DNA of 30,588 nt, taken from assembly GCA_964579095.1 (NCBI GenBank), contig CAZOGA010000003.1, positions 1 through 30,588 of the forward strand. The letters run 5' to 3'. Positions 1 through 30,588 of the stretch are shown here, one piece after another (within the stretch, counting starts at the first letter, position 1; every line of letters begins with the position of its first letter). The notes beneath the pieces were generated by a model that had not been told where the DNA came from, did not search any database, and worked only from the letters and a program-made list of their open reading frames with translations. The stretch is from an uncultured Desulfurellales bacterium. Lineage in GTDB: Bacteria > Campylobacterota_A > Desulfurellia > Desulfurellales > Hippeaceae. The translations under genes were made by a program, and so were the position numbers.

Positions 1-33
1 AAAGGTCGCGCAAGATTAAGTAATTAAAAAAAT

Positions 34-159
34 ATGAACAAAGAAATAAAAAATTTAATAACAAACTTAAATAAAGAAAAATATGTAAGCGGATACTCTA
101 AATACACAAAGGAAATAAAACAGGCAATTGAACAATTGAAAACTAAAAAAAATAAGTAG
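34..159 (+). CDS. small hypothetical protein (41 aa, MNKEIKNL...)
   Basis: Manually translated ATG34-TAG159; same MNKE start as neighbours; below ORF-track cutoff. Confidence 0.55.
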   Translation: MNKEIKNLITNLNKEKYVSGYSKYTKEIKQAIEQLKTKKNK

Positions 160-161
160 GG

Positions 162-401
162 ATGAAAAGGAAAATGACAAAAAGACAATTAGAAAAAAGG
201 AATATTCAATTTACAATTTGGGCAAAGGCTATTCAGGAAGAATTAAAACCAGATGAAGACGGAGAAGTTAGAGCAATTACCGCTATTATTCCAAGTTTTA
301 CAAGTTTGCATTATGCCTCCGAAATTAAAGTATTTATGAAATGGTGCGAGGAGAATAATTATAATAAATTAGTAAAAGAATGGGAAAAGTGGAATCAATA
401 A
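162..401 (+). CDS. hypothetical early protein
   Basis: 79-aa ORF in tightly packed plus-strand array. Confidence 0.7.
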   Translation: MKRKMTKRQLEKRNIQFTIWAKAIQEELKPDEDGEVRAITAIIPSFTSLHYASEIKVFMKWCEENNYNKLVKEWEKWNQ

Positions 402-414
402 AATAATAAAATTT

Positions 415-714
415 ATGAATAAAGAAAAAGAGTTTGAAAAATATTCAACAGAAGAATGCAAAATTAAAAAAATAAATTATCAGCGAAATGGAGTAGGTGG
501 TGAAGGATTTTGGTCAATAGAATTTATTACCAAAGAAAATAAAAAAAGATTGATTGGAATAATAAACGCCGAAGATTTGAGAAAGGAAGATGGCAATACT
601 AGATTTTATGTTGTAAATCCTAAAAATATATTTCAAGGCTGGCGAGGCGATAATTTTGGGGTATATCTTGTCCCTATTATCAAGAAATATGAAAAAGATT
701 GGTTAAAGAATTAA
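415..714 (+). CDS. hypothetical early protein
   Basis: 99-aa ORF, AT-rich leader, MNKEKE start. Confidence 0.75.
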   Translation: MNKEKEFEKYSTEECKIKKINYQRNGVGGEGFWSIEFITKENKKRLIGIINAEDLRKEDGNTRFYVVNPKNIFQGWRGDNFGVYLVPIIKKYEKDWLKN

Positions 715-733
715 AAAACTAATTTAGAATAAA

Positions 734-919
734 ATGAATAAAGAAGAATTAAAAGAAAATATAGAAAAAATATATAATACTCTTCTAAATGTAGACACTG
801 ATTTAGCTTTTTTAGAGCTTACAGTAATAGAACAAGTAGTCAATTTAAGTGGTAAAGCAAGAAATAATTTAGAAAAAGTGATAAAAGATATTGAGAAACT
901 TAAAAAAATAACTGAATAA
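734..919 (+). CDS. hypothetical helical protein
   Basis: 61-aa ORF flanked by 19-bp direct repeat. Confidence 0.7.
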   Translation: MNKEELKENIEKIYNTLLNVDTDLAFLELTVIEQVVNLSGKARNNLEKVIKDIEKLKKITE

Positions 920-920
920 A

Positions 921-1124
921 ATGAATAAAGAAAGAGAAATGAAAATCCCATTCAAAAAAGAATACATAGAAACATCCGCCGCCAGACTTGATACTAAATT
1001 GATTGGAGTCTTTTCTAAGGACAGCACTGCAGTAATAAATAAAAAACTTAACGCAATTGAAAAAGAATTGAAGAACGCTTGGATTAAAGGTTATAAAAAA
1101 GGGTTAATAGATAAAGCAATATGA
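921..1124 (+). CDS. hypothetical protein
   Basis: 67-aa ORF; ATGA coupling to next gene. Confidence 0.7.
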   Translation: MNKEREMKIPFKKEYIETSAARLDTKLIGVFSKDSTAVINKKLNAIEKELKNAWIKGYKKGLIDKAI

Positions 1125-1378
1125 TTGCCTATACTCCATTGCCTCCTAACTTCGGTGAAGGGCTCAGGGCTACCTACAAGGGCGTGGTGGCTACGATATA
1201 CGAATATCCCACCCACGCACTTATTTATACCATAGAGAGCAAGCACGAGGGCAAGGGACAGGTTAGGAGATTCCTAGAGCTACTTAGAGAGAAATACCCA
1301 GAGATAAGGTCGTCCGTTCCGTTGAGCGAACGCTGGGAGAAAATAACTAAACTAAATAAAATTAAAATAGTGGAATGA
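1121..1378 (+). CDS. GNAT-like acetyltransferase, minimal
   Basis: IYTIESKHEGKGQVRRFLELL resembles the GNAT acetyl-CoA-binding motif A; about 51% GC over 1141-1320 (hand count). Confidence 0.5.
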   Translation: MIAYTPLPPNFGEGLRATYKGVVATIYEYPTHALIYTIESKHEGKGQVRRFLELLREKYPEIRSSVPLSERWEKITKLNKIKIVE

Positions 1379-1665
1379 AAAAAGAGAATAAATTACTTAA
1401 AACTATTCGTCAGAATGATGAGAGGTTTGATGAAAAAATAGAAAATGAATTTTTGTATCTTAAAAAGTCTGATAATAGTTATCATTTGGCGGCGAAAACC
1501 GTAGCAAAAGAAGAAGGAAAGATATATTTCACCCAATCCCGAATAAAAGAGCTGGAAGCGTTGGTAGAAATGATGAAAGAATATCCTATCAAGGATAGTC
1601 AGATAGGAGCATTTTATGACATTATCAGAATTTTAAAAAACACAATCAAAGAATTAAAAAACTAA
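1375..1665 (+). CDS. hypothetical protein
   Basis: 96-aa ORF, ATGA-coupled. Confidence 0.7.
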   Translation: MKKENKLLKTIRQNDERFDEKIENEFLYLKKSDNSYHLAAKTVAKEEGKIYFTQSRIKELEALVEMMKEYPIKDSQIGAFYDIIRILKNTIKELKN

Positions 1666-1668
1666 CTT

Positions 1669-2019
1669 ATGAAAATGACAAAAGAAAATAAATGTATCAG
1701 CTTACCTCTAGCAAAAGAACTCCAACAAGTGGCAGAGGAGAAAGGATTTAGATTGCCAGAGAGTGAACTTGTTTATATCAATGAAACATTAAGATTTCAC
1801 AGACAAGATAATTTATATAATCCTATTCCTGCCTATGATACAGCAGAATTAGGAGAGATATTGAAAGAATATGATTTAGAATGTATCTGGTTTGAAGAGA
1901 AGAATAAATTTGGAGCATTTCAAACTTGTAGTAGCGTTAAACCACAATATGCAGATACGGAAGCCGATGCCCGCGGCAAACTTCTTGTGTTTTTAATTAA
2001 GAATAATTTAATAAAATGA
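1669..2019 (+). CDS. hypothetical phage protein (alternative start 1675)
   Basis: 116-aa ORF; MTKENK junction motif at 1675. Confidence 0.75.
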   Translation: MKMTKENKCISLPLAKELQQVAEEKGFRLPESELVYINETLRFHRQDNLYNPIPAYDTAELGEILKEYDLECIWFEEKNKFGAFQTCSSVKPQYADTEADARGKLLVFLIKNNLIK

Positions 2020-2210
2020 CAAAAGAACAAGAAATTAGAGAAGTAATAAAAAGAGAACGAGATAGAATACAATTAGATTTAGAAGAATATATGCAAGGAA
2101 CTTTTTTAGAACAAGATAGTATTTATGTTGATTTACACGATATTATAAATAATAACAATAATAACTATGAACAAAGAAAAAGATTTGAAAGAAAATTTGG
2201 AAGAGTTTAA
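2016..2210 (+). CDS. hypothetical protein
   Basis: 64-aa ORF, ATGA-coupled; overlaps next ORF by 44 nt. Confidence 0.6.
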   Translation: MTKEQEIREVIKRERDRIQLDLEEYMQGTFLEQDSIYVDLHDIINNNNNNYEQRKRFERKFGRV

Positions 2211-2412
2211 AAAATTAGTGATGAATACTCGGGCTTTTTGGTTGCCTCCCGAAAAAAATGGAGGATGGGGAGAAGTAATGTTTGAGCGAAGAGAAGCCAA
2301 TAAAAAAGGTATTGTTGCAAAGAATCACCAATTTACCCAGACACTATTTTTAGAAAAACTATTAGAAAAATTATATGGGTTCAAATCTCATTCCCGCCCA
2401 ATAAAAATGTAA
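2167..2412 (+). CDS. hypothetical protein
   Basis: 81-aa ORF, MNKEKD start. Confidence 0.65.
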   Translation: MNKEKDLKENLEEFKKLVMNTRAFWLPPEKNGGWGEVMFERREANKKGIVAKNHQFTQTLFLEKLLEKLYGFKSHSRPIKM

Positions 2413-2431
2413 ACAAACTTAAAATAATAAA

Positions 2432-2626
2432 ATGACAAAAGAAAATAAAACAATAAAAGAAATATATAAATGCAAAAATTGTTCAGGTGATTTAAAATAT
2501 ATCAGAGGATTAGGATGGTGTCATATTGTTGCTACAGGTTGTGTTAATCCGCAAGTAAATAAGGAAGATTGGAAATGTTATTTAAAAAATAATAAAACTA
2601 AAATTGCCAAACAATTAAAAAAATAA
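2432..2626 (+). CDS. small Cys-rich, putative zinc-binding protein
   Basis: CKNC ... WCH ... C motifs. Confidence 0.6.
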   Translation: MTKENKTIKEIYKCKNCSGDLKYIRGLGWCHIVATGCVNPQVNKEDWKCYLKNNKTKIAKQLKK

Positions 2627-2700
2627 CTTAATAAAGATGTAAACAAACTCTATTGTTTGTAGACAAGAAGATAAAGATATAAACAAACTTTTAAAATAAA

Positions 2701-3129
2701 ATGACAAAAGAAAATGAAACCATAAAAAAAATACAAGAGTTAGTGCCTTCAATAATGGAGTTGAAATTTGGGTGTAAGGTTGTTGATGAGGAATACGGAA
2801 GAAAACATATTTATTATTTTGGAAGTGAGAATAAAGATTTTGTTTATTTGCATAAAGATAGTAAAGAAAGACAAGAATGGAAAAATAAATTTAAAGATAA
2901 TTTTAAAATACTCGGCAGACCAATTTCTCTGGAAGATATTTTAATTGCCTTAGAGAAAAAAGGAATCCCAATGAGGATTGATACAGAAGGGGAATTTCTT
3001 AAATACAAGAAAACCGATGATGATATAGGTTATAACTGGATAGAAACAGATATTTTCTGGCAACTAAACAAGCCCTTTCACGAGCAGAGCCAAAATACTA
3101 AGGACTTCATTGGAGATTTAATTAAATAG
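2701..3129 (+). CDS. hypothetical phage protein
   Basis: 142-aa ORF with typical codon usage. Confidence 0.8.
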   Translation: MTKENETIKKIQELVPSIMELKFGCKVVDEEYGRKHIYYFGSENKDFVYLHKDSKERQEWKNKFKDNFKILGRPISLEDILIALEKKGIPMRIDTEGEFLKYKKTDDDIGYNWIETDIFWQLNKPFHEQSQNTKDFIGDLIK

Positions 3130-3136
3130 GTAAATT

Positions 3137-3292
3137 ATGAAAAAAGAAAAAATAAAAATACCTAAAACAGCAAAAGAGCTAAGAAATTTAATTATTTGGG
3201 CTAAATCTGAAATAGATGAATATCAGGATTTTATTAAATTATGTGAAAAGCAAATAAAATTATTGAGAGAAAACAAAAAAAATAAACTATGA
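3137..3292 (+). CDS. small hypothetical protein (51 aa)
   Basis: Manually translated MKKEKIKIPK...; ATGA-coupled to next ORF. Confidence 0.6.
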   Translation: MKKEKIKIPKTAKELRNLIIWAKSEIDEYQDFIKLCEKQIKLLRENKKNKL

Positions 3293-3453
3293 AAAAGAAA
3301 ACTTGGGAAGAGATAAAAAAGGAAATACTCCGTAAAGACCACGCTAGGATAATCCGCTGGGCAGAGGAATATATAGAGAGGGATAAAAGAATCTGTGGCA
3401 CGGACAAACACGGAATAGCGCTGGCAGATTTGATTAGAGAGATAAACAAATGA
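3289..3453 (+). CDS. small hypothetical protein (54 aa)
   Basis: Manually translated MKKKTWEEIK...; ATGA coupling at both ends. Confidence 0.6.
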   Translation: MKKKTWEEIKKEILRKDHARIIRWAEEYIERDKRICGTDKHGIALADLIREINK

Positions 3454-3629
3454 AATTACAAAATAAATATATCTTAATAGGAATACTTCTTTTTCCTTTT
3501 ATATTGGGAATGTATATTGGAGAGATATTATCAAGAGTAGGAGAATGGATATATAAAGTGTCGGAGAAATACTTTGATAAATATGGAGAAAAAATTGTTG
3601 AGAAATTAAATTTAGAAGAAAAAGAATGA
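3450..3629 (+). CDS. small membrane protein (59 aa)
   Basis: Manually translated; hydrophobic YILIGILLFPFILGMYIG. Confidence 0.55.
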   Translation: MKLQNKYILIGILLFPFILGMYIGEILSRVGEWIYKVSEKYFDKYGEKIVEKLNLEEKE

Positions 3630-3702
3630 TTGATGATAAGATTGATAATTTCTTTAAGTATCTGATTAAGTTTTATCTATAAGGGGGTTGTGGAAAACTG
3701 AC

Positions 3703-3731
3703 TTGCAATGGTTTTAAAAATATATTAAGAT
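3703..3731 (+). promoter_or_regulatory. putative sigma70-type promoter
   Basis: TTGCAA-17-TAAGAT; ATG3741 lies about 3 nt after the expected +1, the same geometry as the 9019 promoter. Confidence 0.4.
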
Positions 3732-3740
3732 GATAATACA

Positions 3741-3908
3741 ATGAGAAAAGAAAAAATAAAACAATATAGGAATAAAGCAATAAATGATTTTTGGGACGAA
3801 CATAAAGCAGACTGGGAAATGAAAGATGTTGCTTATTTATTTAATTTGAGTTTGCCACAAATTTACAGAATATTAAAAGAGAAAAAACAAAGGTCGGAAA
3901 TAAAATAA
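3741..3908 (+). CDS. small helix-turn-helix DNA-binding protein (55 aa)
   Basis: Manually translated; MKDVAYLFNLSLPQIYRIL fits an HTH pattern. Confidence 0.65.
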   Translation: MRKEKIKQYRNKAINDFWDEHKADWEMKDVAYLFNLSLPQIYRILKEKKQRSEIK

Positions 3909-4113
3909 AATAAACTTATGAAAACTTTAATTCAAGCATTTATATACGAAGAAAAAACACAACAAGATTGCAATCATCCTAGAAAATATCAAAAGATGTT
4001 TAATTATGAAGGAGAATATCCCGCAGGAGGTGTCCGTTGCATGAAATGCGGGAAGATAATTAAACTTGTTGCTACTAATCAAGAATTAAACAAAGGTCGG
4101 AAATAAAATAAAA
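3885..4113 (+). repeat. 26-bp perfect direct repeat (3885-3910, 4088-4113) flanking ORF 3918-4106
   Basis: aaacaaaggtcggaaataaaataaaa twice, 203 bp apart. Confidence 0.9.
3918..4106 (+). CDS. small putative zinc-binding protein
   Basis: CNH ... CMKC motifs. Confidence 0.6.
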   Translation: MKTLIQAFIYEEKTQQDCNHPRKYQKMFNYEGEYPAGGVRCMKCGKIIKLVATNQELNKGRK

Positions 4114-4140
4114 AAAGCAATTAAAAATCTTTAATAAAAA

Positions 4141-4479
4141 ATGAAAAGATTATTAGAAGACCTTCAGAAAAGTAAAATTGTAAAAGTTACAGGAAGTTAT
4201 GCAGATGGCACTCAAAATGATTTTTCAGATATTGATTTTTATGTAAAACCAGACCATCCAGAATGTGAATTTCGTGGAGATAAAAGGAATATAGTAAAGA
4301 TTATAGATATATTAAACAGATATAATATAAAATGGCATTCTCAGGCACCTCTTACAATTTCTACTATAGGGTGTAAAAACAATATTGAAAAAGAACTTGA
4401 ATTTTCAGAACTTTATAAGAAAAGATTGAATAAATTAAAAGAAATAACTATAGAAGGAGTAAATTTCAAAACTTATTAA
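4141..4479 (+). CDS. minimal nucleotidyltransferase (Pol beta superfamily)
   Basis: GSYADG-x5-SDIDFYV matches the GS...DxD signature. Confidence 0.8.
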   Translation: MKRLLEDLQKSKIVKVTGSYADGTQNDFSDIDFYVKPDHPECEFRGDKRNIVKIIDILNRYNIKWHSQAPLTISTIGCKNNIEKELEFSELYKKRLNKLKEITIEGVNFKTY

Positions 4480-4498
4480 AGATTCAAAAAATAAACTT

Positions 4499-4660
4499 AT
4501 GAAAACATTAGAAGAAGTTAATTATATATGTCCTATCTGTGGAAGAGATTTAGCGGAAGACCCAGAAGATTGGATGGAAGAAATGGAGGCTTGTGTTGAA
4601 TGCGTAGCAGAGGGGCGATGTCCCCTCGAAAAGTATAATAAAATAAAAAATAACTTATGA
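4499..4660 (+). CDS. small zinc-finger protein (53 aa)
   Basis: Manually translated; CPIC ... CVEC. Confidence 0.6.
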   Translation: MKTLEEVNYICPICGRDLAEDPEDWMEEMEACVECVAEGRCPLEKYNKIKNNL

Positions 4661-5139
4661 AAAAGAAAATAAATAAAATTACACGCTCAATCAAAAGAAT
4701 ATTCACCGCAGTAATCTTAATAATCACCTTCGCGCTAACAATTTACCTTTATACATCCGAGAACATCGGACAGGCACAGGATGAGGAGATAGGGAGGCTT
4801 AATGCGGTAGTGGCAGAATATAAGACCAATGCAACAGAAGAAAACAAAAGCAACATACAAACTATTATTGATATCTGTGAGGAGGAAGGAGTTGACCCAG
4901 ATTTAGCTTTAAGCGTGTCCGCCTATGAATCACATCTTCAGCAGTATTTTATAGGCATTAACGACAACAAAACAGTAGACAGGGGAATCTTCGCCCTGAA
5001 CAGTTATTATTACGCCAGTGTATCAGATGAATGTGCGTTTTCTGTCCCGTGTGCTACTAGAGTATTTTGTCAGGAAGTGCTAGACGGAAATATAAATAAT
5101 TGGCTTTCAGTTAAAACGCTGGGGCTTGTTAAAAAATAA
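4657..5139 (+). CDS. membrane-anchored lytic transglycosylase-like (SLT) protein
   Basis: N-terminal TM (IFTAVILIITFALTIYLY); GVDPDLALSVSAYES with catalytic Glu; DRGIFALN motif. Confidence 0.7.
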   Translation: MKKKINKITRSIKRIFTAVILIITFALTIYLYTSENIGQAQDEEIGRLNAVVAEYKTNATEENKSNIQTIIDICEEEGVDPDLALSVSAYESHLQQYFIGINDNKTVDRGIFALNSYYYASVSDECAFSVPCATRVFCQEVLDGNINNWLSVKTLGLVKK

Positions 5140-5150
5140 CTTAAAAAAAT

Positions 5151-5291
5151 ATGACATTAAGAGAAGAAATCCAAAAAGCAACACAACAACGCCACAATGA
5201 GAGATTTTGGGATAATGTAATATTAGACACTTGCATTTTCGTCACAGCTATCTTAGCAGTTCTAACAATTTACATTCTGATATATGGATAG
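5151..5291 (+). CDS. small membrane protein (46 aa)
   Basis: Manually translated; C-terminal hydrophobic CIFVTAILAVLTIYILIYG. Confidence 0.55.
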   Translation: MTLREEIQKATQQRHNERFWDNVILDTCIFVTAILAVLTIYILIYG

Positions 5292-5448
5292 AGAAAAAAT
5301 CAAAAAAGTAATAATCCACGAAGTTAAATATTATATTTGGGATTGTCCTAAATGTGGATGTGAGAATAATAATGATATAGAAATATTTAAAAAAGTAGGA
5401 TGCAAATATTGTGGTGAAATATTTGAAGTTGAAGAAATAGAAAAATAA
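5284..5448 (+). CDS. zinc-ribbon protein (54 aa)
   Basis: Manually translated; CPKC ... CKYC. Confidence 0.6.
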   Translation: MDREKIKKVIIHEVKYYIWDCPKCGCENNNDIEIFKKVGCKYCGEIFEVEEIEK

Positions 5449-5457
5449 AAACTTATT

Positions 5458-5568
5458 ATGGAAATTGATATAAAAGAAGAAGCAGAAGAACTAGAGGACG
5501 AATATCAAGCTGAATGCGCTGAACGAGATAAGGACGATGAATACGAAAGGTCGCGCGGAGTCCAATGA
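5458..5568 (+). CDS. highly acidic peptide (36 aa)
   Basis: Manually translated MEIDIKEEAEELEDEYQAECAERDKDDEYERSRGVQ; 16 of 36 residues D/E. Confidence 0.5.
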   Translation: MEIDIKEEAEELEDEYQAECAERDKDDEYERSRGVQ

Positions 5569-5600
5569 AAAAAATAAATAAAATATTAAATAAAAAATAT

Positions 5601-6404
5601 ATGCAGATTCAAAATACAAGAGATTATCAAAATGTTCCTAATATAAATATGCTTATTTATGGCAGGGGCGGAGTAGGAAAATCTACTTTCGGCGCCACTT
5701 TTCCAAAGCCTTTATTTTTAGATTTTGAAAATGGCGTTAAATACTTTAAGCAAAGAGGCATTGAAGTGCCAGTGGTTCAATTTCAAAACTTTCCTACAAA
5801 GAAGGAGCAAGCGGAAATTATCGCTTATGTGTCTAAAGGATTTGATACGGTAATCGTTGATCCGATTGGGGAAGCAATGGAAAGATTGATTAAGGATAGA
5901 GAACTTATCTCTGGTTCTAAAAATAGACAGCAAGACGGATCGCTAACTATGGCAGGTTGGGGAAAGGTCAAAGACGAAATGCGCACTTTCTTAAAAGCTT
6001 TAAGAAATACGGGAAAGAATCTTGTTATTATAGCGCATACAACAGAAATACAAGATAGCGAAGTTTTAAAGGTAAGACCATTACTAGCAACAAAATTGAT
6101 AGATGAGCTTATTGCAATGGTAGATATTGTAGGCTATTTAGATGTAATAAAAGTCAGTAAAGACGAAGAGAAACGAATCATAAGAGTAAATCCTGCAGAC
6201 GAGAGATTTGATGCTAAAGATAGAACTGGAGCGCTACCAGATATTATAAAACCTGATTATAAATGGATTATTGATTGTATTACTAAGAAGCAAGTAAAAC
6301 CATTGAAACAACAAACACTAGAACCGCCAGTAGAAACAGAGAATATTCCTGTTATAGAAGAAGAAGGGAGTTTAGAAAAATATACTAACCCTTTTCCACA
6401 ATAA
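5601..6404 (+). CDS. AAA_24/Sak4-like ATPase (phage recombination); alternative start 5565
   Basis: Walker A LIYGRGGVGKST, FLDFENG, Walker B VIVDP, AKDR motif; next to nuclease and SSB. Confidence 0.8.
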   Translation: MQIQNTRDYQNVPNINMLIYGRGGVGKSTFGATFPKPLFLDFENGVKYFKQRGIEVPVVQFQNFPTKKEQAEIIAYVSKGFDTVIVDPIGEAMERLIKDRELISGSKNRQQDGSLTMAGWGKVKDEMRTFLKALRNTGKNLVIIAHTTEIQDSEVLKVRPLLATKLIDELIAMVDIVGYLDVIKVSKDEEKRIIRVNPADERFDAKDRTGALPDIIKPDYKWIIDCITKKQVKPLKQQTLEPPVETENIPVIEEEGSLEKYTNPFPQ

Positions 6405-6405
6405 T

Positions 6406-7290
6406 ATGACAGAAATAAAAAGAGAAATACATAAATTATATGGGGGGAAAGTTGAGATAGAATTTTTGCCAAAAAATCACGCTTATTACTTGATAAAAGA
6501 CGGTAAGAAATTATCAAAAAAGAAGCGATTGACAGGATCAACAACCTTTACTGGTCAGATAGATAAAAGCGCACCTCTTATTATCTGGGCAACACGGCTC
6601 TACACTGCGAAAGTAAGAGAAATTATGGGAGATTTAACATCTATTTTTACGGCTACTGATGTTCTTTCAATGCTTGCCCTAGGAGAATCCGCGCATAAAG
6701 AGAAAAAAGAACAGGCGGCGAGTATAGGAGATTATGTTCACGAGTTCGCTGAACAATACAGCAAAGATAGAAACGAAAGAAAAGCTTATGACAGAGTTAT
6801 TGAAGAATTGGGAACGCCTACAAGTGATATGGCAAAACAAATCAATGTAGGATGTGTAGGTTTTATTGATTGGCTTAAAAAGGAAAAAGTTAAGATCCTT
6901 AGTGCGGAAAAAATTGTCTATTCTAGGAAGATTGGTTTTGTAGGGACTTATGACGCTATTGTAGAGATTGCTAAAAAAAGATATTTAACTGACTGGAAAA
7001 CTGCAAAAGCTATATATAGCCCATACTGCTATCAATCCGCCTCTTATTTTAAGGCTTACGAAGAAGAACACCCGAAAGAAAAGTTAGACGGAACAATGAT
7101 TGTTAGTATAGCAAAGGAAGATATTTTAGATAAAGAAAAGAATATAATCAGAAAAGCAGGATCTATTGTTTCTCTAATAAGAAGCAGGGTAGATGTTTTA
7201 AAAGATTATGTAGCTTTTAAGGCATTAACAGTTTTAAAAACTAGAGAAAAAGAAGTTAATAAACAGCTAAATAATAGATACTATGTATAA
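6406..7290 (+). CDS. PD-(D/E)XK exonuclease (Cas4/YqaJ-like)
   Basis: E...GTYD...DWKT...YQSASY signature. Confidence 0.8.
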   Translation: MTEIKREIHKLYGGKVEIEFLPKNHAYYLIKDGKKLSKKKRLTGSTTFTGQIDKSAPLIIWATRLYTAKVREIMGDLTSIFTATDVLSMLALGESAHKEKKEQAASIGDYVHEFAEQYSKDRNERKAYDRVIEELGTPTSDMAKQINVGCVGFIDWLKKEKVKILSAEKIVYSRKIGFVGTYDAIVEIAKKRYLTDWKTAKAIYSPYCYQSASYFKAYEEEHPKEKLDGTMIVSIAKEDILDKEKNIIRKAGSIVSLIRSRVDVLKDYVAFKALTVLKTREKEVNKQLNNRYYV

Positions 7291-7576
7291 AAAATTCAAT
7301 CTAGCAAAACCTAAAAAATACACAGATAAACGAACAGGAGAGGAAAAAACTTTTTGGCAAACAATAGGGACAATGACTGAATTTGAAAAAGAGGATGGCA
7401 AGGTATCTCGTATTTTAGAGATTCCTGCAATTGGACTTGAATGTAGTGTATTTCCAGCAGAACCGCGCGAACCGCGCGGAGAACAAAGCGGACAAGGCGG
7501 ATACAGCAAGCCAGCAGTTCATAGTGAGATTGAAGGTGCAGCAGATGAGATAAATGTAAAAGATATACCCTTTTAA
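7283..7576 (+). CDS. SSB-like protein
   Basis: Beta-rich N-terminus, G/Q/S-rich linker, C-terminal DIPF tail; position in module. Confidence 0.6.
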   Translation: MYKKFNLAKPKKYTDKRTGEEKTFWQTIGTMTEFEKEDGKVSRILEIPAIGLECSVFPAEPREPRGEQSGQGGYSKPAVHSEIEGAADEINVKDIPF

Positions 7577-7577
7577 T

Positions 7578-7928
7578 ATGGAAATAGTAACAATAAACAC
7601 AATTACGGAATATCTAAAAAAGCAGGTAGAAGAACATATCCCGATTGCCCCAAGTCTTTGGATAGACTCTGCCCAAAAAATAAATGTTTTGTTAGGAGAT
7701 GAACACGATAAGCTCTTTGAGATTCAGCAGAAAGTTGCTAAAATAAAGGTAGGATATATTGAACAAGACAAAACAGTATCAGAGGCAAAAACAAGAGTAG
7801 AGGCTAGCGAAGAATACAAAGAATACCAGCTTCAAAAGGCAAAGATAGGCAGAATAGAAGAGTTTATCAGGTTAGCAAAAATACAAGCGAGGACTAGAAC
7901 GGAAGAAATGAAAGGATATAATTTATGA
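7578..7928 (+). CDS. coiled-coil protein, possible recombination accessory
   Basis: Helical 116-aa ORF after SSB; function inferred from position only. Confidence 0.45.
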   Translation: MEIVTINTITEYLKKQVEEHIPIAPSLWIDSAQKINVLLGDEHDKLFEIQQKVAKIKVGYIEQDKTVSEAKTRVEASEEYKEYQLQKAKIGRIEEFIRLAKIQARTRTEEMKGYNL

Positions 7929-7930
7929 CC

Positions 7931-8030
7931 GCCCGACTCTGTAAGAAGAACAAAAAAACAAACAGCTTCAAAATGGAGTCGGGCATTAACATTCCACTAC
8001 TCCCTTTGCTTATGCGTGGGAGTGGTGGAA
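7931..8030 (+). other. structured intergenic region with two stem-loops
   Basis: gcccgactc(7931-7939)/gagtcgggc(7976-7984); ttccactactccc(7992-8004)/gggagtggtggaa(8018-8030) with one G-U. Confidence 0.65.
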
Positions 8031-8040
8031 AGAAAATATT

Positions 8041-8271
8041 ATGAAACTAACATACAATATGGCATTACGGGATATTTGCGACTCTCTAGGAGTAGAAACA
8101 GAGATAACAGCTAGGGGCAAAGATGAGGCGTTAGCGCGGACAGTGGAAGCGATTGAGGATAAATACACCGCTGATATAAAGACAATCAGGGACGCTCTTA
8201 AGGGCAAGCAGGTGATGACTAGGAAGGATATTAAGGAATTGATGAGGTATATTGATTCTTATTTATTATGA
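8041..8271 (+). CDS. hypothetical protein
   Basis: 76-aa ORF; about 45% GC over 8041-8220 (hand count). Confidence 0.65.
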   Translation: MKLTYNMALRDICDSLGVETEITARGKDEALARTVEAIEDKYTADIKTIRDALKGKQVMTRKDIKELMRYIDSYLL

Positions 8272-8621
8272 TAATATTCAAAGGTAATCCATTAAGCACG
8301 CAACTGATATATAAATATACTTGCAGAGGAAAGTTTGGACAATTCTATATGACGGCGCAAGGCAAACAGCTGAAAGAGTATTATCAGTTAGAAACTAAAA
8401 AACAATGGAATAATAAAATAATACTTGGAAATTGTAAGGTGGAAATAAGTTTATTTTTTAAAGATAAAAGAAAACACGATGTTGATAATTTTTCAAAGCT
8501 TGCACTAGATTCTTTAGAAGGGATAGTTTATGAAAATGATAATCAGATACAGGAATTATTAGTTAGAAAATACTATGACAAAGAGAATCCGCGTGTTAAA
8601 ATAGAAGTATGGGAGGCTTAA
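8268..8621 (+). CDS. rusA: RusA-family Holliday junction resolvase
   Basis: KRKHDVDNFSKLALDSLEGIVYENDNQI ... NPRVKIEV. Confidence 0.9.
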   Translation: MIIFKGNPLSTQLIYKYTCRGKFGQFYMTAQGKQLKEYYQLETKKQWNNKIILGNCKVEISLFFKDKRKHDVDNFSKLALDSLEGIVYENDNQIQELLVRKYYDKENPRVKIEVWEA

Positions 8622-8959
8622 AAAATAGATTTCCACCAGCAGTTAGAGAATTCTGGATAGGATGGTTTACTGATATGATTGACGGAAGAAATGATGCGGA
8701 TTGCCTACATCATATAATTTCCCCTAGTTCTCAAAATTATGTTTCTGGTTCGCACAATAAAAGCATTCTTAATAGCTGTCCGCTGAATAATAATAGAACA
8801 CATCTATATAATCCAGAATTACATAAATCCTACAAAGAAAAAGAATTATTGCAAAAGATATTAGAACTATTAGTCAAGCTAGACTATAAGTTTAAGCCGA
8901 TAGACGAAGAGTTTTATTCTATTTATAGAAATAATTATAAAAAAATCCCCCTACAATGA
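8609..8959 (+). CDS. hypothetical protein, degenerate HNH-like
   Basis: LHHII ... NSCPLNNNRTH resembles the HNH HHI...N...LC..CH pattern without the Cys residues. Confidence 0.45.
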   Translation: MGGLKNRFPPAVREFWIGWFTDMIDGRNDADCLHHIISPSSQNYVSGSHNKSILNSCPLNNNRTHLYNPELHKSYKEKELLQKILELLVKLDYKFKPIDEEFYSIYRNNYKKIPLQ

Positions 8960-8967
8960 GGGGGATT
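8944..8967. terminator. intrinsic terminator-like hairpin
   Basis: aatccccct-acaatg-agggggatt, perfect 9-bp stem; A-run on left, T-rich on right; ends module just before promoter. Confidence 0.6.
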
Positions 8968-9018
8968 AGTTATTTGCTTGATTTAAAACGCTTAGAACGC
9001 AAATGAGAGCCTCGTTTC

Positions 9019-9048
9019 TTGACAGAATATAGCGAAAAATGGTAAAAT
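9019..9048 (+). promoter_or_regulatory. sigma70-type promoter with extended -10
   Basis: TTGACA-18-TAAAAT with TGn directly upstream of the -10. Confidence 0.75.
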
Positions 9049-9057
9049 ATAGATAAT

Positions 9058-9189
9058 ATGAAAACTAAAACAAAATTACCCTCCCGTGGAACAGGCCGAA
9101 GAAATGGCAACGCTGGAGAAAGAAGAAACGGGCGCCCGCGCACAGAGGCGGAGAGAAGAAAAAGACATAATAGATTATTGGGAAAATGA
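9058..9189 (+). CDS. Arg-rich basic peptide (43 aa)
   Basis: Manually translated MKTKTKLPSRGTGRRNGNAGERRNGRPRTEAERRKRHNRLLGK; ATGA-coupled to next gene. Confidence 0.6.
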   Translation: MKTKTKLPSRGTGRRNGNAGERRNGRPRTEAERRKRHNRLLGK

Positions 9190-9395
9190 AAAAAACTACA
9201 GAGGGAGATGAGTTAAGATATTTTTATTGTATAGACGGAAGCGAAGACCTTAATTGTGAGAACTATCGTAGTGTAATGTGTCAGTTTATTTCTTTTAATA
9301 AAAAAGATAGAGTAATAACGGTAAGATTAAAGAATGGAGTTACATTTAATACTACCTTATTTCACATTCAAGGATTTATAGAGAAAAATAAATGA
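9186..9395 (+). CDS. hypothetical protein
   Basis: 69-aa coupled ORF. Confidence 0.65.
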   Translation: MKKTTEGDELRYFYCIDGSEDLNCENYRSVMCQFISFNKKDRVITVRLKNGVTFNTTLFHIQGFIEKNK

Positions 9396-9781
9396 AAAAG
9401 AAAATAGTTGATTACATATTTGATTATTTTACCAAGGTTATTCTGCCAACCTGCTATATATCTGGCTATGAAGTAGAAGTTATTTTAGACACAGACAATA
9501 ATGATACCCGCACATTTTCAGTCAAAGTTAATTTCCCCTATCGTTATATTAATTTATATATTAATGAGGAAGGAGTTAAGCTATACAAAAAGAAAGCATA
9601 CGGTGAAATCCGAAAGAGATTGTTCCACGAGTGTTTCCATATTCTGTTGTGGAAATATAAAGAATACGCTGAAGCAAGATTCGCGCAACGAGAAACAATG
9701 GAAGAAATGGAAGAAGATATGGCAGACAGATTTAGCATTATCTTAGAAAATTTATGGCAAAAACAAATCAAACAAAAGTAA
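9392..9781 (+). CDS. putative zincin-like metallopeptidase
   Basis: HECFH (HExxH) plus downstream EEDMAD. Confidence 0.55.
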   Translation: MKKKIVDYIFDYFTKVILPTCYISGYEVEVILDTDNNDTRTFSVKVNFPYRYINLYINEEGVKLYKKKAYGEIRKRLFHECFHILLWKYKEYAEARFAQRETMEEMEEDMADRFSIILENLWQKQIKQK

Positions 9782-9969
9782 CTTATAAAGAAATTTACCC
9801 CGTTGAAGAGAAAACAATTTTAGGTTTTTTAAAAGTTGAAAAAGTATTATTCAATAAAAAACTCGGTTCAGAATTGATAATTGAATGCAACGACAATGTT
9901 GACCCAGTAGACGCAATTTATTTTAACGGAAAAAGAATTTATGGTAATGACAAAAAAAATTACAATTAG
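9754..9969 (+). CDS. hypothetical protein
   Basis: 71-aa ORF in operon. Confidence 0.6.
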   Translation: MAKTNQTKVTYKEIYPVEEKTILGFLKVEKVLFNKKLGSELIIECNDNVDPVDAIYFNGKRIYGNDKKNYN

Positions 9970-10195
9970 CAGAAAGTATATCCATTTATCTCCTCTTCCT
10001 ACCGAAACAATTAAAGATGGTTTATGGATTGAGCTTAAATTTACCCCTTCTAATACTGTAAAACCATTTGCTTCAACAAATATTATTAAAGGTCAAGCCC
10101 GCTATGAAAAACCCAATAAAGGAACTCTGAAAAAACCAAACTATAATACAGTAAAAAGAGCGTGGATTGAAAATGACAAAAAAGCAACAAAATGA
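9941..10195 (+). CDS. hypothetical basic protein (alternative start 9947)
   Basis: 84-aa ORF in operon. Confidence 0.55.
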   Translation: MVMTKKITISRKYIHLSPLPTETIKDGLWIELKFTPSNTVKPFASTNIIKGQARYEKPNKGTLKKPNYNTVKRAWIENDKKATK

Positions 10196-10414
10196 TTATG
10201 GACTATAGAATATTATTATTTTGGCTTATAGGATTTATATGGATTTATAGTGGAGCAAATCTGGTGATAGGGATTACAATTGATAGAAACTGGAAACTTA
10301 TTCCTTTTTGGCCGACTATTTGTCTTTTTATCCCTTCTACTATTATCGTTGCCATTTTAACAATATATGCTTTTACAGTTTGTCCTTAAATATGACAAAA
10401 AAGCAACAAAATGA
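10173..10414 (+). repeat. 23-bp perfect direct repeat (10173-10195, 10392-10414) flanking membrane ORF
   Basis: atgacaaaaaagcaacaaaatga twice, 219 bp apart. Confidence 0.9.
10192..10389 (+). CDS. two-TM small membrane protein
   Basis: Two hydrophobic segments in 65 aa. Confidence 0.65.
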   Translation: MIMDYRILLFWLIGFIWIYSGANLVIGITIDRNWKLIPFWPTICLFIPSTIIVAILTIYAFTVCP

Positions 10415-10748
10415 AATAAAATGCTTAGATTACTTTTCTTTAGCAAAAGAACTTTATGCAGGCAATGACGAATGTAATGCCGAAGAAGAATATTTTAAAA
10501 TCACACAGGACGGAAAATCTAAGAAATATAAAAACGCGCGATTAGAACAATTACTTGATGCTAAGAAATGGAGATTAAGGCAAATGGATATGTATGAACA
10601 AGGAATAATAGACGGAAGCGTTCCTTTTTCTACTCTATTATTTGACGAAGATGAAAAAGCACTTCCTAATTACATTATAAACTTTATGGCAAAAACGATG
10701 TTTAAAGGAATGGAAAAAGAAACTATAATAAATTGCGCTTGCGTATGA
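10392..10748 (+). CDS. hypothetical protein (start revised from 10308)
   Basis: MTKKQQNE start follows the previous stop; upstream extension overlaps the membrane ORF. Confidence 0.7.
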   Translation: MTKKQQNEIKCLDYFSLAKELYAGNDECNAEEEYFKITQDGKSKKYKNARLEQLLDAKKWRLRQMDMYEQGIIDGSVPFSTLLFDEDEKALPNYIINFMAKTMFKGMEKETIINCACV

Positions 10749-10993
10749 CAAACAAACAATTAATTCAAGAGGTTCAAAACATAATAAAACCAGTAGTTGA
10801 TAGAGTGGAAGAATTAGAAAAAGTAAAATCAGTATCTCCTCCTGTAGAATTAGAATTAACAACCATAGTTAAAAACAAATTCCCAACAGGCTATTTTCCA
10901 CAGCAACAATTTGTCAGAGAATTAAAACCCTTAATGTTTAAATATAGAATAATAGACTTAAAAGCCTTTTTTGAAAATCCTATAAATATATAA
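10745..10993 (+). CDS. hypothetical protein
   Basis: ATGA-coupled start at 10745. Confidence 0.65.
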   Translation: MTNKQLIQEVQNIIKPVVDRVEELEKVKSVSPPVELELTTIVKNKFPTGYFPQQQFVRELKPLMFKYRIIDLKAFFENPINI

Positions 10994-11009
10994 TGAACAA
11001 ATTAAATTT

Positions 11010-11399
11010 ATGGCATCTGAACACGCAAAAGCAGTTGCTCAAGAAGTAATTGAAAAAGCGAGAAAAGGCGAGAAAATCAATAAGCAGGAGATTCAGATGA
11101 AACACGGCTATTCTAAAACTTCTGCTAAATCAATGAAAGCAACAATAACTAAAACTTATAAGAAAACGATGAAGCCAATTATTAAAAGTCTAATAACTGA
11201 AAGAGATAGGGCTATTGAAGAGATGAAAAAGAAAAGAAAAGACGCAAAGTATCGGGACTTATCTGATGCAGTTGATAAATTGACTAAAGTAATTCAATTA
11301 TTATCTGGCCGTGCAACAGATAGAACAGAGATATTTACTCAAGAACAAATTGATGCAATTCTCAATAGAAGAACAAAAAAAGATAGCACAAGCAGGTAG
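11010..11399 (+). CDS. terminase small subunit (putative)
   Basis: Basic helical protein with HGYSKTSA HTH-like motif directly upstream of and overlapping TerL. Confidence 0.65.
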   Translation: MASEHAKAVAQEVIEKARKGEKINKQEIQMKHGYSKTSAKSMKATITKTYKKTMKPIIKSLITERDRAIEEMKKKRKDAKYRDLSDAVDKLTKVIQLLSGRATDRTEIFTQEQIDAILNRRTKKDSTSR

Positions 11400-12777
11400 G
11401 TATGACCTTATTGATTTTTCTATTATTACTAATAGACAATATAAACCTAACTGGCACCATAATCAGATAGCAGAGAAACTAGAAGCAGTGGAAGCAGGCA
11501 AATTAAAGAGGTTAATGATATTTATGCCTCCGCGCGCTGGAAAATCTCAATTAGCGACTATTAACTTTCCTGCGTGGTATTTAGGAAGAAATCCAGATAA
11601 GGAAGTAATAACAGTCAGCTACTCTGGAGAGCTTGCATTAGACTTCGGGAGCAAGACAAGAGATTTAGTGAGGGATGAAGTTTATAATTTAATATTTAAT
11701 TTATCTTTAAGAGAAGACGAAAAAGCAAAAGGAAAATGGAGAACAAAACAAGGAGGATATTATATTAGTATGGGAATAGGCGGAACAATCACAGGCAGGG
11801 GAGCAGATATCCTATTGATTGATGACCCTATTAAAAACAGAGAGGAAGCGGAATCAGAAGTTTACCGCAACAAGGTTTGGGATTTCTACACATCCACAGC
11901 ATATACAAGACTTAATCCGGGCGGAGCAGTTATTATTATCTTGACTCGTTGGCATTTAGACGACTTAGCGGGAAGACTATTAAAGAAAGAGAGGCAAAAT
12001 TGGGAAGTGATAGAATTTCCAGCCATAGCGATAAAGGATGAGAAATACAGAAAGCAAGGTGAACCATTATGGCCGAGTAGATATTCTTTAGAAGAATATG
12101 AAAAAACAAAAGAAACAATAGGAATAATTAACTGGAATGCTTTATATCAACAAAGACCTATTTTATCAGAGAATCAAGAGTTTAAGCCCTACTGGTTCAA
12201 ATATAGGACACAAGAAGAACTTAATATATTAGAAACAAGGAACTTTATAACAATAGATACCGCAATCAGTAAGAAAGCCTCTGCGGACTATACAGGTATT
12301 TGCAGAAATTTTGTAGACAAAGAAAACAAGTGGAACATAAAGACTAATAAGTTAAGGATAAACCCTAAAGAACTAATAGACTTGCTATTTACTCTTTATG
12401 AGAAAGACAGACCAGAGAAGATAGGCATAGAAAAGACAATCTATTTACAGGCAATTAAGCCTTTCTTAGATGATGAAATGCGAAAGAGAAATAAGTTTTT
12501 ACCAATTGTGGAACTACTGCATAATCAAATCCAAAAAGAAACACGAATAAGAGGAATAATACCAAGATATGAAAGTGGTTCAATTATACATATAGAGAAT
12601 GAATGCGGAGATTTAGAAGAAGAAGCCTTGTCATTCCCTTTAGGCGCTCACGATGATGTTTTAGATAGCCTTGCTTATCAAGTTCAAATAGCAGAATCTC
12701 CAATTGGAAACGAAGCAATAAGGCGTAAAATTTTACAAAACCGCGCGCGGAGAACTAAAAACGAACTAATACCTTAA
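11353..12777 (+). CDS. terL: terminase large subunit
   Basis: Walker A MPPRAGKS, TGRGADILLIDDP, TRWHLDDLAGRL, nuclease IDTA...ADYT and HDDVLDSLAY. Confidence 0.95.
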   Translation: MQFSIEEQKKIAQAGRYDLIDFSIITNRQYKPNWHHNQIAEKLEAVEAGKLKRLMIFMPPRAGKSQLATINFPAWYLGRNPDKEVITVSYSGELALDFGSKTRDLVRDEVYNLIFNLSLREDEKAKGKWRTKQGGYYISMGIGGTITGRGADILLIDDPIKNREEAESEVYRNKVWDFYTSTAYTRLNPGGAVIIILTRWHLDDLAGRLLKKERQNWEVIEFPAIAIKDEKYRKQGEPLWPSRYSLEEYEKTKETIGIINWNALYQQRPILSENQEFKPYWFKYRTQEELNILETRNFITIDTAISKKASADYTGICRNFVDKENKWNIKTNKLRINPKELIDLLFTLYEKDRPEKIGIEKTIYLQAIKPFLDDEMRKRNKFLPIVELLHNQIQKETRIRGIIPRYESGSIIHIENECGDLEEEALSFPLGAHDDVLDSLAYQVQIAESPIGNEAIRRKILQNRARRTKNELIP

Positions 12778-12917
12778 TGAAAATAGACAAAATCGCAACC
12801 AAACAAATGGAAGAGATATGGAATGAACACCACGACCCCGAAATTATCAAAGAAAAAGAATTGAAAAAGAGAAGAGAGGAGAGGCTTGAGCATAAAAAAA
12901 AGGATTTAGGATTATGA
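12777..12917 (+). CDS. small charged protein (46 aa)
   Basis: Manually translated; coupled at both ends. Confidence 0.5.
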   Translation: MKIDKIATKQMEEIWNEHHDPEIIKEKELKKRREERLEHKKKDLGL

Positions 12918-13102
12918 TAAAAATTGAACTAACAAACGAGGACGCAAGCCTTTTTAAGCTATTCAGAGAGTATCAGGACAGATTTAAAGTCTTATTGGAC
13001 AATAAAGTATTTGAAATTAAAAACGGTAAGGCAGTGCTTAATTTTGATAGCGAAGGGAAATTGCGACAGGTAAATATCAATAGAATCTGTTATCGGACTT
13101 GA
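12914..13102 (+). CDS. hypothetical protein
   Basis: 62-aa ORF. Confidence 0.65.
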   Translation: MIKIELTNEDASLFKLFREYQDRFKVLLDNKVFEIKNGKAVLNFDSEGKLRQVNINRICYRT

Positions 13103-13128
13103 CACGATGTTTAATAATTTGGTATAAT
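13099..13128 (+). promoter_or_regulatory. consensus sigma70 promoter for structural genes
   Basis: TTGACA(13099-13104)-18-TATAAT(13123-13128) with TGn extension. Confidence 0.85.
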
Positions 13129-13152
13129 AACTAATCTTAACCAACAACATTT

Positions 13153-13191
13153 GGCGGATATGGACTTAATTGTTCTGTATTCGCCTTTTTT
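13153..13191 (+). terminator. terminator-like hairpin plus U6 in portal leader
   Basis: ggcggatatgga/tctgtattcgcc 12-bp stem (3 G-U) followed by tttttt; ATG 2 nt later. Confidence 0.6.
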
Positions 13192-13192
13192 A

Positions 13193-14923
13193 ATGTCCCA
13201 AATACTTAAACAAATTAGCGACGAATTAAACTCTTATCTTACTCAGGAGGTTTTTATCTCTGAAGGATATCCGTATTCTGAACACGATTTAAAAAAGAGA
13301 ATTGTTATTTATGCTAACGGGATTTTTCCTGAAGGCAAAGTTGATAGCAAAGGGAACTATAAATACTGGTTTGATATTTGCAGTTCGCGCGTAGATGACG
13401 AGATTAAGAATATTGATTTTGACACAAAGCATATTGAAATTTATGTTGACCCGCCAAGTTCAAAATATGATACGCCTCTTTTTATCGCAAACGCACAGCT
13501 GAAAGACTTTTTAAGGGAAACCCGTCAAGCCCAAAAGATTAACGAATCTTTAGAAGAGTTTTCAGGCTGGGGGAATATTCTCTGGAAAAAGATAAAAGGA
13601 AAATACATAAAACTTGATTTGCTTAATACTTATATTATAAACACTGTTGCTAGAAGTATTAACGAAACGCCTGTAATCGAACGCTGGGAGATGACACAGA
13701 GCCAGCTAAGAGAGATGAATGGCGTATGGGACAATATTGAAGAAGTTATCAAGGAATGCGGAGACAAGCAGTTTTTGAGCGCTAAAGATGACGCAAAAAC
13801 TTATGTTCAAGATACAACAATTCCTTATTATGAGATATTTGAACGAAACGGAGAAGTTAGCGAGAAGACTTTATTTGAAGCTATGGGCAAAAAAGGCGGA
13901 AGAGAAAACAAATATCTCCTTGCCAAAATAGTTGTAGCAGGATTAGAGAAAGGAAATACCGCAGATACTAAAGTTCTATATGCCAAAGAAATTTCAAAGA
14001 TGCCATATAAAGAGGCTCACAGGGGACGCTACAATGGGCGCTGGTGGAGAACAGGCATATATGAGCTATTATTTGATGTTCAAACAAGAGTCAATGAAAT
14101 AGGCAATCAGATAGCCAGAGGGCTTGAATGGAGTTCTAAGACATTTTTTAGTACTAGCGATAGTCTATTTGTAGAGAATATCTCAACAGATATGGACAAT
14201 GGCGATGTTCTAAAGGCTAAAGATATCAGACAGATAGAAGTAAGAATGCAAGGATTTGACCAATTGGCCGCCGAATGGAATCGGATGATTGCCTTATCTA
14301 AAGATATCTGTAAATCATACGAGATAATTCAGGGTGAAACATTGCCTTCAGGAACACCATTTAGACTTGGCGCGCTAATGAATACGAACGCTAATAAGTT
14401 TTTTGATTATATCCGGGAAAAGATTGGAATAGTTTACGAAGAGATTTTCACGGATTGGATTCTTCCTGATTTAATTAAGAGCATAAAAACTAAGGATGTA
14501 ATTGAACTTGCGGGAGATTCTGAATTTATGGAGAGATATTATAAATCAATCGCAAACGCTTGGTATATTAAAAACTTGCTTGCTATCGGAGTTCATAGTC
14601 CGCAAATGGCTGAAGTGCTAATTCAAAGCAAGATTAACGAATTGAAGAAAAGACCAAAAGCCTTGATCAAGAATAATAAAGAAATGTTTATCGGATTAAA
14701 GGCAAAAGCAAAAATAGTTATTACAGGGGAAAATGTCAGAATGGCCGAAGACTTGGAAACATTAAGTTCATTTATTCAGCTAGAACAAGACCCAGCGAGG
14801 CGAGAATATTTATTAAATATGGCATACGAGAAAAAAGGATTTGATGTAGGAGCAATGCCTAAAAGCCAGCCAGAAGGAGGAGCTATACCAACTAATGCGC
14901 CCGCAGTGCCACTGCCAACATAA
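13193..14923 (+). CDS. portal protein (P22-like); start revised from 13151
   Basis: About 576 aa after TerL; WWRTGIYELLFDVQTRVNEIGNQ portal-type motif. Confidence 0.85.
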   Translation: MSQILKQISDELNSYLTQEVFISEGYPYSEHDLKKRIVIYANGIFPEGKVDSKGNYKYWFDICSSRVDDEIKNIDFDTKHIEIYVDPPSSKYDTPLFIANAQLKDFLRETRQAQKINESLEEFSGWGNILWKKIKGKYIKLDLLNTYIINTVARSINETPVIERWEMTQSQLREMNGVWDNIEEVIKECGDKQFLSAKDDAKTYVQDTTIPYYEIFERNGEVSEKTLFEAMGKKGGRENKYLLAKIVVAGLEKGNTADTKVLYAKEISKMPYKEAHRGRYNGRWWRTGIYELLFDVQTRVNEIGNQIARGLEWSSKTFFSTSDSLFVENISTDMDNGDVLKAKDIRQIEVRMQGFDQLAAEWNRMIALSKDICKSYEIIQGETLPSGTPFRLGALMNTNANKFFDYIREKIGIVYEEIFTDWILPDLIKSIKTKDVIELAGDSEFMERYYKSIANAWYIKNLLAIGVHSPQMAEVLIQSKINELKKRPKALIKNNKEMFIGLKAKAKIVITGENVRMAEDLETLSSFIQLEQDPARREYLLNMAYEKKGFDVGAMPKSQPEGGAIPTNAPAVPLPT

Positions 14924-14924
14924 T

Positions 14925-15206
14925 ATGGGATTATTCACACATTTACGAAAAGCACAGCATTCCGCTAAAATTAGTTCAATGATGAAAGCGAGGATGACAA
15001 ATTTTGAGAAGCTAAAAAAAAGACTTGCATTGCTTTATGAGGATGCTCAGATAACACCGAACCAAAAGAGCGAGATTGACAGATTGCGGTTAGAGTATTC
15101 CACAAAATCAAGACAAATGCTTGAAGTTTATATGGAAAAAGAAGTTAATGTTTTAGAAGATTTAAAAGGAGAATATCAATATAAAATACAAAATAATGCC
15201 ATATAA
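14925..15206 (+). CDS. hypothetical protein
   Basis: ATG14925 directly after portal stop. Confidence 0.65.
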   Translation: MGLFTHLRKAQHSAKISSMMKARMTNFEKLKKRLALLYEDAQITPNQKSEIDRLRLEYSTKSRQMLEVYMEKEVNVLEDLKGEYQYKIQNNAI

Positions 15207-15339
15207 AATTATTAAAAATAAAGTTTATACAAAATCTACTGGGCGCTGGAAACTAAAACAAACCTGTAAATCAGTAGGCAACGCTAAAAAAGCAATAAGA
15301 CTTTTAAGGGGATTAGAAAATAAAACAATAAAAAAATGA
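15196..15339 (+). CDS. small basic protein (47 aa, MPYKIIK...)
   Basis: Manually translated; fills the gap and is ATGA-coupled. Confidence 0.6.
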   Translation: MPYKIIKNKVYTKSTGRWKLKQTCKSVGNAKKAIRLLRGLENKTIKK

Positions 15340-15563
15340 AACTATTTACTAAATATTTTGATAAGGCAGATAAGAACGAACTTAGACTAAGGCAACAGCA
15401 AATTAACGAGCAAATACTGATAGTTACGGGCTTACAAGAGATGATGAAAGGGTTTGTTACCAGCAAATTCTCCAAATATGGATTAGACAGTTCAAAACAA
15501 TGGTCGGTTAACCCAAGCACAGGACAAATTAAAGAAGTAAAACAAAATGGAAAACAAAATTAA
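15336..15563 (+). CDS. hypothetical protein
   Basis: 75-aa coupled ORF. Confidence 0.65.
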   Translation: MKLFTKYFDKADKNELRLRQQQINEQILIVTGLQEMMKGFVTSKFSKYGLDSSKQWSVNPSTGQIKEVKQNGKQN

Positions 15564-15762
15564 ACAATTATTAGAGCAAGCGATAAGTGAGTTAGGGGAT
15601 ATCCGAAATATCAGAGAGAACTTGTTTCAAGATGAAAAGGCATTACAAGTAACAGCAAGATTACTAGCAATAGATATGTTAGAGAAAATTTTGAAGATTG
15701 CTAAAGGCGAAAAGGTCGTATCAACAAAAGATAAATTATTTTATTTACCAAAAAATGGCTAA
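15547..15762 (+). CDS. hypothetical protein
   Basis: 71-aa overlapping ORF. Confidence 0.65.
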   Translation: MENKIKQLLEQAISELGDIRNIRENLFQDEKALQVTARLLAIDMLEKILKIAKGEKVVSTKDKLFYLPKNG

Positions 15763-15946
15763 AAAAGAAGAAATTAAAAAAGAAGAAGTAAAGGCTATTG
15801 TAAAAGCTACTGACAAAAAAGAAGCAGAAAAGAATAAGAAGAAAGTAGTTCGTATTATAGATGTCAACGGGCAGAAATTGACACTTCCAAGTATGGAAGA
15901 AGCCCAAAACTATGTTAAAGCATACGGAGGAAAGATAGTATTATAA
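15755..15946 (+). CDS. hypothetical Lys/Glu-rich protein (start revised from 15698)
   Basis: MAKKEEIKKEEVK start. Confidence 0.65.
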   Translation: MAKKEEIKKEEVKAIVKATDKKEAEKNKKKVVRIIDVNGQKLTLPSMEEAQNYVKAYGGKIVL

Positions 15947-15951
15947 ATCTA

Positions 15952-15984
15952 TGAGGTAAACGGTAAACCTCGCTAAACACCGTT
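15952..15984 (+). promoter_or_regulatory. H-type RNA pseudoknot upstream of scaffold gene
   Basis: S1 GAGGU(15953-57)/ACCUC(15967-71); S2 AACGGU(15959-64)/ACCGUU(15979-84). Confidence 0.6.
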
Positions 15985-15992
15985 AAAAAATT

Positions 15993-16649
15993 ATGGAAGA
16001 TTCCAAAAAAGACGATAAAATTATCACTTCCGAACCTACCGAGGAAGAAAAACAAGCGGAGGCAAAAGCTTTGGAAGAAGTTAAGGATGACGAAATTCGT
16101 AGCGAAGTAATAGAAAAATACGAATTAGATGAGGAAATTGACGCTGACCTCATTAACAAAATCGTCAAAAACACCTTAGGAGAAAAGAAAGCGTTGAGCA
16201 CCGCTATTCGTCAGAAGATAAATCAGCGGACTGAAAACCAAGACCTTCGTAAGAAATACGAGGGGGACGAGAAGAACAAGATTGACGAGAACAAAAAGGT
16301 AGAAAAGATAAATCAGGATGATTTAAACACTATCCTTGATGAGCGCGACAGGAAGCGCGACCTTGATGCTCTTGATGTTTCAGACGAGCTGAAGCAAGAA
16401 ATTGAGTTCTACGCTAAGACTAAAAAGCTATCTGTCAAAAAAGCCCTTGAATCTAGCTATATCAGCTTTCTAAAAGCGAAAGAAGATAAAGCTAAGGAAG
16501 AGGAAGAGGCAGGCGCTGGAAGTGGAAGCGGAACCCATAATATCAAAAACCTTGACAAGATTGAAAGTCCTCGTAAAGCTTTTGACCTTTCTACAGAGGA
16601 AGGACGGAAACAATACGCGGAATGGAAAAAAGCCAAAAAGATGGCATAG
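15993..16649 (+). CDS. capsid scaffolding protein (putative)
   Basis: Acidic, helical 218 aa between portal cluster and MCP. Confidence 0.7.
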   Translation: MEDSKKDDKIITSEPTEEEKQAEAKALEEVKDDEIRSEVIEKYELDEEIDADLINKIVKNTLGEKKALSTAIRQKINQRTENQDLRKKYEGDEKNKIDENKKVEKINQDDLNTILDERDRKRDLDALDVSDELKQEIEFYAKTKKLSVKKALESSYISFLKAKEDKAKEEEEAGAGSGSGTHNIKNLDKIESPRKAFDLSTEEGRKQYAEWKKAKKMA

Positions 16650-16700
16650 AGTCGGTTGAGGGTTGGGGTGTTATGGAATTATAATCTAATTTTTAATTAA

Positions 16701-17915
16701 ATGAGTAATGCATTAACAGCCCTTAATAGAGAGTATTGGCTGTCCGAAGCGCAAATCATTTTCTTTAGGGAAAGTGCCGCGCTAAAGGTAGCCGCCTTAG
16801 AGTTGAGAGATACTCTGAAAAATGGTGATACCATAAATCACCCTGACATCTCTCATCCTCAAGCTGTAACATATACGAAAGGAAGCGCTATCACTAATAA
16901 GGATAGATTCAGCGCGAATCAGCAATTATCAGTAGCCACTGCAAAGGTAGTTCCTTTTTATGTTGACGAAATTGACAGGATTCAGAATGATTTTGTTACA
17001 CAACAGAGAATGGCGCAAGATGGACAAAGACAATTAAACAACACCCTTGACCAATTTGTAAACTATCTTGGCGTTAATAACGCAACAAGTTATGTTGACG
17101 CAGGGGATGTTGGCGGAAGTTCAGGAAGCAATATAGCGTTGACTGTTTCAAACATTGACCAAGTAGCAACTGCTTTTGACACCAAGCTTAATACGCTAGA
17201 TGTTCCTCAAGGCAACAGATTCATAATGTTTGGGCCGAGGTCTAAGGCAGTTTTGAATAGATATCTTGGCGGAAAAGAGACTTCAATGGGTGATATTATT
17301 GGACAGAATGGCAGAATGCCTAACAGATTCGGATTTGAACCGTTCTATTCCAATAACAATTACTACACAGCCACTTGGACACCAGCTGATAATCCTACAG
17401 CAGGCGACACTGTAACGATTAACGGCGCTGTGTATGAGTTTGTAGCCGTGCCTGACACAGACGAGGCTTCAACTGCTTATATTGGAGTAGATATTGGCGG
17501 AAGCACTGCTGTAACGCTTGATAACCTTGTCGCCGCTATAAACGATAGCGGAACAGAGGGGACTACTTACGGCACAACTGACGCTAATAACTGGAGAGCG
17601 CGCTGGAAGACAGTTAAAGCAGGCGTTGTTGCTACTGACGGGACTTCTTATATCTCAATAAAAGGTTATGGAGATATTGTTGTTTCTGCCTCTGAGTCAG
17701 CTGATGTTTGGTCTTCTCAGACTTCTTATGTTTTAGCTGGATTAAGAAAATCAGTTAGCTTAGTAACGCAGGTTTCTCCTGATATTTCTGTCAGACCAGT
17801 AGACAATAAACTAGGAAATAATATCTTTGTATGGACTCTTTACGGAGGGACTGTATTTAACGATATGAAGGACGCCTTAGTTTTCGCCAAAATCGACGCA
17901 AGTGATTGGAATTGA
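16701..17915 (+). CDS. major capsid protein (P22-coat-like, HK97 fold)
   Basis: GDTINHP, GFEPFYSNN and WTLYGGTV motifs; position after scaffold. Confidence 0.88.
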   Translation: MSNALTALNREYWLSEAQIIFFRESAALKVAALELRDTLKNGDTINHPDISHPQAVTYTKGSAITNKDRFSANQQLSVATAKVVPFYVDEIDRIQNDFVTQQRMAQDGQRQLNNTLDQFVNYLGVNNATSYVDAGDVGGSSGSNIALTVSNIDQVATAFDTKLNTLDVPQGNRFIMFGPRSKAVLNRYLGGKETSMGDIIGQNGRMPNRFGFEPFYSNNNYYTATWTPADNPTAGDTVTINGAVYEFVAVPDTDEASTAYIGVDIGGSTAVTLDNLVAAINDSGTEGTTYGTTDANNWRARWKTVKAGVVATDGTSYISIKGYGDIVVSASESADVWSSQTSYVLAGLRKSVSLVTQVSPDISVRPVDNKLGNNIFVWTLYGGTVFNDMKDALVFAKIDASDWN

Positions 17916-18652
17916 TAGATAACTAATACTCTTACGCCCCCGACACAATGACTGAAGAACATAAACAAAAAATAAAACAGAAATTAAAAGGGAGACATCT
18001 TTCTACAATAACTGAATTTAAGAAGGGACATAAATTCTCGCCTGAAATTTTGGAAAAGATAAAGCAAGCTCTTAAGGGAAACATTCCTTGGAATAAAGGA
18101 TTAACTGGAGTTATGCCTATTCCGTGGAATAAAGGAAAAAAAGAAATTCGTCCTGATGTTATTAAGAAAATGAGTGAAGCAAGAAGAAACAAAACCCTTT
18201 CTGAAGAAACGAAGAAAAAAATTAGTCAATCTAATAGAGGAAAAAAGAAAAAATACAAAATTAGCAAAGAACAATTAAGTAAAATTAGAAAAGAACAATA
18301 CCGAAAGCAAATTTTAAATGGAAAGCATCCGAGGTGGAAAGGAGGAATAACGCCATTAGTAGAACAAATAAGACATTGTTTCAAATATCGTCAATGGCGT
18401 TCAGATGTATTTACAAGAGATGATTTTACTTGCCAAAATTGTGGAATAAGAGGAAGCATATTAAACGCTCATCATATTAAAGAATTTAATAAGATAATTG
18501 AAGAAAATAATATCAAAACATTTCAAGAAGCGTTGGATTGTGATGAATTATGGAATATCAATAATGGCGAAACTCTTTGCAAAGAATGTCATAAGAAAAG
18601 ACACTTGGTCATTGTGTCGGGGGACATAAGAGTGATTGGAATTAATAGATAA
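17901..18652 (+). mobile_element. HNH cassette bounded by 22-bp direct repeats and long inverted repeats
   Basis: DR agtgattggaatt(g/a)atagataa at 17901-17922 and 18631-18652; IR 17937-17952/18608-18623 (16 bp perfect), extendable to 17923/18639. Confidence 0.8.
17948..18652 (+). CDS. HNH homing endonuclease with NUMOD3-like repeats
   Basis: SEETKKKISQS and IPWNKG repeats; FTCQNCG...AHHIK...NGETLCKECH. Confidence 0.88.
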   Translation: MTEEHKQKIKQKLKGRHLSTITEFKKGHKFSPEILEKIKQALKGNIPWNKGLTGVMPIPWNKGKKEIRPDVIKKMSEARRNKTLSEETKKKISQSNRGKKKKYKISKEQLSKIRKEQYRKQILNGKHPRWKGGITPLVEQIRHCFKYRQWRSDVFTRDDFTCQNCGIRGSILNAHHIKEFNKIIEENNIKTFQEALDCDELWNINNGETLCKECHKKRHLVIVSGDIRVIGINR

Positions 18653-18654
18653 TC

Positions 18655-18691
18655 AGTTTATTGCGCTCCTGATTTAGGGGCGCAATAAGCT
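18655..18691 (+). other. 16-bp RNA hairpin
   Basis: agtttattgcgctcct-gattt-aggggcgcaataagct, 2 G-U pairs; no U-tract. Confidence 0.7.
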
Positions 18692-18698
18692 CTATTCT

Positions 18699-19115
18699 AT
18701 GGAAGATGAAAACAAAATTACAACAATAGCAATTACTTTATTGGGAATTGTTGCAGTTGTTGCGTTGATTTTTACTGGCGGGAATGTTGTAACACAAGAC
18801 CAGCCTATCGGCGGATTAGTTCATAATGTTAAAGAGATATTTACGAATGGATTGACTGCGGAAGGGACTCTCACGGCTAAAGATGCAACATTTTCGAGCA
18901 CGGTAGCTGTAACAGGGGTTTCAACCTTATCAGATGAGCTGAAGGTAAACAGGACAGCGAGTTCTACTATTCAAGTAGGAAGCACTGCCTCAGGAGTAGG
19001 AACAGGATGTCTAATATTGGGAGATTCTGGCGCTTCTACTACACAGCCTGTATATATAACGGCAACAGGAGCGACTATTACAGCAACAACAACGAAACCA
19101 GCAATTTGCCAATAA
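18699..19115 (+). CDS. putative structural protein with N-terminal membrane anchor
   Basis: ITTIAITLLGIVAVVALIFTGG followed by Thr/Gly/Ser-rich beta sequence. Confidence 0.7.
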   Translation: MEDENKITTIAITLLGIVAVVALIFTGGNVVTQDQPIGGLVHNVKEIFTNGLTAEGTLTAKDATFSSTVAVTGVSTLSDELKVNRTASSTIQVGSTASGVGTGCLILGDSGASTTQPVYITATGATITATTTKPAICQ

Positions 19116-19176
19116 CTTTGATTGATTGATATTTCTCTTCTTTTAAAAAGGAGGGAAATAGTCAGTCAAGCAAGGT
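19115..19176 (+). other. about 25-bp irregular RNA hairpin
   Basis: 19115-19140 pairs with 19150-19176 via several G-U pairs, one mismatch and one bulge. Confidence 0.7.
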
Positions 19177-19199
19177 CAATTATCAATAACAATAAATTT

Positions 19200-19583
19200 A
19201 TGAAGAATATATTATACGGACTTATGGCAGGGATAGTAATGGGAGTCATTCTTGGAATGGTTCTATCTTTACCCTCAGGAAATTTAGGCTCTACTGATAT
19301 TAACCGCTTTAGTTCAGCTACTAATTCGTCCGTTGCGGTAACATCAACATCCCGCGCGGTATTAAGTGGAGGAGGCGGAGGCAGGCAATATGCCAAAATC
19401 ACCAATGATAGCGATTATGTTGTTTATTTAGCTCTAGGCTCTACTGCGACAGTTAATAGCGGAATCCGTCTAAATGCTTCTGGCGGGACTTACGAGATAG
19501 ATTCAAACAATTTGTATGTAGGAACAATATCGGCTATCTCCACGACAAGCACAACATCAACATTGACAACAGTTGAAAAATGA
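19200..19583 (+). CDS. putative structural protein with N-terminal membrane anchor (start revised from 19122)
   Basis: MKNILYGLMAGIVMGVILGMVLSL followed by beta-rich domain. Confidence 0.7.
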   Translation: MKNILYGLMAGIVMGVILGMVLSLPSGNLGSTDINRFSSATNSSVAVTSTSRAVLSGGGGGRQYAKITNDSDYVVYLALGSTATVNSGIRLNASGGTYEIDSNNLYVGTISAISTTSTTSTLTTVEK

Positions 19584-20383
19584 TTGGAGGAGGATTAAAT
19601 CTTTTACCGCGCGATGATAGGGATTTTAGCTTAGGCGCTCTTTTTAAGAGAAAAAGAAATTTACCAAAGGAGTTTATGGTCGGAGAATTTGCCTTAGAAG
19701 ACCAAAAGGTTACTGATTTTTGCACGGGATTTGTTGTAACATCTGCTTCAGAATTACAAGAAGGAGTGGAATTAAGCCCTGAATGGCAATTTGCTAAAAC
19801 AAAGCAATTATCTGGGAATTATAAAACTTGGGGAGCGGATTTAAGAGAAGCCTGCAAGTCAGCGGTAAAATTTGGAAGTGTAGAAAAGAAACTTGTATCA
19901 TTCAGCGTAGAAAATAAAGACAGGGACTTTTTAGCAAATTATAGAAATTATCCCGCGTGGCTGGATGATAAAGCGAAAATTCACAGGAAGAAATCTTTTT
20001 TCAGGATAGAAAATAATTTCAAGGCAATACAAGAGGCTTTATATTTAAGAAAAGCAGTAATGACAGGGGTTAAATGGAGATATAGCTGGGGAGATTGCAA
20101 GGATGGAATTATTCCAGAAACTTATAGCTCAAACGGAGTAGGACACGCAATCGCCTTAATTGGCTGGAAAGTGATTAAAAATAAAACATATTTAATAGCA
20201 AAACTTTCAAATGGAAATATAGGAGATAATGGAAAGTTCTATTTTTCAGAAGAGATAATAAATAAAGAAGTAGGTAAATATGGAGTATTTTGTTTTATAG
20301 ATATTCCAAGCGTAATTCAGAAGAATAGCATTTTAAAAAAGGTCTGGTTAAAAATCAAAAGTTTATTTAATGGCTTTTACTAA
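19580..20383 (+). CDS. papain-like (clan CA) cysteine peptidase
   Basis: Q-x5-C (DQKVTDFCTGF) and GHAIALIGW. Confidence 0.75.
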   Translation: MIGGGLNLLPRDDRDFSLGALFKRKRNLPKEFMVGEFALEDQKVTDFCTGFVVTSASELQEGVELSPEWQFAKTKQLSGNYKTWGADLREACKSAVKFGSVEKKLVSFSVENKDRDFLANYRNYPAWLDDKAKIHRKKSFFRIENNFKAIQEALYLRKAVMTGVKWRYSWGDCKDGIIPETYSSNGVGHAIALIGWKVIKNKTYLIAKLSNGNIGDNGKFYFSEEIINKEVGKYGVFCFIDIPSVIQKNSILKKVWLKIKSLFNGFY

Positions 20384-20564
20384 AGAAACAAAACACAGTT
20401 CGGAGTTTACGAATGAAGATAATCCTGCTTCTGTTCCTGCTGGAAAATTTGGCATAGCTAAGTTTGGAAGGTCAAAATTTGGCACGGCAAGCACGCAGAA
20501 TATTCAGGTATATTCTAAAGAAACAAAACACAGTTCAAGCATTGATAAAGAAACTAAAAATTAA
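20370..20564 (+). CDS. small repetitive peptide
   Basis: KETKHSS twice (22-bp DNA repeat 20380-20401/20515-20536) around KFG x3. Confidence 0.6.
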   Translation: MAFTKETKHSSEFTNEDNPASVPAGKFGIAKFGRSKFGTASTQNIQVYSKETKHSSSIDKETKN

Positions 20565-20565
20565 T

Positions 20566-22326
20566 ATGAAAAAAGGTTTTATAACACCCATTTTTTTAAT
20601 AGCGACAGCGATTCTTTTAGCAATAGTTGCTGTTTCAACGCCTGAAATAAGGTATCGCTTCCAGACTTCGCTTAATTTGGGCGATATTAACACTTTTCCT
20701 ACTACGCTTAATAGCTGGTCAGATGATGATGTTATTGAATCTGATTGGGCAAACCAGTTAGAGGCAAAACTTGGAATTGATAACTCAACCATTACCACTT
20801 CTTTGGATTATTTAATTAAAAGTCCGACTTCAACTTTAGGCAGTATTTACAATATAACTCCAACGGACGGGGTTTTTATCGTAGCTGACGGCTCAAAATT
20901 CGTAGGAGAAAGCGGGGCAACCGCGCGAACCTCAATAGGACTTGGCAGTGTAGAAAACACTGCTTTATCAACTTGGGCAGGAACTTCTAACATAACCACC
21001 TTAGGGACTTTAACCACTGCAGGGGGAAATATATCACTTTGGACAAACGACAGCTCATACGCAACCACAGGCTACACAGGCTGGGAAATAGCAACCTCAA
21101 CAGACTTAATAGCAGGCACAGGGCTTACTCTAACGGGTTCTACTTTAAGCAATGATTTAGGAACAGCTATTGAAAAGGGTGAAATCTCCAATTCAGGCAC
21201 ATTATCTTTTGACTGGGCAGACAGCGAAGTGGCTAATGATATCACAGCCTCAAACTATCTCCCTTTAGCAGGCGGAACAATCACAGGAGATTTAACCGTA
21301 AATGGAACTTCCACTCTTGCCACCACAACAATAACCGACCTAACTGTCTCCGATGTTTTCCACTTAAACGGGGTTGTCCAAAACGACATTGATATGAACG
21401 GCGGATTGATTACGAACATAGGCAATGCTGGCACTGACTTTACTTCAGGGGGCGGATTAAACTTAGCAAGCGGATTATCCGTGAGTGGTAATGCGACTGC
21501 TACCTCTTTCACTATTGGCTCAAATACTCTAACCACTTCAGAATTTGGCTATTTAGACGGAATAGACCAAGCATTAAAGACAACTGATAGTCCTACTTTT
21601 GCGGGATTGACTTCCAATGGCAACATAGCCTTTGATACAACAGATAGAACAATCGCAGGAATAGCAAATGGGAATTTATTGGATAAGAGTGCAACAGAAA
21701 GTATCAGCGGTGTTTGGAATTTTACTAATAATTTAGGATTAAACACAGCTACTTTTGGAACTTCTGCCTCTAATGTTTTAGGAATAGCCAATGGAACAGC
21801 GCCGACAACAAGTCCAGCGGATGAGATACAAATGTGGTCTGCCGATGTAGAGGCAGAGAAGGCAGTAATGAATGTAAGGAATGAGGACGGAACAACTTTT
21901 AGCACTTGGAAATCAGGGGCTAGGGCGTATAGAGGAACTTCTAATCAAACAATTGCAAACAACACTTGGACTACATTGCAATTCAATGCGGAAACTTTTG
22001 ATACGCAATCAGAATTTGATTCAACTACCAATTATCAATTTACTGCTAAAAAGGCAGGAAGATATTTGATTACAACTCAAGTTTATTGGGACGGAAATGC
22101 TACAGGTAATCGTCAATTTATGTTTCAGAGAAGTGGCTCTAATGTTACTGGAGAAATAAATTATCCACCTTCTGCCGATGCTTTTACCCAAAATATGTCT
22201 GATGAAATAGATATGACTGCTGGTCAAACACTTTTATTAGTAGCTTATCAAAGTTCTGGAAGTGATTTAGATATTAGATATGACCCATTAAGAACATATT
22301 TAGCAATAACTAAAATCCAAGACTAA
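20566..22326 (+). CDS. fibre/adhesin with N-terminal hydrophobic anchor and C-terminal C1q-like domain
   Basis: MKKGFITPIFLIATAILLAIVAV; Thr/Gly-rich shaft; FNAETFD...FTAKKAGRYLI C1q-type motif. Confidence 0.7.
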   Translation: MKKGFITPIFLIATAILLAIVAVSTPEIRYRFQTSLNLGDINTFPTTLNSWSDDDVIESDWANQLEAKLGIDNSTITTSLDYLIKSPTSTLGSIYNITPTDGVFIVADGSKFVGESGATARTSIGLGSVENTALSTWAGTSNITTLGTLTTAGGNISLWTNDSSYATTGYTGWEIATSTDLIAGTGLTLTGSTLSNDLGTAIEKGEISNSGTLSFDWADSEVANDITASNYLPLAGGTITGDLTVNGTSTLATTTITDLTVSDVFHLNGVVQNDIDMNGGLITNIGNAGTDFTSGGGLNLASGLSVSGNATATSFTIGSNTLTTSEFGYLDGIDQALKTTDSPTFAGLTSNGNIAFDTTDRTIAGIANGNLLDKSATESISGVWNFTNNLGLNTATFGTSASNVLGIANGTAPTTSPADEIQMWSADVEAEKAVMNVRNEDGTTFSTWKSGARAYRGTSNQTIANNTWTTLQFNAETFDTQSEFDSTTNYQFTAKKAGRYLITTQVYWDGNATGNRQFMFQRSGSNVTGEINYPPSADAFTQNMSDEIDMTAGQTLLLVAYQSSGSDLDIRYDPLRTYLAITKIQD

Positions 22327-22526
22327 TGAACATAAAAAAACTAATAGCAAAATATCTATTTCCAGTAAAAGACGGAAAAGAACAAAGAGAAGGATGGAGT
22401 GAACCTATCCAGATGTATTTATTCTATTGTCCAGAATGCAAAACATATCAGCGAGATTACAAAAGCGGATTTTATCCAAATCAATATTTAACTTGCGAAA
22501 AATGCAAAACAAAATTAAGAGTTTAA
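22326..22526 (+). CDS. small zinc-ribbon protein
   Basis: CPEC ... CEKC. Confidence 0.6.
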   Translation: MNIKKLIAKYLFPVKDGKEQREGWSEPIQMYLFYCPECKTYQRDYKSGFYPNQYLTCEKCKTKLRV

Positions 22527-22560
22527 TTGGCGGTTAAGATAATTTTAAATAAGAAATAAT

Positions 22561-23322
22561 ATGCAATTCAATTCAGAAGCCAACAATTTAGACCTAGTCA
22601 GCGATATCACTTTTTGGACTAAAGCGAATACAACACGCTATCCGCTAAAAGATAGAGCAAGGAATTGTAATTTTGCTTTAGATAGAATGGCTGCCTTAGC
22701 AATGGAAGCAGACGGCAAATGGAAATGGGATGATACTAATCATACAGACCAGCCAATAGGAACAACAGCGTTAGTTGCTAATCAGCAAGATTATGGAATA
22801 AGCGGAGCGGATTTTTTAAAGATAGATAAGGTTCAGATTTTGCAAGGAGATGGAAATTATCAAAACATAGACCCCGTAACTCAACATAGTCCCGAAGCTA
22901 CTGATTTAATGGAGAAAAGACAGACAGGAACGCCATTGAGATATTTAAAAAGAGGAAATTCTATATTCTTAGACCCGATTCCTGATTCTGCTTTAGCCTC
23001 TGGACTTCGTATATTCTTTCAGAGGAATGTTAGTTATTTTGCCTCAACAGATACTACAAAACAACCGGGATTTGCTCAACCCTTTCACAGGCTAGTTTCG
23101 CTTTATGCTTCAGAAGATTATCTCTGGGCAAATGAGATTAAAGGAAGATTGGCAGGCGTTCAAAGCAAAATACAGATTATGGAAGGAGCTTTCATTGCTT
23201 TTTATAGCAACAGAAATGAGGACTCAAAGATAAAGCTTGAATTAAGAAAAGAAGATTATGGAAGCAGAAGATTAAGAAGAAATAAGGTAGCTGGCGGAAC
23301 AAGTAATTCAATCGTTTGGTAA
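22561..23322 (+). CDS. head-tail adaptor / tail tubular-like protein
   Basis: TTALVANQQDY, GTPLRY...IFLDPIPD, HRLVSLYA pattern; position. Confidence 0.65.
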   Translation: MQFNSEANNLDLVSDITFWTKANTTRYPLKDRARNCNFALDRMAALAMEADGKWKWDDTNHTDQPIGTTALVANQQDYGISGADFLKIDKVQILQGDGNYQNIDPVTQHSPEATDLMEKRQTGTPLRYLKRGNSIFLDPIPDSALASGLRIFFQRNVSYFASTDTTKQPGFAQPFHRLVSLYASEDYLWANEIKGRLAGVQSKIQIMEGAFIAFYSNRNEDSKIKLELRKEDYGSRRLRRNKVAGGTSNSIVW

Positions 23323-23325
23323 TTT

Positions 23326-24828
23326 ATGAGCGTATTAATACCACCAAAAATAACAGTAGGGAAAGATAATACTTTTGTTATAGAGTTTTCTTCATTCTAT
23401 GCGGGTTTTAGTCCAGCGGCACATTTAAACAGCTTGACTGAAATAGGAAATGGCGGACACGCTTCTGATATGAAAAATGTAGATATCTTAGACCCGACAT
23501 ATCTTTCGCAGGGACCGGCATTATCTGATTTAACAAATGGCACGCAAGCAGGCGTTGTTACAGAGTTAATTAACTTTATTTTAGACCAGCCTACTGCCTC
23601 AAACCAAACATACGGAATAGGGGCTACTAAGTTATTTAGAATTACCCCGACAACAGTTGACTCTGGCGGGACTTCTTCTTGGCCTCAAACAGTAACTGAT
23701 ATGACGGATGGCGAAAGCTTGATTCTATTAAAAGGAAATGTTTATGGATTTTACAATAAAACCAGCGGTGGAGATATTTTAAAAATGCCTATAAGCACGG
23801 AAGTGATAGACCCCGACTGGGGAAGCACAACGCCGTCAGGAGCAGGAGCATTACAAAAAGCTATTCATCCAGTAGCTAAAAAAGAAGATTTAATGGTATT
23901 CGGCAACGGTAGATATGTTGGCTATTATAACGCTACAAGCGACACGCTGGATGTAGACAAGCTTGATTTTGGGAATGACGCAAAAGTAGCCGATGTTATA
24001 TTTAATGCCAATCAGTGGCTTATAGCAGTCAATTATGGAATTGCGGGAACAAACAGAACAAGGAGTGAGATATATTTCTGGAATGGTTCAGCTGTTAGTT
24101 CGCTTTTAACGGACGAAACAGCAGTGGGACTTTATAAGATAGGATTTTTATTTCCCATTGCAGGCGTTGTTTTTGTAGCTTATCAGGATTTAAGTTTCAG
24201 CGGAGGGTATCAGATTGGATATATCAATGGCAGAGAATTAAAATCGCTTGGACATTTTACAGGAGCATTGCCTACTTTTGCGCAAAAAACTTTATACAAA
24301 AAAACAATATTATTTATTTCTAGCGCTTTGGTCTGGAGTTGCGGGGCAGTAATAGATGACTTGCCATATCAGATAAGCCAAATTGCAGACGGTGGACACG
24401 CAACAGTTGGAGCAATAGCCTCGCCGTTTGGAACACCGATGATTGCCTCAACAGACGGAAGCGCAAATCATCGTTTAGCTAAATTTGGCTCAACATACGA
24501 TATAACAGGATATTGGAAGTCAGTTATTGCCTCAACGATTTTTGGTAAAATGCTTGGATATATTGATGATGTAATTGTGATAACGAAAGCTCTTGGAGAA
24601 AATGCCAAATGTTTATTAAAATTTGAATATAATCAGGCAGAAAGCGTAACAACAGCGGTAGAAATAACAGGAACAGGAGTGCGCAGACATTTATTTGACG
24701 CAGAAGACTTTGATTTTACAGCAGACGGAATAGAAGATATAAGGCTTTTTCTTGATTATTCATCTGGAAATGCTACGAATCCTTGCCCTATTAAAAAGGT
24801 CTATATTAAAGGACATTTTATAGAATGA
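23326..24828 (+). CDS. tail nozzle (P22 gp10-like, beta-propeller)
   Basis: 500-aa beta-rich protein after adaptor; assigned mainly by synteny. Confidence 0.55.
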   Translation: MSVLIPPKITVGKDNTFVIEFSSFYAGFSPAAHLNSLTEIGNGGHASDMKNVDILDPTYLSQGPALSDLTNGTQAGVVTELINFILDQPTASNQTYGIGATKLFRITPTTVDSGGTSSWPQTVTDMTDGESLILLKGNVYGFYNKTSGGDILKMPISTEVIDPDWGSTTPSGAGALQKAIHPVAKKEDLMVFGNGRYVGYYNATSDTLDVDKLDFGNDAKVADVIFNANQWLIAVNYGIAGTNRTRSEIYFWNGSAVSSLLTDETAVGLYKIGFLFPIAGVVFVAYQDLSFSGGYQIGYINGRELKSLGHFTGALPTFAQKTLYKKTILFISSALVWSCGAVIDDLPYQISQIADGGHATVGAIASPFGTPMIASTDGSANHRLAKFGSTYDITGYWKSVIASTIFGKMLGYIDDVIVITKALGENAKCLLKFEYNQAESVTTAVEITGTGVRRHLFDAEDFDFTADGIEDIRLFLDYSSGNATNPCPIKKVYIKGHFIE

Positions 24829-27317
24829 TAAATTTGACACCCAACAATGTAGTTACAATTCCCGCGCGGGAGAAGATACAAATTCCCCTTTTAGAACATC
24901 CAATGGGGGCTGTTTTAGGTGGAATACAACTTGGCGGAGATGACAGCACGGTAAACGAAAGAAGATTATCAACAATAGCTGACGCAATAAATGTTGACGG
25001 GAATTATATAAATGACTTAATCAATGACCGATTAGATACTGATGCTAAAAACATTTTAGATGAATTCACTTTTGGAGCTTCTGGAGCAATTCAGATAGGA
25101 ACTTATGTTAATGGAGTTTCAGGAGATATTAGACTTAGTCCAAATGGAATAGTGTCAAGAAATAAAACAGGAGCAAATACTATTGCGATTGACGGGACAA
25201 CAGGAGATATAACAATAGTAGGCACAGTTACCGCTACTGCTGGGAATATAGGCGGTTGGGATATTTCTTCTGTCGCTCTTTACAAAGACGGAGCAACTGA
25301 CGCTGTTTCCGCTGGAATGGCGCCCGCAGATTATCCTTTTTACGCAGGGGCTAAATACGCAAACAGGGCTTCAGCTCCTTTCAGGGTTACGCCAGCAGGA
25401 GATTTATATGCTTCTTCCGCCACTATTTCAGGGGCAGTTACTATTACAGGCGGTTCTGGAATAGCTAATTTGACTGACGCAGGAGCTTTAGCAGTTTTAG
25501 ATGTTATAGGCGACGCTCATATTACAGGAACAATTACAGTCAGTCATACAGAAGCTAAATGCACAAATGCTTTAGCAGACCAGACTTCTGCTAATACCGC
25601 AGCGAACATTTCAGGACAAGGAGCTTTGGCAACACAAAACACAGCAGACTTTGCTACAGATGTATCAGGAACTGAAAAACCTGCTAATAACGCGGATGTA
25701 ACCCTTTCAGCGATAAATGGAGGATTAACTGTTACAGGTGGAGGAATTACGCTTGACGCAGGAGGTTCAATTAAAGGAGGACAAACTGCATATAATACAG
25801 GAACAGGGTTTTTCTTGGGATATGATACTGATGCTTATAAATTTAGTGTAGGAAATAGTTCTACTGATTATTTTAATTTTGATGGTTCAAATATTAGTTT
25901 ATCAAGCAATAATCCAAATGCTATTATTATTGACTATGGTTCTGATATTTTGTTAAAACACGGCGGGGATATTAAATTTACATCCGTAACTGCTCCGACT
26001 GCTTGCACAGGAGCTTTAGCAGGAGCAGGTGCTGGGAATGTTGATAATGGCACGCATTATTACAAAATTACTTTCGTAAACGAAGCAGGAGAAACAGAAT
26101 TAGGCACAAATTCAAATAGCGTAACAGTTTCAGATAATACTACAGACGGACAAGTTAGTTTAACTGATATTCCAGTAAGCACATCAGGTTCAGTTACGGC
26201 AAGGAAAATATATAGGACAAAAGCTGGTGATTCAAATTATTATTTAGTAGATACAATATCAGATAATACAACCACTACTTATACTGATAATATAGCTGAT
26301 TCTAGTTTGTCAGGTAATAGAGCAAATTATAAGCAGAATGATAGTTTCGGTAAAGTTGTTGTTGATAATATATTTTCTCTTAGTTTAGGAAATGTTAATA
26401 CTTTTGTGGGACAGAAAGCAGGAGAAAATAATGTTACAGGATTTGGATTAGTGGCTGTTGGGAATTATTCTCTTAATTCTAATACTACAGGAGTATCAAA
26501 TACTGCTGTGGGAAGTCTTTCTCTTCAAACTAACACTACTGGTGATGATAACACTGCAATAGGATATTATACTTTAAATTCAAATACTACAGGATGTAGA
26601 AATACAGCTATAGGTTATTATTCTCTTAATTCTAATACTGAAGGTTATAACAATATTGCTATAGGAGATTTTTCTCTTCCAAATAACACTACTGGTGATG
26701 ATAATATTGCAATAGGACGTTCATCTCTTTATTATAATGAAGGTGATGATAATATTGCTGTAGGAAATTATTCTCTTCTTAATACTAGTACTGGTTATGG
26801 TAACACTGCTATAGGATATAATGCAGGAAAAAGTATTACAACAGGATTCTCAAATGTTTTTATAGGAACTTATGCTGGATTTCTTAATCAAAAAGTAGAT
26901 GCAGAAAATAGTATAGCTATCGGATATAATGCTTATACTACTGCAAGTAATCAGGTTCATATTGGAAATACAGCTATTTCTTGGATTGGCGGACAGGTTT
27001 CTTGGTCAACTTATTCAGATAAGAGAGTAAAGAAAAATATAAAAGACTATACTCACGGGCTTGATTTAATCACTAAACTTAGACCTGTTGAGTTTGATAT
27101 GAAAGATGATAAAACTGCAAAAAGACATAGTGGGTTTATTGCCCAAGAGGTAGAAAAAATAGGAATTCCTTTTTATGGAATAAATAAACCAGTCTCAGAG
27201 AAAGACTTTTATTCTCTTCAGTATGCAGAATTTGTTGTTCCTCTTGTTAACAGTATTCAAGAACAGCAAAAACAAATAGAAAATTTGCAACAAAGATTAA
27301 ACAATTTAAGAAAATAA
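24825..27317 (+). CDS. tail fibre/spike with C-terminal S74 intramolecular chaperone
   Basis: NTAIG repeats; SDKRVKKNI...LRPVEF...GFIAQEV...coiled-coil end. Confidence 0.85.
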   Translation: MINLTPNNVVTIPAREKIQIPLLEHPMGAVLGGIQLGGDDSTVNERRLSTIADAINVDGNYINDLINDRLDTDAKNILDEFTFGASGAIQIGTYVNGVSGDIRLSPNGIVSRNKTGANTIAIDGTTGDITIVGTVTATAGNIGGWDISSVALYKDGATDAVSAGMAPADYPFYAGAKYANRASAPFRVTPAGDLYASSATISGAVTITGGSGIANLTDAGALAVLDVIGDAHITGTITVSHTEAKCTNALADQTSANTAANISGQGALATQNTADFATDVSGTEKPANNADVTLSAINGGLTVTGGGITLDAGGSIKGGQTAYNTGTGFFLGYDTDAYKFSVGNSSTDYFNFDGSNISLSSNNPNAIIIDYGSDILLKHGGDIKFTSVTAPTACTGALAGAGAGNVDNGTHYYKITFVNEAGETELGTNSNSVTVSDNTTDGQVSLTDIPVSTSGSVTARKIYRTKAGDSNYYLVDTISDNTTTTYTDNIADSSLSGNRANYKQNDSFGKVVVDNIFSLSLGNVNTFVGQKAGENNVTGFGLVAVGNYSLNSNTTGVSNTAVGSLSLQTNTTGDDNTAIGYYTLNSNTTGCRNTAIGYYSLNSNTEGYNNIAIGDFSLPNNTTGDDNIAIGRSSLYYNEGDDNIAVGNYSLLNTSTGYGNTAIGYNAGKSITTGFSNVFIGTYAGFLNQKVDAENSIAIGYNAYTTASNQVHIGNTAISWIGGQVSWSTYSDKRVKKNIKDYTHGLDLITKLRPVEFDMKDDKTAKRHSGFIAQEVEKIGIPFYGINKPVSEKDFYSLQYAEFVVPLVNSIQEQQKQIENLQQRLNNLRK
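26391..26897 (+). repeat. ten tandem 17-aa (51-bp) xxNTAIGxxSLxxNTTG repeats
   Basis: Read from translation; 23-bp exact DNA copy at 26464-26486 and 26617-26639. Confidence 0.85.
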
Positions 27318-27318
27318 T

Positions 27319-29478
27319 ATGACACTACAAGAAGAAATAAAAAAGTATATGGCATACAAAATTCCTGCTATTAAAAAGCCAGCAGGAATGACAAAGGCAC
27401 AGAAATGGGATTATGACGCTTATAAACGCAAAGTCTATGGCGATGCTGTATTTAAAGTTAGAGATGCTCAAGCATATTTTAATAATGTTATTTCTAATGT
27501 TGGCTGGAAAGGGATGACTCAATCAGGCAGAGATTTTAGTCTTAAGAAGTTTTTAGGAAAAGCTAAAGCAGATATGCAAACATTGCAAGATACTACTAAG
27601 ATGACATCTTATGGTGGAAGAGGATTTAATCCGTCTCAGCTTTTTGGGACTAAAACTTTAGCGCCAACTACAAAACCGCCTTCTGAATTTGAATTTATGC
27701 AGAAAAAACCTGCTCCTGTAAAACCTGCTCCTACAGCACAGAAAACCCCAGATGTTAGCTTAGGAGACTGGAAAAAGGGAGGACAAGAGGTAAAGCTAAC
27801 CGCCCCTGTAGGAAGCCCTGAGAGGACATCACAGCTAATAGAACGCTCTAAACAACTATTACAAGGTTCAGAGGCAGGTAAACAGCTTGATAAGGCTTTA
27901 AAAGACGAAACTGTATTAGGAGAAATACCGGGCTCTTCGCAAGCAACAAAAAAATTGTTAGAAACAACGCCTCCGATGATTGAAAAAAGCAAAGAGCTTT
28001 TAAAAGGCACTCCAGCAGGAAAAGCATTAGAAAAGAAATTAGCAATTCCAGTCCCGTTGACTCCGCCCGCAAAAGATTTAACGATTGGGGCAACCGTTGG
28101 AACGCCTGATTTGCCAGAAGGAACAACAACGACAGATACAAAAGCATATACAGAGAATATGCTTACTGATTTGCAAAATAAAAAGCAAGCAGTTTTGGAT
28201 ATGTATAATAAGCAGTTAGAGGATATAAGCAAAGAAAGAGAATCCGCAGAAAAGAGTATTGCTGATTTAGAAACTAAACAGAAAGACCTTTTAGAAGGAG
28301 ATGTTAAGCCTTTACTCACAGCATTTCGGGACAAATTGGAAAAATCTGAAAGAGAGCGATTAAAGGTAGAAGATAACTTTTTTGCCAATCAGAAATTAAC
28401 AGAAGAAATGGAAACATTACTTACAGGACTTCAATCAGAAGTAACTTCTGCGGAAGCGCAAACAGGATTATCTTCTATATTGACGCCTAGAATAAATAAA
28501 CTGAAAGAGGATGTAAACGCGCGCGTAGGCGTTATTCAGGCTGTAATGAACGCTAGGAACGGACAGATAGGCGTAGCAAATAATTTGATAGATAGAAGTA
28601 TAAGCAACATAGAGAAAGATAGAAAAGACCAGCTTGCTTATTATCAATCAATCTATAATTTTTATGGAGAACAAAAAGATACTGAAGGCAAAAAATTGAT
28701 TACATTAACTGGTGATCAAAAAGATTATATTAAAAAACAAATCAGTTTCTTAGAAAACGAAGCAGAATTGAGCCAAGAGTCTGTTAATTACATTAAAGAC
28801 GCAATGATAAATCCGCAATATGCTGACTTTATGGGGCGCGCAGGAGTAAAATTAACAGATTCAATCCCAGAAATTCAAGACAAACTTTCTACTGAAACAT
28901 ATAAACAAGAGATAATTGAATTGAACAATAAAATGGAAGAAAATGGATATCAGTTTTTACCAGCAGGACAAGGAACAAAACCAAGCAATGAAATATCAAT
29001 TATGAGAGATAGCAGAGGAAAGGAATATACTTACTGGAAAGAGGGAGGGGGAACCGCCAAAGCCTCAGACTACCAAATAATAACTGACGCTGAAGGCAAC
29101 ACTTGGAGAGTAAATAAACTGACGGGAGAAAAAGAATCGTTGGGGATAACGGGGAAGGGGGCAGGAGGGGGAGAGATAACAATCGGTGGAGTATTAGGAC
29201 TAGATAAAGTAACAGCGAATAGATTTGACAATGATTTAGAACAAGAAATGAAAGCTGTTTATAGCGGTAAATATGGAACAGAAGGAGCAAGAGAAAGAGC
29301 TTTAGCTAATTTACAAGCTAAGTATCCTGGAATTTCTGATGAGATTAGAAATGTTATTTATGGCTCTGATGAGTTCAACGCCGCTTTTCCTGACGGATAT
29401 GAGTCTGATATAGTAAGCGGAAAAAGCAGAGACTCTTTTGACGAAATGATTAATAAATATTTAGCAGAAAAACCATAA
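27319..29478 (+). CDS. putative internal virion / DNA ejection protein
   Basis: 719 aa, Pro/Lys-rich N-terminus, long coiled-coil centre; follows the tail genes. Confidence 0.55.
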   Translation: MTLQEEIKKYMAYKIPAIKKPAGMTKAQKWDYDAYKRKVYGDAVFKVRDAQAYFNNVISNVGWKGMTQSGRDFSLKKFLGKAKADMQTLQDTTKMTSYGGRGFNPSQLFGTKTLAPTTKPPSEFEFMQKKPAPVKPAPTAQKTPDVSLGDWKKGGQEVKLTAPVGSPERTSQLIERSKQLLQGSEAGKQLDKALKDETVLGEIPGSSQATKKLLETTPPMIEKSKELLKGTPAGKALEKKLAIPVPLTPPAKDLTIGATVGTPDLPEGTTTTDTKAYTENMLTDLQNKKQAVLDMYNKQLEDISKERESAEKSIADLETKQKDLLEGDVKPLLTAFRDKLEKSERERLKVEDNFFANQKLTEEMETLLTGLQSEVTSAEAQTGLSSILTPRINKLKEDVNARVGVIQAVMNARNGQIGVANNLIDRSISNIEKDRKDQLAYYQSIYNFYGEQKDTEGKKLITLTGDQKDYIKKQISFLENEAELSQESVNYIKDAMINPQYADFMGRAGVKLTDSIPEIQDKLSTETYKQEIIELNNKMEENGYQFLPAGQGTKPSNEISIMRDSRGKEYTYWKEGGGTAKASDYQIITDAEGNTWRVNKLTGEKESLGITGKGAGGGEITIGGVLGLDKVTANRFDNDLEQEMKAVYSGKYGTEGARERALANLQAKYPGISDEIRNVIYGSDEFNAAFPDGYESDIVSGKSRDSFDEMINKYLAEKP

Positions 29479-29479
29479 T

Positions 29480-30588
29480 ATGGCTTTTAATTTATTAGAA
29501 CATATAAAAAAAGTAAAAACTCCTAAATTCTTAAGAGGAGTAGCTGGACAGTATCTCTTTAAAAAAGAGCCTGATTATGGCAAGCCAATGACTTTTAATG
29601 TAGGAGAAGGGATGACACAAGCTCAAACAAGAGTAGCTGAAAGAAAACTTAAAGGAATGGAAGCACCAGCAGAACCCTCAATAATGACTAGACCATTAAG
29701 TGATTTGATTAAAAGAGGCGTTACAAAAAAGATTGAGAAAGAAAAAGAATTGTCAGCAATTAAAGAAAGGTCTCCTAGAAAATATCGTCTTATTATGAGT
29801 CCTAATCCTGTTAAAAAGAAAGCAGTGAAAGAAGGGCTTATCACTCAAAAGGAATCTGATTTATTTGGAGTAGAGATTAGCCCTGGCTTTACTGGAATGG
29901 TAGAAAAGAATATAGAGAAAAAGGCTGTTCCTGAAATTACAAAAAAAGCAAAGCCCATCGTAACAAGATTAAAAGATTTGTTTATTAAAAAAGCAAAGAT
30001 TGCTCCGAAGATTCCTAAAAAGCCGATTGCAAAAGAATCAGGGGTTAAACAAACAGTAAATATTGAATCAATAAAACTTCATCCAAGGGAATTCCAAAAA
30101 GCCCAAGCAGAGGGGAAGAGTTTTGAGGAGTTTGCGGATGAAGAGTTTAGATTAAGTAAACCTGATGTTTATTTACACGCAACCACCAGAGATAATATGA
30201 AGTTAATAGAGAAAGAAGGTTTTAAGACTGGTATAGGTGATAGAAGTCAAGGGATGACAAAAGGAAATGGTGTTTGGTTATATAGCGAACCTAAAGATGT
30301 AATGCGTTTCAAGAATTCAGATATTTTTAATGGTAAAGAAACTGGATTAATAGATGTAAAAGTAACAGGGAAAATTGCAAAAGTTGATAATGTTTTAAAA
30401 GTATCCAGCGACCCAAATCTTATAAAAAAATTAAGAGGAGAGGGATATATTGGGATAGAAGGTAATGAAACTGTATTTCCAAAGACTGGCTTACCTATAA
30501 AAACACAGGCAACATTTATATTTAAACTAGATAAAATCAAAACCAAATCCCAACTAAAAGAACTCTGGGATAAAGGAGTAAAAGAAGT
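29480..30588 (+). CDS. large ejection/polyvalent protein, 3'-truncated, with ART-like domain
   Basis: Manually translated, open to window end; YLHATTRDNMKLIEKEGFK...GNGVWL...LRGEGYIGI...TFIF. Confidence 0.7.
   Translation, partial: MAFNLLEHIKKVKTPKFLRGVAGQYLFKKEPDYGKPMTFNVGEGMTQAQTRVAERKLKGMEAPAEPSIMTRPLSDLIKRGVTKKIEKEKELSAIKERSPRKYRLIMSPNPVKKKAVKEGLITQKESDLFGVEISPGFTGMVEKNIEKKAVPEITKKAKPIVTRLKDLFIKKAKIAPKIPKKPIAKESGVKQTVNIESIKLHPREFQKAQAEGKSFEEFADEEFRLSKPDVYLHATTRDNMKLIEKEGFKTGIGDRSQGMTKGNGVWLYSEPKDVMRFKNSDIFNGKETGLIDVKVTGKIAKVDNVLKVSSDPNLIKKLRGEGYIGIEGNETVFPKTGLPIKTQATFIFKLDKIKTKSQLKELWDKGVKE

Follow-up and report, generated by a model that had tools for sequence, protein, structure and literature searches.

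Short direct repeats at gene boundaries of an AT-rich phage genome are real but of mixed origin

Five pairs of short direct repeats in one phage genome lie on gene starts and stops and bracket small genes, which raises the question of whether single genes are taken up at gene junctions by one common, integrase-free mechanism, as a sequence-only reading of this DNA had proposed. The window analysed here is 30,588 nt long (contig CAZOGA010000003.1 of assembly GCA_964579095.1, positions 1 to 30,588 of the forward strand) and is most of the genome of a lytic-type, AT-rich phage. Its early region is crowded with tiny orphan genes. Shine-Dalgarno sequences are absent from the genome and the upstream regions are A-rich, as in Bacteroidota. 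The following recombination genes were recognized.

5565-6404, forward strand: Sak4-like annealing protein gene (PHROG 124, 1.2e-45; PF13479)
6406-7290, forward strand: PD-(D/E)XK-type exonuclease gene (PHROG 298, 3e-20)
5565..7290, forward strand: the Sak4-like and exonuclease pair, candidate recombination machinery
8268-8621: RusA resolvase gene (PF05866)

Pfam and PHROG scans found no integrase or transposase among the phage proteins, as expected of an integrase-free process, and the bracketed genes were unrelated as claimed, with no paralogy among them or with their neighbours. An SSB, which had been counted as part of the annealing module, was not confirmed in the protein scans. Our results indicate that the repeats are real but of mixed origin, and they do not show a new gene-capture machine.

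Number and placement of the repeats

All five pairs had the positions, lengths and mismatches reported for them, and the starts and stops had been assigned to them correctly. Exact direct repeats of at least 18 nt numbered 15, compared to 0.095 in dinucleotide shuffles (global and in 300-nt blocks) and 0.18 in codon-preserving shuffles; 12 were no more than 1 kb apart (0.01-0.06 in shuffles). Both copies contained a start or stop codon in 9 of 16 pairs, while 5.3% of random 20-mers carry one. Five pairs shared at least 19 nt across an ATG when 0.034 were expected from a position-weight null built on early gene starts. The repeats are thus non-random and sit on gene termini, in clear excess over shuffled sequence.

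The list of five, although each entry is real, is incomplete. It missed a family of starts encoding MTKE (described below), an 18-nt stop pair at 705/1648 that is read in two different frames, and a 22-nt pair at 20380/20515 that is an internal protein repeat. In each of four phages the two copies of the latter pair are identical, yet from phage to phage they differ at the same positions, synonymous sites included. This suggests that short nearby repeats are homogenised in this phage lineage, although selection on the peptide may contribute, as this is a repeat protein.

An insertion behind the capsid gene and a probable one between overlapping genes

The fifth pair flanks an HNH gene that follows the capsid gene.

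16701..17915, forward strand: major capsid protein gene, the resident target (PHROG 267; 202 homologues)
17901..17922, forward strand: left 22-bp copy, the working capsid 3' end (last 4 codons, TGA stop and 7 nt more)
17923..17952, forward strand: left arm of a closing helix, holding the HNH start codon
17948..18652, forward strand: free-standing HNH homing-endonuclease gene, the inserted cargo (234 aa, NUMOD3 + HNH)
18608..18639, forward strand: right arm of the helix, coding the non-conserved HNH C-terminal tail and continuing into the right repeat copy
18631..18652, forward strand: right copy, 21/22 identical to the left, with the ancestral-type TAA retained
18655..18691, forward strand: hairpin after the capsid gene, conserved in L001 directly behind the capsid stop

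The HNH gene matched Pfam PF07460 and PF01844 and PHROG HNH families down to 6e-11. The left copy is homologous to the single copy in the relative L001, and the capsid C-terminus DASDWN agrees with those of relatives; the HNH ORF takes its last 7 codons and its stop from the right copy, which it reads in a different frame. Six relatives (L001, L002, L003, L038, L039 and L040) have an empty site. L001, at 87% nucleotide identity, aligns to 17883 and resumes at 18637, with one copy of the repeat region between, and in the five more distant relatives the capsid gene is directly followed by the homologue of gene 18699. The presence/absence of the cassette expected among related genomes was therefore found, with the indel ending at the repeat. 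Because the gene is absent from six relatives and the breakpoints fall on the 22-bp repeat, comparison of the sequences proves it to be a derived insertion with target duplication. The cassette now separates the capsid gene from its hairpin.

The helix arms are inverted repeats (16 nt perfect plus 14 nt at 86%). The MFE and centroid folds both predict the closing helix (z = -5.1), and the start-end duplex of the HNH gene has a computed energy of -45.5 kcal/mol, whereas the average for all 59 genes is -8.6. Folding thus predicts a helix of about 31 bp, unique to the HNH gene, that shuts the ORF and sequesters its start codon. Neither this helix nor flanking repeats were seen with the homologous HNH genes of five other phages.

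This gene resembles the free-standing HNH homing endonuclease genes of phages, such as T4 mob/seg, the I-HmuI-like enzymes and the HNH genes of Cluster J mycobacteriophages. An HNH + NUMOD3 ORF stands beside a highly conserved gene, here the capsid gene, and is present in one phage but precisely missing from close relatives, one of which, L002, has a group I intron in that capsid gene, with a different HNH gene inside the intron. Start-hiding hairpins have been reported for the T4/Aeh1 endonuclease genes, and RNA structure is predicted to hide the start codon here too. In contrast to homing by double-strand-break repair, which normally leaves no target duplication, 22 bp of target are duplicated; in addition, the whole ORF is predicted to be closed by a long-range helix, and it extends into the duplicated target for its stop.

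The fourth pair (23/23 identical) can be described in similar terms.

10173..10195, forward strand: copy a, from an ATG through the TGA stop of gene 9941-10195, in the start-motif context GAAAATGACAAAA
10192..10389, forward strand: cargo, a hydrophobic ORF of 65 aa
10392..10414, forward strand: copy b, the present start (MTKKQQN) of gene 10392-10748

Two transmembrane segments were judged by eye in the cargo, for which no homologues were found. The gene now starting at 10392 probably began at copy a originally, and we infer that the cargo entered between two genes whose overlap was exactly the 23 bases now duplicated (ATG...TGA). The geometry is internally consistent with such an insertion. 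Empty sites could be compared for case 5, one of the five cases; for the early region and 9900-10800, no relatives were found in IMG/VR, JGI metagenomes, GTDB genomes or INPHARED.

Probable reversed copying and start-motif families

It had been claimed that every repeat copies the terminus of a host gene. This fails for the second pair (26/26 identical), in which the direction appears to be reversed.

3885..3910, forward strand: copy a, last 7 codons and stop of gene 3741-3908
3918..4106, forward strand: zinc-ribbon-like ORF of 62 aa with a full-length homologue of 60 aa (54-58% identity)
4088..4113, forward strand: copy b, the 3' end (LNKGRK*) of ORF 3918-4106

The homologue, P0231, aligns with residues 2 to 61 of the ORF, the final ...ATxxEL(N)KGR included. 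Since a full-length homologue has the same C-terminus, the copy inside the ORF appears native, and the end of the upstream gene would therefore be the derived duplicate, as judged from this one homologue. The same pattern would be left by an old chimera whose copies conversion has kept identical.

The first pair (19/19 identical) and the third (22/23 identical) were not unique target duplications either, but belong to two families of start-associated motifs, with five and four copies.

727..745, forward strand: case 1 copy a, start of ORF 734-919, in the five-copy family ATAAAATGA[AC][AT]AAAGAA
914..932, forward strand: case 1 copy b, stop of ORF 734-919 and start of gene 921-1124, same family
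2009..2027, forward strand: family member at gene 2016-2210 (others at 2425-2449, 2695-2715 and 1672-1692)
3907..3929, forward strand: case 3 copy a, start region of ORF 3918-4106, in the CTTATGAAAA start family
4141..4479, forward strand: minimal nucleotidyltransferase, 112 aa (PF01909, E = 6e-6; weak MntA-like match)
4488..4510, forward strand: case 3 copy b, start region of the zinc-ribbon gene 4499-4660

The expected numbers of copies were 0.00 for the family of five and 0.39 for the family of four. The families span about -11 to +12 around the ATG of 4-5 early genes and occur on one strand only; the MTKE starts lie at 1672, 2009, 2425 and 2695. Case 3 copy b has a native coding part, since the unrelated phage L042 has the same sequence there, and both case 3 genes appear to be native owners of the MKTL start.

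These features raise the possibility that the start-type repeats (cases 1 and 3 and the MTKE family) are functional elements rather than insertion scars or substrates; they might serve as extended translation-initiation regions or be bound by a phage factor, with selection keeping them similar. Copy number, constant placement on a single strand, native MKTL starts and A-rich upstream regions lacking Shine-Dalgarno sequences all fit, and Cluster K mycobacteriophages are known to have start-associated sequences (PMC3203893). We nevertheless regard this as unlikely, though it deserves some weight: the identity reaches synonymous positions beyond what a position-weight start model predicts, the 705/1648 pair is read in two frames, and cases 2, 4 and 5, which are unique sequences with stop codons and 3' coding sequence, are left unexplained. 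The motifs are similar to the SAS/ESAS of Cluster K (Pope et al. 2011, PMC3203893) in being asymmetric, conserved and right at the start of some genes only, all in one orientation, with unrelated genes behind them. The SAS, however, is GC-rich, 13 bp long and placed ahead of the start codon, where it takes in the ribosome-binding site, and its conservation extends across a phage cluster (PMC3203893), while the present motifs are A-rich and reach four codons into the ORFs.

Origin of the repeats

A common logic thus holds for case 5, where it is proven, and by inference for case 4, but not for the reversed case 2 or the motif families of cases 1 and 3. On balance, and with moderate confidence, we favour recombination at short homologies together with gene conversion, both acting at gene boundaries with selection as a filter, and a single homing endonuclease in addition. 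The 19-26-bp repeats would be duplicated pieces of gene boundaries, produced by integrase-free short-homology or illegitimate recombination and patch-like conversion as nearby gene junctions exchange during phage replication, with selection retaining only products in which both flanking genes are intact. Three sub-types may be distinguished: (a) insertion that duplicates the target terminus, seen where the HNH gene entered between the capsid stop codon and the hairpin (22 bp) and probably also where the 65-aa membrane ORF was placed between genes overlapping by the 23 duplicated bases; (b) transfer of a 26-bp patch, native to the 3' end of 3918-4106, to the end of the gene upstream; and (c) near-identical start regions of 4-5 early genes, which conversion, selection for a functional initiation region where the host lacks Shine-Dalgarno pairing, or both may keep alike. 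The narrow size range may be a survivorship window, in which shorter identities go unnoticed and longer ones would be quickly deleted by the phage's own Sak4-like annealase/exonuclease system. Repeats, once formed, could allow the gene between them to be lost precisely and gained again. A role of the Sak4-like protein and exonuclease in forming the repeats is plausible; the link is circumstantial.

Alternatively, the roughly 20-bp gene-terminus repeats might be portable recombination sites of a dedicated integrase-free cassette system, in which the Sak4-like annealase, the exonuclease and RusA excise circles and re-insert them, by analogy with PeSL mini-circles and integron cassettes. We consider this improbable. 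It accounts for single small genes bracketed by repeats, for the recombination genes, for the concerted evolution of the 20380/20515 pair and for the one cassette (HNH) that is polymorphic exactly at its repeats, and PeSL-mediated shuffling with mini-circles in T4-type phages is a precedent (PMC2839356). But each pair has a different sequence, so that there is no common site, and promoter-terminator structure is absent: sigma-70 promoters and terminators were not enriched. Such repeats are also few in the AT-rich, unrelated L042, which has an Erf-family recombinase, and in several phages with Sak4-like genes. Repeat-bounded insertion did not hold up as a general mode of gene gain and loss, since two other indels between the window and L001 showed only A-rich microhomology or no repeat at all. 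The PeSL cassettes of T4-type phages are regulatory (Arbiol et al. 2010, PMC2839356; Comeau et al. 2014, PMC4122927). They share with our case short repeats at gene boundaries in a hyperplastic region rich in orphan genes, indels between close relatives that stop at the repeats, and the proposal that the gene between the repeats leaves as a circle. All PeSLs belong to a single conserved family, with a sigma-70 promoter and a terminator stem-loop (PMC2839356; PMC4122927), unlike the present repeats, which are coding termini or start regions that differ in sequence by pair or family and carry no promoter or terminator signal.

A transposition-like mechanism, in which a staggered cut of about 22 bp is filled in after insertion, had also been suggested; the HNH enzyme or another nuclease might nick the two strands about 20 nt apart. 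HNH enzymes of this class are often nickases, and the HNH cassette has classic direct repeats outside inverted repeats. The mechanism is nonetheless very improbable: repeat lengths vary (19, 22, 23, 23 and 26 nt), no shared cassette-end motif was found, inverted repeats occur in one cassette only, four cassettes code for no nuclease, the duplicated sequence of case 2 is native to the cargo and not to the target, and the HNH homologues of five other phages are free of helix and flanking repeats.

Assembly artefact or chance, in the form of chimeric metagenome joins at short k-mers or low-complexity coincidence, is suggested by repeat lengths close to common small k values and by the A-rich sequences of cases 1 and 3, but has a negligible probability given the numbers in shuffles, the same ORFs, cassette ORFs included, in the NCBI, ENA and Logan assemblies, an independent ENA assembly of the same sample that is identical over 1-10159 except for one SNP, reading frames kept across every junction, a case 1 repeat of only 19 nt, and a case 5 repeat that is not a k-mer join because it has an internal mismatch.

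The exchange that we favour has much in common with the mosaic joints made by relaxed-fidelity phage recombinases, such as lambda Red acting on diverged or short homologies (Martinsohn et al. 2008, PMC2327257), or by illegitimate recombination at boundaries. Single genes would be exchanged at ORF boundaries without an integrase, and a phage-coded annealase/exonuclease pair is present. Mosaic-joint models describe replacement joints, whereas here there are flanking direct duplications; the duplication of gene termini is an additional feature that needs offset joints or patch conversion. One gene is also held in common with an unrelated phage: the zinc-ribbon gene 4499-4660 has 80% nucleotide identity to a gene of L042, and the homology starts at the ATG. 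Judging by this gene, transfer of single genes from phage to phage, with joints at ORF boundaries, does occur.

Genome organisation and boundary repeats

The 30,588 bases of the window have a G+C content of 35%, and A makes up 39% of the + strand, which carries all credible genes. No Shine-Dalgarno sequences were visible in the window, where upstream regions are A-rich instead. An ENA re-assembly (35,304 nt) and the NCBI record (30,588 nt) are identical over 1-10159 except for one SNP. Among 50,697 phage records the sole nucleotide match was an 86-nt stretch of an HNH gene in a Leeuwenhoekiella (Flavobacteriaceae) phage. The SSB proposed for the recombination module was not confirmed on checking.

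Gene features of the window and the five repeat pairs
1-5500, + strand, about 22 tiny orphan genes
5565-6404, + strand, Sak4-like annealing protein (PHROG 124, 1.2e-45)
6406-7290, + strand, exonuclease
8268-8621, + strand, RusA
11311-12777, + strand, large terminase
16701-17915, + strand, major capsid protein
17948-18652, + strand, HNH endonuclease
from 18699, + strand, tail genes
Case 1: 727-745 (copy a) and 914-932 (copy b), 19 nt
Case 2: 3885-3910 (copy a) and 4088-4113 (copy b), 26 nt
Case 3: 3907-3929 (copy a) and 4488-4510 (copy b), 23 nt
Case 4: 10173-10195 (copy a) and 10392-10414 (copy b), 23 nt
Case 5: 17901-17922 (copy a) and 18631-18652 (copy b), 22 nt

All five repeat pairs described in the sequence-only reading were recovered from the window with the positions, lengths and mismatches it gave. 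Exact direct repeats of at least 18 nt number 15 in the window, 12 of them no more than 1 kb apart, while the expectation is 0.095 from dinucleotide shuffles (whether global or within 300-nt blocks) and 0.18 from codon-preserving shuffles. Parity with the latter, which that reading had named as grounds for abandoning its proposal, was therefore not observed. Because gene starts in this genome resemble one another, a position-weight null was also made from the early gene starts of the window; it predicts 0.034 pairs sharing at least 19 nt across the ATG, and five were observed. A start or stop codon is present in both copies of 9 of 16 pairs, compared to 5.3% of random 20-mers that contain one. 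The repeats are real and are linked to gene boundaries. Few such repeats were present in the 20 kb examined of L042, an unrelated AT-rich phage, which argues that their density in the early region of the window is not a simple effect of composition.

Two further repeats were recorded. An 18-nt exact repeat, AAAGAATTAAAAAACTAA, occupies the 3' ends of two genes (705-722 and 1648-1665) in different frames, and of its two TAA triplets a different one serves as the stop in each gene. An 18-nt exact G+C-rich repeat links the large terminase (11778-11795) to a tail protein (21270-21287); it was set aside as a boundary repeat, as both copies encode GGTITG in frame and probably reflect a coincidence of peptide and codons.

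The HNH cassette downstream of the capsid gene

Case 5 can be compared with relatives of the window. The ENA metagenome contig L001 is 87% identical in nucleotides to window 14393-23779 and contains a single copy of the repeat region. Its alignment stops at 17883 and restarts at 18637; in place of that one copy the window has a pair and a further 708 bases. In five further relatives (L002, L003, L038, L039 and L040; capsid identity 57-75%) the capsid stop is followed by a short hairpin-bearing spacer and then by the homologue of gene 18699. The HNH gene is missing in six of six relatives, with collinear flanks. Given these empty sites, the HNH cassette is proven, at the level of sequence comparison, to be a derived insertion that duplicated 22 bp of its target. 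The proposal that a cassette had been inserted here with its ends at the repeats was upheld by the six relatives that lack it and by the L001 breakpoints, which fall at the repeat.

The left copy is the working 3' end of the capsid gene (DASDWN, TGA). The right copy retains the TAA found in L001; read in a different frame, it also provides the HNH ORF with its final seven codons and its stop. Homologues of the HNH protein terminate 7-10 residues past the CxxCH motif, so that the 15-residue tail of the window protein is read-through into the helix arm described below and the duplicated target. The cargo was correctly named as an HNH gene, since the protein matches PF01844 (E = 6.8e-5), the NUMOD3 domain PF07460 (E = 1.6e-5) and PHROG HNH families down to 6e-11.

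The start-codon region of the HNH gene pairs with the 3' end of its ORF through an inverted repeat that is perfect over 16 nt and extends to about 31 bp. The start-end duplex has a predicted energy of -45.5 kcal/mol, compared to a mean of -8.6 over 59 genes, and among the cassettes inverted repeats occur around the HNH ORF only. This closing helix is absent from five homologous HNH loci, from the Leeuwenhoekiella phage gene and from the intron ORF of L002, which rules it out as a family trait of the endonuclease. It might serve to silence or insulate the endonuclease gene on transcripts that read through from the capsid gene; an origin as a templated junction product is equally possible. A 21-nt inverted repeat of 81% complementarity (4126-4146 and 4464-4484) also spans the start and stop of the nucleotidyltransferase gene, where the duplex (-13.6 kcal/mol) is no outlier among window genes.

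A degenerate group I intron as the source of the cassette was dismissed because no ribozyme signal was found: no Rfam family was detected in 17700-18800 at the gathering threshold or at E <= 1, save a spurious miRNA hit, and the HNH ORF lies downstream of the capsid stop codon. A ribozyme core is present in L002 (about 70% nucleotide identity), where a group I intron at L002:6764-7701 (RF00028, 44 bits, E = 1.4e-9, gathering score 50) splits the major capsid gene and encodes a 213-aa HNH ORF. Homing elements thus seem to have targeted the capsid gene repeatedly in this phage group. By its sequence the HNH gene would class as a free-standing homing endonuclease gene, with a motif plus DNA-binding module, presence/absence polymorphism and no intron or intein, although it differs from such genes by the target duplication and the closing helix.

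The four remaining repeat pairs

The case 4 repeat begins exactly at an ATG and finishes on the TGA that ends gene 9941-10195. Removal of one copy and the spacer would restore two genes with a 23-nt overlap; genes in this genome commonly overlap by 11-44 nt. Copy a lies in the start-motif context GAAAATGACAAAA, found also at 170 and 1670, as expected if copy a was the original start of the gene now beginning at 10392. We infer that case 4 followed the same insertion logic as case 5; the cassette with a duplicated gene terminus claimed for this site fits the geometry (ATG to TGA, start-motif context). Neither the early region nor 9900-10800 had relatives in INPHARED (megablast, blastn and tblastn), in IMG/VR (five protein queries) or among GTDB genomes. 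Matches to the large terminase in JGI metagenomes had the terminase alone in common with the window, and the contexts of Sak4 homologues shared only the Sak4/exonuclease module. Cargo genes were also considered as diverged paralogues of their neighbours, and similarity was absent.

In case 2 the direction of copying is reversed. An exhaustive profile-free search for homologues of the zinc-ribbon-like ORF 3918-4106 yielded P0231, a full-length homologue of 60 aa aligned over residues 2 to 61. It ends in ...ATKRELKGRS where the window ORF ends in ...ATNQELNKGRK. As P0231 keeps this C-terminus, the residues encoded by copy b are native to the cargo, and copy a, used in another frame as the end of the upstream gene, is derived. 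This speaks against the earlier view of case 2 as a duplicated terminus of the resident gene. On the simplest reading, a 26-nt patch was transferred from one A-rich gene end to another some 200 nt away; alternatively, the pair may be an old chimera held identical by conversion.

Two of the five + strand copies of AAAGGTCG (1-8, 3889-3896, 4092-4099, 5546-5553 and 15711-15718; 0.4 expected) fall in the case 2 repeat. The longer AAAGGTCGCGC is found at the extreme start of the contig and again 19 nt ahead of the Sak4 ATG. It may be a regulatory or end-related motif.

Cases 1 and 3 had been taken for unique insertion scars and turn out to belong to start-region families. ATAAAATGA[AC][AT]AAAGAA is present in five copies (729, 916, 2011, 2427 and 2696) against 0.00 expected, and CTTATGAAAA in four (1666, 3915, 4496 and 4654) against 0.39; every copy is at a gene start on the + strand. 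The families may represent selected initiation regions, conversion products or recombination sites. They are alike in form to the start-associated sequences (SAS) of Cluster K mycobacteriophages (PMC3203893), and only cases 1 and 3 resemble SAS in being asymmetric, in one orientation and at unrelated genes. Genes 2432-2626 and 2701-3129 are possibly weak paralogues besides having similar start regions. The Logan-derived protein P0214 only appeared to be a variant of gene 2701-3129: it is that gene with the TAG stop (3127-3129) read as Gln and 12 further residues, and represents either a variant or a gene call under a TAG-recoding table.

The zinc-ribbon gene shares 80% nucleotide identity with L042 (window 4499-4614; L042:10009-10125), starting at ATGAAAACATTAG/ATG and ending before the C-terminus. 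L042 is a phage otherwise unrelated to the window, with 29% G+C, an Erf-family recombinase and a SU10-type capsid. As judged from this alignment, gene 4499-4660 is a single-gene mosaic unit. P0231 begins MLKELI and ORF 3918-4106 begins MKTLI. From the L042 homology, which runs from the start, and from the start of P0231, both case 3 genes plausibly own their starts.

Homogenisation, other indels and mechanism

A 64-aa repeat protein encoded just ahead of a large tail gene has the TKETKHSS motif at both ends and KFG repeats in the middle (window 20370-20564, L001:5377-5571, L002:9761-9958 and L003:12001-12357). Its repeat pair at 20380/20515 was rejected as a sixth cassette because it lies inside this protein, which is conserved in four phages. 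The pair is identical within each genome, over 22 nt in the window, 25 in L001 and 19 in L002 and L003, and where the phages differ from one another, both copies carry the change at matching positions, synonymous sites included. This pattern indicates that short nearby repeats are homogenised in this lineage by concerted evolution. In L003 an entire 54-aa unit of the protein is doubled. Farther along, a 51-nt periodic repeat (26430-26837; 5-6 copies, 60-77% identity) lies inside an 830-aa tail-spike or tail-fibre gene.

Indels ending at the repeats had been anticipated, and this held for the HNH cassette but not for two other indels. A very basic 47-aa ORF at 15196-15339 is precisely missing in L001, and its joints have A-rich microhomology alone and lack a 20-bp repeat. 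Conversely, the homologues of 22326-22526 and 22561-23322 are separated in L001 by about 550 extra bases (L001:8183-8760) that contain two ORFs, 107 and 80 aa long, and have no flanking repeat. The window retains at 22527-22560 a remnant of about 30 nt similar to the 3' end of this insert, which suggests that the 550 bases were deleted in its lineage.

The features tested exclude transposons and integrons. The duplications are not of fixed length, terminal inverted repeats do not bound every element, and no transposase was found in Pfam, PHROG or NCBIfam scans. No integrase was found among the proteins scanned, as the integrase-free proposal would have it, and the five repeats are five sequences with no common cassette-end motif. 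The architecture works like the PeSL cassettes, the regulatory cassettes of T4-type phages (PMC2839356). As for indels between relatives, that of the HNH cassette ends at repeats and the two others do not. A promoter plus a terminator is the defining feature of PeSL cassettes (PMC2839356), and the repeats here do not show it: neither signal was enriched, with 50 sigma-70-like promoters (47.8 expected) and 6 terminators (4.8 expected), and none lay at the repeats, in a scan directed at sigma-70-like rather than Bacteroidota-type promoters.

In the genome comparisons single genes are seen to move between unrelated phages at ORF boundaries, and short repeats to evolve in concert. The joints may arise by short-homology or illegitimate recombination with template switching among replicating genomes. 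Selection would then retain products in which both neighbours are intact, forcing duplicated overlaps, starts or stops. The 19-26-nt range would be long enough to notice and short enough to escape immediate deletion by the phage annealase system. A fixed staggered cut, the other mechanism put forward, is disfavoured: the repeats vary in length, the cassettes have no ends in common, and case 2 speaks against it. The notion of one shared gene-capture logic is partly supported, by the reality of the repeats and the case 5 insertion, but the direction of case 2 and the families of cases 1 and 3 speak against it.

A stronger model seems to us improbable. In it, repeats of about 20 bp at gene termini, roughly the minimal length usable by an annealase, would be portable recombination sites for an integrase-free exchange; cassettes would be excised and re-inserted via the Sak4-like annealase, exonuclease and RusA, with ongoing conversion keeping the repeats identical, and the HNH element, with the 22-bp target duplication and the 31-bp helix, would represent a novel type of homing element, inserted through offset joints instead of clean break repair.

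Whether the integrase-free gain and loss of single genes in phages proceeds by illegitimate recombination or at short conserved boundary sequences is a long-standing question. This genome is a small natural system in which to examine it: an insertion that has an identified empty site and duplicated 22 bp, a probable insertion between overlapping genes that doubled precisely their overlap, a patch copied between neighbouring gene ends, and homogenised 20-nt repeats. If the events depend on the phage annealase, repeat size would report the minimal homology that the enzyme uses in nature. "Borrowed" starts and stops can also lead annotation to confuse resident genes with cargo. Genes bracketed by repeats occur outside the window too: the unrelated phage L005, which has a Sak4-like gene, carries exact direct repeats of 47 nt (14371-14417 and 14914-14960) around a single gene of 163 aa, and a further 55-nt pair is found at 8572/8727.

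Follow-up and report, generated by a model that had tools for sequence, protein, structure and literature searches.

Judged by the comparison of leaders across many phages, the element directly ahead of the putative scaffold gene in the window (the whole 30,588-nucleotide stretch of DNA that was analysed) is a genuine H-type RNA pseudoknot that belongs to a conserved, phage-borne family of leader motifs. We regard it as highly probable that this fold and its membership in the family are real, whatever the mechanism. The motif, a putative cis-acting leader element, probably tunes the amount of head proteins that is made. As for how it might do so, we favor, with a rough probability of 0.45, a constitutive role in initiation, in which the knot would insulate the landing site of the ribosome and would supply a pre-formed helix in the place of the SD.

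The window is phage-like throughout, with all its genes on the + strand: a terminase, a portal-like ORF of 590 aa, small ORFs, the putative scaffold, the capsid, an HNH gene and ORFs of tail-protein size. The pseudoknot is lodged inside the 46-nt gap (15947-15992) that separates two + strand genes, is co-oriented with both, and begins 6 nt after the stop codon (15944-46) of the upstream small ORF (Table 1). The original prediction had described it as a 5-bp S1 and a 6-bp S2 (P1 and P2 here), Watson-Crick in all positions and ending 8 nt from the AUG, and inspection of the sequence confirms this anatomy: 11 of the 11 pairs are Watson-Crick, and the loops measure 1, 2 and 7 nt. PHROG and Pfam searches with the product of the upstream small ORF returned no match; its C-terminal motif is kept in the related loci L002, L009, L090, L100 and L104. 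On the other side of the gap, the 218-aa ORF is a putative scaffold by its position and composition. Neither a Pfam or PHROG match nor an RNA-binding domain was detected in its protein, and its 12 homologues among the matches listed are always encoded upstream of a capsid gene. The major capsid protein of the window has at least 202 homologues (metagenomic).

Table 1. Features of the window around the leader pseudoknot and in the neighboring late genes.
Feature	Position	Strand	Remarks
Large terminase	11311-12777	+	Part of the gene content of the window
Upstream small ORF	15755-15946	+	63 aa from ATG 15755; C-terminus ...AYGGKIVL*; from the ORF list
P1 5' strand (S1 of the original prediction), GAGGU (DNA GAGGT)	15953-15957	+	GAGG is the family consensus
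L1, one A	15958-15958	+	0-3 nt and unconserved in the family
P2 5' strand (S2 of the original prediction), AACGGU (DNA AACGGT)	15959-15964	+	GG core invariant in the family; aligned in register by model R1
L2, AA	15965-15966	+	NNAA ahead of the P1 3' strand in the family
P1 3' strand, ACCUC (DNA ACCTC)	15967-15971	+	From sequence, the R1 alignment and covariation
L3, GCUAAAC (DNA GCTAAAC)	15972-15978	+	Conserved A-rich loop; NNUAAA(A/C)A in the family
P2 3' strand, ACCGUU (DNA ACCGTT)	15979-15984	+	CC core and covarying extension
Spacer, AAAAAAUU (DNA AAAAAATT)	15985-15992	+	8 nt, A-rich, SD-less; interval from pseudoknot to AUG
Putative scaffold gene	15993-16649	+	218 aa, highly charged; directly 5' of the major capsid gene
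Major capsid protein gene	16701-17915	+	phrog_267, E 8.5e-14

The gene starts of the window are generally A-rich upstream and lack an SD. Unlike the window contig, other contigs of the same assembly display a clear G peak at -9, and because of this difference the phage may be foreign to the organism of that assembly bin; a 16S gene on which the anti-SD could be checked is absent from the assembly. A scan of the + strand at the element detected neither a promoter nor a terminator. Two simpler accounts of the leader were discarded. First, in T4 gene 38 a distant SD is brought near the AUG by a hairpin, and the GAGG of P1 was considered as a distant SD that the S2 hairpin would bring near the AUG in the same way; the genes of the window lack an SD and are A-rich upstream, the GAGG is itself paired, and it is GUGG or GAGC in relatives. 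Second, a mini-ORF (ATG-AGG-TAA, 15951-59) is conserved nowhere beyond L002.

Taken alone, the window is suggestive with respect to the pseudoknot, being mildly unusual but not decisive, because bare 5+6 Watson-Crick pseudoknot patterns occur across its 30 kb as often as in shuffled windows (6 loci on the + strand versus 5.9 +/- 2.7). Within the 46-nt gap, an H-type pseudoknot with 5+6 all-Watson-Crick pairs arises in only 0.035-0.11% of shuffles. Once the stems are held to be at least as strong as those of the candidate (stacking <= -20.3 kcal/mol), it is the sole locus on both strands, as against 0.17 per strand in shuffles. Its energy is roughly estimated at -9.3 kcal/mol, compared with -5.6 when only S1 forms and -4.9 when only S2 does. 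The nested, non-pseudoknotted folding of the leader is unremarkable (z = -1.37), and includes an alternative in which 15948-54 pairs with 15991-97, covering the AUG. A generic structure descriptor with a free P1 was too permissive for an AT-rich genome (0.93 matches per shuffled strand) and was abandoned.

The weight of the case is carried by the family. A pattern search of IMG/VR, in which only GAGG, AACCTC, TAAA and CC were fixed and the loop letters left free, recovered leaders with the consensus GAGG-(0-3 nt)-nnnGG-NNAA-CCUC-NNUAAA(A/C)A-CCnnn. At many of these loci the free loop letters that end in GG can pair with those that come after CC, yielding a series of P2 versions: GCUGG/CCAGC, GAUGG/CCAUC, GCGGG/CCCGC, ACCGG/CCGGU and UUUGG/CCAAA, as well as ACGG/CCGU, GUGG/CCAC, UAGG/CCUA, UGGG/CCCA and UGGAGG/CCUUCA. 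A permutation test on unique instances found a P2 of at least 4 bp in 21, where 7.8 +/- 2.5 are expected; with one instance per family, the count is 12 of 31 against an expected 3.2. We built a covariance model, R1, from nine IMG/VR instances unrelated to the window, with P2 encoded as pairs and P1 as sequence. Its sole real match in the window is at 15951-15989 (21.6 bits, E 0.0015), aligned over the full length of the model (1-37) with P2 in register, and the next-best score is 8.7 bits. The same model also recognizes the leaders of two distant scaffold genes, with 35.8 bits for L100 and 30.3 bits for L097, and it found nothing in unrelated loci of viral and metagenomic origin totaling 558 kb. 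In an alignment of 45 matching sequences, 92.4% of the P2 cells are paired; the covariation score of P2 is 0.193, versus 0.051 +/- 0.011 in shuffled alignments, and 0 of 500 shuffles reach the observed value. Three P2 pairs are changed on both sides, in 47 cells, and registers slid from the proposed one score far lower.

P1 was tested separately because the search pattern had itself fixed its letters. We searched for AACCACNNTAAAAACC, an altered P1 3' strand, and found GTGG at the right upstream distance in 15 of the 106 unique matches, among the matches listed, as against 1-7 for control tetramers at the same position (binomial 5e-7 to 4e-3). Among these 15 are GP20-type and Hsp20-type leaders that, apart from this change, are like GAGG/CCUC versions. 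A cultured example is Synechococcus phage S-CBP2, where GUGG...CCAC-GUUAAAAAC-CGUGU lies between the genes for head assembly and the capsid. Both helices can be followed within a single genome in L299, a complete phage record of 82.6 kb with four copies of the motif, in each of which P1 has its own matching P2: GUGG(U)/(A)CCAC with GUCGG/CCGAC, GAGCU/AGCUC with CUCGG/CCGAG, GAGGU/ACCUC with ACCGG/CCGGU, and GAGGU/ACCUC with GCCGG/CCGGU. Relative to the window knot, the third of these has an A:U pair of P2 replaced by C:G, a compensated change. All four copies share the L3 GUUAAACA, and with it the UAAACA variant found in the L3 of the window. By these alignments, both helices of the pseudoknot are backed by compensatory change across the family, so that covariation, by which the original prediction was to be judged, comes out in its favor.

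The window knot fits the resulting definition of the phage GAGG/CCUC-UAAAAACC leader pseudoknot at each point. It scores significantly against R1, in which neither the window nor its relatives were used; P1 in the family has 4-5 bp and reads GAGG(U)/(A)CCUC or carries a compensated change, and that of the window falls within this range; its P2 joins the nnnGG loop to CCnnn after L3, as AACGG(U)/(A)CCGUU; and the unpaired letters are (U)AA(A) in L2 and GCUAAAC(A) in L3. It is also intergenic, co-oriented with its neighbors and single-copy, with no convincing second copy of the motif in the rest of the window and assembly.

Among relatives of the window, L002 (89% capsid identity) has the same leader with one substitution, A15979 to C, that removes the innermost P2 pair only. 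The conservation of the leader between these two is uninformative, because the adjoining coding DNA is likewise 97-98% identical. They are the only two examples of the window's own sequence type, and that their one difference weakens P2 by a pair is a point against the initiation role. L008 and L009 (72-75% capsid identity) share the first ten leader bases, AGGTAAACGG, as do L011 and L012, which were located by their scaffold protein (50-53% identity). In place of the pseudoknot, these relatives have a different covarying hairpin of about 75 nt, and its loop, UAAUCCCGG, has complementarity with the stretch immediately ahead of the A-tract. The leader of L013 is 29 nt long and unstructured, that of L089, a partial locus from a scan of genome contigs, is different, and more distant relatives show other long leader hairpins at the same position. 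From these sequences, a structured leader at the scaffold position is common among relatives but turning over. The other stable structures in motif-lacking relatives accord with a role in initiation; the absence of the motif from relatives as close as L008, L009 and L013, with their other hairpin or unstructured leader, does not.

Distant relatives gathered from IMG/VR by capsid homology alone include L100 and L097-99 (41-43% capsid identity), whose scaffold leaders align with that of the window. The leader of L100 reads GAGGU-GCGGCAA-ACCUC-UCUAAAAA-CCG-AAAAAUU-AUG and that of L097-99 GAGG-GCUUUGGCAAA-CCUC-ACUAAAAA-CCAAA-AAGAUU-AUG. Other routes to relatives were unproductive: blastn of the region and of two motif subfamilies against cultured phages gave no match, a capsid search of 37 related genomes of the assembly's phylum found no relative, and the pattern GGTAAAC..AAAC..TAAAC returned chance matches only from IMG/VR and the JGI metagenomes.

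Every instance examined lies between genes and has the same orientation as its neighbors. Of the 20 phage records (five being at least 90% complete), 19 contain a single copy. The motif lies directly before a scaffold gene in about nine of the roughly 22 independent lineages, and is tied to a scaffold or capsid gene in about half of them, whereas one scaffold gene per 50-100 genes leads to an expectation of 1-2%; these frequencies are rough, being counts among the matches listed, from collections biased by the search pattern and with lineages counted by eye. A scaffold-like acidic gene and then a capsid gene follow the motif in the window, L002, L100, L097, L306, L278, L254 and L317, and in L338 and L373 the scaffold-like gene is followed by one for a homing endonuclease. 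The capsids of these carriers with scaffold-like genes belong to phrog_267 or phrog_9953, and the carriers as a whole span at least three capsid families, the third being the GP20/Brevibacillus type. The L279/L346 subfamily precedes a GP20-type 'head scaffolding protein' that is 50% identical to gp6 of Brevibacillus phage Jimmer; the Brevibacillus phages Jimmer1 and Abouo have the homologous scaffold and lack the motif. In T7-like cyanopodoviruses, an abundant subfamily follows the scaffold gene and precedes that of the capsid. Beyond the head genes, the motif is found ahead of genes for Hsp20, endonuclease VII/HNH, a structural protein and a lysin-like protein, ahead of small ORFs, and ahead of a small nuclease-like gene (no PHROG match).

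The spacing of the motif is equally varied. It often starts 0-20 nt after the upstream stop codon. In leaders without an SD, 6-8 nt separate the end of the P2 3' strand from the AUG (window, L002, L100, L097 and L334); at longer distances a normal SD lies downstream of the motif at variable spacing, and no consistent masking of the SD by the motif was seen among the instances examined. The distance to the next start ranges overall from 0 to about 170 nt, and in several of the long spacers the motif hugs the upstream stop, an arrangement that fits a role in stability, processing or termination at least as well as one in initiation. In L267/L270, the motif lies just after a TTGACA-17-TATAAT promoter and is therefore a 5' leader there. 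In L268 it comes after a tRNA array and ahead of a promoter, a location at odds with the initiation role. Terminator-like hairpins follow or precede it in L239/L261 and in the cyanopodoviruses. In the latter, the P2 3' strand overlaps the 5' half of the following palindromic hairpin, making the two folds mutually exclusive; this overlap looks switch-like and not constitutive.

Under the initiation reading that we favor, the motif would be a cis-acting, post-transcriptional element of the mRNA where the scaffold-capsid unit begins; on the same strand, low-copy genes (portal, small ORFs) lie upstream of that unit. The compact knot stops 8 nt short of the AUG, and its A-rich loop probably lies in the groove of P1. 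It would most likely be constitutive, keeping the A-rich landing site of the ribosome from pairing with upstream RNA and offering a ready-made helix at the position usually taken by the SD helix. The translation of the scaffold would thereby be raised and fixed relative to that of its upstream neighbors, and the element would not be a repressor site specific to the scaffold.

A different function, which we consider somewhat unlikely, is that of a segmental element of mRNA stability or processing. Here the motif would stand as a compact barrier where two cistrons meet, blocking exonucleases or the entry of a 5'-end-dependent endonuclease, or marking a processing site, such that the scaffold-capsid part of the polycistronic late transcript outlives the part upstream. 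Such a function would make sense of the placement just after the upstream stop in many lineages, whatever the distance to the next start, and of the single copy at the boundary between low-copy and high-copy genes. It also agrees with the location of the motif at the very 5' end of the transcript in L267/L270, with its 3' position after the tRNAs in L268 and with the terminator-like hairpins beside it in L239/L261 and the cyanopodoviruses. However, ten pairs make a small barrier, and to our knowledge such a fold has not been connected with resistance to nucleases in bacteria. Nor would this function account for the constant spacing of 6-8 nt to the AUG in the SD-less leaders.

Rather unlikely, in our view, is a riboswitch-like sensor, an aptamer of preQ1-I architecture for a small molecule or a trans-acting factor, whose switching between the pseudoknot and an alternative fold would time or dose the expression of the head genes. 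The resemblance to the preQ1-I riboswitch (RF00522), which is one of architecture only, is close: both are H-type pseudoknots of 30-35 nt in 5' leaders, with a P1 of 4-5 bp that is often (A)GAGG/CCUC(U), a short L1, an L2 of 4 nt, a short P2 by the ribosome-binding region and, after P1, a 7-8 nt A-rich, UAUAAAAAA-like L3. The high conservation of the single-stranded nucleotides, the mutually exclusive folds of the cyanopodoviruses and the nested alternative that covers the AUG in the window also speak for sensing. In established structures of preQ1-I, the C at the end of L2 pairs with the ligand preQ1. At this position the motif has instead an A (A15966; AACCUC in the family), its L1 is unconserved, and the genes downstream (scaffold, capsid, Hsp20, endonuclease) are not those for queuosine or 7-deazaguanine and have no common metabolic theme. 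Most instances lack a conserved expression platform and leave the SD unmasked. An Rfam search of window positions 15850-16100 at E <= 10 gave nothing relevant and no PreQ1 match, and the sole PreQ1 match among the loci, in L334, is on the opposite strand with 12.6 bits against a gathering score of 39. With no PreQ1 match in the window, an A for the ligand-pairing C, an unconserved L1 and no queuosine genes, we rejected identity with the preQ1-I riboswitch. It is just as doubtful that the family represents a new class of sensing RNAs, a preQ1-I-like aptamer with its specificity changed from C to A that serves very different phages as a once-per-genome 'head-gene switch'; its input might come from the ribosome, a small molecule or a host factor, it would time or dose the synthesis of scaffold and capsid, and the cyanopodovirus hairpin would be its expression platform.

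We consider it improbable that the motif is an autogenous operator, to which free scaffold would bind and repress its own translation, thus setting the scaffold:coat ratio. The excess of motifs directly upstream of scaffold genes (about nine of about 22 lineages against 1-2%) and the adjacency of the knot to the initiation region are in keeping with this, as is the occurrence of other structured RNAs (GP20-a, GP20-b and six more) upstream of GP20 scaffold genes (PMC10690425). Yet the same RNA stands before scaffold genes in at least three different capsid families, comes after the scaffold gene in cyanopodoviruses, and is present in four copies in L299, and the window scaffold has no detected RNA-binding domain. 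A scaffold-specific operator is unlikely in general, since small ORFs and genes for Hsp20, nucleases and a lysin-like protein have the motif ahead of them as well. The role in the leader posited by the original prediction hence survives as a conserved RNA-level element tied to scaffold genes, and its proposed autogenous operator, taken as a general function, is made unlikely by these observations. As to its other proposal, an initiation enhancer for an SD-less mRNA, the SD-less leaders, in which P2 ends at the place of an SD helix, speak in favor, and the SD-using phages, in which a normal SD follows the motif at variable spacing, speak against.

Recognition at the level of DNA is highly improbable; in that case the motif would serve as a promoter of a phage RNA polymerase or as a site for protein binding, and its complementarity would be incidental. 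The AACCUCACUAAA of the motif resembles the core of T3-type promoters, AACCCTCACTAAA, and T7 has a promoter upstream of its capsid gene, which is where the abundant subfamily lies in T7-like phages. Nonetheless, covariation in two interleaved helices is not explained by the recognition of duplex DNA, and the motif occurs once per genome, unlike T7-type promoters, which come in multiple copies. It is also present in siphovirus-like phages of Firmicutes, in which a polymerase of this kind would not be expected, and it is directly downstream of a sigma-70 promoter in L267/L270. Lastly, chance complementarity within an A-rich spacer, to which the shuffle-like frequency of 5+6 patterns in the window and the nested z-score of only -1.37 might point, has a vanishingly small probability and is refuted for practical purposes by the matches of the independent model R1, including the one at this site, its silence over 558 kb and the homologous leaders in phages at only 41-43% capsid identity.

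Beyond a few model phages, there is little understanding of how tailed phages obtain hundreds of scaffold and coat subunits, yet no more than a dozen of the portal, from a single late transcript. A single-copy fold supported by covariation, at the boundary between low-copy and high-copy genes, is a concrete and mutable handle on this question of subunit ratios. Its carriers range over T7-like cyanophages, siphovirus-like phages of Firmicutes and uncultured SD-less phages, and its size of about 32 nt makes structural and reporter studies directly feasible. Being absent from Rfam, the motif is missed by genome annotation and by the hunting of riboswitches in viromes.

This absence was established by running the Rfam comparison on which the original prediction was also to be assessed: at the gathering score, there is no match in the whole window or in the 23 motif-bearing loci. 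With neither an Rfam match nor a description turned up in the literature, the motif is apparently undescribed; the 10,006 csRNA models of PMC10690425, six of them upstream of GP20 genes, lie outside this comparison. A few known systems nevertheless deserve to be set beside it. The Pistol ribozyme, frequent in phage DNA, has a 5-bp P1 hairpin whose loop is pseudoknotted downstream, with UUAAA-like letters after P1. The motif differs from it (RF02679) in having neither the P2/P3 stems nor the linker with the cleavage site, for which the 46-nt gap has no room, and the Rfam search for RF02679 found no match in the window or the motif loci. In the T4 gene 32 leader, the knot is far upstream of the start, and protein binding that begins there spreads cooperatively over a long A/U-rich tract free of structure. 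The gene 32 leaders of T4 and T2 resemble the present one in placing an H-type pseudoknot ahead of a phage gene whose product is needed stoichiometrically, under post-transcriptional control. The analogy drawn by the original prediction goes no further, for the motif knot is only 8 nt (AAAAAAUU) from the AUG, without a long unstructured tract for cooperative binding, precedes diverse genes and has no sequence similarity to the T4 knot. The comparison with gene 32 was made by anatomy, its pseudoknot having no Rfam model (PMC10690425).

With regard to scaffold genes proper, P22 offers the idea of scaffold synthesis tuned post-transcriptionally to assembly. We know of no RNA operator defined for the autoregulation of P22 scaffolding, and the spread of the present motif beyond scaffold genes is against such a general role for it. 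The nearest counterparts in genomic position are GP20-a (RF02991), GP20-b (RF03003) and six further candidates, which are structured RNAs upstream of GP20 genes (Weinberg, 2017; Fremin, 2023; PMC10690425). GP20-a and GP20-b are much the larger, at 107 nt and 72 nt against about 32 nt for the motif; neither has a match at the gathering score in the window or the 23 motif-bearing loci, and no Pfam or PHROG match places the window scaffold in the Phage_GP20 family. They are, nonetheless, like the motif in being structured RNAs directly upstream of phage scaffold genes with a presumed cis-regulatory part, and in the L279/L346 subfamily the likeness extends to the gene itself, since there the motif, too, stands before scaffold genes of the GP20 type.

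At the position equivalent to that of the window's pseudoknot, several phages related to the one in the window have a much longer leader element (L008, L009, L011 and L012; see table). This takes the form of a hairpin of about 30 bp, which shows compensatory changes among these relatives and presents a conserved loop, (U/C)(A/G)AUCCCGG. The loop shows complementarity to the bases immediately 5' of the A-tract, extending to 10 bp in L008, and one of these pairs varies as A-U in L009, G-U in L011 and G-C in L012. A direct repeat lying 5' of the hairpin likewise matches the loop by complementarity. The element may constitute another pseudoknot leader, larger than that of the window.

Many distant relatives (L014, L093, L097, L102, L104, L105, L112, L114 and L338) have in their scaffold leaders a conserved box, AAAGGTCG, which lies 20-60 nt 5' of the scaffold start, before the pseudoknot in some and after it in others; its counterpart in the window is the related GAGGTAAAC. 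This box may be regarded as a candidate promoter or protein site. Three more distant relatives have in common a different leader box, AGAACCCAG(AACC), and in two of them, L003 and L006, an SD-like GGGAAGAC likewise occurs in both leaders, immediately 5' of the scaffold ATG.

Upstream regions of all gene starts in the window's contig are A-rich and lack a Shine-Dalgarno (SD) sequence, whereas in front of the long ORFs on the 206 other contigs in the same 1.41-Mb assembly G peaks at -9, reaching 44%. Mis-binning of the phage contig is one possible explanation, SD-independent initiation another.

Directly behind the capsid gene, the window encodes an HNH/NUMOD3 endonuclease that is missing in the 89%-identical relative L002, the identity between the two falling to about zero over precisely this gene, which looks like a homing-endonuclease insertion. 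Endonuclease genes also occur immediately 3' of the scaffold genes in L338 and L373. Ahead of the gene at 18699, the gap contains a second formal pseudoknot/hairpin pattern (18651-18690; ATCAG/CTGAT interleaved with TTGCGC/GCGCAA), perhaps merely a GC-rich hairpin behind the HNH insert. A sigma-70-like site, TTGAGG-18-TATAAT (16656-16685), is situated 15 nt upstream of the capsid ATG and coincides with the weak second match (8.7 bits) of R1, the covariance model of the pseudoknot motif; such sites are not above chance in the promoter scan (3 found versus 2.5 expected).

Coordinates of leader elements and of the endonuclease gene
Feature	Location	Remark
Long hairpin leader	L008 931-1043; L009 117-219; L011 259-362; L012 226-347	Position equivalent to window's pseudoknot
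Leader box AGAACCCAG(AACC)	L003 440-459; L006 2275-2295; L007 2160-2175	
HNH/NUMOD3 endonuclease gene	Window 17948-18652	Between capsid gene and next structural gene
Region of the pseudoknot motif and neighbouring hairpins in T7-like cyanopodoviruses	L342 (S-CBP2) 2317-2375	Also L233, L289, L341 and ~35 similar loci

In the T7-like cyanopodoviruses, the scaffold gene is followed by a terminator-like hairpin with a U-tract and then by the pseudoknot motif. The 3' strand of the motif's P2 shares bases with a hairpin that is a perfect palindrome, CCAGUCAUGACUGG or GUGUACCGGUACAC. Additional stems lie between this hairpin and the capsid gene, located about 125 nt downstream.

What the first reader, a model, noticed from the sequence alone, without database searches (positions are those of the whole stretch)
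17901..18652. HNH cassette with transposon-like ends: duplicated capsid 3' end plus inverted repeats
Seen: a 22-bp direct repeat (one mismatch) spaced 730 bp. Both copies read SDWN-stop-stop in the capsid frame, and the single mismatch only swaps TGA for TAA. Just inside lie inverted repeats: 16 bp perfect (17937-17952/18608-18623), extended by a 7-bp helix (17928-34/18627-33) and 5 more bp (17923-27/18635-39). The HNH ORF fills the whole loop. Its tail after CKECHKKRH (LVIVSGDIRVIGINR) is read-through into the IR and DR. Established: freestanding phage HNH genes normally lack TIR/TSD structure, and IR-promoted slippage between flanking DRs drives Tn10 precise excision. Inference: a compact transposase-free mobile unit that inserts harmlessly at the capsid stop and can excise precisely.
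Basis: partly seen in the sequence, partly recalled or inferred. Interest (0 to 1): 0.88.

Follow-up and report, generated by a model that had tools for sequence, protein, structure and literature searches.

The report
Self-locking homing endonuclease gene behind capsid
A selfish HNH nuclease gene has been inserted, with a 22-base duplication, right after a phage capsid gene. Its two ends can pair into a long stem that most likely keeps the nuclease from being over-produced on the abundant capsid mRNA.

Summary
A relative with an 89%-identical capsid protein (L006) lacks exactly 730 bp and carries one copy of the repeat-equivalent segment. So this is a duplicative insertion between the capsid stop codon and its terminator.

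The insert is a free-standing NUMOD3+HNH homing endonuclease gene. Related HNH genes sit at the same capsid-stop site in diverged phages (L039, L162, L177). Two filled/empty pairs show a sharply diverged 30-50 nt capsid tail next to the insert. All the closest relatives are empty.

The repeats are not transposon ends:
- there is no transposase;
- only one copy exists;
- repeat lengths differ between cassettes (22, 13, 9 nt);
- 77 of 80 family members elsewhere have no inverted repeat.

Every complete cassette found directly behind a capsid gene (the window, L039, L162, L130) pairs its start-codon region with the 3' end of its own ORF, each through a different sequence. One cassette in front of a capsid gene (L088) does the same. 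Between the window and L039 there are two compensatory changes.

My best reading is a long-range mRNA lock on HNH translation. This is inferred, not shown. Precise excision is possible but no evidence supports it.

The parts
16656..16685 (+). Promoter-like site upstream of the capsid gene (TTGAGG-18-TATAAT)
   Evidence: Consensus scan, 10 of 12 matches. There is no comparable site directly upstream of the HNH gene, so the HNH is probably transcribed by read-through from the capsid gene (inference).
16701..17915 (+). Major capsid protein gene, 404 aa; stop TGA at 17913-17915, followed by a second in-frame stop TAG at 17916-17918
   Evidence: ORF list. PHROG 267 major head protein, E=8.5e-14. 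202 homologues, some carrying a precomputed Pfam PF25209 match.
17869..17922 (+). Capsid tail tract that is sharply diverged from the empty allele L006; likely co-converted or cleavage-immune flank
   Evidence: Identity to L006 is 28/50 in 17869-17918, against 36-49 of 50 (mostly 40 or more) in the other bins of the capsid gene. It is 42/45 and then 28/48 over the last 93 nt. The 99%-identical pair L177/L176 shows the same pattern.
17901..17922 (+). Direct repeat copy 1: last four capsid codons, two stops, then ATAA
17923..17952 (+). Left arm of the long-range helix (perfect core 17937-17952). Covers the whole 25-nt HNH leader and the AUG at 17948-17950
   Evidence: Arm-arm duplex energy -46.9 kcal/mol. 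It is the only GC-rich leader among 24 gene starts in the window.
17948..18652 (+). HNH homing endonuclease ORF, 234 aa. N-terminal NUMOD3 repeats (residues 1 to about 125); C-terminal zinc-bound HNH domain (about residues 125-219); non-native 15-residue tail
   Evidence: Pfam NUMOD3 25.2 bits (cut-off 20.4) and HNH 23.4 bits (cut-off 21.4). PHROG HNH endonuclease families. Invariant C162, C165, H175, H176, N205, N206, C211, C214 and H215 in the family alignment.
18608..18639 (+). Right arm of the long-range helix (perfect core 18608-18623), inside the 3' tail of the HNH ORF
   Evidence: Homologous to the right arm of L039 (ATTGTGTCGGGGGACA versus ATTGTGTTGGGGAACA).
18631..18652 (+). Direct repeat copy 2. 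It holds the HNH stop codon (18650-18652) and sits where the capsid tail sits in the empty allele, directly before the terminator
18655..18691 (+). Terminator-like hairpin (17-bp stem) that directly follows the capsid stop in empty alleles
   Evidence: (I3). Conserved in L006 at 3441-3477.
18699..19115 (+). Next structural-module gene, 138 aa; about 90% identical to L006 at the DNA level over its 5' two-thirds

Best explanation
The 730-bp unit is a free-standing homing endonuclease gene. It has N-terminal NUMOD3 DNA-binding repeats and a C-terminal HNH nuclease. It occupies the junction between the capsid stop codon and the capsid terminator, and it reached this phage by nuclease-driven recombination with a related phage (intronless homing). 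It brought with it, or selected for, a diverged capsid tail of about 50 nt.

The 22-nt direct repeat is a duplication of the target made at insertion, possibly by microhomology-type repair. Its effect is that the capsid gene keeps its own end, and the HNH ORF, which has no stop of its own, terminates in the second copy just before the old terminator.

The inverted repeat works mainly in RNA. The HNH gene has no promoter-like site of its own, so it is probably transcribed on the very abundant capsid mRNA. On that mRNA its 25-nt leader and AUG pair with the last codons of its own ORF, about 655 nt downstream, in a helix of about 28 bp. The phage's genes lack Shine-Dalgarno sequences and have open, A/U-rich leaders, so such a helix should block initiation. 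A ribosome could load only in the short interval before the 3' arm is transcribed, or when another ribosome is melting the 3' arm. The result would be only a trickle of nuclease, and a capsid mRNA with a compact 3' end.

Shown: the insertion, the duplication, the family, the site recurrence, the flank divergence, the predicted helix and its recurrence. Inferred: homing activity, co-transcription, and the effect on translation.
For: Insertion and duplication. L006 (capsid protein 89% identical) aligns colinearly once 17923-18652 is removed. It has one 22-nt equivalent segment, followed by the same terminator.

Family. NUMOD3 plus HNH with the catalytic and zinc residues intact. There are 2256 relatives in many genomic contexts. 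Some lie inside intein-like inserts (L005). The N-terminal module also occurs with HNH, HNH_3 and GIY-YIG nuclease domains.

Homing signature.
- HNH relatives lie directly after the capsid stop in L039 (57% identical), L177 (56%) and L162.
- L162 has the same N-terminal module (52-53% identical) joined to a different HNH domain.
- All closest capsid relatives are empty: L006, L007, L008-L010, L216, L217.
- The flank next to the insert is diverged: 28/48 against 42/45 in the window versus L006, and 10 changes in the last 30 nt in L177 versus L176, which are otherwise 99% identical.

Helix.
- The minimum-free-energy and centroid folds of the window, L039 and L088 all contain the closing helix.
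- Arm-arm duplex energies are -46.9 (window), -56.1 (L039), -36.2 (L162), -28.7 (L088) and -17.0 (L130) kcal/mol.
- Across 82 family loci, the fraction of the initiation region (-20 to +5) paired with the last 150 nt is 0.95 (window), 0.92 (L162), 0.73 (L039) and 0.64 (L130), against a median of 0.015. Four of the top five are the capsid-stop cassettes.
- Within the window the HNH is the outlier among 22 genes: the initiation region is unpaired with probability 0.05, against 0.27-0.81 for the others.
- The arm sequences differ between cassettes. In L162 and L130 the right arm is native conserved coding sequence, so the leader must have adapted to it.
- Between the window and L039 the right arms are homologous, and two pairs changed on both sides (G:C to A:T, C:G to T:A).

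Transcription and translation context. No promoter-like site lies directly upstream of the HNH, and the terminator lies directly after it. 21 of 24 leaders in the window have no SD-like motif and are A/U-rich.

Precedent. Local hairpins that sequester the ribosome binding site limit translation of I-TevI, I-TevII, I-TevIII, segB and mobE on read-through transcripts (PMC2988022).
Against: - There are no expression or structure-probing data. The helix is a thermodynamic prediction over a 655-nt loop, and translating ribosomes or co-transcriptional folding could prevent it from forming.
- The cassette is compact. Any inverted repeat near its ends must overlap the initiation region and the ORF 3' end, so the geometry does not by itself separate an RNA role from a DNA role.
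- Mismatches in the helices show no clear strand bias: about 5 G-U-compatible against 3 A-C, by my own count on the alignments.
- Covariation rests on only two homologous cassettes.
- Most family members (77 of 80) have no such helix, and most have open initiation regions. It is therefore not a general requirement of the family.
- The model does not explain why the two direct-repeat copies remain 21/22 identical.
- Nuclease activity and the target site are untested.
Confidence: 0.55

Rival explanations
1. The unit is a compact transposon-like element with terminal inverted repeats and a target-site duplication. The HNH moves it, for example through staggered nicks 22 nt apart followed by fill-in. 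It can leave precisely by inverted-repeat-promoted slippage between the direct repeats.
For: - The repeat geometry is real and nested as in IS elements.
- Empty alleles have one copy.
- Direct repeats flanking the HNH ORF are enriched across the family: 13 of 80 loci reach the 95th percentile of a cross-locus null, Mann-Whitney p=7e-5. L162 has a perfect 13-nt repeat.
- From my own knowledge: inverted-repeat-stimulated deletion between short direct repeats is established for Tn10 and Tn5 precise excision.
Against: - There is no transposase, and no second copy anywhere.
- Repeat lengths vary from 9 to 40 nt.
- The arms are not conserved between cassettes that share the DNA-binding module, and they are not strictly terminal.
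- The same site is occupied in diverged phages, with flank divergence, which fits homing.
- The known empty alleles carry a different tail, so they are not excision products. No allele with the window-type tail but without the insert was found.
- An inverted repeat that promotes loss of the element should be selected against, yet its pairing has been maintained through compensatory changes.
Confidence: 0.12
2. The inverted repeat acts in single-stranded DNA rather than RNA. During homing or strand annealing it folds the 700-nt heterology into a stem-loop. This brings the two homologous flanks, and the direct repeats, together, so the insert is copied or annealed into an empty genome more efficiently. 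Instability by slippage is a side effect.
For: - The helix is equally possible in DNA. All four capsid-stop cassettes and L088 have it, through different sequences, as expected for a purely structural role.
- In the window the arms abut the repeats.
- The helix mismatches show no clear G-U bias (my count).
Against: - In L162 the arms lie 18 and 31 nt inside the insert boundaries. In L088 the left arm ends 6 nt before the AUG.
- I know of no precedent for such an aid to homing.
- Most family members spread without it.
- The association with the capsid transcription unit, and the uniquely GC-rich leader in a genome of open A/U-rich leaders, fit expression control better.
Confidence: 0.15
3. The helix is an RNA processing site rather than a translational lock. 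About 28 bp of double-stranded RNA is cut by RNase III, or a similar enzyme, on both arms. This excises the HNH segment from the capsid mRNA, removes its AUG, and restores a short capsid 3' end.
For: - The helix length (28 to about 50 bp) and stability are in the range of RNase III substrates (my own knowledge).
- The architecture resembles the long-range stems that flank 16S and 23S rRNA in their precursor (my own knowledge).
Against: - The host is unknown, and no RNase III gene or cleavage data are available.
- The L130 helix has only 17 bp.
- Both outcomes reduce HNH expression, so this is a variant of the main model rather than a true alternative.
Confidence: 0.1
4. The repeats are functionless scars of one illegitimate insertion event. 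For example, the insert landed in or next to a hairpin with microhomology-mediated repair, and the repeats have survived only because the event is recent.
For: - The direct repeat is nearly perfect, which suggests a recent event.
- Illegitimate double-strand-break repair at microhomologies is documented as a route for ectopic invasion (PMC2988022).
- 77 of 80 family members lack an inverted repeat.
Against: - The helix recurs in five cassettes through unrelated sequences.
- In L162 and L130 the right arm is conserved coding sequence, so the leader must have evolved to match it.
- The window and L039 are only 57% identical in protein yet keep the pairing through two double changes.
- The capsid terminator hairpin is intact downstream, so it was not split.
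Confidence: 0.08

Closest known systems
Free-standing HNH homing endonuclease genes of phages (T4 mobA-E, Aeh1 mobE; NUMOD-containing I-HmuI-type enzymes)
   Same: - HNH nuclease fused to modular DNA-binding repeats.
- Sits between conserved genes.
- Sporadically present among close relatives.
- The flank next to the gene is replaced or diverged, as with co-conversion.
- Nuclease and DNA-binding modules are shuffled between relatives.
(PMC2988022)
   Different: - The nuclease is C-terminal and the NUMOD3 repeats N-terminal.
- The insertion is accompanied by a 22-nt target duplication.
- The ORF has no stop of its own.
- The gene is closed by a long-range helix.
- Activity and cleavage site are untested.
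RBS-sequestering hairpins that limit translation of I-TevI, I-TevII, I-TevIII, segB and mobE
   Same: The initiation region of a homing endonuclease is buried in a stable RNA helix on transcripts that read through from an upstream gene. The rationale is to keep nuclease levels low and leave the neighbouring gene undisturbed (PMC2988022).
   Different: - The known cases are local hairpins of a few tens of nucleotides, relieved by a late promoter placed inside the hairpin.
- Here the partner lies about 655 nt away at the ORF's own 3' end.
- No internal promoter-like site was found.
- The genes lack Shine-Dalgarno sequences.
Long-range 5'-3' locks in other mRNAs: hok (fbi/tac pairing), the MS2 maturation gene, and the MS2 coat-replicase interaction (from my own knowledge)
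   Same: A distant complementary segment sequesters the start of a harmful or low-copy protein. Translation is then possible only on nascent RNA, or when the partner segment is removed or melted by ribosomes.
   Different: - There is no antisense RNA and no known 3' processing.
- The partner lies inside the same ORF.
- This is a DNA phage late operon.
- The resemblance is one of logic, not homology.
IS or MITE-type DNA transposons with terminal inverted repeats and target-site duplications; Tn10 and Tn5 precise excision
   Same: The direct repeat / inverted repeat / gene / inverted repeat / direct repeat geometry. The structure should be prone to slippage deletion.
   Different: - No transposase.
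- Single copy.
- Variable duplication length.
- Arms not conserved among relatives, and partly coding.
- The insertion site is specified by homology to one gene end across diverged phages.
Integrative elements that insert into the 3' end of a gene and carry a replacement end (prophages and islands in tRNA or tmRNA genes; from my own knowledge)
   Same: The target gene's 3' end is duplicated, so the gene stays intact, and the element ends up flanked by direct repeats of that end.
   Different: No integrase or attachment-site recombination. The duplicated segment is only 22 nt. The element is a single nuclease gene.

Membership tests
HNH (His-Me finger) endonuclease, Pfam PF01844 / PF13391 | A beta-beta-alpha-metal motif with the catalytic His, the Asn and the second His, here with two CxxC zinc dyads | tested here: met
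   PF01844 scores 23.4 bits against a cut-off of 21.4. C162, C165, H175, H176, N205, N206, C211, C214 and H215 are invariant in 30 aligned relatives. PHROG HNH endonuclease families match with E down to 6e-11. The AlphaFold model (mean pLDDT 75) gave only a weak PDB match, to the GVE2 phage HNH (5h0m, E=1.1, TM-score 0.52 normalised by target length).
NUMOD3-containing homing endonucleases | NUMOD3 DNA-binding repeats joined to a nuclease module | tested here: met
   PF07460 scores 25.2 bits against a cut-off of 20.4. The repeat array varies among relatives. The same N-terminal module occurs with HNH, HNH_3 and GIY-YIG domains.
Homing endonuclease gene (functional class) | Present or absent at one defined site among otherwise colinear relatives | tested here: met
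   The window against L006: exactly 730 bp. L177 against L176: 99% identical. L007-L010, L216 and L217 are empty.
Homing endonuclease gene (functional class) | The same target site is occupied by related genes in diverged genomes | tested here: met
   L039, L177 and L162 have the gene directly after the capsid stop. L130 has it after the capsid terminator.
Homing endonuclease gene (functional class) | Flanking sequence co-converted or diverged next to the gene | tested here: met
   28/48 against 42/45 identity. 10 changes in the last 30 nt against about 1% elsewhere. The direction of the change cannot be determined.
Homing endonuclease gene (functional class) | The protein cleaves or nicks the empty allele, and the gene is over-inherited in crosses | not testable with these tools
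   This needs purified protein and phage crosses.
DNA transposon with terminal inverted repeats and target-site duplication | Encodes a transposase, or depends on one | tested here: not met
   The only ORF in the unit is the HNH. None of the window ORFs that were scanned gave a transposase domain.
DNA transposon with terminal inverted repeats and target-site duplication | Several copies at unrelated sites, sharing the same terminal repeats | tested here: not met
   The protein is on one contig. The 28 hits to the 16-mer arm in IMG/VR show no cassette homology; one holds only a distant HNH-domain match more than 5 kb from the 16-mer. The direct-repeat sequence has 0 hits.
DNA transposon with terminal inverted repeats and target-site duplication | Duplication of fixed length, with the arms exactly at the ends | tested here: not met
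   The duplications are 22, 13 and about 9 nt. In L162 the arms are 18 and 31 nt inside the ends.
Group I intron carrying an endonuclease ORF in a loop | A ribozyme core around the ORF, with the element interrupting a gene | tested here: not met
   There is no Rfam match at E up to 10 in 16500-19500, nor at E up to 0.01 in six related loci. Only about 25 nt of the insert lies outside the ORF. The insert lies after the capsid stop codons.
RBS- or start-sequestering translational control of endonuclease genes | The initiation region lies in a stable helix on the read-through transcript | tested here: met
   This is a computational result only. The probability of being unpaired is 0.05, and 0.95 of the region pairs with the 3' end. 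The duplex energy is -46.9 kcal/mol.
RBS- or start-sequestering translational control of endonuclease genes | The helix lowers translation, and there is a defined escape route | not testable with these tools
   This needs reporter fusions, toeprinting and transcript mapping.

The most novel reading that the evidence does not exclude
Homing endonuclease genes that settle in the capsid transcription unit repeatedly evolve a self-lock. The leader and start codon pair with the 3' end of the gene's own ORF, across 360-650 nt. Only nascent transcripts, or transcripts already being translated, can then make nuclease. This is a hok- or MS2-like kinetic limiter not described for homing endonucleases, and it arose here at least four times through unrelated sequences. 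The same cassettes insert with a variable-length duplication of the neighbouring gene's end, which hints at a duplicative insertion route distinct from classical double-strand-break homing.
Probability: 0.4. Interest if true: 0.7.

Novelty: new variant of a known kind. Interest (0 to 1): 0.55.

Why it matters
Free-standing homing endonuclease genes are among the commonest selfish elements in phages. How they avoid harming the genes they land beside is known only from a few T4-type cases, all of which use local hairpins.

If the long-range lock is real, it has three consequences:
- It shows a second, convergent solution for silencing a nuclease embedded in the most highly expressed phage operon.
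- It gives a simple sequence signature, leader complementary to ORF 3' end, for finding regulated selfish genes in metagenomes.
- It provides a compact natural part for capping the translation of a toxic gene.

The target duplication and the sharply diverged capsid tail also mark a recombination boundary inside a structural gene. This matters for reading mosaicism in phage capsid genes.

Tried and rejected
- Chance: rejected by shuffles and a window-wide scan.
- Group I intron or another known RNA family: no Rfam hit.
- Multi-copy element: the 16-mer arm has 28 hits in IMG/VR. That is about what I estimate chance alone would give for a 16-mer in a collection of this size. None shows cassette homology; one locus has only a distant HNH-domain match more than 5 kb from the 16-mer. 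The direct-repeat sequence has none.
- Close relatives in sequenced phages: there is only an 86-nt HNH-domain match to a Leeuwenhoekiella phage. Protein-level hits are restricted to the nuclease domain.
- Packaging-type HNH (the HK97 gp74 kind): unlikely. The gene carries NUMOD3 repeats, lies after the capsid gene rather than beside the terminase, and is absent from all close relatives.
- Inverted and direct repeats as a family-wide trait: only 3 of 80 loci exceed the cross-locus null for the inverted repeat. Direct repeats are only mildly enriched.
- More cassettes through the N-terminal module: 39 hits, but P0243, P0245 and P0246 lie in non-capsid contexts.
- Immune AGT-type versus sensitive TCA-type capsid tails: not clean, because several endonuclease-free alleles also use AGT or AGC. 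The weaker observation stands: the four alleles with the HNH are among those least like the tail shared by L006, L132, L130, L010, L127, L126 and L129.
- G-U bias as a test of RNA against DNA: inconclusive (my count).
- Solved-structure comparisons: no sequence hit, and only a weak fold hit (5h0m, E=1.1).
- L085, the fifth locus with a closed initiation region: its neighbours gave no informative annotation.
Full report
**1. Observation**

The sequence is as described. The direct repeat is 17901-17922 and 18631-18652 (21/22 identical, 730 nt apart). The inverted repeat is 17937-17952 and 18608-18623 (16/16 complementary). With one bulge and one small internal loop the helix extends to 17925-17952 / 18608-18637. 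The RNA minimum-free-energy fold extends it to 17923 / 18639.

Both repeat copies read SDWN-stop-stop in the capsid frame. The HNH ORF 17948-18652 starts inside the left arm and ends on the last TAA of the second repeat copy.

Neither repeat is expected by chance:
- Dinucleotide shuffles give 0 matches.
- It is the only perfect inverted repeat of 16 nt or more within 1.5 kb in the window.
- Shuffled flanks score far lower.

**2. It is an insertion with a target duplication**

The window is a phage head module, read from the following hits:
- large terminase, 11311-12777;
- a large ORF at 13151-14923 with only a weak connector-family hit, probably the portal by its position;
- a 218-aa ORF at 15993-16649 with no family hit, presumed scaffold by position and composition;
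- major capsid protein, 16701-17915 (PHROG 267).

The capsid protein has 202 relatives. The closest is on L006 and is 89% identical. L006 is colinear with the window but lacks exactly 730 bp. Its capsid stop is followed after 9 nt by the same terminator hairpin that follows the second repeat copy in the window. L006 has one 22-nt segment in the place of the two repeat copies.

The next relatives are also empty: L216 and L007 (72% identical), L008-L010 (67%) and L217 (62%).

**3. What the insert is**

The ORF has NUMOD3 repeats in its N-terminal half and a zinc-bound HNH nuclease domain in its C-terminal half. Both pass the Pfam cut-offs, and the catalytic and zinc residues are invariant across 30 relatives.

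The family is very large, with 2256 hits. Many lie on short contigs in varied contexts. Some sit inside intein-like inserts (L005). This is what one expects of homing endonucleases.

After the nuclease motif the window's protein has a 15-residue hydrophobic tail. In the relatives the tails are mostly short and many are basic. The tail is encoded by the right arm and the repeat, so the ORF has no native end and simply runs until the duplicated stop-rich target.

**4. Homing rather than transposition**

Related genes lie directly after the capsid stop in diverged phages of the same capsid family:
- L039-L041: 57% identical protein.
- L177: 56% identical; the contig ends inside the gene.
- L162.
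- L130: a more distant HNH, placed after the capsid terminator.

L162 is the telling case. Its N-terminal DNA-binding module is 52-53% identical to the window's, but its nuclease is a different HNH domain. The site therefore goes with the DNA-binding module.

Two filled/empty pairs show a short, sharply diverged capsid tail next to the gene:
- Window against L006: 42/45 identical, then 28/48 over the last 93 nt of the capsid gene. Identity returns to about 90% immediately after the second repeat copy.
- L177 against L176: 99% identical over 3.1 kb, but 10 differences in the last 30 nt of the capsid gene.

This is the pattern left by co-conversion, or by selection for a cleavage-resistant site (PMC2988022).

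Against a transposon:
- There is no transposase.
- There is only one copy.
- Duplications are 22, 13 and about 9 nt.
- 77 of 80 family loci have no inverted repeat above a cross-locus null.

**5. The inverted repeat recurs through different sequences**

| Locus | Left arm | Right arm | Quality | Note |
|---|---|---|---|---|
| Window | 17925-17952 | 18608-18637 | 16/16 core, about 28 bp | arms abut the direct repeats |
| L039 | 155-177 (142-197 with gaps) | 794-816 (776-827 with gaps) | 21/23 core | right arm homologous to the window's |
| L162 | 3736-3765 | 4358-4387 | 27/30 | right arm is the conserved LCKSCN codons of its different nuclease |
| L130 | 3778-3794 | 4140-4157 | 17 nt | right arm encodes the family's TDTWG tail |
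| L088 | 985-1024 | 1573-1609 | about 37 nt | gene sits between the presumed scaffold gene and the capsid gene |

In every case the left arm covers the region just upstream of, or including, the start codon, and the right arm lies in the ORF's 3' end. In L162 and L130 the right arm is constrained coding sequence, so the leader must have evolved to match it.

The window and L039 have homologous right arms (ATTGTGTCGGGGGACA against ATTGTGTTGGGGAACA). Two pairs changed on both sides, G:C to A:T and C:G to T:A (read).

**6. RNA folding**

The minimum-free-energy and centroid structures of the window, L039 and L088 all contain the closing helix (z-scores -7.0, -6.5 and -1.3). The arm-arm duplex energies are -46.9 (window), -56.1 (L039), -36.2 (L162), -28.7 (L088) and -17.0 (L130) kcal/mol.

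In a partition-function survey of 82 family loci I measured what fraction of the initiation region (-20 to +5) pairs with the last 150 nt. The values are 0.95 (window), 0.92 (L162), 0.87 (L085), 0.73 (L039) and 0.64 (L130), against a median of 0.015. Four of the top five are the capsid-stop cassettes.

Among 22 genes of the window the HNH is the clear outlier. Its initiation region is unpaired with probability 0.05, against 0.27-0.81 for the others.

Of 24 leaders in the window, 21 have no Shine-Dalgarno-like motif and are A/U-rich. The HNH leader, acgcccccgacaca, is the only GC-rich one.

No promoter-like site lies directly upstream of the HNH. A promoter-like site precedes the capsid gene, and the terminator follows the HNH.

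**7. Interpretation**

My best reading is that the HNH is carried on the abundant capsid mRNA and its start is locked by pairing with the end of its own ORF.

This is the same logic as the local hairpins that sequester the ribosome binding sites of I-TevI, I-TevII, I-TevIII, segB and mobE (PMC2988022). It differs in using a long-range partner. From my own knowledge, that resembles the 5'-3' lock of hok mRNA and the long-distance interactions of MS2.

The escape routes I propose are inferences, not results: loading of a ribosome on nascent RNA before the 3' arm is made, or melting of the 3' arm by a terminating ribosome.

Caveats:
- The cassette is compact, so any near-terminal inverted repeat must overlap the start and the ORF 3' end.
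- The mismatches give no clear G-U bias.
- Only two cassettes are homologous enough to show covariation.

A role in single-stranded DNA therefore remains a serious rival. Such a role could be looping out the heterology during homing, or merely causing slippage.

**8. The direct repeat**

Both copies are of the diverged type. Each matches the single L006 segment at only 11 of 22 positions. The duplication was therefore not made from an L006-like target. It was either already in the donor or arose in a lineage that had this tail.

Its effects are clear:
- The capsid ORF keeps its end.
- The HNH ORF acquires a stop.
- The old junction between the stop and the terminator is preserved.

Direct repeats flanking the HNH ORF are mildly enriched across the family (13 of 80 loci at or above the 95th percentile of the null, p=7e-5). 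Some duplicate the upstream gene's end (window, L162). Others duplicate the downstream gene's leader (L080, L107). Illegitimate, microhomology-based repair is a documented route for ectopic invasion (PMC2988022) and could produce this. Staggered nicking by the HNH is an untested alternative.

Slippage between the repeats, helped by the helix, is plausible. However, no excision product was found.

**9. Verdict**

The transposon-like reading and the excision claim are not supported by the present data.

The element is a new variant of a known kind: a free-standing HNH homing endonuclease gene with a recurrent long-range self-pairing architecture that has not, to my knowledge, been described.

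Noticed in passing
L177 2776-3360 (and the corresponding region of L176): In this pair the capsid gene itself is interrupted after about codon 91 by an insert of about 580 nt. The insert holds a second, small HNH ORF (L177 2994-3323). L176 has a further 321 nt there. There is no Rfam intron match, so it may be an unrecognised intron or another kind of insert.
   Followed up: partly
L162 3757-4425: The N-terminal NUMOD3 module is 52-53% identical to the window's, but it is fused to a different HNH nuclease domain at the same capsid-stop site. This looks like a natural swap of nuclease domains on one DNA-binding module.
   Followed up: partly
L005 2284-6543: A very long ORF carries several intein-like inserts (LCLRGNTKI ... 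VHN), each holding an HNH domain of this family.
   Followed up: no
window 900-2720: Six copies of a gene-start cassette of about 35 nt (..AATAAAATGACAAAAGAAAAT..) head successive small ORFs that begin MTKE. This may be a repeated regulatory or leader module.
   Followed up: no
window 3885-4505: A small nucleotidyltransferase gene (4141-4479, Pfam NTP_transf_2) is flanked by a 12-nt inverted repeat, 4126-4137 / 4473-4484. The left arm lies just before the AUG and the right arm spans the stop. The gene seems to sit inside a repeated intergenic sequence (AAACAAAGGTCGGAAATAAAATAAAA at 3885 and 4088; AAAATAAACTTATGAAAAC at about 3902 and again at about 4490). The geometry matches the HNH cassette, but a 12-nt A/T-rich inverted repeat is within chance expectation.
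   Followed up: partly
window, 24 gene starts: Almost all leaders lack a Shine-Dalgarno motif and are A/U-rich. This suggests a host with SD-independent initiation. One distant capsid homologue lies on a 260-kb contig named Patescibacteria.
   Followed up: no
L088 1030-1590 and L063 328-837: In these phages, members of the same HNH family sit on the other side of the capsid gene, just before its start. In L088 the gene follows the presumed scaffold gene. L088 also has the 5'-3' helix.
   Followed up: partly
Capsid gene tails of L006, L132, L130, L010, L127, L126 and L129: The last 21 nt (GAYGCTTCAAGCTGGACWTAA) are nearly identical, including synonymous positions, in phages whose capsid proteins share only about 45-50% identity with the window's. 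This could be a conserved nuclease target or a horizontally exchanged segment.
   Followed up: partly
Proteins P0007, P0012 and P0019: These capsid homologues are truncated or have foreign ends, which hints at further interruptions of this capsid gene in other relatives.
   Followed up: no

Follow-up and report, generated by a model that had tools for sequence, protein, structure and literature searches.

A predicted long-range helix between the start region of a phage HNH homing-endonuclease gene and its own 3' coding sequence

The window, by which we mean the whole 30,588-nt stretch of DNA analysed here, is a segment of a tailed-phage genome in which every gene lies on the + strand. Genes for a large terminase (11311-12777), a portal-like protein (13151-14923) and a scaffold-like acidic protein (15993-16649) precede the major capsid protein (MCP) gene, an ORF of 404 aa (16701..17915) whose product ends in ...DASDWN* and matches PHROG 267, 'major head protein', with E = 8.5e-14. 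The MCP has 202 homologues, many of which match Pfam PF25209 (Phage_capsid_4); as a single query against viral contigs it found no match, and capsid relatives on such contigs were reached with an alignment query. Behind the capsid gene lies an ORF of 234 aa (17948..18652) recognized by Pfam and by PHROG HNH families, with NUMOD3 repeats at its N-terminus (25.2 bits, cut-off 20.4) and an HNH nuclease domain at its C-terminus (23.4 bits, cut-off 21.4). The presence of both an HNH domain and a DNA-binding module identifies the product as a free-standing HNH homing endonuclease, and the Cys/His/Asn motif columns of the HNH domain show no variation in alignment A1. Homologues of the protein number 2256; isolated phages contain no near relative, the best match having 44% identity over 40% of the protein, and a search of solved structures by sequence gave no match. 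A terminator-like 17-bp hairpin (18655..18691, + strand) follows the HNH ORF, and tail genes lie downstream of it.

How is this nuclease gene expressed? Upstream of the capsid gene, a promoter-like site (TTGAGG-18-TATAAT, 16656..16685, + strand) agrees with the consensus at 10/12 positions; it is a consensus match only, and likely marks the transcript start of a joint capsid and HNH mRNA. A search for a terminator-like site between the MCP and HNH genes found none, and in the window no convincing promoter site was found between the 5' arm described below and the HNH ATG, so that the nuclease gene probably shares the abundant capsid mRNA, as its 3' part. Shine-Dalgarno motifs are absent from the gene leaders of this phage, which are A/T-rich; the HNH leader alone is C-rich.

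The nuclease gene arrived as an insertion. In the closely related locus L013, whose MCP is 89% identical in protein and 85.5% in DNA (1039/1215 nt), the MCP stop is directly followed by the same 17-bp hairpin and then by the same next gene, and there is no HNH gene. Removal of 730 nt (17923..18652), comprising the HNH cassette and one repeat copy, makes the window collinear with L013, gapless at the junction; the cassette is thus an insertion between the capsid stop and the terminator-like hairpin, and its presence and absence at the same site in close relatives are what is expected of a homing-endonuclease gene. Its GC content is 0.31, against 0.40-0.44 in the flanks. The insertion is bounded by a 22-nt direct repeat, 21/22 identical, with a left copy (17901..17922) made up of the last five capsid codons, TGA and TAGATAA, and a right copy (18631..18652) that has TAA in place of this TGA. 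The repeat is unique to the HNH locus within the window, and shuffled sequences do not yield one like it. The HNH stop codon lies inside the right copy, which is contiguous with the ancestral downstream sequence; the repeat is a duplication of the capsid 3' end, its right copy being the displaced original, which now supplies the nuclease gene with its stop codon. Flanking direct repeats differ in length between loci (22 nt in the window, 9 nt in L006 and 13 nt in L137, two loci discussed below), a variation that, we infer, speaks more for illegitimate first insertions that left scars than for a duplication defined by an enzyme.

Two other origins of the arrangement were considered and rejected. 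For a group I intron carrying an endonuclease ORF, or another known RNA, Rfam gave no match in 17500-19000, in L006 or in L137, in a search that did detect a group I intron in the capsid gene of L163. Between the left repeat copy and the 5' arm there are only 5 nt, and the capsid ORF is complete without splicing. Nor was the HNH gene inserted into the loop of an older hairpin, since no stem of this kind exists in the empty-site relative L013, and downstream of the cassette the ancestral terminator hairpin is still intact. A post-capsid hairpin in another locus, L015, has its arms in the opposite order.

The start of the HNH ORF and its end are complementary to one another. As originally described, the HNH ATG (17948-17950) falls within the left arm of a perfect 16-bp duplex whose partner lies 655 nt downstream, and the coordinates are confirmed: 17937-17952 (CCCCCGACACAATGAC) and 18608-18623 (GTCATTGTGTCGGGGG) are complementary at 16/16 positions. 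A second segment, 17928-17941, is 86% complementary to 18620-18633 with a one-base offset. Together these form a 5' arm at 17923..17955 (outer part 17923-17934, perfect core 17937-17952, inner G.U extension 17953-17955) and a 3' arm at 18605..18639, both read on the + strand, which can assemble into a helix of about 33 bp with two small bulges, four G.U pairs and an energy of -47.9 kcal/mol; 20 of its pairs are unbroken, there are 12 more besides, and the core is G+C-rich. The 3' arm corresponds to HNH codons 220-231; its core encodes VIVSG, in a C-terminal tail that is not conserved, and it ends in the 9 nt with which the right direct-repeat copy begins. With up to 3 mismatches allowed, the arm occurs at only two places in the 30.6-kb window, where shuffled sequences lead one to expect 0.05 and none of 100 reaches two. 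The inverted repeat is real and beyond chance.

Partition-function folding of 17880-18700, the check suggested along with the original prediction, yields probabilities no lower than 0.998 for the 16 core pairs, in this 821-nt context as well as in a 2011-nt capsid and HNH transcript, and the minimum free energy and centroid structures of the region both hold the helix (z = -5.07). In an RNA that stops short of the 3' arm, the AUG and its surroundings (nt 17943-17952) are predicted to be unpaired with a probability of 0.8-1.0. The HNH initiation region has the lowest predicted accessibility among 20 genes of the window. In silico, then, a stable structure covers the initiation region of a gene on a read-through transcript, as for I-TevI and mobE, and the 5' initiation region is predicted to pair with the 3' end of its own mRNA, as in type I toxin messages. 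The left arm had also been credited with two mutually exclusive folds. An alternative pairing of CUAAUACU with 17901-17909 is indeed possible, but it is a trivial result of the direct repeat, 17901-17909 being a copy of 18631-18639; only the outer 8 bp are contested in this way, not the core with the AUG, so that the AUG is not freed.

Is the pairing conserved? A search of 5.8 billion proteins returned a single near relative of the HNH protein, P0002, with 57% identity, found on three short contigs (L006-L008) from three samples. In L006 the gene directly follows an MCP-type 3' end (...NASSWV*), at the same post-capsid site as in the window, and this site is the sole location at which an element of the window/L006 type was found. 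The L006 cassette is flanked by its 9-nt direct repeat and carries an inverted repeat of 26 nt, 88% complementary, that ends 3 nt before the ATG and has its partner in the last codons of the ORF. The arms are homologous to those of the window but have diverged: of the 16 core pairs that align, 9 are the same and 5 differ on both sides, with 1 turned into G.U and 1 broken; 14/500 shuffle controls reach this level of covariation. Mismatches in L006 are G.U on the sense strand only. The two loci share the 3'-arm motif ATTGTGTYGGGG, read in frame 0 in the window and in frame 1 in L006, and the C-terminal tails of the two proteins are unrelated peptides, so that it is the nucleotides, and not the peptide, that are conserved. 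Identical nucleotides in different frames are compatible with an RNA lock and with a DNA terminus alike.

We surveyed the HNH family of the window (L001-L098), a second HNH family reached through L137 (L182-L257) and capsid-relative loci (L099-L181), scoring the best ungapped Watson-Crick complement between a start region (ATG-60..+25) and a 3' region (stop-150..+60) and calling a score of at least 16 strong. Seven of 130 HNH loci were strong when their own start and 3' regions were compared, against 1/1500 non-cognate pairs (mean 7.4, sd 1.2). The subset with enough flank for shifted controls contained 6/99 strong cognate pairs; by comparison, no strong score arose for the upstream 85 nt against the 3' region (0/99), for the start region against sequence beyond the 3' end of the gene (0/99) or for an internal 85 nt against the 3' region (0/70). 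Other ORFs in the sampled loci gave 0/498 (Fisher p = 1.8e-5). The pairing enrichment is thus specific to the start region against the 3' region. Both this recurrence, absent from control genes, and the covariation among homologues support the proposal that a sense-strand RNA helix closes the HNH initiation region against the gene's own 3' end. The original prediction named homologues that show no covariation as a ground for refuting it, and on this point it holds up.

The seven strong loci fall into four unrelated arm types: window/L006, L137, L229/L231/L191 and L201. In the window and L006 the 3' arm lies within the C-terminal tail. In the L137 type, to which L258-L261 were added later, the arms cover -21..+8 around the ATG and the 3' arm encodes the catalytic HNH motif IQPLC(K/R)SCNS; in L229 and L231 they cover -24..-2 and in L191 -24..+8, with the DHIIP motif encoded by the 3' arm. 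Both L137/L258 and L229/L191 have an internal 3' arm that lies 40-130 nt ahead of the stop, and in the L201 type the arms flank the ORF. Three of the four lineages have the left arm on the initiation region, and the fourth has it ahead of the ATG; across lineages the partner is 340-655 nt away, in the gene's own 3' coding region. L137, L258 and L191 directly follow a capsid gene, as in the window. The four unrelated arm sequences indicate that related nuclease genes evolved the start-to-3'-end arrangement independently.

Most family members have no such repeat, including some at post-capsid sites (e.g., L105), and the idea that the repeat is a trait of the whole window-type HNH family was rejected, since out of 85 loci none stood out except the window and L006. 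A repeat in L161 (4282-4298 / 4619-4635) was dismissed because its left arm lies on the capsid stop rather than on an HNH start, and also because the contig stops short of the HNH 3' end. An apparent similarity between the leaders of the window and L137 (ACTCTTA...ATGACTGAAGAA) is partly an effect of the NUMOD3 repeats. The N-terminus of the window's HNH protein aligns with the L137 protein from residue 18 onward.

Compensatory changes are seen in the other lineages as well. The HNH proteins of L137 and L258 are 56% identical, and 3/30 helix pairs have changed on both sides, among them the replacement of AAG by CGG in the 3' arm, a Lys-to-Arg change, which is answered by CUU to CCG in the 5' UTR. 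Four further changes are one-sided, and 4/4 give G.U on the sense strand; this helix has just two positions that are unpaired throughout, the A of the AUG and the A that follows it. Between L229 and L191, 2/23 pairs have changed on both sides (AAU/AUU to CAG/CUG). Shuffle controls reach the observed values in 52/500 cases for L137 and L258 and in 130/500 for L229 and L191, and these controls are weak since each comparison involves two distinct sequences. The structure is thus conserved with compensatory changes in three lineage pairs, each tested on two distinct sequences. Compensatory change in an inverted repeat can also come about through homogenisation of the arms at the DNA level.

Does the helix act as RNA or as DNA? 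The G-U pairs had been taken to point to RNA. Four are indeed present in the helix of the window, where the sense duplex has -47.9 kcal/mol and the antisense one -45.9 kcal/mol. The sense duplex is the more stable in 6/7 cases, the exception being L137 (antisense -40.4, sense -36.2 kcal/mol). Departures from pairing comprise about seven G.U of the sense type against three A.C of the antisense type, two of which are forced by the AUG, and one-sided substitutions mostly yield G.U on the sense strand. As evidence for RNA, this wobble-pair asymmetry is only suggestive. The position of the arms speaks to the same question: in two of the four lineages the 3' arm lies inside the ORF, which excludes a role as the terminus of a DNA element for those two. 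Also in favour of RNA are the place of the other arm, on or just ahead of the start in every lineage, and the specificity of the enrichment described above. For the window and L006, whose arms are terminal and adjoin direct repeats, a DNA-terminus role keeps some probability.

On evidence that is computational throughout, we propose the following model, which we hold to be probable: the HNH start is subject to a long-range translational lock formed by pairing with the gene's own 3' coding sequence. In the capsid transcript, a stretch of 33 nt that includes the HNH AUG (17923-17955) would pair with 18605-18639, 655 nt downstream in the same ORF. Given that there is no Shine-Dalgarno sequence and that leaders are otherwise A/U-rich and open, burial of the AUG should block initiation. 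The AUG would be open only while the RNA is nascent, for the time needed to transcribe about 655 nt, and closed thereafter. This agrees with the earlier suggestion of brief nascent translation followed by silencing, in that the partition function predicts an open state for the nascent RNA and a closed one for the complete RNA. The amount of nuclease made from each capsid transcript would accordingly stay below a low ceiling. A ribosome terminating at the capsid stop (17913-17915), 8 nt from the base of the helix, could melt the outer pairs only. Since codons 220-231 make up the 3' arm, a ribosome that is translating the HNH ORF may transiently reopen the start, and we speculate that this could give bursts of translation. 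We infer that the helix forms in vivo and represses translation, and that the selected benefit is a limited dose of a potentially harmful nuclease.

Could the helix serve mainly as a substrate for an RNase III-type enzyme, or as a device that loops the insertion out? The 20 contiguous pairs and 12 more would suffice for RNase III-type recognition, for which about 20 bp or more are needed. A cut there would detach the HNH ORF from the capsid message and would also destroy the initiation region of the nuclease gene. In the other version, the stem would bring the capsid stop beside the terminator hairpin and so keep the capsid mRNA stable despite the insertion; the arms in the window and L006 sit at the insertion ends, 8 nt past the capsid stop and 15 nt before the hairpin, and in the empty-site relative the hairpin directly follows the capsid stop. 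Both versions would silence the nuclease too and in this respect overlap with a translational lock. In L137/L258 and L229/L191, however, the 3' arm is internal, so the whole insertion is not looped out, and the helix is nonetheless at the initiation region; a cut capsid mRNA, moreover, would lose its 3' hairpin. We regard processing or insulation as the main role as unlikely. The further proposal that an RNase III-type cut excises the ORF, possibly as a circle, gained no support, as nothing points to ligation or circles.

The arms could instead be terminal inverted repeats of a mobile cassette and the direct repeats target-site duplications, the inverted repeat then serving insertion or excision of DNA, for example with the NUMOD3/HNH protein bound at both ends. 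This would account for the co-evolution of the arms and, in the window and L006, for their position at the exact boundaries of the insertion, next to direct repeats of 22 nt and 9 nt respectively; L137 also has its 13-nt flanking repeat. Yet the duplications (9, 13 and 22 nt) have no fixed length, the window contains no transposase or integrase domain that we could find and no further MITE-like copies of the arm or the direct repeat, and the window/L006 element is known only from the post-capsid site. Arms are terminal in the window and L006 and internal in two other lineages; one arm is always at the start region, and the L006 mismatches favour the sense strand. We give DNA termini only a slim chance. 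The repeat might also be a neutral by-product of template switching or quasi-palindrome correction during replication or repair of homing breaks, persisting without function. The break repair that is part of homing is prone to template switching, and most HNH loci lack such repeats. Enrichment is nevertheless confined to the start region against the 3' coding region, with 0/268 in shifted controls in addition to the other ORFs; the helices persist with compensatory changes across 43-44% protein divergence; and three of four lineages have their left arm over the initiation region. We consider a neutral origin quite improbable.

How does the proposed translational lock compare with known systems? 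The original prediction had drawn analogies to I-TevI and to hok, and both kinds of structure, those that occlude ribosome-binding sites (RBSs) and 5'-3' locks, are established (PMC2988022, PMC6733600). In I-TevI, I-TevII, I-TevIII, segB and Aeh1 mobE, local hairpins hide the RBS on read-through transcripts, and late promoters inside the T4-type hairpins relieve the block (PMC2988022). The present case resembles these in that a phage homing-endonuclease gene sits on a read-through transcript with its initiation region buried in a predicted RNA structure. It differs in that the T4-type structure is a local hairpin of tens of nt over a Shine-Dalgarno sequence, while here the partner is 340-655 nt off. 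The window also lacks a Shine-Dalgarno sequence, its predicted helix takes in the AUG itself, and a search for an internal promoter whose transcripts would lack the inhibitory arm found none. In L229, L191 and L201 the 5' arm does contain an extended -10-like motif (TGGTATAAT or TGGTATCAT), 6 nt upstream of the ATG in L229 and L191 and 14 nt upstream in L201. L229 and L191 have a mismatch at the same arm position, a T that creates the 'TG' of this motif, and in L229 it is the sole mismatch. Transcripts from such an own promoter inside the 5' arm would lack the arm, by the same logic as in I-TevI.

Type I toxin mRNAs, such as those with hok/sok fold-back inhibition and Helicobacter aapA/IsoA, contain a 5'-3' long-distance interaction supported by covariation, to which metastable hairpins, antisense RNAs and 3' trimming are added (PMC6733600). 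The shared features are an mRNA for a potentially harmful protein, a 5' initiation region paired with the 3' end, and covariation support. Unlike these mRNAs, whose metastable hairpins block the nascent RNA, the HNH message is predicted to have an open AUG while nascent; antisense RNA and activating 3' trimming are not known for the HNH cassette, and the HNH protein is a mobile nuclease in a phage late operon whereas type I toxins belong to toxin-antitoxin loci. Homing-endonuclease genes are enriched near capsid, terminase and RNR genes (PMC10448857); the cassette likewise adjoins a capsid gene and is present or absent between close relatives, and RNA structures or flanking repeats are not described in that study. 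A further parallel comes from long-distance interactions in RNA coliphages, such as the Min Jou interaction of phage MS2, in which the replicase start is masked by a distant coding segment and opened by a passing ribosome. The MS2 partner lies in the upstream coat gene, whose translation activates replicase, whereas the HNH partner lies in the same ORF, so that only ribosomes already on the HNH ORF can reopen its start. Literature searches turned up no account of a homing-endonuclease mRNA that is locked through the 3' coding region of the same gene. The RBS-sequestering hairpins of T4-type endonucleases are known; what appears new is the predicted long-range partner in the gene's own 3' coding region.

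Is the lock a peculiarity of a few loci or a broader design? Free-standing nuclease genes in phage late operons may have converged on self-locking through their own 3' coding regions as a general design, which seems to us an even call. For the window and L006 one may also imagine that the HNH/NUMOD3 protein mobilises a cassette bounded by terminal inverted repeats, generating target duplications of variable length, with the RNA lock as a secondary use. This would offer a transposon-like route for a homing-endonuclease gene, and we think it very improbable; convergent design is the more likely of the two.

Selfish nuclease genes need enough expression to spread and too little to harm the phage that carries them, and the known solution is a local hairpin over the RBS. 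In the arrangement proposed here, the gene's own distal coding sequence would serve as the anti-start element, and in some lineages the 5' UTR tracks codon changes in a catalytic motif. The capsid 3' end of this phage group appears to be a recurrent landing site for several kinds of mobile element. If confirmed, the long-range lock would provide a simple rule for how mobile genes insulate themselves in highly expressed operons, and would mean that the sequence coding for a nuclease active site can be under RNA-pairing constraint. It would also represent a natural co-transcriptional time window for translation without Shine-Dalgarno sequences, and a compact design for self-limiting expression cassettes.

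Three post-capsid insertions have flanking direct repeats, and in each of them the right repeat copy contains the stop codon of the HNH ORF (18650-18652 in the window, 822-824 in L006, the closest HNH homologue, and 4423-4425 in the related locus L137). The ORF thus seems to have had no stop codon of its own when it was inserted. Along window positions 17600-18800, base composition dips to 0.31 GC across the HNH cassette, whereas the capsid gene and the downstream sequence have 0.40-0.44. The 16-nt core arms of the window helix are 62% G+C. The window and L137 share 26 identical nucleotides (17952-17977 and 3811-3836, respectively), and their N-terminal NUMOD3 modules are 52% identical, whereas their nuclease domains belong to different HNH families (PF01844/PF13391 type in the window, PF01844/PF14279 type in L137). 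This pairing of like modules with unlike nucleases indicates domain shuffling between elements that have a landing site in common.

A third landing site close to the capsid 3' end is found in L258 (840-1465) and in L259-L261 (compare L163, ~3950-4600). In these loci the capsid ORF runs into the insertion, ending ...MQKSELCL*, and is followed by a 138-aa HNH gene, the displaced capsid C-terminus (YGKKTFADGADGLVDINVDSSSWA*), which looks like a second exon, and a further HNH gene that carries the lock, the predicted long-range helix between the start region and the 3' coding region. Two nuclease genes thus stand in tandem. Homing-endonuclease genes of two kinds are stacked in L229, where a LAGLIDADG-type ORF (LSYLAGFFDGEGCI..., 2538-2951) adjoins the 3' end of the HNH gene, with a scaffold-like gene on one side and the following genes on the other.

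In two relatives the capsid gene is itself interrupted. A group I intron (2758-3005; Rfam RF00028, 77.5 bits) splits that of L163 (IMGVR_UViG_3300031227_003131) after ...VVPFYVDK, and the capsid gene of L161 (IMGVR_UViG_3300014204_003207, 2501-4292) is broken at the identical site, into pieces at 2501 to ~2770 and 3429-4292. Between them lies a different HNH ORF (2994-3323); the gap probably represents an intron that carries this ORF, although Rfam does not detect one there. Beyond the L161 capsid stop comes an HNH gene of the window type, which is cut off by the end of the contig.

An extended -10-like motif, either TGGTATAAT or TGGTATCAT, lies 6-14 nt upstream of the ATG within the 5' arms of L229 (1740-1762), L191 (1971-1993) and L201 (1953-1990). 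Transcripts initiated from such a promoter would have little or no leader and so would not include the inhibitory arm. L229 and L191 share the position of one arm mismatch, which is the sole mismatch in L229; the mismatched base is the T that creates the 'TG' of the motif.

Among 498 control ORFs in HNH loci, a single non-HNH ORF, 162 aa long (L239, 761-1249) and matching neither HNH query, scored at least 14 for complementarity between start and 3' regions. It is bracketed by a 26-nt inverted repeat (718-743/1261-1286, 85% complementary), both arms of which lie outside the ORF.

No Shine-Dalgarno motif precedes any of the phage gene starts in the window (e.g., 16671-16700, 18669-18698), where A and T predominate in the leaders. 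A hint at the host group comes from P0222, a capsid homologue encoded on a Patescibacteria contig of 259 kb.
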